From the NCBI RefSeq assembly GCF_964355755.1, contig NC_092680.1:1984001-2048000 (forward strand): a stretch of DNA of 64,000 nt, read 5' to 3'. Shown in pieces: positions 1 through 64,000 of the stretch (within the stretch, counting starts at the first letter, position 1; each line of letters opens with the position of its first letter). The notes under the pieces were generated by a model. The model was not told the DNA's origin, made no database searches, and was given only the letters and a program-made list of their open reading frames with translations. This DNA comes from Antedon mediterranea (Eukaryota > Animalia > Echinodermata). A program made the translations under genes and the position numbers.

Positions 1-654
1 GTGCATGTCTTCTCTTTATATGTATTGTTTTTATCGTACTTTTTATAATAATCATTACTATGTAAAGTTTTTAATAATAATATTTTATTTACATACATAT
101 TTTAATATTTTAATCGTTTTAATTCTGAGCAAATGAATTTCTCCTTTGGAGATCAATAAAATTATTATGATTCTGATTTTACTCTATGAACTAAACACGC
201 TTGACAAAGTTTATTCAACGACGTGAACAGTATGGATATTTGGTATTGTTTTAGGTGTTTGATTAGGGCTATAGGATGTACTCAAAGGTGATAGTACTAA
301 CGATATGTCTTTCACACAGGGTTGAAGGTCAATTAAACCTGTTGAAACATCTTGCACTGGTCTCGTCGCCTTCCACTTCGGTATTGCTGTCATTTTCAAG
401 ATCGGACCCAACAAATATTGTCCGCTTTATCAGGGTGTTAATGGTTGGCCCGTATAGGAAAGTTTTTCCTCAGGGGGTGTCGCAAAGGAAGGGTTCTCTA
501 ATGTTTTGCGCGCCTGTGGTGTTATAGTATATACTGTAAATACAAAACAAAATAAGACAAGAACTGATTGATTACAAAGAAATGTATTTATTCAAAATGA
601 GTATGGTATGTAAAAAAAAAATCGAATAAAGGTGAGTGGATCTCACAAAAGGAG

Positions 655-1005
655 GCCGGGGTGCGATTTTTTTTTTCGTACATAAGTTGGGGACCCCATG
701 TGAAAGATAGCCGAACTACTTCCCTAAATATAACTAAACCTAACCCTCCAAATAATCTCTCTCTCACTATAAAGTAAAAGAAGTAGCTCATGGGAGTCGA
801 ACCCCATACATCGACATGTAAAGTCCATAGTCTTATCCATTCGACTACACAGACGGCTCGACAGAAATCGTTTGCATTCGCGAATTGTAGTTAGCTGAAT
901 TCTTACGTCACACCTTATGGATATGATTAATGAATATTCATGAATATTTTGTGACGTTTCACGAGGGGTCCCCAACTTATGTACGAAAAGAAATATCGCG
1001 GCCGG
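655..1005. mobile_element. Inverted-repeat (MITE-like) element with ~50-bp imperfect arms
   Basis: 655-706 gccggggtgcgattt...ttcgtacataagttggggaccccatgtgaaa is the reverse complement of 957-1005 tttcacgaggggtccccaacttatgtacgaaaagaaatatcgcggccgg. The interior contains ctaaacctaaccct. Confidence 0.65.
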
Positions 1006-4000
1006 TGTTCTACTGTACGACCGTATCGTTTCTAAAAACAATAGTGTCTCTAGAGAATGTGTGGATTGTGAACATTAACAAATTGCATTTTTTTAATCAT
1101 AGACTGACACCTGTAATTGTTCTAGTATTCATAATTGTCTTTATTCTAAACTAAACTCATGAACTCGAAACTAAAACATATAATTATCATAATTATATTC
1201 GAAGGTCTGTAAATTGTTAAGACATAAAAACTGATACTCAGGTGGCTGTTAGAAATGAACATACATTTTAACACCTGTCTTCTGCTACGTAACACCTGTT
1301 TTTGTGTTTTGCAGCAATCGTTGCTATACAACGTATACGGTACTGAATGAAAGGGAGTTCATAACATTATTCCTTAAATGAAAAGTTATAAACAAAGTAT
1401 AAAGTAAAATACCTATTCCGGGCGAACATATTTCGTAACAGAAAAGGATCCACATTAATAATTCTCTTCGTTACGTGTTTAGAACAGAATTTATATCACA
1501 TCGTAGTTGTACGACACGGTTTGGTATTTATGCCGTGTGTTGTTATGCAAATGAGCTTGTACGGGTGCAGTGGAAGATGGTATTGCTGTCTATACTATCA
1601 ACCTTGTTTTACAAAAAAAAAGTGTGATGTGCCCAAATACGGTGGTGATATGCCTAAATATGGTAGTGATATGACATCAATATGTATCTATAGGGACATT
1701 ACATAACGTTTGATAGTGTAGACAGTCCCAGAATAATTTACATGTTTTTTAGACAGATAGTTTGTCTCTGTTGGTTCTTGTATGGGATTTGATTCTGAAT
1801 AGGGGGGGGGGGGGGGGCGGGGGGCTGAAATAATTAGGGATTTTCTCTGAATATGGGTTGGATGTTATCTCCCCTGAATCGTTTCAGAGAAATGTTTCCC
1901 CTGAATCGTTTGAGGGGAATGTTTTCCCTAATAGGGGGTGTACCTTGATGAAAAGAGGCGTAGTTGTTTCTTCTCATATGCATTTCACAGTTAAGAAGAG
2001 ACAATGCATTCCTATGTACCTTCTATAGTCTTCTGTGGTGTATCAAATTGTTCATGTTAACCGAAACATGTTATTTTATACTTTTAGCCCTTTTTATAAT
2101 TCTTAGGCCTATTTAGGCCTACCCAAATACGTCACAGCATTATTTTCTTTGCCAAGTATTGTGAACGATAAAGATATAGGCTACTACAAATCTCCAGACA
2201 TGCCTAAAATAAAAAACCCACATTTTTTTGTGAAAATTACATCGTCATTTCAATAACAGGATGTCATAATAATTACATTACAACGTTTTCATTTCATTTT
2301 AAAATAAGAGTACAAGCAATATTGACACGATCAAAATGATGTTACTAAGAATATTCAACATGTAAACAATCCATTTATAAATAGTTAAGCCGGTTACGTC
2401 AGGGGCAGATTCTCCGGGGTTCAATGGCTGACATGTGTGCATACACATAAACATGAAAGATTCGATTAAATGTAATTATTGAGGAGGCCAAACAGAGGTA
2501 CAATTAGCAATTGAATTCAACTAAGTTATTTTCGAGTAGGCCTATTAATAGTATATCACGATCGGTGTGTAATGCTAGTGGTATATCGGGGAGGCGCCGG
2601 ATCCAATGGTGTGCGTACGACAAATGCCTAGTAAACAAAAATTTTATTCACCAGGGAATTTTACTCTTTCCTGGTTTGACGTTTGGAATTTCAATTGTAA
2701 TGGGGCTGTATCATGGAGTAAAAAATAAATTCTTTACTCCATGGCTGTATCTATAGCTTTGCGACACAGTACCAAACATAAAGATGATACGGGTCCAGTG
2801 GGCATTTAGGGCCTACACACCTAACGCTTGGTCACCACGATAATGCAATTTCGATTGAAATTCTTTCAATTTGTGTTGACTTTTTTAAAAAAATGCTAGG
2901 CCTAATAATAAAAACAACACGCGGCAGTTTATGAGGAAGAAACGTAAAAATGAGTTTTTATCCAACACAGAAACGGTATAACAATTGAATTGCATAGGCC
3001 TATACGGACTATGTATATCCATGGTATATCTGTCACTGTATATCAAGTGTATGACGCTTGTTGTCCTGAGACTGAATTCATAAAATATTACTGTACTTAA
3101 AAAAGGGGACAAGTGTAATAAAAGAGGCTATTTTGATACCATGGCATAGAATTTTGACTCCAAAAATATGTTATGAATATAATTAGACCAGAAAATATTG
3201 ATATACCATGTGAAAACAATCTTCAAAATACTGATTTGACCCCAAAATTATTATTCAATATCCAAGAGCATTGTAATCCATACTTTAAAAAGTACAATTT
3301 ATGATTTATTGAACGTCAGGCGGATATACAAATGGAGGGTCAGGGTGATAAATAAATCAGAACCAATTGATTTATTTATTTTTACAATTTATTATTCAAT
3401 TTAGAAGAATTCTATGCTGGAATTTCGTTCCCAAATCATGAGGCAAGGACTGTCACCAGGCTTCTATCTCCTTCAGTTGCCATTCCTTTAACCCCATGTG
3501 ACGTAAGCGTTACGGTATTAATAAAACTCGTAATGCCCCATTGGTTAAATTTTTTGTATAGCCAGAAAAACAATGACAAACCCAACTTGGTGGTGGTGCT
3601 TTTGTCGTCGTTGAGAACACATAATAAAGTAATGTTTTTAGGTAGATACAATAAAACTTATCCAGAAAACTAAACAACTTAAGCTATGTCTACACTAGTT
3701 TGGCAAAAAAATGTGATGTGCCCAAATATGGTATTGATATTCCCAAATATTGGCACATCACATTGTTAATCACATAAAGTTTGATAATGTAGACAGAGCT
3801 TTATACAGCTCTTAGTAAATTGTCATCTTACAAGCTGTAAAATCCTACTGTTAATGGTAAACCTATTATAAATGTATTTCAACTTTCATAACAAAACATT
3901 AAATTGTTTAAGTTTAATCCTTATACGTTTTTAAAACGACGAGCCTATTCTTAACAAGTAACAACATTTTAGTACTGCATGTTTCATTGATATCTATATA

Positions 4001-5012
4001 TAGTTTTGTATATTGAAAAACAATACAAAAAAACTAAGGGTTCCAGCTGCAATGACCCAATTAACTCTCTGTGGATCTGTCAAATCGCATCAATATGCTT
4101 CTGTAGGTCCACTTCCTAAAGTTCATAATGCAACACTGATCATTCGCATCCGATATACTTTTATATTTTATATGACTTCCGGTATTCATGGCGTGACGTA
4201 TACGAATCAATAGGCTTTATATGATGGGATTGAGGAACGATATATTGTGATAGGCCATCCCATGACAAGAAAGCATTATCTTAAGGCAAACCACAGGGAT
4301 TGATGTCTTCTCATGCAGCAGAAGTCGGTCGTAATGATTGGTTAAACATACATTAATAACAAGTATTTAACCCTGGTTGCTAATGATAATATAGCAAAGT
4401 GGCATATGAAGCCATTTCAGTGTTACAAAATGACAAGAAAATGCAGTAGGATTAATAAAAGAGAAACGTACAAGAGATAGGCCTACTGTATGATGCCCTT
4501 TAATGTGAACCGATTCCTCAGTGATCAATTTCCATCAATGTTTGAAGGAATGGGAGAACAGAAATAGTAGATCAATGAGAGAAGTGGGAATTGGCCATAC
4601 TTAAGTGACACTTTCTCAACTGTAGCCTATATAGCAGTTTTTAGAGTGAGACTTTCTCTTTAGAGGTTTGGGAGTGTTTCTTTCGGTCAACCATTTACAC
4701 AAGGTATGATGACACGTGTAACTGTAGGCCTATTTGAAATTAGTTACTGTACCATAATGTTAAGGATTAGCGAATTGATTAGACAAAAAAAAAAGTACAA
4801 CTTATCGTTATGGAATAGGGATGATGGAGTGATCAACACTCTTCCCATCTCATCACCACATTATGACGTAAATTTAAGTTTCTGTTTTGGATTAGTAGGA
4901 ATAATTATAAAGGAAGGGTGGGAAGAGAATGCAGACGAATAAATTAAGATAATAAGTTTCCTAAAATAATGTTTATGGCTTGGCATGAATTTGGCAGATG
5001 AAAGGGGTCACG

Positions 5013-5683
5013 GGTTCATTCGTTGAGGAGGAATGTTCGGTTCGTTCGTTTAGGAGGAATGGTCGGTTCGTTCGTTGAGGAGGAATGGTCGGTTCGTTCG
5101 TTTAGGAGGAATGGTCGGTTCGTTCGTTGAGGAGGAATGGTCGGTTCGTTCGTTTAGGAGGAATGGTCGGTTCGTTCGTTGAGGAGGAATGGTCGGTTCG
5201 TTCGTTGAGGAGGAATGGTCGGTTCATTCGTTGAGGAGGAATGGTCGGTTCGTTCGTTTAGGAGGAATGGTCGGTTCGTTCGTTGAGGAGGAATGGTCGG
5301 TTCGTTCGTTGAGGAGGAATGGTCGGTTCGTTCGTTGAGGAGGAATGTTCGGTTCGTTCGTTTAGGAGGAATGGTCGGTTCGTTCGTTGAGGAGGAATGG
5401 TCGGTTCGTTCGTTTAGGAGGAATGGTCGGTTCGTTCGTTGAGGAGGAATGGTCGGTTCGTTCGTTGAGGAGGAATGGTCGGTTCATTCGTTGAGGAGGA
5501 ATGGTCGGTTCGTTCGTTTAGGAGGAATGGTCGGTTCGTTCGTTTAGGAGGAATGGTCGGTTCGTTCGTTGAGGAGGAATGGTCGGTTCATTCGTTGAGG
5601 AGGAATGGTCGGTTCATTCGTTGAGGAGGAATGGTCGGTTCGTTCGTTTAGGAGGAATGGTCGGTTCGTTCGTTTAGGAGGAA
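5013..5683 (+). repeat. Minisatellite, ~26 copies of a 26-bp unit GGTTCRTTCGTTKAGGAGGAATGKTC
   Basis: Contiguous units at a period of 26 (e.g. starts at 5221, 5247) with three variable positions and no spacers. Confidence 0.97.
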
Positions 5684-6934
5684 GGATAGACCTATCATCA
5701 TTTATGGGAAGAAATTCTGTTTGTTATTTATTTTCTTGTGATATAATAACGTTCTGAATATAAACCAATGTTCTTGCACACAAAAAATTGCTGTTTTCAA
5801 TCAAATAGAAGATCAAAAGGTGAAAAAAGTCGTGTGTATCTCCCTAAACGGTGGATTCTTTATTAAATTTTATTTTCGGCATCCGCAACCACAACACAAC
5901 TGTGTTTAATTTGAGCACCATGCGTTCGTAATTGGTATATAATTTGTTCCGATATGTGACCTTCATGGGTAGTACTGCTGGTTAGTATATCATTAACGTT
6001 TCAGATGTACTGTGTATACGATCAGTATATTAACTTTATAAACTCTTGTATCAATTTCAGAAAAACAAATCTGGTGAAAGTTAGAAGAACTTTTTAGGTA
6101 GGACACCTTTATTCTGTTATACTTGATGAACGAGAGTGAAATATATCTGAACATTCGGTAAATCCCAGGCCTATTCAGGTGACACTCCTTAGAAAAGAAG
6201 ACACTTTGTTTGGTCCACCATGCACTGTAAATCAAACATGCTACTAATAACACTAAGAATGCAACCTTTAATAAAGTTTTCCACTAGACAATCTGAAGAT
6301 TAATTTCTCGTGTTGTAAGGCATGTGTTTGATATCCGACGACCTTCATTTTAAACATCACATCATGTCGTCATTTTTTCCGGATGTTCTTTCACAACGAA
6401 ACCTTTCGTGTACTTATCTTTATTAACATCTATATCATCTTAAGTTCGTATAATAATGTGTACTTTTAACAGTGCAAGCTTCAAACGATAGACTCCTGAC
6501 ATCCATAAACATTTGAATGTGGTAGGACTATACTGTAGTACAGTTTGTATAATGTGTACTTTTAACAGGGCAAAGCTGCAAACGATTCTATAGGATCCAC
6601 CTGACATCCATGAACACATTGCATATCGATTATTTCGTTCAATGTGTGTGAAAAATCAAACGAAATGTTTCGTGGGGGTTGGGGTGAAGGTTTTTGTATT
6701 TCAGTATAATCAACAAAGACTAAAAAAAATAATACTACACTGTATTGTAAACATTATTTATGTATTGTTACTTTTATTTACTATAAACGTGAGTATCCTA
6801 AATTCAAGAAAATAATGGAAAAAAAAGAGAGTAATATGTCAATATGTATTTGTAATAATTATGATAAACGAATAAATGTGGTAGATTACACCACAAAAGA
6901 GAAAAAAAAAGACTAAAATACAAGATATATATAT

Positions 6935-7048
6935 ATATATATTTATATTTTTGATATGACATGTATTTTACACGCAATTTGGCTCTTAGCCACGAGTTGT
7001 AATTTTGGTCAATTTTTTGATATTTGAAATAAAAGTGAATAATAATAA
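6935..7048 (+). mobile_element. Short 3'-UTR remnant of the LINE at 28433-29230
   Basis: gatatgacatgtattttacacgcaatttggctcttagccacgagttgtaattttggtc...aaataaaagtgaataataataa is the reverse complement of about 28433-28540, with an (AAT)n tail. Confidence 0.85.
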
Positions 7049-8993
7049 CCCTCATCCCACCCCCGGGTGAATGAAGAACTTGGATTAATTAATTAATTCT
7101 GTGTGTAAAGTTTCATTTGAATACTTCCTATAGTTTAACATGCCTACTAAAGACAGCAAACTTATAATCATTTTACCTTAACCTTTAAAGCCATTTGATG
7201 AGACTATTTTTTAAAACAAGGTAAAGCTCTTCACTATCAAAGTTTATGTAAAAACAAATGTGCCCATATATGGACATGATGATGTCATATAACTACCATA
7301 TTTGGGTGTATCACTACCATATTTGGGCACACTTTTTTTGTCAAATAGTTTGATAGTGTAGACAGAGAGCTTAAGAGTAAAGTAGGCCTAAAAATAAATA
7401 CCAATACATCACTATTGGCATGAGACCTGCGTGCTTCCACTTGGTTGGAAAAATAATTAAACAAATTCGTATAGACCTACTACGGCATAAGTTGGCTATT
7501 AACAGATGAGACCTGCTTTAAAGGAATTTAAAATATCTTAGTGGAAATACATTTTAAATGATAGTAAATATTTCATTCAAATATCGATATAACACATAAG
7601 TTAAAGACAAAAATTCATCTACAACGGATTCTCGAGTTCATTAAAAAAATTACACGCGAAGTAAAGTTGTCAACAAATTACATCCCCTACCTCCCTTCTC
7701 AACTTTATTTAGACTTTGTTTTTTAGCGATAATAGGAAGATAATATTTCATTATGGCTGGCAATTATTTATTAAATGAAAATAATTATATTAATGTAGTA
7801 AACAAATATTTCGTGTATGGTACTTCCGTTAAAGGATAATATTATTTTATTTTCAAATAATAAAATCAACTTACTTTCTTTTGCGAACACTCTCTAACTC
7901 TCTTTTTTTGACAATCTTACGAGAACCTTTTGAATTTGAAATATCCGAACACAACTTGACACTATACGGACCTTGATAGAATTTAGTCCAATGCTAGCAA
8001 TACGATTTTAATAGTTTTGGAAGGCTAGCGCAGTTTGCACCACTCCAACCAAGGTGCTTCGACCAAGGCTAAGAAGACAAAACTCGACGTCAAGGGGAAC
8101 CCTCTAGGCTCAAGCGAATCACAGCGACAGATGAATCAGACACAAAACGAACGACACACATTCTGCGCCAACAAACTTTAGACTATTCCATTCAATCAAA
8201 GGTTAGATTATGTAATATTTTATAAAATAATAATTTTTAAGAGCAGGTACTTTGACGTACACAAATACCATTACTAAATAATTCATGTTTTATAAAGCTG
8301 TAATATGTTTATTGATTAATAATGAGTAAGTTATGTTCAGTAAGTGCTTTATTTATTTGTATACTTTTACCTTATTCCTATCTACCATTCGTCTTACTGA
8401 TTTATAAGTCTGAACTAATTCGTGATCATTTACGACTGGTCTCGTTATTAAATTAAAGAGCTGGTGTAATTAATGTTATGTTTACATAAGGTAATGGGAT
8501 TATGGATTTAACAAGATAATGTGTACCTATCCGTGTACATGGCTATGGAGACGCTACTAATACCTACACATCACCATATGGGCCATGGCGAAATAAACAC
8601 ATCATGACATCATTCGTATACAAAGCATATTGGAACGCGGTAGGCCTAACGATGTATTCGTTGTACAAAAAGGGCGTAGTTAAATTTATGGTATTATAAT
8701 TATATTTTTCAGTTTCACAATAAATGTTTAATGAAAGAATTAAATAAAGAAAACATTTTTAAATAAAGAAAAAAAACAGGCCATCGTAACGTAATTTACG
8801 TATATCCATCCCAACCATCATGGTTGGCACGCGATCTCTATGCTTCAGTGATTTTCTCGCGCGCGTCGTGAACTGGGTGCGGCGCGGCGGCACGTGCATG
8901 TGGTGTGTGAGATAAAAGGGTTTAGGCCTAGATTTATAGCTACCGATTTGTCTATTTGAAATGAAATAAACACTACTACTACAAGAAGGTAAA

Positions 8994-11972
8994 ATGATAA
9001 GGTTAAGAATATGCTGCAGTGTTCTGTTGGTAGCGATTATTACATTGTGCCTGGCTAGCAATGGAACATTCGGTAGGTATGTTTAACGTACAGGCATAAA
9101 TATGAAATGTCTAAATTAATTACATATTTACTACCTAGCCTATGCCTATATAGGCTAGGCCTAGGCCCTATTATGACCTACGTAGTTGATCGAGCTCAGG
9201 GTGAGGCGGAACGCACGCAACAAGCGAAGCGCGTAGACTTCAACGCTTCTGCTGACTTCCGTGCAACTCATTTTTTTGTAAGGTTTGTAGAGCTTTATCG
9301 GAATTAAAATCTATTTAATGTAATTATTTTATTTTGGTCCGTGAGCAGACTGCTTAATTAATTAATGCCAATGACAATAAAAACACTGCTTTTTTTATTT
9401 AGGCCTAATTAGGTAGGGCCTACTAGCCTACTAGGTCTAGATTGCAATAAAATTAAAAAGTTGATTGGCGTAAAACATTGTTATACACAACAGCTTATAA
9501 TGTATACATTTGAACGCCAAAAGTGAAAATGGAGGCCCCTTCCAATAATTAATAGACTACGGACGAGTCTCTTTCAAAAAAAGTAACCAAGTAATTAGTA
9601 ATAGTAATGCCTAAGTATTATTTAAACATGATGTATCATATATACTATAGAATAGAAGGTGGGGTGGGATATTTCAAAATTGTCCGTCACAAATTCTGCT
9701 TTTTCTTCCTCCAGAATGTTATGAATGCACTGGGTACTATATGACTGAGATGATCTGTCAAGAGACGTTTCCATTTGGCGTTCCAGAAGAGATCAACACT
9801 ACGTCTTGCCCAGTCGAATCTTACTGCTATGTAAGACGATGATAGAGGTTGGAGAGGGTGTGAAAAAGACTCGACTCCGACTGATCATAAAGCTTGGTTC
9901 CCACTGACGACGCAACGTAAGAAAATGCCCTTACAATAATTGTGTTTTCCCCCGCCTGCATGAAATCAAACGATGTTTGCAGCACTGTTGCGTCGTCGGT
10001 TCCCACTTGTGATTACACAATACATCATGTTGCGTCAATACGTCGCTGCGTTGCGTTCTAGTGGGAACCACGCTTTAGTAAAAAGAAATAAATGAAATGA
10101 AATTCATGCGGCCTATGACGGTAATTCAACACAACAACATTATAAAATACAAGCAGCGCGAACGACACACAATTACTAATTTTAATATTTGTAGGCCTAC
10201 AATTCATAAAAGAACTAGAGGGTACTCCGAGAGTACAAACCTCCGCCTACTGTAAAATTCCCCTACATAAAATAATGTCCCCGGAAAATCTATATAGGTC
10301 AAGGTCACAACTAACAAAAAACTGTTTTACTGCCTAGTTTTATCCGATTCTCACCAAATCAGGGAAGAGTTACTCGTATTTTTTTACATTTTTGTTTTAT
10401 TAGTTCTAAGTGTAAATAGGCTAACTGCACACTACAAAGTTGTGGATGAGAGTTTGGTGTAATGGTTATGTATCCAACCTCTCTCAGTTGAGATCGCTGG
10501 TTCAAGTCCCGCTGAGGTTTTTTTTAAAATTATTATTATTATTATTTTTTTTTTTTTGTGGACCTTGATCTTTGACCCTGATCCTTCATACCACAATTAT
10601 ATGATGAGTCATTGATCATTGTGGCTAAGTTTGGTCAGGGAAGATTAACTCTTCCCTGGTTTGATGAGAATCGGATAAAACTGGGCAGTGAAATAGTTTT
10701 TTGTTAGTTGTGACCTTGACCTATGACCTTTACCTCTCGAATTCGAACTCGCCCGAGCTTTTGGGGCATAGATCAATGTGGCCAAATTTGGTGAGAATCG
10801 GATAACAGACACTACACCACACGCGTACACACACACACCCATACAGCAGGGGTGAAAATATAACCTCCTTGCTGGAGGTAATAATTATCACCTACGGTAA
10901 TTAGTGTTCATGCATACTCCCGGTGCTAAACATAAAATTTACGAGATCGAAAAACAGGTGGCGTAAGCATAAAAAAAAATGTGCTCTCTCTGCCTCAGCA
11001 CTAAGGCCCTGCCACAGCCTTTTGGGGTCGTTTCCAGCACATCACCAGATGCATTGATGTTGTCGCCTCATGATGTGTGGTGGAAAGGGGGACGTATGAT
11101 CTGTGAACCCCAAACACAGTGGCTCGCATAGCCTTAACTCTATTCCACCGACCAGCCACCGAACCCACGACATACGTGTTGTCAACACGACGCTCAGCCG
11201 ACTGAGCTAACTGGCGATTTTGGTTTTAACAAGGTTAATAGGATATTTATGACGTAATGATGAATTACGTAATACACGTATACGGTAAATAGACTATTAT
11301 CAGCTGTTTAGTCATGTACTACTTTGTGGCCGAACGGGTAATGCTCAGGTTTGGATGCTCTCAGCTCTACTAGATTGGGTTTGAACCTCTACGGATATTT
11401 TTTTTTTTTTTGGAATTGAAACCGATCTTGTGTTAAGATTGGTTAATATTGGTTTCGTTCCTTCAAGATGACGTCATGAATATGTATATTTTATGACGTA
11501 GCGACAAATTACGTAATAGGAAGTGCGTGAGACAAGACAATAATTTTTCGGCTGTTGAGACATGTAATTTGTGGCGTAAACGGGTATGCTCCGTTTTGAG
11601 TATGGCCTACTCTCCGCTATAGACTGGGTTCGAACCTCCACGGATGTATTTTTTTGGTCCTTTGGAATTATGACGCAATCGACAGGAGAATTTTAGTTAT
11701 TTTACAAAACGTTATTTGAAATATAACATCGATTTTTTTTTCATATTTTATTTCATTCATATTTTCTCTAGAAAAGTGTGAACTATATATACGACAGAAA
11801 GACGCACGTATCGCGTGGTTGTGCCGACACATGTGAAGTGGACTGTTACTTGTCGTTAGCTGAAGGGTATTGTCGGTATTGCTGTCAGGAGAATAAATGC
11901 AACAGCGCCACCAATATGCAGTTGACGCGTCAACTTTTAATTGTTGTATTATACTTGTTTTTCTTGATATGA
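8994..11972 (+). CDS. Ly6/uPAR (three-finger, quiver/sleepless-like) protein, probably GPI-anchored; exons 8994-9072, 9715-9830, 11772-11972 (~131 aa)
   Basis: Phase-consistent GT-AG joins give MIRLRICCSVLLVAIITLCLASNGTF-ECYECTGYY...CPVESYCY-KSVNY...RGCADTC...YCRYCCQENKCNSA followed by a hydrophobic C-terminus. It has a signal peptide, an N-terminal CYEC, a C-terminal CCxxxxCN and a GPI-signal-like tail, all hallmarks of LU domains. Confidence 0.85.
9891..10074. mobile_element. Second TWA-flanked MITE family (other copies 25778-25935, 62295-62433, partial ~25364-25440)
   Basis: TIR AGCTTGGTTCCCACTAG...CTAGTGGGAACCAAGCT with internal CGCAA/TTGCG repeats. The copy at 62295-62433 has TAA on both sides. 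Confidence 0.8.
10213..10882. mobile_element. Helentron/HINE-like non-autonomous element in Ly6 intron 2, containing a tRNA-like segment at about 10455-10520
   Basis: 5' hairpin gtactccgagagtac, internal inverted segments (ggtcaaggtcacaactaacaaaaaact vs agttttttgttagttgtgaccttgacc), a (CA)n tract and a 3' stem-loop acctcc-ttgct-ggaggt. The family assignment is inferred from structure only. Confidence 0.55.
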
Positions 11973-12770
11973 TATACGTTACTTGTTTGAGTTTTAACCT
12001 CAACACTACGTTTAGTCTTCAATTATCCTATACTATAAAGTATTATAATATACATTTTTTGTAGTAGATCTGAAAGTAAATCACTTTATTATTCGATACT
12101 TTTTTATTACATTGTTTATATTAAACTATCATCATAATTTCACAATATTTATTGCGACGTATTTACATGTAGGTAGTACTGTAATCGTAAAATAAATACA
12201 TTCAATGCTATATAATACGCTGTATATTGTACTCTGTATATTGTACTCTGTGTATTGTACTCTGTTTGTTGATATTTCCAAATATTATAAAAAGCAACAT
12301 TAGAAGCAAGTTAGCACCGTAGGACTGGCATTTATCAATTTGACTTTTGAAAAATAATTGCGCCGCCTGAAAAACGGATGCTTTAAAGCCAGACTATTTA
12401 TCTCGAATATCGAAAATTAGATATAAATAATTAATTCCTAGGCCTGTCGGGATTCAAAATGATTTTTTGTAATAAAAAATATTTAACCGAATATTACCGG
12501 CCAGAGCATGGAGATCTCCTATCTATGGGCAGAGGTTGATTGTATTGTATTATGTCATGCTGCCTATTCTGCATCCTATGAATTTGAAATTTATTACAGA
12601 ATTTTCAACCATGGGAAATTGGTGGTTGACCTTATTTATTTTTATGTAATTCTTCACTACAAATATAATTTAATGCCAATGAATAAAAAGAATGGTAGAT
12701 TATGGAAGTAATTTGAATTGAGAAAATATTCACAACCTCCTGGCAACACCATTCCTACCATACCATCAAA

Positions 12771-24021
<11,251 letters not shown>

Positions 24022-26341
24022 AACAAGTATTAATGCATCATGGGATATTACTGCTGAAGATTTAACTGATGACCTCAGCAGTGATGTCATTTGTGACATA
24101 GTTTTATAGTGACCATATCAAATTGATCATATTGTTATGAAAACACTTGTATGAAAAGCATCAACTACATGGGTTCACCTGGTAACCTGGTAACCGTTTC
24201 AATCAAATTTAAAGTTTTTAACATATTTACTTCTATTTATACTTTTATACCATTTCTTTGATGATGTCATAGTTTGTCAGTCAATGATTACATCATCATT
24301 GTGATATCCGACACAAATGAAGACATCTTTAATAAAATGCTTAAATAAATATATGGATAAAGTTACGTTGTATGGAAATACCATAGTTAGATTATTATTA
24401 TTATGCAATATTTGTACACTCTTAAAAAACGCACAAATTATTACCTTTGTAAATTGACATTTGGTTTTTGCAGCTGCCAAATGTAAAGCTCTTTTTACAC
24501 TATCAAACTAGGTTGACAAAAAAAAGTGTAATTTTCCCAAATATGGTAGTGATATTGTCAAATATGGTAGTGATATGACATCCATATATGGGCAAATCAC
24601 ATGTTTTTTTGTCACATAAAGTTTGATAGTGTAGACAAGGCTTAATAAATAAATGATATACCTATTGTAATTGAATTTGATTGATGTTAAAATGTAGCGT
24701 TTGTTTTGTGTGTTACATTGCTGTTGGATTTGAAGAGTTTAAAAGTTGAAATATTGTTTTTTGTTATATAAGGAACTATACATTATTTAATGTTGAAATT
24801 ATAATTGCTTACATATTGATAGATTTAAGGTATACATTATTATCTTGCATCAAAGAAGATTAAAATTTAAAAATAAATACATACTTATAAATAAGTTACT
24901 TATTTACTTAAGTTCCTTTTAGATGATTGTACAAAATATATAATAATATTGTCAATATTATATTAATAATCTTTGTAATCTTGTGTGCACAATACTAAAT
25001 ATTATGAAGTTGTTTTTGGGTGCCACACAAACCCATCTCCATATAGGCTAAAATCTCGATATCATTGCAAAAATACAAATTATATACAATTCATTCAAAT
25101 GTTATATATCCTACCGTATTGAAATCAACTATTTTAATATAGTAATTTATAATTTATAATTTCGTAATTTATAATTTATTGCTGTAATAAATAATACTTA
25201 CTTTTTAGGTAGCAAAATACATCAGCAAATAAAGGAAATGAAACTCCATAATCACAACTAAAAATGTAAACACTTAAAATAATATTGCTCATAATGTTTG
25301 CTATGTGTCATTAGATAAAGTGAATAGTTATGTTATAAATAATGTAGTTTGACTTTCCATTTATGGTTCCCACTAGGACACAACGCAATGACGTACGCGC
25401 AACGCAAGTGAGTTGACCAATCACAAGCGACAATTCGCTTCGTGGCACCCAAGTTGCTAAATAAATGCCAGCCAATATTAAAATTTTAATTTAAATTGAA
25501 AATTGTCAACTTACAATATTTGCATCGTTTACATGTTAGTTATCGCCATGTATGTAAGCAAAATGGAATGTTAGTGTGAACGGAATGTAGTGGAGTATGT
25601 TAATTTACGATGTTCCAATACTTTTGTTTTATATTTTTAATATTTAACTGCAATATGTAATGTACACACATGGTACAGTAGATAGAATGTATTAAAAGTT
25701 GATTTTAATTTAAAAGATTTTTTTTTTCGTTTTTCATTGTATACCACTATATTCTGTGGTTCCTTTGAACAGACTTAAGCTTAGTTCCAACTAGGACACA
25801 ATGCAAGGACGTAAACGCAACGCAGGCGTGTTGACCAATGACAAGCGAGAGTTCGATTAATTCATCACTTGTGGTTGGTCAGATCCCTTACGTTGCGTTA
25901 CGTACTTGCGTTGCGTCTCTAGTGGGAACCAAGCATAAGACCAGTCAGCAATGGATTATTCGAACTGTCGCTTGTAAAAATGATGGAGCACATGGGCTTC
26001 TTTTCGAGGTTTTATGGCAGTCTATTTAATGGAAAATAATGCCATGCAACGTTGTTTCTGATTTTAAAAAAGGTCCACTTGTTTAGGCCTGATAATTACA
26101 ACCCTCAGAATATCTCTTCAAAATCAAAAAGAAAAACAATTTTTATTTTCAATTTAAAAAAATAAAAAAATATCCGTAGAGGTCCGAACTAGAGCTGAGA
26201 ACACCCAAACCTGAGCATTACCCGTTAGGCCACAAAGTAGTACATGACTGAACAGCTGATAATAGTCTATTTATACGTGTATTATACGTAGTTCATCACT
26301 ACGTCATAAATGTCCTATTAACCTTGCTAAGACCAACAGTA

Positions 26342-26580
26342 CCAGTTAGCTCAGTCGTCTGAGCGTCGTGTTAACAACACGTATGTCGTGGGTTCGATTC
26401 CCAAACTGGTCGGTGGAATAGAGTTAAGGCTATGCGAGCCACTGTGTTTGGGGTTCACAGATCATACGTCCCCCTTTCCACCACACATCATGAGGCGACA
26501 ACATCAATGCATCTGGTGATGTGCTGGAAACGACCCCAAAAGGCTGTGGCAGGGCCTTAGTGCTGAGGCAGGGAGAGCAC
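26342..26580 (+). mobile_element. tRNA-derived SINE-like repeat; near-identical inverted copy at about 10983-11217
   Basis: A-box-like TAGCTCAGTCG and B-box GGTTCGATTCC followed by a ~170-bp body almost identical between the two copies. Confidence 0.7.
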
Positions 26581-26944
26581 ATTTAACATCTTTTTTTTAT
26601 TTAATTTTTTTTTTCAACCTGTATTCGATCACGTCAATTTTATGTTTGCCGCCCTCAATTTAAAAAGAATTTGAATTTATTATCATCGCAGGTGTACGAA
26701 ACGGTTTGGTATGCCGTGCGTCGTTATGCAATGGTTGTGCAAGTGTTGTGGGAAAGACGGTAGTGTTATTCATTCGTGGTCAACACGCCATGGCACTGTT
26801 AAATTTAGATTTTGAAATGTCCGGAGTAACCGATATTTAACATATATACCAAGTTTGAAATATTTTTGAAGTATTTCCAGAAGTATTTTTTCTCGATATT
26901 TTTGTATGTGACTATTTCGCTGTGCTCCACCACTGACGCCAAAT

Positions 26945-27355
26945 TGGATCCACTGGAGCACAGTGTATTAACATACGAACATATATTGAAACTTAATTGG
27001 GTCCACTTGAGCACAGTTTATTAACATACGAAAAGATATTGAAACTTAAGTGACTTCAAATTGGGTCCACTTGAGCACAGTGTTTTAACATACGAAAAGA
27101 TATTGAAACTTATTAAGTGACTTTATTTCTATTTTATATTACTGTGCTAGCTCCCCTGGTGCCAAGCCAATTGTGTCCACTTGAGCACAGTGTTTTAACA
27201 TACGAAAAAATATTAAAATTTAGTGACTTTATTTCTATTTTATATCACTGTGCTCCACTGGGGGAAAGTTGGGTCCACTTGAGCACAATGTACGGAAATA
27301 TATTAAAAGTACTGACTTATTTCTATTCTATATCACTGTGCTACCCTGGTGCTAA
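26945..27355 (+). repeat. Degenerate tandem array, ~5 units with core GGGTCCACTTGAGCACAGTGTTTTAACATACGAAAAGATATTGAAAC
   Basis: The core recurs at about 26946, 26999, 27063, 27173 and 27271 with variable spacing. Confidence 0.75.
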
Positions 27356-28432
27356 ATTTATTTATTAATTTTTTTTTTTTGAATTATGACGAAATCGACA
27401 ACGCCGAAGAAATGAAATCGACAGAGTTTCAGTTATTTTACAAAACGTTATTTGAAATACAACATCGATTTTTTTTAGCTAACCGGTCATCTTGTTTGTA
27501 AATAGGTTAATCAAGCTTCGTTTCCTCAAAATGACCCTCATGAATATGCATAATTATTACGTAATATAAGCGCATGTAAATTATCAGCTGTTCAGTCATG
27601 TACTTTGTGGCGTAACGATCAGTAATCATGCTATGTTTGGAGTAAGCCTATACTCTCAGCTGTAGCTTGGGTTCGAATCTCTACGCATTTTTAATTTTTT
27701 TTAATGGAAAATATAATAAATATATGTTTTTCTTTTCTTTTCAGAAATATTTCATATTTTTCTAAATAATTCGATTAAATCGAATAACTTCCGATTTCAT
27801 TAACAGTGCACTATTCTAAAAATACATATAAACGGCCGTGCAAATAAATTCATTTTAGCATTAGGGCCTAATATTTATTACCTGTGTTTTGTTATAATTT
27901 CAGTGCGTAACTCATTTTAAAACGAAAGCATTTTTGTCATTGTCCATAAATTTCCGATAAAAACTATCATGGTATAGCAATTATAAACAAATGAGAGAAA
28001 TTCAGAATGGAAAGTGATTTAATAATATAATGATCTGAATATTAGAATTTATTGTAAAATAGGGCTGATAGGCCTATATATAGACCAAATTTATTGTATT
28101 AAACTTTTCCATTACAGTGAATATAAATATTGGTCTTCTTGGTATTTTGACACCCAAATTGTTTACTTACACCAGGGAGTTACAACTCCCTGCTTACACC
28201 TACTGGTTGTCAAAATATAGTAAATATTGTTAAGATGGCAGATTTTGAAAAATAGCCCAATCGGGTTGAAGCAGATTGGGGAAACCGAGGACTTTTAGTA
28301 TATTGTTCCAAACAACCTCAGGGACCTATCCTTCAGCTTTAGCATATTATTTATTTCTACTTTTAGCCCTTTTTTTACTAATACTCCTGGATTAATAACC
28401 TTTAATACAGTGCCGTATACAGTTTTTTTTTA

Positions 28433-29230
28433 TTATTATTCACTTTTATTTCAAATATCAAAAAATTGACCAAAATTACAACTCGTGGCTAAGAGCCAAA
28501 TTGCGTGTAAAATACATGTCATATCAAAAATATAAATATATATAAAAAATATGAAAAAAAAAAAAAAAAAAAACAAAGAAGGGGAGAGCAGTCGCAAACT
28601 AGCAGGGGAGAAAATTAAGAATTCAGTAATTTGATGAAGTAGGGTATAGGGCTATTGGTAAATCTGGATGTTTTAGACGCTAGCTGGGTAATTTTGTTTT
28701 TATTTCTTAAATTCCTACCATGACAGCTATGTCTGGTCGGTGGGATTAAATCAGCTGTTTGTTTAATTTTGGGGAGATACTCAGCGAACTTGCGACAATG
28801 CTCCACCCTTCTTTGAGCCAAAATTTAAGAAATTCAAGGGCACCAGAGTAAGAAAAGTAATCATTGCCTAACATTATACGGCAAGCCCTCTTTTGAACAT
28901 TTTCAATACAATCGCTTAATCTACTAGACAGGCCAGAATGCCAAACAACATCAGCATACTCAACAACTGGTCTAATGTAACCACAAAAGGTCAATTTAAG
29001 CTCTTCAATGTTAAAACCAAATCGTTTTAGTGATCGTAAAAAGAAAAGTTTCCTGGAAGCTTTAGTGATGATGGAATCAATATGACAGTCCCATTTAAGG
29101 TTGTCTTGAAAAAAAACTCCCAGGATCTTGGCTTTATTAACATATTGGAGCTTATCAGTTCCCAAGTGTATGTCAACGTGTGAAGGTTGGGTAGAACTGA
29201 AACACACCTTAAGGGCTTGACATTTTTTTT
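28433..29230 (-). mobile_element. 5'-truncated, frameshifted non-LTR retrotransposon (CR1/L2-group ORF2 C-terminus plus 3' UTR)
   Basis: AKILGVFFQDNLKWDCHIDSIITKASRKLFFLRSLKRFG...YIRPVVEYADVVWHSGL...IENVQKRACRIMLG, continuing in another frame as RRVEHCRKFA...SRFTNSPIPYFIKLLN. This is typical of the CR1/L2/Crack-type post-RT region. The tail is (AAT)n/A-rich. Confidence 0.88.
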
Positions 29231-31017
29231 TTTACAGTGTTTCATTCTGTTGGCCTATGATTGATCAAAACAAACTGCGGTAACTTGGATTGTCGCATAT
29301 GTAAAGCAGGACCAGGAAAGTGTGTGGGATGGGGCATTACCGGTGTCAGCTTTGGAGTGGTTAAAGAGCGAATTACGACTATCGTAAACGTCGTTACACA
29401 AACAAACACGCACGTACGCTTCACAAAATAATCAATGTAGGCTACATGTCTGTTAAACTGATATTTTATAGTGTTCATTCATACGATACAACTTGACATG
29501 GTCAAATGTGGAATCCGGGTCCCGTACGTGTCCGATATGCACGTCCTCCACTCTATGAACTGATTACGAATATTAGTATACTAGTAATAAAATATTAAAA
29601 AGAAAATGATTAATTAAATAAAAATGTCGACAACTGAAGAAATAAAGACTCTTATTTGGAGTCTTCGTATGTCATACATCCCCTTCCCATTGCCTCATCC
29701 CACTCACACTCCAGATCCAAAAGTTGGGGTGAAACGGCAGATAATACGTATAGAGTATATATTTATATATTACATGGAGTTATATGGTAGGACTTAACCT
29801 GAAAGTTTGTTTCTTCAGATTGGTAGCGAAACAAGTTAAGGAAGAAGAAAAATCGGTTACTTTGCAGAATTAATGTTTTTATGAGTGCCTTCTCAAGTAT
29901 TGTAATAGGTTTATACTGCAGCAATACATATATAATGCGCACTTAAGTTTTAATTGTTTTTAAAGCTAGTGTTATGGACTATTTAAGATTAACTTATTGT
30001 TGCGTCAATTAGTGTGCTGAGAAAAAAAAAACGATTCTGGATAGGCCACTGTATCTCTGTGTCCCAGTATCATTGGATACAGCATCACATTTCGAATGTA
30101 TTGTTGTATCACCAATAGAACATAACATAACTTGACTCAGGCATCACATATAATAGATATAAGATGCTATGTGTGTTTTTAGGTCAATGGACTGAAAATC
30201 GAAATAAACTTTCTTTTTGCGTCAACAGATGGCATATTAATTATCAACAAAAACGAGGATGTTATATAAATTAATGATATATCATAATAATATATGTATC
30301 AATTGTGATTTTATCCTGTATCCGATTGTTATGACCTTTGCCCTTCTGTCCTGTCTCTCCTGTTAATCAAATGATATTACATGCTTCCTTTCGGAGGAAA
30401 AATTAATTGATATAATGACGTCAATATTGACGTAATAGATGCGTAGGCCTACTTGTGATACATAGTGACATTACGAAGAGTGCGCGCGTAGGACATGTAA
30501 GCCCATTTGTTATATAATATCTCCAAACTTGTTTTCGTTTTTGTATTGTTTTGTTTGCGTGGATTTTGTTTGTCCTTTCCCTGAATAAAAAGCTAAAAGA
30601 ATTTATTTATTTTACGAGGGTGGTCCATCCAGCCCAAACTGATCATTATTGACCCTCACGATTTCATTTAAACACACGTTAAGGTCTATATGGCCTAATT
30701 CATATTATTTTAAAATCTTAATAACATTTCGAATTCGAATACATTATGGTGCTACATGTATTTATATAGCACAGGAAATATAGTTCTGCTCGATATCATA
30801 AGTATCTACCACGCGCAATGATATTAGAAAGTTTACAAAGTAATCAGTCTGTTTACTTTACCTTTGTGGTTACCGACTGAGAACGATATATCAACCTTCA
30901 CTTCTATCAGCTGATTGCAGTAGTAGAGCGTGTACTGTAGTCGCTTGTCAGCTGGTTGTGTATACGGAATCAGCAGGGTTTAAATTGTATGTGTTTAGTT
31001 TCTCAAATTGTGTAGAA

Positions 31018-34000
31018 ATGCTACTAAAAGCGGCAGTTTCGGTTGCCGTTTTACTTTGTTTAGCTGGGCCTACTGCTAAAGCAGACAGGTAAGTCTTATT
31101 ATCTTATAATGTTAGTTGTAGTTGCTAAGACCTAAGTTAAGTAAGCTCCATCCCAAGCAAGAGGCTCACACAGGACACAGGCGGTCTTTACGCCTCCGCA
31201 GTAGGTAGGCCTGGGAAATATTGTAGGAGGTAATTGTTACCATGTTGTTGTGTGAAGTAAATATCTTATGTCCGGATTTTAAGTCCTAAGCCTTGCACTT
31301 TTTTTAATTACAGTTAAAAGTAACAGTTAAAAGTAAAGTACAGATTTGTTTTTTCACATTATATTCATATTTTTTTCATGTGTGTCAGGGGCGGATCCAA
31401 GGGGACCCCCTTTCCCCCACCCGCCTTTCCTTATTTTCACAAATTGTAACGCAAAAGATGGAACATCAAATTAAGCTCACCCCTTCATTTAACCATTTTT
31501 AGGCCCTGCTCGTTCGTTCATAAAACAATTATTTTGCTTTATAAATAATCATTTTTAAATTGAATATGTAAGTAAATTGGGGTTTTTTGAATGTACATAA
31601 ACTGTTCATTATTTTTTAATATGGTTTTTATTCAGCTTTATGTCAAATTATGTATTAATAATATAAAATTAACAACTGTACAATATTAATAATTTTGATT
31701 TATGCTAACAACCTTAAAAATATGTTAATTATTTAACTAAGGTTATACTTGTTATAAATAACAAACAGATAATTAATATATTGATAAATTAAAATATGTA
31801 CATAGACAATTAATTATGATTCTACATAAATATTTATATAAATTAAGAATATATAAATTAAAATTGTAAAGCCAATGCTAAATTTTATAGAACCATCAAA
31901 TAATAAAGGTGAGCACAAACATGAAGATATTGTATTAATTAACATTCAACCTCTCTGACTGTTCTGCAATGTGAAGCCAATCTAAATCTCTGTCCACACT
32001 ATCAAACTAGTTTGACAAAAAGTGTGGTGTGCCAAAAATATGGTAGTGATATAACATCGTGTCTATATATGGGCACATCACATTTTGTTGTCACATAAAG
32101 TTTGATAGTGTAGACAGAGCTTAAGATTAGGCCACTGCAGTTTTTATGGTGCATTAATAATACTGTACACCTGCTTTGTGGTAACATGATTTCTAAGGTC
32201 CAGTGTTTAATCCTGACCAGTGCAGGCTCTTCCATTCTCAAGCCTCAGATGAGACTTTACTTATAAGCATGTGAATTATAGATTCCATCTTGTGTAATTG
32301 GCAAGTTTTGTGTTATCAGTTTTGTGTAATTTGTTTTTTATATTTTAAAATAAAATCCTTTATTCACTACTGTACGTCCACCTGTTTTTTCTGCTTTAAC
32401 AACCTTGTGTTTGATCCACTTGTTAAGCCTAAAGTTAACCAAACCACTTTGTTAAATTGTGTTTACATTTTCATCACAAAGATCTACACACAGGACTTTG
32501 TTATAATAATCTATTTGACAAATGTTTTTGCTGTAAAAGTTTTCTATAAGCTTATTGTAATTTCAAACAAAAACCAAAATTGTAAAGAGGATAATCATAA
32601 TTGTTACATATTAACGCCACAAAAGTAATATTTGCTTTGGAAAGGCCAAATCCTTGAAAAGAATTTAAGATAAGAAGATAACACCTGATAACACACACAA
32701 GAGTGGACAGGAGAATGGTCTGGCTTATCCCGAGTAAACAGGATTACACTGGCTACTTGTGGTCAAATATTATTTATTGACTGGTTTATCATTCAAAAGT
32801 TATGTATTATTATCATACAGTACTTTAATTTTTTGAGTAACTTTCCAGCCGTACTGTCTGTGAATAGGTCTTTGAAAATGTATAAGTATTTAAATAAGTG
32901 TAGACACTAAAGAGGATAAACAAATTAAAGTAGCTGTTTTTAATCTTTTGAATAGTCAGAAGGGCACCTCTTCTTTCAAGTACTGGCTCTGTTGATTGGC
33001 GATACCATAATAATTTCTGTCTGGGTTCAAACCTCTGCCAAGACCTCTTACAGTAAAATATGTACAATATTCCTCATAACAAAAGTTACAGTACATGCAG
33101 GTGAACCCTTTCTGGCTCCCGAACTACTAAGTTGGTTGTTCTGACATATGACTGAGTATGTACAACCTCCTATGTTTTACGTATAGTCACACATTCTGGA
33201 CAGTGGCGTAACTGGAGCATGAGCAGTTTAATGCAACTACCCAGCGTTGGAGGGCCCCTTAAGAGTTCTAAACCAGGGGCCCCAGAGCTCAAGGGGCCCC
33301 AGAGCATGAGCAGTTCAATGCAACTACCCAGCATTGAAGGGCCCCTTAGGAGTGCTAAACCAGGGACCTTTGCCCTGTGTGTTACCCTGCTGGTTTTGGA
33401 TCTGACAAGGTCATCAATCCCAAATATCTCCTGTTAATAACATAATAAATAAATAACCAATTAACGTAGTTTACCTTAAAGGCAAACAACCAACATTCTT
33501 TTTTCTGATTTAAAGATATGTTCAGGCCATATTAGCATACAACGCTGATTTTTATATTAAAAAAAAATCTTGATTTACATTTTTTTTCAATACTTTGTGT
33601 TACAATGTTATACGGCCCCGTGGAAGAACACCTTTCTGGCGAACGAGTTTTTTTCGTTGCATAAATAAAGAATTTATTATTATTATAGCATAAAACAAAC
33701 ATTAAAAACTTTTCTAAAAATTTTAAATTGTTTTCTAAATTATTTTATTTTTTATACTTGTACGTGTTTGTAATACAGGTATCAATGACATACAGATTAT
33801 ATACCAGTAATTAGTTTATAATCCCACTATTCTCTGTTTTAAATTGTACTTCTACAGTATGATAATTTATTTATTTTAACTGTTGATTTAATAAAAGAGG
33901 AACCTTGCTTCTGATTAAAAGAAATCCTACAGAATTGTTTTACAAAGGTCACTGACCTCAATCCTATTGACATTGTCTTGTTGTTTGATTTTAATTAACA

Positions 34001-37000
34001 ATTTAAGAATTAGAGAGATACAAGTTTTATAACTGTTCTTGACCCATAAGGCCTGGCAAAATTTTAATATAAAATTTGCTTGTGGGATTTACTCAAATTG
34101 CTTTTAACAAATTAGTTTGGTATCTGAAATCTGGCATGTCCTGGTTCATTGAAACTTTGTATGGTCAAATAAAATACATTTAACAGATTTAATTAAATAA
34201 AACTTTTGAATTTTAGTAAACTATAAGTAGTAGACTGTAGTACAAAATTAGTCCAGGTTTGGGAAGAGGGGTAAAAAAGTGTGATGTGCCCAAATATGGT
34301 AGTGGTATGCCCAAATATGGCAGTGATATGACATCATCATCATGTCCATATATGGGCACATAAAATTTGATAACAGACCAAGCTTTATAGGCCTACAGTA
34401 CAGTAGCTCAGGGTGGTCGTAAAACATGCATTTGTGGGTAGCTTATACTTGAAGGTAGTCAGGTAATACTAAAGTGTTATTATTTTGTCCCTCCAGTTCA
34501 GCAAACAACTACTTGATCATGGCTCCAAAAGTGATGGTCGCTGAGACGACAGAGAACGTCTGCATCCAATTAATGAACATGACCGGACCAATGTACCTCT
34601 CTGTGAAACTGATGGATGGTGAAACAGTGTTGAAAAGGATTCCATTGTATTTCATGGAATTTCCTTTTGTTTGTCTGCCAATTGAGGTAGTTTTTGTTGG
34701 CAGTTGTTTGATGATTAGTTTTTGTATTGGTACACAGTGGCGGATCCAGGATTTTGAAATAAGAGGGGAGTCCTGAGCTTAATTTGATGTTCTATCTTTT
34801 GCATTACAATTTGCTAAATTAGAGGGCCCCATGAATCTGCCCCTGTATAACAATATATTACAAAACAATAGTGTAGCATCAGGCTAAAAATATAAAAGTA
34901 TTATTACAACAATGAAAAAAATATTACATTCCAAAAACAATTACAAATATCACAGTTAAGTGAATTAATGTTAAAGAATAGGCCTGGAAACTAAGCCATT
35001 CACTAATATTGGATGTTGAGTAAACCTCACTTTTGTTTTCAGTAACTTCAAAAAATCTCTTTTAATACAAAAAATGTATCTTTTACCTGTCCAATGTAGG
35101 TTGATAGAAACTATATATTAAAGTTTGAAATAAGTGATGTTTAATTTATTTAGAATTGGTGTTTATTGTAACTTTTAGGTTCCCAAGGTAACACAAGTTG
35201 AAAGGTTTGAAGCAACGTTGTTGATATACGCTCATAATGACGTAGAGCCACTGTTTACAACAAGCAAAAAGATTTTTGTAGAGCCAAGGAATTCAAAGAC
35301 CTTTATACAAACAGATAAACCTATTTACAAGCCAGGACAGACAGGTTAGTTATTTAATATATTATAGGCATTTTAAAAGATTCTGAAGGCATTGCATAAG
35401 CCTAAAGCTCTGCCTACACTATCAAACTAGTTTGACAAAAAAAGTGTGATGTGCCCAAAGATGGTAGTGATATGACATCATTATGTCATCATATGGGAAT
35501 ATCACGTTTTTGTTGTCACATAAAGTTTGATAGTGTAGACAGAGATTTAGGCGTTAATAGGGTTATATTACATAAATATAAGTATTGTTGTTTATAACAT
35601 TTTAACCCAAAAAATTATGTTTATATTTTACAGTTAAGTTTCGTATTTTGACTATTGATCAGAATCTGCACCCTAAACTCGATGTGGTAAGTGTATGTTA
35701 TTGAATATATTGGAGTTAATGTTATTTCATGTTAAACCAAGATTTGTTATATAACACGTGATCAAGGATTATACCCAATTCGCCTTGGGTGTTTGAAGTT
35801 TTGCTATATCATCCTGCACTACTCCTCTAGTAGGCATCCCTGGGAATTTCACAATTCAGCTTTTTTTCTGTTTTTGTTTACTGAGGTAGACAAAAACAAT
35901 TGTCATATTCGATTGGGGACTTTCGTAGTCAACATAAAGATTCGTTGAGTACTTTTTGTATTTGAATGGTAAATTGTAAACGGATGTGCGTAACAGAAAA
36001 TCATTTGTATAGAAAACGTTAACAACGCAAGATTTTTCATTAAGAACAATCTCAACGCTCAAAATACTCTGTTAAATAAGTACTCAACGGTAAAGTCCCA
36101 ATCGAATACGACAAATGTCTTCATTCTTTCCACCATCTTTCCATTTCCACAACAAAAAAATAACCCTGGATTAATTGTATTAAAATGGTGCCACAAACTA
36201 ATAATAGAAACTTGGTTATACTGTAGACAATACAGGAACATAAGGAACATAACAGGAGGAAACAATTATAGGTGTAATGTTCTAGTAGAATGAGAACAGA
36301 GTCGTAATAAAAGGAAACAATATTAAATTTTCATAGGTGACCTTGTGAAAGAGTAATGATATACAAGCGCCATCCAAAGGTGAATCGTTTATCCTTCCTG
36401 GGAATCTTGGAAAAATGCCATTGTTTTTACGCTTCATTTATTCATGGCATTAATCATTCCTGGATGGTTTATAATGTCTGGTGGGACTTCTGCATGGTTT
36501 ATCAGTATTGATGCTTTTTAATAGTTCACCTACAGTAGGCCTATTATAATGGTTCTATAACTTAATAGCCGGCTTTCTGCTGCAAAATATTAACCATGTT
36601 TTTATCATCAACTTAGAGAATGTGGTACTGTACTAATAAATAGCTGCAACATGATAACCATGTTATAGCTATGACCTCGCAGTGACCCAATTAACCCAGG
36701 TCCTTTTTATGATGCAACTTGAATATATAGGATGGTTGAATTGTATACAGGTTTTTTTTAAATTTTGTTACTTATCTATACTGAGTAACCTCTTCAGTCA
36801 AAGACTGGTCTCCCAGAGGGCCCAGTTATTATCAGTGGCTGTGTGAGTACTAATACACCGGGGCAACCCCATACTCGTCTCGAAAGATATACTAGGTTCT
36901 TTAAAGTGCTCATGAGCTAGATGTGTGCACTGGATCTTATACATATAGTTCTTGTCTGAGAAGACTTGTTCTACCACCATAATCATGGAGCAGGTGAGCC

Positions 37001-40000
37001 TATGGCTACGTATAATTAAGGTTCCACTCACTCGTTTGAATTGTTTATTTCGTTATTAGTACAATACTGTAAATTTGAGTTGGTCTTCTGAAATTTTTAG
37101 ATTGAGAAAGTTTATATTGAGGCTCCTAATGGTGTGCGTCTAGCCCAGTGGATCAATGTTACGACCAAGGATGGACTAACTGAACTTGAATTTGAAACCA
37201 CATCAGAACCAATTCTAGGAACATGGAAAATCTACAGCGTTATTAACAACATTAAGACTATGCAGGAGTTTGATATTGATGAGTATGGTATGAAATAGTC
37301 TTGTTTGTTCTTATAATGATTCTAAAGCTCTGTCTACACTATCAAATTTTATGTGACAAAAATATGTGATGTGCCCATATATGGAAATGATGTCATATTA
37401 CTACCATATATAGGTAGGCCTAAGTAAAAGTCATCCATTAGTTCATCCATAGCAGTTATATTGCTATTAGACTTTCTCCTTTCACTTCCATTGTATTTCT
37501 ATTTGGCAATTATTAGGCTTTATTTGTTCTTTATTGCAGTTCTTCCAAAGTTTGAAGTTAAGATAACGTCACCGTCTTTTATACTAGTAAACGAGACCAA
37601 CTTTAATGTCAAAGTTTGTGGAAGGTATGTATGTGTCTATGTCATGCCTAGCTTACCCGGATAAACAGACAATACTGTTTTGTTATCTTACTAAAAACAA
37701 TACCTGTCCCATAGCAAGTACCTCGAGTACACTGGCCCGACCAGTACAATCCCGGTATTTTTATACTCCATTACCCCTGCCCCAATCAAACAAATTCTGC
37801 TACAGCTAGTAGTGTAGGTTGTATTGTGAAGTGGCTTTCATCTATCTTTATAGTTGTCTTAATAAAGTTTTTAAAACTTTCTTAGATATGTCTAAAATGT
37901 ATACAGTATACCACCTTGGTAAATTAAATCATAAATTTGTATTGGGTATAAATAAAGATACAGCACAGTATGTACATTTTTACCACAAAATCATGCACTT
38001 ATCACTGATAGGTATTTACTATTATTTAACTAAATTACAGAGTGCTGATAAGATAGATAGATACTATATAGTATATTGTCAAGTATTACAAGATAATCTA
38101 CTTGACTTTGTTAGAAAGTAGGGCAATATAAGTAGGTACAGATTATATAGCTAATCTGAAATTAGAGCTAAGCTTAAGACTATTGTGATAAAGTTCTGAA
38201 GTATTGTAGTTACCCGACTGTAAGAAGATTAGTATTAATATATACTATTATAGAACCATACTTGAACTCCTATTTTTATCCCATTCACTACATATTTAGA
38301 TACAATTTCACATACAGGACTATGTTTTATATGGGATTGCCCCATATTTATTTATTTGATAAGGTGGCTAGATTATACTTTAGTGTATATTTAAAAGCTT
38401 TGATGTAGTCTAAAAAGTTTTTTTTTTAAATTTCATTGGTGTTTTAAGAAAATCACATTTTTTTACCAGTTCAACCATAAGCTGTAGGAAGTATGTCATA
38501 TATCTTTACAGGAAGGATGTTGGTGTGCCGTAAATGTTATTCTATGAACTACTGAATTGTATAACCGCGCATTTACAATAACAAAACTGTTAATCGCTAA
38601 CCAAAATTGCGTTATCATAGCAGCATTTATTTTTTCTGTCTCATCCCAAGGTTATCAACAGTTTGAACAAGACAATTACTGTTGTAGATTTACTTATGGT
38701 TAAACCAGGGTTTCAATAAACAACAGCAATGTACCCATAGCCCTTGTTAGCAGTACAGGTTACTATAACCATGGAGAAAATATTCCTCCATGGTATAACC
38801 ATGGGGTATATACCCCTTTCCGACACACCTATTCAGAGGACATTTTCCTTTGAAAAGGGCCCAGTATGTATGTATGAGGATACATTGTTAAGATGTTCAG
38901 TAAATGAGCTACATTTTTATACAATAGTCAGAACCCAAACAAATTTGGTATAGAAAGCACAGTGTATGAGTGATAGGTAAGGATCTAGTGAAGATCCCAT
39001 TTCTATCAATTGTTGTTGTTGTTGTACATTAACAGAGTTGTTCTCTATATTTATACAGATATACTTATGGACAACCTGTTTTTGGGAATATTCGAGCAGA
39101 TGTTACTGTGAAAGATGAAAACAGTCGTTACTATGCAAAACGTAGACAGTTTAAAACATTAAGTGAGGTAAGGTTTTCACTGTCTCGCTTGACTTACTAT
39201 GGCATTTTCTGCCAAAAATACAAACAAAGTGTAGGCCAAGAAAGTTTGACATGAATTTCCATATGGAATAAGGCTCTGTCTACAGAATGAAACTAGTTTG
39301 ACCAAAAATGTATGATGTGCCCAAATATGGTAGTGATATGCCCAAATATGGTAGTGATATGACATCATCATGTTCATATATGGACACATCACATTTTGTT
39401 GGCACATAAAGTTTAATAGTGTAGACAGAGCTTAATAACATCTCAATCCGGTTACCTTTATTGAAGTCGTTAATCAGTAATATCAGTTTTTTTTTTTAGG
39501 AATCTGATTCAAATGGCTGTGCAGTATTTCTGATCAATGCTGAACTATTTAATCTACCATCAAAGGATCATAGTTTTTACGATGCAAAAATTCATGTTGT
39601 TGGATACGTTATGGAACAAGGAACAGGTAATAATAAAGGCCATGAAACGAATTAGTATTTTTAAAATGTTTATACAACTTTATATCATGATTTTCTTTAT
39701 AATATTTTTTTTCAAAGTGTCTTACGACAACAGAAAATTATTTGTTCTCTATAAGATCCCTGCAATATTGTATTATAACAATGTAAATATATATTGTTGA
39801 ATACATTTTTAATAATTAAATGAATGAATAGACTTCTAAATGTATGAATGGATTAAATCCGCTAATGCAATTCTTTTAATATCTAAATATTTTTTTTTTT
39901 AGGTATTGAATTAAGCGCCACAGATTTTACTGGGATTGTAACAATGACTCCATTTCAATTAAAAATTAATGCTCTGGACTCTTTCAAGCCAGGGTTGCCA

Positions 40001-43000
40001 TTTTTTGGAAAAGTAAGCAAACCTTTAGTTCCTTGCACATTTACATGGTCATGTCACAAGGTCGTAGTCGATTTTTACTTGTCGACAGATATGTGAACAT
40101 TTAGATTAAGTCGACATGGTTGCCGTGAAAATCTAAAAGTCCCTACTGATTCTCTAAAGACCGAAAGATGACAGGAACGATTTCATTTCAATCACATGCT
40201 TCATTGCTTAGCGGTTTGAGATTGACTGCAAAATTAGACCTGTATTTACTGTTTTGTTAAATATTTTGTTAGAGCAAGAAATGCTGTTTTATCAACAGAT
40301 CATTGTGTTAACATTTGGTCTTGGTAAGAATGTTGTAATTGTACTCAATTTACCATTTCTTCTATAGATTTTTGTGACAAGGCCTGATGGTGAAATTTCT
40401 CCAAACACTGAGGTTTTGGTGACTGCTCGTGCCGACTCTCAGAACATCTTTAATGAAAATATGACATCGGACAGCAATGGATTAATTGAATTCAGTCTGT
40501 CAGACATCTCCATTAGAACTTCAACTATAAACATTTATGTAAGCCTAATTTATTATTTTGAATTACTAGCCAAACTTGATCAAATGACAAACTTACTAAA
40601 ACTCTGTCTACACTATCAAATTGTATGCGACAAATAAATTTGATGTGCCCATATATGGACACGATGATGTCATATAACTGCCATATTTATAGCACTACCT
40701 TTTTTGGTCAAACTAGTTTGATAGTGTAGACATGGCTTAAGAAACACCAATGTTCTTTTGAACATTATAAAATGCCTAATAAATGCAATTGTAAATGTGT
40801 TGTTTTCAGGCACAAATTCTTGGCTACAGCCCAGAAGAAGCCTGCTATGGTTGGTCTAATTGTGACTATACTGTTACGGATCCAAAGACAAGTCTCTATG
40901 CTATAGCTTCATTTTCTCCAAGTGGTAGTTTTGTGCAGTTACAGCCAATACTGAAATCCATAAATGCAGGAGATAGCCAAGAACTAACAATTAGGTATAC
41001 CTGGGACGAGGCAAAGGACGGCAATCCAGAGGATGTTCATTTTCGATTCTTAGTAAGTTTTAGTTGTCTGTATTATAATTAGCCAAATCCGTTGTACTCC
41101 ATCTCCTAACCACCATTCATGCTAAGATACTAAACTATCCACTATGTTGATATCCTTCTTCCAAAGAGTAGCATTAAAATTGATAAATCCAAAGGCAAAT
41201 TACTGAAAAACTAACAGTGCTGTGGGTATCAGTGGCTAGATAGCAATAGAGATACAACATAAAATAAGCACAAATACATACTGTATGTATCTTGTATGGC
41301 AGCTTAAATGCACACTTATCAAACTTAGCAGAGAACCATAATTTGGTCAATTTGACATTACTTAAGACAAATAATTGGCGATGGTTTTATTATATAAATC
41401 ATGGATCGAAAAATGCCTTTTTAATACTTCACAGTTTATGTCCCGAGGAAACATTCTTGGAACGGAACTCACTGAGGTTTTGGAAAGTGCTTCCCTTCCG
41501 ACAGTTGATAGCCAACCAGCTCCACCAGATGAGACACAAGAGGCGGTTGAAGAAATTGAAGCTGAACTTCAGGATGAAGATTTCGAAGTAGTCTTAGAGG
41601 TTGAGGAAATTGATGAGCCTTTTGGTAATTTAATTTTTTTTTATCATTATTTTTAAATTCTCTAAACAAAACCATGTTTAATTCTGAATTTCTCATTTAT
41701 TATCAGTCCATATAGTAATTCTCTCAATTTTTGCAAACAGCTTTATTATATTTATTCTGAAGAAAGCCATTTTGTAATTCATTATTTTATCTTTTGATTA
41801 ATAGAAATATCGTAAACCAGACCTTTTGTTTAATTCAGGACAAAAATATCAGTTGATTCGTAAACTTTCAGTAATTTTTTTTTCTCGTCAGATTCCAACT
41901 ATTCTTCAAGCTATCCATTTTACCCTGCAATCCCAACTATCCCGATTGCTGAACCAGGCAAGATGTTTGTAGTTCGCAAACAATTTGAAGTGACACAGGA
42001 GATGGCGCCAATCACACGTATTCTGATCTACTACATCCGATTGGACGGCGAGGTCGTAGCAGACAGTATTGAGGTCAATGTGGATAATCAATTTGAGAAT
42101 AAGGTACTTTTTTCAATCTTTTCAATTATTTAAAATATAATATTAAGTTAAGCAGTGGTTTTGTAATCAATGGTTGTGGGTTATGCATGTCACTTTGGTG
42201 ACTGGTTCACTGGCATGACAAAAAAAGTGGGATGTGACCAAATATGGTAGTGATATGCTTAAATATGGTAGTGGTATGCTTAAATATGGTAGTGATGTGA
42301 CATCATCATGTCCATATGGGCACATCACATTTTTTGTCACAAAGTTGGATAGTGTAGACAAGGCTTCAGATGATAAAGACATCAGGAAAGTCACTAAAGC
42401 ATGCAGAATATGCAGTTGGCTTTTTTTTTTTTATTGGATATGAGATTATTATTATATTATATAATAACATTTATTTTGTTTACATTTACTTATCTAATTC
42501 ATGTAGATATTTATATCAAATGTAAGCATTTAATATATAGAATTTATATATTTTGTAAAATAATACATTTTTAAATTTCGATTCAGGTTGATATCAGTTT
42601 TACTGAAGGCCAGAAGAAACCGGGAGAAGCAACAAAGTTAAAGATTGTATCAGCGGCTGACTCGCTGTGCGCTATCGGAGTTGTTGATAAAAGTGTCCAT
42701 TTATTGCGTTCAAATAACCAATTGACTCCACAGAAGGTAAATATTTTTAATTAATAAAGTTTTAATTTGAATTAGGAGTTTACTACAAAAGTAATTTTTT
42801 GGATCAAACACACTCCCATAATAAGGCAGCTAGTAATCAGCACAAAGTTGTGTCTTGATCTAACTGGTACCCATTTTATACACCTGGGTGGAAACAGGCA
42901 AATGTAAGTAAAGTGTCTTGCCTAAGGATACAAGCAATGCGGCGACAGTTGGATTCGAAACCACGATCTCACGAACAGTAATCCAACGTCCAACACACTG

Positions 43001-45917
43001 CATCACATGCAAAACAGGATCACCGTTAACATTTTTGTTTTGTATTCATAACAGGTATTTTCTACATTGGATGACTACCAGTTGTCATCTGATGGTGGCT
43101 ACATCGAGCGAAGCAAACACTGTCCTGAGCGTCCTTTCTGGTACAGAAAGAAGCGTTCTATAGTTCAGTATCCATCGTATCAAACGTTTGAAGATTCATC
43201 TACGGCCTTTGAGGTGCGTTACAAATAGCAAGAGGTTAAAAACAGACGAGGCAAAGATGCTTCAAATATCATTATTAATATAAAATATGACGATCTGTGC
43301 TGAGGAATTAGGTTGGGTTGTGAAAATTGATAATATCGTCTGCCTCATGCTGGCTACAGCCCTGAATAGTGTATTTACAAAATTCATAACATACAAATAT
43401 ACTTAAGGAATATTAAAAGGTTACAGAGTTAAATGTTGATAATAACGTCTATTTGATGACTGAGGAAAATTAAGCTCTGTCTACACTATCAAACTAGTTT
43501 GACAAAAAAAGTGTGATGTGTCCAAATATGGTATTGATATGCTTAAATATGGTAGTGATATGACATCATTGTGTCCATATATGGGCACAACATTGATAGT
43601 GTAGACAGCTTTTTACATAGAAGTTGATAGAGATTATGACTACTGTTTACCACTATCTGTTATTCCATAAAAGTTACACACATTTTTTATTTAAATACTA
43701 GAACATGGGTTTGGTTTTCATGACAAACATTGATGTGGAAACACGACCATGCCCAAGACATTATCCCGTTCCTATTGGTAAGTTATGTTTTGTTATGTCA
43801 ATTATGGCAATTTTGAGTTGAAGCGGTGCGCTTATGTCAAAATCTAACCAAGTACAACTGGACACACCAGATAGCAACGTGATTCAAAGTTTTCAGTTGT
43901 GTTTTAAATTTCTTTCAGTTACGGAAAAAAACTCTTTAAAAAAAAGCTAAATTTGATTCGTACTGATATATAAGATTTGTTTTTTTAGCCTACTCAATAG
44001 CTAATGTAGAACCTGATATAAGAGTGGATACAATTCCTGGTGCTGCTTCTGTGAGAACGTACTTCCCTGAAACGTGGCTTTGGAATTTACAAAGAGTAAG
44101 GTAAGTACAGGCACATTCATCCACTCATGATGTTTGTGTACGTCGTGAGGTAGTTTCCCGATTAATCGTACGATCAAAACGGTACTGGGTATGATCAACT
44201 AGCGTTCATGTTCCCACTTAATCATTCATTCATAGAAGTACTGATGAAGATATCAAACTGTGGTGACAATCAAATGGACCCGAGACCTGGCTGTCTTCAA
44301 CTTTTAGATAATTGAAAGTTTTGAAAAATTGTGTTAGGGTAGAAATGTATGTAGACAGCCTTCATACATGCTCAGCCGGCCATGACTGCTCTCTAAGTTC
44401 AATACCTTGATTTATCAGGACATCTAAAGGCCAACTCAGACAGTGTCGTACGACAAGGCCCGACGAAAAAAATTAAACCTGCTTAAAGTTCTCCCGACGA
44501 CCTAAAAACGGCCAACCCTATTTCAAGATTCGTCTTGTCAGGATTCAATTCAAAGAGCACAGACGAGCCTCATCGTACGACGCTGTCTGAGTTGGTCTTA
44601 AGCAAACCCAGTCCTATTTTTTGTCATCAATTTTAATGGGGCAAACTTGAGTGGGTTATGATTCTTAAGCTAATTGTTTTATATATTTTGCAAAATAATG
44701 TTTTGGTCTCATTTAAAAGTGGAAGTGGAGAATTAGAGATGAACGTTACAGTGCCGGATACAATCACAGAATGGGTAGGGAGTGGATTCTGTACATCGGT
44801 TACTAAAGGCGTTGGAGTTTCGACCACAACAAAACTGACAGCATTCCAACCATTTTTCGTGTCGTACACATTGCCTTACTCGGTGGTTCGTGGAGAGAAA
44901 GTAGCTGTCAAGACGACCATCTTTAATTACCTTGATTCCTGTTTAGCGGTAATTGTCAATTTATAATCATTAAATTTATGTTTACTTTTTTAAAGCCCTG
45001 TCTAAACAATCAAACTAGTTTGACAGAAAAAGTGTGATGGACCCAAATATGGTAGTGATATGCCCAAATATGGTAGTGATACGACATCATGTCCCTATAT
45101 GATCATATCACATTTTTTTTTCACATAAAATTTAATAGTGTAGACAGAGCTTAATGTATGGGTATTATATATACCCAAACTTAATATAAGCTCTTTAGAA
45201 GTCAAATATATAAAATCAATCAGTTTCCATTGTTAGCCCAACACTATATGCTTTAAAAAACTTCATTTCTAACATGTATATTTCCATTCATCAGATTAAA
45301 TTGAAATTTAAAAAGACTGAAGATTTTGAGCTGTTATCAAAATCAACCGAGTTTGTTTGCGTATGTGGAGGTCAGTCAACTACCATCGAGTTCAGCATCG
45401 TGCCTAGGACTCTAGGAAAAATTCCTCTCACAAGTAAGTTTATCCATTTTTAAAAGTAAAGTACTAAAGTGGTATGAATCTCTGTCTACACTATCAAACT
45501 AGTTTGACAAAAAGTGTGATGTGCCGAAATATGGTAGTTATATGCCCACATATGGTAGTGATATGACATCATCATGTCCATATTTGGGCACATCACATTT
45601 TTTTGTCCCAGTATGTTTGATAGTGTAGACAGAGCTTAAAAATAACCGGGAGCTTCAATTTGCGACAAGTTTAGTAGACCTAGGAACTGAGTGATAAAAG
45701 ACACCTCAATGTCCTCATATGAGCACAACATGACATACTGTAACTATCAAGGTTGTTACAAATCAAAACCTCTCTAATAGTTAAATAATGTCTATTCAAT
45801 TGTAAAATTGTGTTAAATATATATTATTTCTGAATACATTGTTGCAGAGAAAAATAAATGATTAATGAAATAACAAAAAATAGGATGAGAAATTTTGAAA
45901 ACGATAAGAATTGGAAA

Positions 45918-45949
<32 letters not shown>

Positions 45950-48900
45950 TCAATAGTGTATGCTGACACGGTTAGTAGTAACTCTGGAAATACCATTTGT
46001 CCGTCTGACAAAGTCATGAGTGATCTCCTTTCTGTAGGTGATGCCATAAGAAAGGAACTTTTAGTAGAGGTAACTATAATATATTTTTACATTTTAGAAA
46101 CACGTTTTGCAATTATCAAACTCAAGTTTGTTTTAATTTTATTATGCTGTCGAAAGTTCGGCAACATTATTCATGACATCACCTTTAACACTTCTGTGTC
46201 AATCAAGGACTTATGAAAGTTGGAAAGCTCTCAAAAAAATCGGTAAACTACTTAAATATATATTTTTGGATTTAAAATTTGTATTAATTTTTTTTCATTT
46301 TCATTTTGTTATCAATGTGGTATGAACTAGCCATTAATAGCTAATTTAATTAAGTTAATTAAGTTTATATGAGCGGAACTTGTAGTGTCAATTATTTTGT
46401 TCTTTTCAAAGGCTGAGGGTATCAAGAAGGAGATTGCATTCACCCAACTACTAAATGTTGATGGTAAGTAAATAGTTTCTATAATTAAAGTATTGTTCCC
46501 CAAAAACATGAAAAATGAAGATTAATAAAATAAGACTTTAAATAGGTCATTTTGCAGTTTTAATAAACTTATTCACATCTCTAGATAAAAAAATCAAAAT
46601 TAAATATAACCAAAAAACATTGTCTGACAATTGTCTGACAATTTAGGTATATTTTGCTTTAAATTACATTTTTTTCAGTTTCGGTCAAAGTGAATAACTA
46701 TTATGTGACATTAAAATGGCATATTCAACAAAAAAATTGTAAATTGAAGATTTTTTATGGGTACAATATATCTTTTAAATCTGTATTTTAGTTAATTTCA
46801 AATCTAAATTTGTTTCTACAGAAACAATGGGAGATTCTTTCAGTACAACGCTACAAGCAAGTCTACCTGAGAATTTCATTGAGGGATCAGAATCAGGCTA
46901 CATAACATTGATTGGTACGTACCCATTGTGTATCTTCTGAAAAATATAATTAAACGTTTTAAAGTGTTTCACAAAAGTGGAAAACCATTTATAAAATTAT
47001 TTTAAAGAGCAACTTGAATTGATACCGATATTTAAATCTGTGTAGTGTTTTTTTTTCTTGAACCTTTTCTACACTATCAAACTTTATGTAACAAAAAAAA
47101 ATGTAATGTGCCCATTTATGGACATGATGATGTCATATTGCTACCATATTTGGCCACATCAAACTAGTTTTATAGTGTAAATAGAGCTTTAGGATAGGAT
47201 TGAATGACCAATGTCTTTGTTTATACACATTGCAGGTGATATGATGGGAAAGACTCTCAACAACCTAGACAACCTTCTTCAAATGCCAACTGGTTGTGGT
47301 GAACAAAATATGCTTGGCTTTGTCCCTAACATCTACGTGCTGCAGTACCTCACCAAGACCGATCAAGTTGATCCAAACGTTGAGCAAAAAGCTTTAGCCT
47401 ACATGAAAATCGGCTATCAACGCGAGCTGAATTACAGACGAAATGACAACTCCTACAGCGCATTTGGTAATAGCGATGCTCAAGGAAGCACTTGGCTGAC
47501 TGCGTTTGTTGTGAAGTCGTTTGCGCAGGCCAGCAAATATATCTTTATCGATGAGAATGATTTGCACGTCAGTATTGACTGGTTAAAAAGTATGCAGATG
47601 GAATCTGGCTGTTTTAGATCTGTTGGTAAAGTTTTACATTCCAGCATGCAGGTTGGTATTTGTTTTCTTTTAAAGCTCTGTCTCCACTATCAAACTTTAT
47701 GTGACAAAAACATGTGATATGCCCATATATGGACATTATGATGGCATATCACTATCATATGTGGGCATATCAATACCATATTTGGGATTTGAGATTTAAT
47801 AAAATTCATCTTAACTAATGACAATATTGATGATGACACATTTTTAGTATTCAGATTTCTATCAGTGTTCTTTATCAGTACATAGTTATTTTCCAAAATA
47901 GATTTTTTAATAATTTGAGTTAAATAATTGTCTTTTATATTTTGCATAGGGTGGTGTTGATAATGCTCAGACATTGACTGCATACATAATGATTGCAATG
48001 ATGGAATCAGGAATTCCTAAAGAGGTATGTATTAACATTTTATCAATATTCATTTGTTTTCATTTTTATTGCTTAAAGATAAATTTCATTTTTTTTTCAT
48101 AAATGTTTCTTATTTTCAACCACCAAAAAAATTGGCCGTGCAATTTAAATAGGTAAATATGTCTACCAATCCGTAGATAAATTGAACCTTTAATATTTGC
48201 CATGTTGGACACTGTTATCCCCAGTTTTCAATAAAGAATAATAAATAAAAATAATAATCTCTTCCACTAAACAAAAATCATGCGGCTGATTTCGTTGCAT
48301 ATATTGCTGACTGAACCCAGTTTAATTATCTTCCATATTGCCTTACAGGACACTATCATACAGAATGCTATTGGATGTGTAAGTTCTGATATTGAAAGTC
48401 TACAAGATCCGTACAACGTGGCATTGATGGCGTACGCCCTCACACTAGCGGACGCACCCAAGAAAGACACTATCATTCAACTACTCAATTCATTGGCTAT
48501 TGATGAAGGTATTGTAGGTTTGCTCTTAAGCTCTGTCCACACTATCAAACTATCAAAAAAAGTGTGATGTGCCCAAATATGGTAGTGATATGCTTAAATA
48601 TGGTAATGATATGACATCATTATGTCCATATATGGTCACATCACATTTTTTGTCACATAAAGTTGGATAGTGTAAATAGAGATTATAATCAGCATTTGAT
48701 TGTAAACCGTACTTGGAGTTGGAGCTAAATAACAAAGCAAAGTGTATTCAGTGTTAAATAATCCACAATTCCAAATATCTTTTACCCATATTTAGGTGGT
48801 GTGAAGCACTGGGAAGCTATTGCTGAGGAGGATACATCACACTACTACTACATTTCAGGAGATCAGGTAGCCAAGTCACGTGACGTAGAAGCAACAGCAT

Positions 48901-51684
48901 ATGGTCTTCTAGCTCTACTATCGTCCACTGACGTCCGAAATGACCAAATTACTCTAGGCCTGCCAGTTGTCCAGTGGATTACCAGGCAGACCAACCCACA
49001 AGGAGGATACATCTCTACACAGGTACATAAATAGGCTTTCACAAAACAAGATCTTCTGTTACAGAAACTCACAAAGCTGTAGAATTTGCTAGTCCACATG
49101 TCGTTTTACTATTAAACTAAACAACTAACATTGCAACACACTATATAGCATCATAAAAAAATTAATAAATAAAAAAAAAATGTAAAAAAAAACCAAAAAA
49201 AATATATAGTTCTATTTAAATAAATCCATCCACTAAGGAATATATAGGTTAGCTAACCCATTGTATTTTGGGCTATATTCAGGTTGGAAATTATTATCAA
49301 ATTATTATTTTTGATTCATTAATTCATCACACAATAGGAAATTGCATTGCTTAATACAAATTAGGTTAAAATGTCAAAAAATATGAAATACTTCAACCCT
49401 GTAAGAGTACGATTGTGCAATATCTTTATTTTAATTGTTGTTGACAAACTAATTAATATTCATATTTTTAATACAACATCCAAATATTTGTTAATAACTA
49501 ATAATTAATGAATTCTCTTTATCTAGGACACTGTAATGGCCCTTCAAGCCATCGCCTCGTTTGCTGGTGTCAGTTACAGTAGATTTTCTGATCTCTACCT
49601 GGATGTTCAAGTACAAGGCGTACGCCGACCAACAAGGTTCTTTGTCACCTCTGATAATCGTCTTGTCATCCAAAAGTTAGACTTTCCACTCTTGAATCCA
49701 GACACTGCAATATCTCTCACCGCTGGAGGAGTTGGTAGTGCTTTAGTTCAGGTTAGTGGATGTATTTAGTAAAGAATCCACTGTTTCGACATCTGTACAA
49801 CTTATGTGGAGGGCGCTATCATTTACCGGGATGAAGCGCTAACATATATTACCCTGCCCTTATTGTACATAAGAAATTAACAAAGCTAAACCTCTGTCTA
49901 CACTATCAAACTAGTTTGACAAAAAAAGTGTGATGTTCCCAAATATAGTAATGATTGAGTATGCCTAAATATAGTAGTGATATGACATCATCATGTCCAT
50001 ATATGGGCACATCACATTTTCTTGTCACATAAAGTTTGATAGTGTAGACAGGGCATTAGGATAAAAGCACAGCTTTGAACCCCATACCTCTCGCATACTA
50101 GTCTAATTCCTTCCCATTATGCCATATCATTCTCTACTGTACTTGTAGATGGTTGTGAAATACAATGTACCAACTGCATTTGTGCGTCCATCTTTTGACG
50201 TCTCGGTAGATGTTGACCAAGAAGAAGAACAAGAAGTCCATAGAGGATGTGGTACACAGGTCATGGATATCTGCACAACGTATGTCTACACACTAATATC
50301 ACAATTCTAGGATAGTTCCGATTGCCAATACAGGGTCACTGCCTATATACTTATTTCATAGCAAAACTGGAGTTTACACATACTGTGGTGTCATCATCAG
50401 CGTTTTGTATGGTGTGCACTCCATAGTCTGGAAAACTCCGGAGTTTGTTAGTTGATATGAAAGGGCTTAGAAAGTATGGGTTTCCCATCCTGTAATTGGT
50501 TAGTTGTGTATTTCATGTCAAATTATGTAAAATTAAAAATTATGTCATGACAAAATTCAAATGTAGAGCTTCTGTAGCAGTTTTCCCACAAACATTACAT
50601 TTAATATAGATGCAACATTTCAGTAGCACACCCACCATTCTTGGCTATGATTTTATCTATTCCCTGATTACCACAACCCTTTCACATGTATGCAAAACAA
50701 AATAATGTAATGTAAGCTCTGTCTACTAGTTTGACAAAAAATGTGTCCAAGTTTGGTAGGGATATACCCACATGGTAGTGATATTGCATCATCATGTCCA
50801 TTTATTGGCACATCACATTTTTTGTCACATAAAGTTTGATAGTGTAGAGAGAGCTTTATTCAATGCCTTATCAATTATTTTCTTCCAACAATTGTCATTA
50901 TTCTAGGTACAATGGCACAGCCTCAGCTACCAATATGGCTGTTGTAGAAATCCACATGTCTTCTGGGTACTATCCAGATAAAACATCTCTAAAATCTCTG
51001 GTCAAGTTCAATCCATATGGAATTAAGCGATATGATATTGACGGCAAAGTTGTATCTATCTATTTTGACCAGGTAAATAGTCTGCGGTTGTCACATATTG
51101 CTTTGTATTTCTTTTTTATTGTATTTATAAGTTTCATATGGACAGTTTGTTTGAAAAAAAGTTGAATTGTTGAATTATATTCAAACCTGTATTTCGTAGG
51201 ATATATATATAAATGCAAAGGCAAATAACTGAAAAAATGACAATGCTGTGGGTATCAGTGGCTGGATCTCAATAGAGATACAAAAAAAAAGCGAAAAGCT
51301 AAATCAAAACGATAAAGTAAAACAGCCAGAAAAGTTAGCAGAGCTTTCAGGCAACACTAGCCCTTCATCAGTACAAGTGATGGAATATATATATATATAT
51401 ACTTGATAAACTTTACTAAGTTGTTTTGTTGTTAAGAGATGTTAGTGGCTATACCAGGAATTTTGATTTTTTATGAAGATACTGATTTCTGACACAGATC
51501 TTGATACTATAGAGGTGTTATGTGTATAGAATGTCATGTATAAATGTAAAAATAGTATATAATATTCTCTTTTTACAGTTTTCTAAAGATGTTGAAGTTT
51601 GTTTTAAGATTACAATTGAGCAACATGAACTAGTGGAGGATCTCAAACCAGGAAATGTTTTTGTGTATGATTACTATGATACAG
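31018..51684 (+). CDS. Thioester protein (alpha-2-macroglobulin/TEP family), core region of 30 exons (~1510 aa): 31018-31088, 34497-34686, 35179-35344, 35634-35686, 37101-37287, 37540-37624, 39059-39167, 39500-39626, 39903-40012, 40368-40538, 40810-41052, 41435-41624, 41892-42103, 42587-42736, 43055-43213, 43702-43777, 43989-44100, 44720-44948, 45295-45433, 45957-46069, 46412-46463, 46822-46914, 47236-47651, 47950-48024, 48349-48508, 48796-49022, 49527-49751, 50149-50279, 50907-51072, 51579-51684
   Basis: Signal peptide MLLKAAVSVAVLLCLAGPTAKA; FIQTDKPIYKPGQTV; EYVLPKFEV; YTYGQPV; FKPGLPF; VVDKSVHLL; RKKR; VRTYFPETWLW; VPDTITEW; FQPFFV...LPYSVVRGE; thioester MPTGCGEQNM (GCGEQ at 47292-47306); GSTWLTAFV; GGYISTQDTVMALQA; receptor-binding domain NMAVVEIHMSSGY...VYDYY. 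All splice phases are consistent. Confidence 0.93.
34735..34845. mobile_element. Degenerate hAT-like MITE (similar remnants at ~31387 and 33201-33393)
   Basis: CAGTGGCGGATCCAGG...CATGAATCTGCCCCTG imperfect termini. No clear target-site duplication. Confidence 0.45.
42860..43000 (-). mobile_element. CORE-type SINE fragment
   Basis: Minus strand reads ggtttcgaatcc...ttgtatccttaggcaagacactttac...tttccacccaggtgtataaaatgggtacc, the widespread tRNA-head plus conserved-core arrangement. Confidence 0.65.
44428..44598. mobile_element. Third TWA-flanked MITE
   Basis: taa-AGGCCAACTCAGACAGTGTCGTACGA...TCGTACGACGCTGTCTGAGTTGGTCT-taa. Confidence 0.8.
51215..51378 (-). mobile_element. Penelope-like terminal repeat with a minimal hammerhead ribozyme core; copies at 54259-54425 (+) and 41191-41333 (-, truncated)
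   Basis: Minus strand reads TGTA-CTGATGA-A-GGGC-TAGTGTT-GCCT-GAAA-GCTC-TGC. The three loci share ~100-160 bp of flanking sequence. Confidence 0.6.
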
Positions 51685-51812
51685 GTTATTTCACTCGCAT
51701 TATTTTATATTTACATAAATACAAATTTTTAAAAAATTAACAAAATTGAACAAACCCCTCTATACTAATATTTGACCCCTGATTTAAATATATTTTTGTG
51801 TTTTAATGATAG

Positions 51813-53729
51813 TACAACAAGGTCGTGAATTCTTTGAAATTGATTGTGATGAGGAGATTATAGAAACTAAAGTATTAGATTTAGAAATTGGAAAACTTAT
51901 AAAATTTCCTGTTGAACAACCAGTAGAAGAGATACCTTTTGGACAAATACCCATTGATGGTAAGTCATCAAAATTGAAAACAACAAGTTTCTTTAAGGAA
52001 ACTTTATGTGACGAAAAATGTGATGTGCCCATATATGGACATGATGATGTCATATCATTACCATATTTGGGCATATCACTACCATATTTGGGCACATCAC
52101 ACTTATTCTGTACAGTAGATAATATGCATTTTCTTATAAACACAGTTTACCTATCTGTGCCTAGACTATCAGTTGCTGTACTGCTGATAAAAAAAAGTGT
52201 AGGCCTACCACAAAAAAAGTGTTATTTATGTATTAAACTATTTTACTTTGCTTATTTTGGAATATAGCATTCCTAAACGAATGTCCAGATGGCAAGACAT
52301 TTGCAGATGGTGTTAAGAAATGTGTCGGTAGGTAAACTAAAGTTTTTAATTATTTATTTTGTAGATTTACGCAACATTGAAATCACCACATAGACTTTGA
52401 GCATAGCAAGTCTTTTAGCTCTGTCTACACTATCAAACTAGTTTGACAAAAAATGTGTGAAGTGCCTATTATGGTAGTAATATGCTAAATATGGTAGTGA
52501 TATGGCATCATCATGTCCATATATGAGCCCATCACATTTTTTTGTCACATACAGTTTGATAGTAGACAGACATAATGTGATTTTCTCTTCCAGTGCAGTT
52601 AATAAGTTAATTGTATGTTTTTCTTTTTTAGATATTAATGAATGTGAACAACCTGATATATGTCCTAAGAAAAAGGTCTGCATCAATACAAATGGCAGCT
52701 ACAAATGTAAAAAAGGTAACTACATACTTGACACTTACAGTAATACAATATGTTTTTATTTTTATAGCTATATTTTCATCCTCTAATTGGTTTATACACT
52801 GTTGTATGTGAAAGAATAAAAATAAAATTATTAAATTTATAATGAAATGTAACTGTTGTTTGTTTAAATTAGATTCTGTTTACTGCTATTTGCAATACAC
52901 AATAGATGAATAAATGTTTTTATATTTGTTCCTAGCTTGTCAGCCTGGTTTCAAAAGAGAAGGAAAACGTTGTGTTGGTGAGTAAACACTTAATAACTGT
53001 GCTGTGACTGAAGGCAGAATGGTAGTAGACTTGGTACAGGGTAGTCACTATAACTAAACCACCCTTGAAAATGTATTTTCATAAATGTTTATATATAGTT
53101 ACCTCCGCCAAGGTAGTCGATCGCGTGTGTCTGTCTGTTCTCAAAAAGTTGTTGCCAGACCTTACCAAATTGAAACCACAGATAGATATATATATTTTAG
53201 ATCCGATCTGGTAATGAGCAGTCTTAACATAATGTTAGGTTCATAGTTAAAATTTTAAATATAAAATATTATTAAGAATAAAAAATAATAATAATAAAAT
53301 GTTACAAAAATAATCCAGATGATGAAAAAAAAAAGATCCTAAGTAGGAATTGAACCAGTCCAACTGTGTAAGGCTGATCATAACTGATGCTGGTGGTTGT
53401 TGGTTGCAATTTGAATGTTATTATACCCGAATAAAAAAATAAACAAATAAATACTGATATTACTTTTACGCTCTGTCTACACTATCAAACTAGTTTGCCA
53501 AAAAAGGTGTGACGTGCCAAAATATGGTAGTGATATGACATTATCATGTCCATATGTATAGGAACATTTTTTGGTCACATAAAGTTTGATAGTGTAAACA
53601 GAGCTTTAAACGTGTTTAACAAAATGTTTGTTTTAGATATTAATGAATGTGAGGTAAACCCAAACACATGTCCAGAAGGGTTCATTTGTAAGAACATCAA
53701 AGGAGACAGGCTGTGTGAACAGGCACCAG
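51813..53729 (+). CDS. TEP C-terminal extension 1: acidic linker (51813-51959) and calcium-binding EGF-like exons (52268-52327, 52632-52715, 52936-52977, 53637-53729)
   Basis: Phase-1 exons continue the TEP frame without a stop: CPDGKTFADGVKKCV-DINECEQPDICPKKKVCINTNGSYKCKK-ACQPGFKREGKRCV-DINECEVNPNTCPEGFICKNIKGDRLC. Confidence 0.85.
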
Positions 53730-54067
53730 GTATGTCCAATAGTAACTTTAGTATTATTATTCAGGTATGACCAGATGCTTCACTTACTATCTTATATTAT
53801 ATATATACTTTATCAACAACATAATATCACCCTCTATAAGTAGATCCTTTTATATCAGAGTTTTTGATTTGTGCCAACTAACGACACACCAAGTGACTCA
53901 CCAAACTGGTTTCGAGGGTGTCGAAAATCAAAAGCTCCCTGTTCACAGATTCTAGTGCTTTTATTCAGCATTTCAAGAGATGATACTTCTTTCTTCCATG
54001 AAATTATTTGGACTATTGCACTCATACACATTTATTGTATATTATTAACTAGGTAATTTCCTTACAG

Positions 54068-54802
54068 AGATTTGTAATTTGGACAAAGAAGCAGGGCATT
54101 GCCGTGCAAAATTTCTTCGCTATTATTGGAACAAAAACACCAAACAATGTGAACAGTTTACTTATGGAGGTTGTGACGGAAATAAAAACAACTTCAAAAC
54201 CATTGAAAGATGTGAAGATAAATGCAGACCAGAGCCACCAGGTCTATATACATAATATACTTGCACTGATAAAGGGCTAGTGTTGCCCGAAAGCTATGCT
54301 AATATTTCTGGCTGTTTTACTTTATCGTTTTTATTTAGCTTTTTGCTTATTTTATTTTGCATCTCCATTGAGATCCAGCCATTGATACCCACAACATTGT
54401 CATTTTCAGTAATTTTCCTTTGAATTTATAATATAAACAATCTACATGATAAGAAACATAATGTAAATTAGAAAATGTCCATGCATTGAAAGAATACACG
54501 AGTTCCAGCCAGCATGCTTACTTTTACTTGTTTCTTAAACAGCTGTACTAAACGCTAAAGTAACAGCTTAAATAGGATGGGTGGTTGGCCAATGCTTTAC
54601 TTAAACTTATCTTTCTCACAATTTGTAGCCAATTGTCTGTTAGAAGTAGAAACTGGTTTGTGTCTAGCCGCATTCAACATGTTCTATTACGATTCAGCCA
54701 CAAAGCAATGCAAAAGCTTTACATATGGTGGATGTGGAGGTAACGGCAATAGATTTAACACATACAAGGATTGCCAAGATTCTTGTTTTGCAAGGAAAAA
54801 AG
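54068..54802 (+). CDS. Two Kunitz/BPTI domain exons (54068-54241, 54629-54802)
   Basis: ICNLDKEAGHCRAKFLRYYWNKNTKQCEQFTYGGCDGNKNNFKTIERCEDKC and NCLLEVETGLCLAAFNMFYYDSATKQCKSFTYGGCGGNGNRFNTYKDCQDSC. Each has 6 Cys with the FxYGGCxGNxNxF signature and is a 174-nt phase 1-1 exon. Confidence 0.93.
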
Positions 54803-54982
54803 GTAAAACAAATCTTAATTGAACTTTTGAGAAATGAAATCATATATTAATATAAAATTTGTATGTTAAATACTAAAAATATGTGTTCTTAAAAAAAACT
54901 TTACATATATAACTGCATTCCGTTTACCAGTAATTTAGTACACAGACTGACAAGTACATAACTCACACTTTTAAACTTTCAG

Positions 54983-57900
54983 ACAATACAGAAAAGCCCG
55001 GAACTTGTCCAGTTAGTGAAGTAGGCATCTGTGTCGAGCACTGCTCCGTGGATTCAGATTGTGAAGGGGTTGCAAAGTGTTGTAGCAATGGATGTGGACA
55101 TCTTTGTACAAATCCAGGTACTAACACATCTCTTAAGCTCTGTCTACACTATCAAACTTTATGGACAAAAAAATGTGATGTGCCCATATATGGACATGAT
55201 GATGTCATATCCCCACCATATTTGGACATATCACTACCATATTTGGACATATCACTACCATATTTGGACATATCACTACCATATTTGGACATATCACTAC
55301 CATATTTGGACATATCACTACCATATTTGGCACATCACTATACAATAATACAATAATAAGTATTTATGTTGTTTATTTTATATTATATAAATTATATTTT
55401 TTGATCGAAAACTTTATATTGATTATTGATTAGTAGCCGTTACTTGTGAAGATGGATTTGAACATGTTGCTGGGGTTTGTGTTGGTAAGTTCATGTAATT
55501 TATATATTGTGTTTGTTTTACTCAAAAGAAAAATATCCCATCCATGTTAAGTTACTGTTCATTAAAAACTGATTATGTTGTTCGTAATTAAACCTAAAAA
55601 ATGAATAGTATATTGTTTTTGATTTTGTTTTTTTTCATATTTGTTATATTTTAATATATTTCTTTGTTATAGACATTAATGAATGTGAAACCGTTGATCA
55701 AGCCTGCCCTCAAGATACTGGCTGTATTAACAATGAAGGAAGTTATACTTGTATTGGAGGCAATCCATTTGTAGGACCTATAATACCAAAATTACCTGCA
55801 ATCATTGAGCCTGTTGGACCTGTCCTAATAAAAGAAGGTTTGTCATAATTTATAGAGTATGTCACAACGATAGAGGGCGCTGGATGGTTGCTAGCCAACC
55901 AAAAAATGCGTTCAGCGCTACTATGTTGATAAACAGTAAAGATCTGTATTTCTATCAAATTATGTATCTTGATTTGTTTAACTTAAACGGTAGTTGAAGA
56001 AAAAATAGATTATTAAAAACAAATATTTAGTGATCTTTTGAAAATTTAGTTTGGTTTTTATTAAAAATTATTAAGTTTTAAAATGACTACTTCAATAAGC
56101 ATATTCCAAACCAACCATTGGTAACTCAGGCAGGCTGAACGCATTTTTGGTTGCGCTAGCAACCACGCAGCGCCACCTACCGTCGTGACATCAGCACCGT
56201 GATACTCTATAGTGAAATCAAAATACAATTAATTTCTTTTATGTTTTGACAAAGATATAAAATATCACAAATAAATCTTTTAAACAAAAAATGTAAAAAT
56301 AATTTTAATTTATAGGAAGTTGTCCGGGGGTTTCAGCAGACACAGTTGGTATTTGTGTTGACATGTGCAGTGGAGATGAAGATTGTGATGGTGTTCAGAT
56401 ATGCTGCAGTAATGGCTGTGGTCATGCATGTATGCAACCAGGTTAGTGTCAATTAAATAACATAGTAAGTGATCTTCTGGACACAATATATATTTCATCA
56501 TCAGTAACAAATTTGTAAAAAAAACGCACCTTTCCCAAATTAGTAATGTTCACTGATATTGTATTGTAAAATGTTATTTTATTTTATCATCTTCTGTTTT
56601 TTTTTTTTAGAAAATGTTTGTCCACCATTGTGTTTAATGTACTGTGAGTTTGGAAATGTTTTAGATGAAAATAACTGCCCCATTTGTGAGTGTAAACCAG
56701 ACCCAAGTCCTGTAATTACAGGTAATATATCTATAGAATCTATTTTTGTAATTAGTAATTATTTCTGAATAAATTTAATGGTACATTTTATATTTCTGTG
56801 GGGTTTTCTTTACAGATTCTTGTCCAACAGGATTTGAGAATGTAGATGGAGAATGTGTTGGTAAATATATTTAAGACTATTTTGTAAAACTTGCTAAATT
56901 CGTATTTTGTACTGTTTGTTTGATTTTATTTAAAATGTATTTAGATAAACATGGGCCTAGGAACCATTCCAAAGAGATTTTGTGTAGAATCAGTTTGATA
57001 TCCATTACTTTATTTTATCAATAATAATTTGCTGTATATTTTTAACATTTAAAAGAATGTTTCCAACACATTATTAATTAATGTTGTGATATTGATTGAT
57101 AGATATTGATGAATGTCAAACATTTGATCAAGCCTGCCCTCAAGATGGTGGCTGTATTAACACTGAAGGAAGTTTTGAGTGTGTCGGAGGCAATCCATTT
57201 GTTGACCCAATCGAACCCATAAAACCAATTGTACCTGTAATTTTTAAAAGAGGTAAGTGGTAGTTTAATAATATATTGTAAATATACAAAATGATTGGTG
57301 AACCCACAAAGAGTTCTAGTTGTTACTAGAATGTTTTACATTATATGGTTAATATTTGTATAATAGTTTCTTGATTTCTTGACTGCATCACTACATACAT
57401 CCTCTTAAAAATCCTTTTTTCTAATTGGTTTGAAGGATGGTGTCCATCACCACAAAATACATATGGCATTTGTGCTGAAATGTGCAGTGGAGATGGAGAT
57501 TGTGATGGTGCTAAGAAATGCTGCAGTAATAGCTGTGGTCATGCATGTGTACAACCAGGTTAGTAGATTTGATTATAGGCACTTTACCAAACAAGACGGG
57601 AAGCCACAGGATGATACTCATGAATAATTCATGCATGAGCTTAAGTGGGTGGTGCTTAGCGTGAAATTCTGTCGTCTTAACTTTTTGAGGATGATAAAGT
57701 TGCCATTTTCGACTGATTTTATGCTCTGGCAAACACAGAATCTCCTTCATCCTCCCCTAACCCGTCCTGTTTCGTAAATCCTTAATATATTATTCAGTAA
57801 TTTATTGTGATGTATGTGTTCCACAAAGAACATTGGTATTTATACGTTTATGCTTAATTGTCATAGTTTCATATACACATTTATTCAGTTATTTATGACA

Positions 57901-60900
57901 ACAACTGGGGCCCGCACTAGAAGCAATAGCTTGTCTCATGAGGGCCCCTACAATACAAATATGCAGAAATACATAAAAAAAAAAAAAAACTGTATAAAAC
58001 AATAAAAAATAATATAATAAATGTGATACATAGTAATAAAACTATTTGTAAATTAAATGTTATTTGATCGTCTTCTGTTTATTTTCATTGTACAGAATTT
58101 TGTCTGCCAGTTTTGTGTTCAGCCTACTGTGAGTTTGGAAATGTTTTCAATGAAGATAACTGCCGCACTTGTGAGTGTAAACCAGACCCAAGTCCTGTAA
58201 TTACAGGTAATATATCTATAGTATTTATGTTAGTAATTATTACTGGGTAAAGTTGGGGTGTGGTGGTGTGGTGAAGTTGTCCAGTGGTTTCATCAGACAC
58301 AGTTGGTATTTGTGCCGAAATGTGCAGTGGAGATAAAGATTGTTTTGGTGTTCAGATATGCTGCAGTAATGGCTGTGGTCACTCATGTATGCAACCAGGT
58401 TAGTGATCTTCTGGACACAATACATAATTCATCATCAATAACAAATTTGTAAAAAACGTACCTTTCCCAAAATAGTAATGTTCAAATGCATTAATATATA
58501 ATTTGAAATGTTCCAAATAGGTAAACTCCTTTGGTATCTTTATATTCATACAATACCAAGCTTTAACATGGCTAAAGCTCTGTCTACACTATCAAACTAG
58601 TTTGACAAAAAGAGTGTGATTAGTGTCAATTTAAATAACATAAATTGAGTTTTAAAAGTTCTTTTAAAAATTATTATTTGTAAAATTAATTAATCATCTT
58701 CTGTTTATTTTCAATGTAGAACCAGTTTGTCCCCCAGTGTGTGAAATCTTTTGTGAGTTTGGAAATGTTTTAGATGAAAATAACTGCCCCACTTGTGAGT
58801 GTAAACCAGACCCAAGTATCATTGGTGAGTTTTTAAATTTTTTTAAAGAATAATTTGATGTAAGTTAAATGTTAATTCTTTTAATATTTATATTTTGTGT
58901 GAATTTTCAAAAATTGTTACTGTTTTTTTTTTATTTTTCAGTACAAGAGTGTCCACCGTTGTGTTTAATGTACTGTGAGTTTGGAAATGTTTTAGATGAA
59001 AATAACTGCCCCATTTGTGAATGTAAACCAGACCCAAGTCCTGTATTTACAGGTAAAGTGTTTTATGCCTTTTTACAGCAGTCACTCTAGATACAGAAGA
59101 CTTAAGCATTTTAATGCTATATTTTATATTTCTGTTGTTTTCTTACAGATTCTTGTCCAACAGGATTTGAGAATGTAGATGGAGAATGTGTTGGTAAATA
59201 TTGTTTAATACATTGTTTTTTAAATGTATCTTTTTGTTTGTATTTTCTCACAGTACGGTTTTATTGATTTCATAATAACCTGTTATTGTAATTTACAATA
59301 TATTTTAAAATGGTAAAAAAATATATTTTGCGATATTGATTGATAGATATTGATGAATGTCAAACATTTGATCAAGCCTGCCCTCAAGATGGTGGCTGTA
59401 TTAACACTGAAGGAAGTTTTGAGTGTGTCGGAGGCAATCCATTTGTTGACCCAATCGAACCTATAAAACCAATTGTACATGTCATAAAAGAAGGTGAGTG
59501 GTAGTTTAAAAAGGTTTGAAACAATTATAAGATAATGGTGGGTGATCCCATACGATAGGTTTAATTGTTTTTATTTAAGAATTCTCAGAGAATACCGCAA
59601 TGTCATATTTGACCTTTAACACTATCAAACTAGTTTCACAAAAAAAGTGTGATGTGCCCAAATATAGTAGTGATATGCTTAAATATGGTAGTGATATGAC
59701 ATCATCATGTCCATATATGGGCACATCACATAAAGTTAGATAGTGTAGACAGAGCTAAAGTCATCACAGAGTTTCTGAAAAAACAAGAGTTGCTAACAAA
59801 ATGTCATTTTTAACTTGTTTTTTTTAGGAAGTTGTCCAATGGTTTCAACAGACACAGTTGGTATTTGTGCCGAAATGTGCAGTGGAGATGAAGATTGTTT
59901 TGGTGTTCAGAAATGCTGCAGTAATGGCTGTGGTCATGCATGTGTACAACCAGGTTAGTCATTTTAATTAGTTAGTGTCAATTTAATAAGATATTGAGTA
60001 ACCTTTCCCATTTACAAAAGTTAGAAAAATGAAAATGAGATATTATGAATGCATGGCAAAATAATAGTGCGCTATTATAAACATTTATAAATAATAAACC
60101 GTGCCGGCATCATAACAGAATTTTAGTTGCGGTTCACAAAATTCACAATTTCCATTTAAAATAATTGTAATGGTATATTTATATACTATTTTCTATTTAT
60201 TTTTCTATTGTAGTAGCAGTTTGTCCACCACTTTGCAAGATGGCCTGTTCTTTTGGAAATGTTTTAGATGAAAATAATTGTCCAATTTGTGAATGTAAAC
60301 CAAACCCAAGTACTGTTGGTGAGTTTTTGTTTTATTTATTTGTTATGTATATATTTTTTTTAATGATTTAATTAGTATTTTAAAATCCATGGTAAAATTT
60401 ATATTTGTGGCTGTATTAACACTGAAGGAAGTTTTGAGTGTGTCGGAAGCAATCCAAAAAATTTATAAATAATAAACCGTGCCGGCATTATAACAAAATT
60501 TTAGTTGCAGTCCACAAAATTCACAATTTCCATTTAAAATAATTGTAATGGTATATTTATATACTATTTTCTATTTATTTTTCTATTGTAGTAGCAGTTT
60601 GTCCACCACTTTGCAAGATGGCCTGTCCTTTTGGAAATGTTTTAGATGAAAATAACTGCCCCATTTGTGAATGTAAACCAGACCCAAGTCCTGTAATTAC
60701 AGGTAAAGTGTTTTATGCCTTTTTACAGCAGTCACTCTAGATACAGAAGACTTAAGCATTTTAATGCTATATTTTATATTTCTGTTGTTTTCTTACAGAT
60801 TCTTGTCCAACAGGATTTGAGAATGTAGATGGAGAATGTGTTGGTAAATATTGTTTAATACATTGTTTTTTAAATGTATCTTTTTGTTTGTATTTTCTCA

Positions 60901-61968
60901 CAGTACGGTTTTATTGATTTCATAATAACCTGTTATTGTAATTTACAATATATTTTAAAATGGTAAAAAAATATATTTTGCGATATTGATTGATAGATAT
61001 TGATGAATGTCAAACATTTGATCAAGCCTGCCCTCAAGATGGTGGCTGTATTAACACTGAAGGAAGTTTTGAGTGTGTCGGAGGCAATCCATTTGTTGAC
61101 CCAATCGAACCCATAAAACCAATTGTACATGTCATAAAAGAAGGTGAGTGGTAGTTTAAAAAGGTTTGAAACAATTATAAGATAATGGTGGGTGATCCCA
61201 TACGATAGGTTTAATTGTTTTTATTTAAGAATTCTCAGAGAATACCGCAATGTCATATTTGACCTTTAACACTATCAAACTAGTTTCACAAAAAAAGTGT
61301 GATGTGCCCAAATATAGTAGTGATATGCTTAAATATGGTAGTGATATGACATCATCATGTCCATATATGGGCACATCACATAAAGTTAGATAGTGTAGAC
61401 AGAGCTAAAGTCATCAAAGAGTTTCTGAAAAAACAAGAGTTGCTAACAAAATGTCATTTTTAACTTGTTTTTTTTAGGAAGTTGTCCAATGGTTTCATCA
61501 GACACAGTTGGTATTTGTGCCGAAATGTGTAGTGGAGATGAAGATTGTTTTGGTGTTCAGAAATGCTGCAGTAATGGCTGTGGTCATGCATGTGTACAAC
61601 CAGGTTAGTCATTTTAATTAGTTAGTGTCAATTTAATAAGATATTGAGTAACCTTTCCCATTTACAAAAGTTAGAAAAATGAAAATGAGATATTATGAAT
61701 GCATGGCAAAATAATAGTGCGCTATTATAAAAATTTATAAATAATAAATCGTGCCGGCATTATAACAAAATTTTAGTTGCAGTCCACAAAATTCACAATT
61801 TCCATTTAAAATAATTGTAATGGTATATTTATATACTATTTTCTATTTATTTTTCTATTGTAGTAGCAGTTTGTCCACCACTTTGCAAGATGGCCTGTCC
61901 TTTTGGAAATGTTTTAGATGAAAATAATTGTCCAATTTGTGAATGTAAACCAAACCCAAGTACTGTTG
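54983..61968 (+). CDS. Array of WAP exons (54983-55117, 56316-56441, 57436-57558, 59828-59953, 61478-61603), antistasin exons (56611-56721, 58096-58206, 58720-58824, 58942-59052, 60214-60318, 60592-60702, 61864-61968) and EGF-like exons (55434-55484+55673-55837, 56816-56860+57103-57252, 59149-59193+59347-59493, 60799-60843+60997-61143)
   Basis: WAP: KPGTCP...[28 protein letters not shown] (8 Cys). Antistasin: [28 protein letters not shown]-like: [40 protein letters not shown]. All exon lengths are multiples of 3 and phase 1-1. Confidence 0.88.
55851..56210. mobile_element. Inverted-repeat non-autonomous element with TA ends
   Basis: tatagagtat...gcgctggatggttgctagccaaccaaaaaatgcgttcagc is mirrored by gctgaacgcatttttggttgcgctagcaaccacgcagcgc...atactctata. 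Confidence 0.7.
58273..58398 (+). pseudogene. Orphan WAP exon lacking a splice acceptor
   Basis: Intact [41 protein letters not shown] with a donor GTTAGT. It is preceded by ...gtggtgtggt instead of the pyrimidine tract and AG seen in the paralogous exons. Confidence 0.6.
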
Positions 61969-62059
61969 GTGAGTTTTTGTTTTATTTATTTGTTATGTAT
62001 ATATTTTTTTTAATGATTTAATTAGTATTTTAAAATCCATGGTAAAATTTATATTTGTG
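58980..62059 (+). repeat. Recent ~1.43-kb intragenic tandem duplication (about 58980-60409 vs 60630-62059, offset 1650 bp)
   Basis: Exons and introns are nearly identical, including the same MITE copy at about 59617 and 61267. Confidence 0.92.
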
Positions 62060-62513
62060 TTTTTGTTTGATATCTATAAACATACACAAATTATATACAA
62101 TAAAGATAATAAGCTAATACTATTTTTTCCATTTAAATCTTACTGCTTATAAAGATTAATATTAAAACTTAATTGTTTTCATAATATAGTCCTGATATTC
62201 CCGACAAACTCCCAGGCCAATCAGCTGTAAATGAATACCTGGTTAAAAATACTAGGGAGAAGAAGGCTTCGTGGAAAGGAACTGGCCACCCTAAAGCGTA
62301 GTTCCCACTAGAGACGCAACACAAGGACGTAACGCAATGTAAGTTAGTTGACCAATCACAAGGGATTAATTATTCGAACTGTCGCTTGTCATTGGTCAAC
62401 ACTCTTGCGTTACATCCTAGTGGGTACCAAGCTTAACACATAAACCCTAACAGCTCATTCCCCTACATTCAGAATGAACACAAGACTCACCTTTACCCTT
62501 TTTTTAAATATAG

Positions 62514-64000
62514 TGTTAACTCACTGTCAAGAAAGAAACAGACAAGCAGAGATAGATATAAAAGCACGGGGAGGAAGACCACTTCTTGGATCGTTTGTTC
62601 CCAGATGTGATGAATATGGTGAATATGTTAAAGCACAGTGCCAAAGTAATGGTTTCTGTTTCTGTGTTAATGATGTCGGTGAAATAATGGTAGAAACAGT
62701 ACAAAGCCAGAGAGGTGTAATGCCAGTTTGTGATGGACCTGTTAATGGTGAGTTTGCTTCAGATCAGTGGCATTTCAAAGTGAAAACAGCCAAGTAAAAA
62801 CGGCCAAATTAAAACGGCTAAATGAAAACGGCCAAGTGAAAACGGCCAAGTGAAAACAACCAAATGGAAACAATCAAGTGAAAACGGCCAAGTCAAAACG
62901 GCCAAGTCAAAACGGCCAAGTCAAAACGGCCAAGTGGATAGCTTAGCATAATACATTTACAATCTTCTGTTTTTGTAGAAATAGGTTGTCCACCAAACTT
63001 CTTTTAAATAAAGTAAATTTCTGATGCAAACCGGATCCTAATAATGTATTTGTAAACACATTTTTTTCATTGATAGAACCAACTCACTGTCAACAAAAAC
63101 GCAAAGAATATCTGGATACTGGTTTAATTGGAGGTTTAGAACCACAGTGTGAAGATGATGGTTCCTATGTTGTCAGTCGATGTCATGGTGGAACAGGATT
63201 CTGTTTCTGTGTAGATGAAATCGGTGAAATTATTGAAGGAACTACAATGGATGTCAGAGGTGTTAAGGCTGACTGTTCACAGTATATAAATGTTGAGGAA
63301 ATAGGTAAATATTGTTAAAGCATTTTACTTTGAGTAATTGACAATTTGCTATAGTTACTGTACACAAAAACATGCGAGGACAAATTAAAATCCGTTTTTA
63401 TTTTCACTGAATTGTTATCAATAGAACTAACTCACTGTCAACAAAAACGCAAAGAATATCTTGATGCTGGTTTAATTGGAGGTTTAGAACCACAGTGTGG
63501 AGATGATGGTTCCTATGTTGTCAGTAGATGTCATGGTGGAACAGGATTCTGTTTCTGTGTTGATGAAATCGGTGAAATTATTGAAGGAACTACAATGGAT
63601 GTCAGAGGAGTTAAGGCTGACTGTTCACAGTATATAAATGTTGAGGAAATAGGTAAATATTGTTAAAGCGTTTTACTTTGAGTAATTGACAATTTGCTAT
63701 AGTTACTGTACACAAAAAACATCCGAGGACAAATTATAATCCGTTTTTATTTTCACTGAATTGTTATCAATAGAACTTATAACTCACTGTCAACAAAAAC
63801 GCAAAGAATATCTTGATGCTGGTTTAATTGGAGGTTTAGAGCCGCAGTGTGAAGATGATGGTTCCTATGTTGTCAGTAGATGTCATGGTGGAACAGGATT
63901 CTGTTTCTGTGTTGATGAAATCGGTGAAATTATTGAAGGAACTACAATGGATGTCAGAGGTGTTAAGGCTGACTGTTCACAGTATATAAATGTTGAGGAA
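62514..64000 (+). CDS. Thyroglobulin type-1 domain exons (62514-62747, 63077-63304, 63425-63652, 63774 to window end); the gene continues beyond the window
   Basis: THCQ...FVPRCDEYGEYVKAQCQSNGFCFCVNDVGE and THCQQKRK...EPQCEDDGSYVVSRCHGGTGFCFCVDEIGE match the thyroglobulin-1 pattern (CFCV variant of CWCV). The last three are near-identical tandem copies with a period of about 348 bp. Confidence 0.9.
62779..62937 (+). repeat. 14-bp tandem repeat GTSAAAACGGCCAA (~11 units)
   Basis: Direct reading of the intron after the first thyroglobulin exon. Confidence 0.85.

Follow-up and report, generated by a model that had tools for sequence, protein, structure and literature searches.

The data support a single spliced gene in the crinoid Antedon mediterranea that joins an A2M-type thioester core to an array of EGF-like, Kunitz, WAP, antistasin and thyroglobulin-1 (TY1) modules. 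Judged by the predicted structure of the last domain, this array is an insertion between MG8 and an ancestral end domain of the C345C/NTR fold, and not the terminal add-on that a sequence-only reading had assumed. The best reading of the product, to which we give a probability of about one half, is an A2M protease trap localised in the connective or skeletal matrix and carrying its own tethered inhibitors.

The window, which is the whole stretch of 64,000 nucleotides that was analysed, contains a model of 61 exons from the ATG at 31018 to the window end at 64000 on the plus strand (8,412 nt, 2,804 aa, zero stops). The 60 internal acceptors are AG and the 60 internal donors GT without exception. 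The frame continues past the VYDYYDT motif for 1,290 aa within the window; the exons 3' of 51684 enter in phase 1 (31 of 31) and leave in phase 1 in all 30 complete cases, which bears out the earlier claim of an open frame of about 31 phase-1 exons running off the window. The database protein P0130 with 3,324 aa (total predicted, about 3,300 residues) had no mismatch to the model in the aligned columns and five gaps of 1 to 2 residues, all at splice junctions. It extends about 520 aa past the window with a TY1, 2 antistasin, 4 EGF, a WAP and the terminal domain. No TEP paralogue was found in positions 1-31000 of the window. The features are as follows:

31018..31088, +: exon 1, ATG and a hydrophobic leader resembling a signal peptide, as judged by eye
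34497..41052, +: exons 2-11, MG1-MG4 and the start of MG5 (Pfam MG2, MG3 and MG4 on P0130)
41435..42103, +: exons 12-13, acidic loop in MG5 with the phase-1 intron 41625-41891 inside (model, Pfam on relatives)
43055..43213, +: exon 15, holding the furin-type RKKR (residues 719-722) at which the beta and alpha chains are predicted to be separated
43702..44100, +: exons 16-17, a bait of about 30 aa with 37% identity to Anneissia
47236..49022, +: exons 23-26, TED with the thioester GCGEQ (Cys1033) and a His at the catalytic position (Pfam, alignment)
50907..51959, +: exons 29-31, MG8/receptor-binding domain, finished in exon 31 (51813-51959) and followed by an acidic linker (Pfam)
52268..53729, +: exons 32-35, the conserved lead module (two cysteines) followed by EGF-Ca units 1-2, together with 89% identity to Anneissia
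54068..54802, +: exons 36-37, Kunitz 1 (P1 Arg) and Kunitz 2 (P1 Leu) (Pfam; joined to the core in X1 contig 1)
54983..58206, +: exons 38-46, WAP1, EGF3, WAP2, antistasin 1, EGF4, WAP3 and antistasin 2 (Pfam, model)
58273..58398, +: WAP-coding copy lacking a splice acceptor, likely a pseudo-exon, absent from P0130 and P0188
58720..61968, +: exons 47-57, antistasin 3-7, EGF5-6 and WAP4-5, including a 1,430-bp duplication (Pfam, model)
62514..64000, +: exons 58-61, TY1 domains 1-4; the gene leaves the window (Pfam; P0130 continues)

Splicing was followed in X1, a run labelled “RNA?” (no run is recorded as RNA), which was used solely for the bridges made by its contigs and contains cDNA because one of them is spliced. 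This X1 contig 1, which has 5,913 nt and stems from a different individual, runs from the core through both Kunitz domains and WAP1 with exact offsets at 7 of the 7 listed junctions, ends inside WAP2, and implies by its length a 5' UTR of about 132 nt. Of the three junctions singled out for checking, 51684/51813 and 53729/54068 are bridged with exact offsets, and 61968/62514 was seen with 28 letters on the short side, below the bar of 31 letters, as was 61603/61864 with 30 letters; both are GT..AG and occur in X1 only. The joints 62747/63077 (35 letters) and TY-to-TY (38 letters) were above this bar. No single record spans the core to TY1, and between WAP2 and TY1 the continuity is that of gene models. 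The proposed fusion in one spliced gene is supported by the model, the X1 contig and P0130.

The 1,430-bp duplication (58980-60409 and 60630-62059) has an identity of 99.2%, and TY1 domains 2-4 sit in a 348-bp tandem repeat. The depth of DNA contigs over the duplication was about twice that of the neighbours (566 versus 271-311, and 85 versus 40-41), which is a hint only, and the runs may come from the assembly's own sample. Antistasin-exon variants appeared in X1 at depths of 188 and 503, compared to 56 for the 5' contig.

The Pfam domains on P0130 follow the A2M-type order MG2, MG3, MG4, A2M_BRD, A2M, TED and A2M_recep, and the TED scored 1e-45 to CD109/A2M versus 1e-23 or weaker to C3. The CGEQ motif is intact (PTGCGEQ, Cys1033), and in the alignment the catalytic residue is a His, like that of CD109. 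In C3-type proteins, such a His favours hydroxyl targets. The same His was found in ordinary invertebrate A2Ms, so that it is not special to the Antedon protein. A2M_recep reaches residue 1522, over the exon 30/31 junction at residue 1515, which means that exon 31 completes MG8 and bears the linker; this puts the end of the receptor-binding domain beyond 51684, the position read from the sequence. P0130 yielded no ANATO match at E 0.001 and, in Pfam, neither PF12248 nor Kazal. The 1,798 aa after MG8 close with an NTR-type domain, unlike the GPI signal or short tail that ends CD109 and insect TEPs. Identity to the Anneissia protein was 37% in the bait, 76% in the TED, 89% in the lead module plus EGF1-2 (67/76 of the non-cysteine residues), 87% in WAP1 (30/35) and 62% and 78% in the Kunitz domains. 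The proximal tail is hence more conserved than the core between these two crinoids, and the divergence of the bait would be consistent with protease trapping after bait cleavage.

When single exons were searched with Pfam, the curated cut-offs were passed by 2/2 Kunitz, 6/6 WAP stretches, 7/7 antistasin and 4/4 TY1, which confirms the predicted two Kunitz, five WAP, seven antistasin and at least four TY1 domains: the sixth WAP copy (58273-58398) possesses no acceptor AG and is missing from the database models, so that five spliceable WAPs in the window is correct. For the six EGF-like units, EGF_CA passed in 3 of the 4 exons tested out of six four-cysteine exons; most units are permuted, a two-cysteine exon preceding a four-cysteine exon.

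Both Kunitz domains (Pfam E 1e-20 and 3e-18) possess six cysteines and loops that look canonical (GHC-R-AKF, GLC-L-AAF), which makes them putative inhibitors; P1 Arg and Leu are retained in both crinoids, and Kunitz 1 could be aligned without gaps to TFPI, boophilin and SmCI. Among about 30 modules of the tail, only 2 showed an inhibitor loop that is clearly canonical. The antistasin unit compared with solved antistasin matched residues 32-58 or 88-111 only (E 0.055), and the antistasin-type loops have Leu, Lys, Ser or Glu at the position that we take to be P1. TY1 gave saxiphilin as best single-domain match, with p41 next; we know of no sequence rule that predicts inhibitory activity in thyropins. 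The elafin spacing (C1-C2 6, C2-C3 8) occurred in 0/6 WAPs of P0130; C2-C3 was 3 in 6/6, a four-residue gap versus elafin, and their closest solved relatives are anosmin-1 and waprins. The 6/8 spacing is tied to antiprotease activity in PMC11408880. The tail is strongly acidic (pI 4.3), and this, together with the non-elafin WAPs, argues against antiprotease or cationic antimicrobial roles of the WAPs.

The terminal domain, located in P0130 outside the window, was predicted with a pLDDT of 89. Foldseek ranks 1-13 were C345C-bearing complement chains or the PCOLCE1 NTR domain, with a TM of about 0.5 and a best E of 6e-4, and among 20 aligned members Pfam recognised an NTR domain in 3. Searching solved sequences with a profile of this domain gave no match; the signal came from Pfam on members and the fold search. 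A C345C-fold end is common to many invertebrate A2Ms and hence not a mark of C3 only.

The architecture is common across echinoderms and not unique to Antedon, as known from automatic database models. Relatives with a tail occur in all five classes with modules that differ per class: crinoids carry Kunitz and antistasin, sea stars Kunitz, sea urchins TIL but no Kunitz, a brittle star Kazal, and all five TY1. The MG5 loop of relatives holds WAP, TY1, Kazal or TIL modules, the two-cysteine lead module was present in 7/7 giant-tail proteins, and paralogues swap inhibitor modules for Pro-rich repeats, Fz, VWC or FN3. Automatic names are misleading (“fibrillin-1-like,” “SCO-spondin-like,” “zonadhesin-like,” “uncharacterized”). 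The first homologue search used a query of 2,000 aa and the best 120 of 3,016 matches. HMMER over all representatives returned an A2M core in 1 of the best 150 matches; since Kunitz and EGF arrays crowded this list, it is not informative about the distribution outside echinoderms. In the phylogeny that had been proposed as a check, the core falls into an echinoderm A2M clade (14 rows, support 96/94) and groups with A2Ms rather than with CPAMD8 or nematode TEPs; the branch uniting all A2Ms is weak (82/69) in this tree, which was built without C3. The Anneissia protein is the sister of the Antedon protein (100/100). The seven giant-tail proteins do not form one clade (3 changes), and the crinoid gene has several eleutherozoan paralogues as co-orthologues.

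Anneissia japonica “fibrillin-1-like” XP_033109473, Asterias rubens LOC117296122, S. purpuratus LOC757285 and L. variegatus LOC446192 share with Antedon the core, lead module, EGF, WAP, mostly TY1 and an NTR-type end but differ in module number and order. The Anneissia protein has the same five module types; the sea-star giants have 9-17 WAPs and no antistasin, and those of sea urchins combine TIL with a Ser/Thr-rich stalk and lack Kunitz. No characterisation of these giants was found, all being automatic models, nor was a published description of the architecture, in a literature search that left subscription journals mostly outside; entries for these proteins may exist in supplements to proteomes of tube feet or coelomic fluid. 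The statement that no characterised TEP has this architecture stands in this sense, but the design itself is widespread in echinoderm models.

Invertebrate A2Ms with a C345C-like end (Ptychodera P0060, nemertean, annelid, mollusc, insect) possess the full MG/bait/TED/MG8 core, GCGEQ, the His and a homologous terminal domain, with a core identity of 42% between P0060 and the Antedon protein, but a short MG8-to-C345C linker and no array where Antedon has about 1,670 aa of modules inserted. CPAMD8 resembles it in having an inhibitor-type module (Kazal) after the TEP core, yet forms a separate clade (100/100) and has PF12248 and Kazal, neither of which is in the Antedon protein. Complement C3/C4/C5 share the C345C/NTR-fold end, whereas their anaphylatoxin domain is absent from Antedon. 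WFIKKN proteins combine WAP, Kunitz and a terminal NTR in one chain but have no thioester core. Trappin-2/pre-elafin with its cementoin anchor, an inhibitor that Nara is said to have described in 1994 as fixed covalently to matrix, is a comparison of working principle only: it has no thioester core, and its elafin loop is absent from the Antedon WAPs. The sea star footprint protein Sfp9 is in the same echinoderm A2M clade but tailless, ending 2 residues past MG8. Sfp9 and a sea-urchin tube-foot A2M are extracellular and used in material rather than blood, according to PMC9382459 and PMC10057474.

A skeletal setting is indicated by the Patiria miniata skeletal proteome (PMC5460417), which gives PMI_006509 and PMI_026044 with 2 peptides per gene model and 0.06% of spectra. 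Seven peptides were mapped, and among eight proteins compared, two of PMI_006509 matched best the MG8 region of the Asterias giant (12/14 and 7/10 letters) and one of PMI_026044 its NTR domain (6/11); the source belongs to another echinoderm class than Antedon, and body-fluid proteins can be trapped in skeleton. L. variegatus LOC446192 may be, as we presume, ECM 18 (Berg, Chen, Wessel 1996), a basal-lamina protein long regarded as an orphan; for this link, literature and sequence-record searches returned nothing.

In the preferred matrix-localised trap, A2M biology suggests that furin would cut the chain at RKKR, a protease would cleave the fast-evolving bait, and the exposed thioester would bond covalently to that protease or to nearby amines or hydroxyls of matrix glycoproteins. 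The conserved acidic EGF-Ca, WAP and NTR parts may attach to host matrix or mineral and so determine where the protein sits. With P1 Arg and Leu, the two Kunitz domains could block further serine/cysteine proteases nearby, the antistasin-type loops and TY1 less surely. Shuffling and duplication probably brought symmetric phase-1 exons into two phase-1 introns that lie in flexible linkers, the MG5 loop and the MG8-C345C linker, with each class loading different modules.

It is very improbable that gene prediction or mis-assembly fused two neighbouring genes, or extended what is mainly a short A2M transcript. In some annotations a sea-urchin relative appears as two neighbouring models, one of the core and one of the tail (P0174+P0231, P0007+P0236, old S. 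purpuratus models), but these halves tile fused proteins end to end, and the fusion is modelled in Anneissia, Asterias, Strongylocentrotus and Lytechinus as well as in a 2,850-aa protein on a 10,452-nt record. A transcript ending near 52 kb, named beforehand as the observation that would speak against a fusion, could use the one ATTAAA-type hexamer at 52232 in intron 31, yet the unbroken spliced contig from another individual crosses the junctions. The near-identical repeats in the tail might favour mis-assembly; exon 31 completing MG8 and the ancestral end domain behind the array point the other way. A structural matrix or adhesive scaffold, in which the acidic, disulfide-rich modules serve for spacing and binding, as in papilin and WFIKKN, the thioester is a cross-linker and protease inhibition is minor, is a rather unlikely alternative. 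It accommodates the non-elafin WAPs close to anosmin-1 and waprins, the proximal tail being more conserved than the core, and the paralogues with other modules in place of inhibitors. Canonical Kunitz loops with conserved P1, the repeated recruitment of unrelated inhibitor families, and a fast-evolving bait with an intact thioester, which is what a working trap keeps, are against it. Echinoderm A2Ms and WAP/antistasin proteins in adhesive footprints (PMC9382459) and in skeleton would also fit such a scaffold.

A circulating coelomic-fluid opsonin, the His-type thioester of which fixes the inhibitor cassette on microbes, wounds or clots, is unlikely. The CD109-like His is shared by ordinary invertebrate A2Ms, and the C345C-fold end recalls C3 while the anaphylatoxin domain is absent. 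Varied P1 residues and recent internal duplications would suit an opsonin, but the tail is acidic instead of cationic, its proximal part is highly conserved and not fast-evolving, and the only protein-level evidence found comes from skeleton. Covalent delivery of an inhibitor cassette onto microbes or clots, as originally envisaged, is the less probable role; the conserved proximal tail and the sea-star counterpart in skeleton favour a host matrix setting over delivery onto pathogens.

TEPs are classed by what comes after MG8, which may be nothing, C345C, a GPI signal or Kazal, and the echinoderm family adds a form with shuffled modules, reaching about 2,000 residues at most, between MG8 and C345C. 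Beyond the matrix-localised trap, a wider and doubtful proposal is that echinoderms possess a family of thioester “inhibitor display platforms,” each an A2M core with two exon-docking sites that carry different inhibitor families per class (Kunitz, antistasin, TIL, Kazal, TY1). The thioester would rivet the array into collagenous and skeletal matrix at the onset of proteolysis, making these proteins, possibly including ECM 18 as LOC446192, candidates for regulating how matrix is turned over during autotomy and regeneration and in mutable collagenous tissue. Sea-urchin embryos offer both relatives and knock-down methods. In this family, a non-specific covalent trap would be coupled to active-site inhibitors in one chain.

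The gene at 31018 to 64000 was rebuilt from the sequence as 61 exons from the ATG at 31018, yielding 2,804 stop-free codons. All 31 exons downstream of 51684 were entered in phase 1 and bounded by AG and GT, contributing 1,290 aa, so that the open phase-1 array claimed by the sequence-only reading was recovered. Pfam confirmed its counts of 2 Kunitz, 7 antistasin and at least 4 thyroglobulin-1 (TY1) domains (4 found), and EGF_CA scored above the cut-off in three of four exons tested. Five WAP domains had been counted; Pfam confirmed six stretches, and the sixth, previously unmentioned, had no splice acceptor. The receptor-binding domain (MG8) had been placed up to the exon ending at 51684, which proved incorrect: it is completed only in exon 31, and the first “array” exon therefore cannot be that of another gene. 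The gene and its surroundings contain:

31018-64000, forward: A2M-type thioester core with the EGF/Kunitz/WAP/antistasin/TY1 array, running past the window end
58273-58398: WAP copy without splice acceptor
about 13500-23280, forward: isocitrate dehydrogenase gene, recognized by a Pfam Iso_dh match in one exon and presumably encoding the NAD-dependent alpha subunit, with a 5.5-kb intron (about 13550-19119)
14605-18143, reverse: multi-exon gene with a terminal SAM domain, antisense within that intron; its upstream exons, without a Pfam match, look CABIT/Themis-like to us
28749-29231, reverse: 161-codon frame lying about 1.8 kb before the ATG of the gene, with a weak Pfam match only, which we take to resemble the C terminus of a LINE reverse-transcriptase ORF
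49886-50059 and 53464-53610, for example: very abundant MITE-like element (about 150-175 bp, terminal inverted repeats of 27-28 bp, internal short tandem unit), with 21 matches per end motif on the forward strand; copies sit in many of the gene's introns, and the element reaches very high depth in DNA runs
62200-62450: second high-copy repeat, in the intron preceding TY1
62777-62935: short tandem satellite, after TY1

A 1,430-bp duplication inside the gene (copies 99.2% identical) and a 348-bp tandem of TY1 exons, the joint of which was also present in DNA contigs, make the expansion of the array look recent. Tandem NAGNAG acceptors occurred at 55434/55437, 60214/60217, 60592/60595 and 61864/61867. 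The upstream acceptor was used at all four by P0130, the database protein model of this gene, and at 55434 and 61864 by X1, a sequencing run with spliced contigs that was labelled RNA by guess.

Since X1 differed from the window at many sites, it came from another individual; 10 of 15 coding differences examined in its long contig were silent. Seven listed pieces of this 5,913-nt contig lay on exons 23, 26, 27, 29, 36, 37 and 40, with offsets equal to the gene model in all seven, given the upstream acceptor at 55434. Its length implies a 5' UTR of about 132 nt and an end within WAP2. Of three junctions proposed for checking, it crossed 51684/51813 and 53729/54068. The third, 61968/62514, appeared as a GT..AG joint with 28 letters on the short side, below the threshold of 31, as did 61603/61864 with 30; these two, 62747/63077 and the TY-to-TY joint were seen in X1 alone.

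By the features tested, the product is an A2M and not C3, CPAMD8 or CD109. The thioester is intact, and the alignment places a His at the catalytic position, as in CD109 and ordinary invertebrate A2Ms, whereas human A2M has Asn. Cleavage at an RKKR site would yield a beta chain of 79 kDa and an alpha chain exceeding 227 kDa. Identity to the crinoid Anneissia was 37% in the bait region, 76% in the thioester domain (TED) and 74% in MG8, and in the tail 89% for the lead module with EGF1-2, 87% for WAP1, 62% and 78% for the Kunitz domains and 75% for the terminal NTR domain. The Kunitz P1 residues, Arg and Leu, are kept in both crinoids. The antistasin-type units look like incomplete domains and carry Leu, Lys, Ser or Glu at the putative P1 position, TY1 is closest to the domains of saxiphilin, and the tail is acidic (pI 4.3). 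The C2-C3 gap comprises three residues in all six WAPs, and the loop of elafin is missing; the accessible part of a review ties the antiprotease activity of WAPs to 6/8 spacing and mentions reported cross-class inhibition by WFDC2 (PMC11408880).

P0130 (3,324 aa) showed zero mismatches to the window gene model and continued past the window with one TY1, two antistasin units, four EGFs, one WAP and a 125-aa end domain. This domain could be aligned to the terminal parts of A2Ms from nemerteans, annelids, molluscs, arthropods and other echinoderms, with four cysteines invariant in 20 sequences and a Pfam NTR match in 3 of the 20; the hemichordate A2M of Ptychodera (P0060) ends in a shorter version. 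A fold search with its predicted structure (pLDDT 89) gave matches to the C345C domains of C3, C4 and C5 and to the NTR domain of PCOLCE1. Because the end domain is common to other A2Ms and has this fold, the array is, judged by alignment and predicted structure, an insertion that follows MG8 and precedes a C345C-type domain inherited with the A2M core.

Of 39 database proteins retrieved as containing a TED and measuring 1,977-5,000 aa, 11 carried modules of the EGF, WAP, Kunitz, TY1, antistasin or TIL type: nine from echinoderms, one grouping beside Asterias in the tree, and the gene itself. The remaining 28 (21 CPAMD8-type, 7 others) were without these modules; absence of tailed A2Ms outside echinoderms is a weakly tested conclusion. 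That no thioester protein of this architecture had been characterized held in so far as literature searches, with most subscription journals outside their coverage, found no describing paper, and the accessible parts of PMC9363628, PMC5155528 and PMC9759900 contained nothing on it; the architecture itself is already present in automatic echinoderm database models.

In a careful tree of 42 cores, Anneissia japonica was the sister (support 100/100, 75% identity), so that the gene likely comes from a crinoid, and this pair was sister to 12 eleutherozoan A2Ms (whole clade 96/94), nine of them tailed (97/80) and three tailless, including the sea star footprint protein Sfp9. The seven giant-tail proteins did not form one clade, and all seven share a two-cysteine lead module after the linker. 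The simplest reading, which we infer, is that the ancestor of echinoderms had a tail with EGF units, with loss and remodelling thereafter.

Tail modules by group
Crinoids: Kunitz, WAP, antistasin, TY1
Sea stars: Kunitz, up to 17 WAPs, TY1
Sea urchins: WAP, TIL, TY1

The MG5 loop is a second insertion site, holding WAP, TY1 and Kazal in Amphiura, TY1 in Holothuria and TIL in Diadema; here it is acidic, empty and interrupted by a phase-1 intron. The annelid Pseudopotamilla P0028 (“complement C3-like”) grouped with the A2Ms; its MG5 loop holds a cysteine-rich insert, and its Pfam list includes TIL. This insert suggests that the site may have been used independently outside echinoderms. An Asterias paralogue (P0151, P0216), encoded on the same genomic scaffold as the giant gene, has Pro/Asp repeats of 10 residues, about 600 aa in all, in place of inhibitor modules before the EGF and NTR domains. 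The low gene number of the L. variegatus giant, LOC446192 (P0129), suggests to us early cloning, possibly as ECM 18.

The core-to-TY1 span was present in no single record. Annotations of some sea-urchin relatives are split, and their pieces together cover the fused proteins. That the fusion is an artefact is very improbable. The accessible part of Flores and Livingston (PMC5460417) lists Patiria skeletal proteins for which the best sea-urchin matches are three old fragments of the S. purpuratus giant, LOC757285. When seven skeletal peptides available from that source were mapped against eight proteins, three matched the Asterias giant (LOC117296122), two of them in MG8 and one in the NTR domain, another three matched the Pro-rich-tailed paralogue (P0151/P0216), and one was uninformative. 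Since MG8 and NTR were both matched, the skeletal matrix likely contains, in small amounts, protein from both ends of the sea-star counterpart. Tailless relatives are described as adhesive components in the accessible parts of PMC9382459, PMC10057474 and PMC7037938. A structural scaffold that cross-links its surroundings is a doubtful explanation, and a circulating opsonin that delivers inhibitors is improbable.

The most likely reading, with a probability of about 0.5, is a matrix-localized A2M trap. Cleavage of the bait would fire the thioester onto the protease or adjacent matrix, the conserved acidic modules would set the location, and the Kunitz units, perhaps also the antistasin and TY1 units, may inhibit proteases locally.
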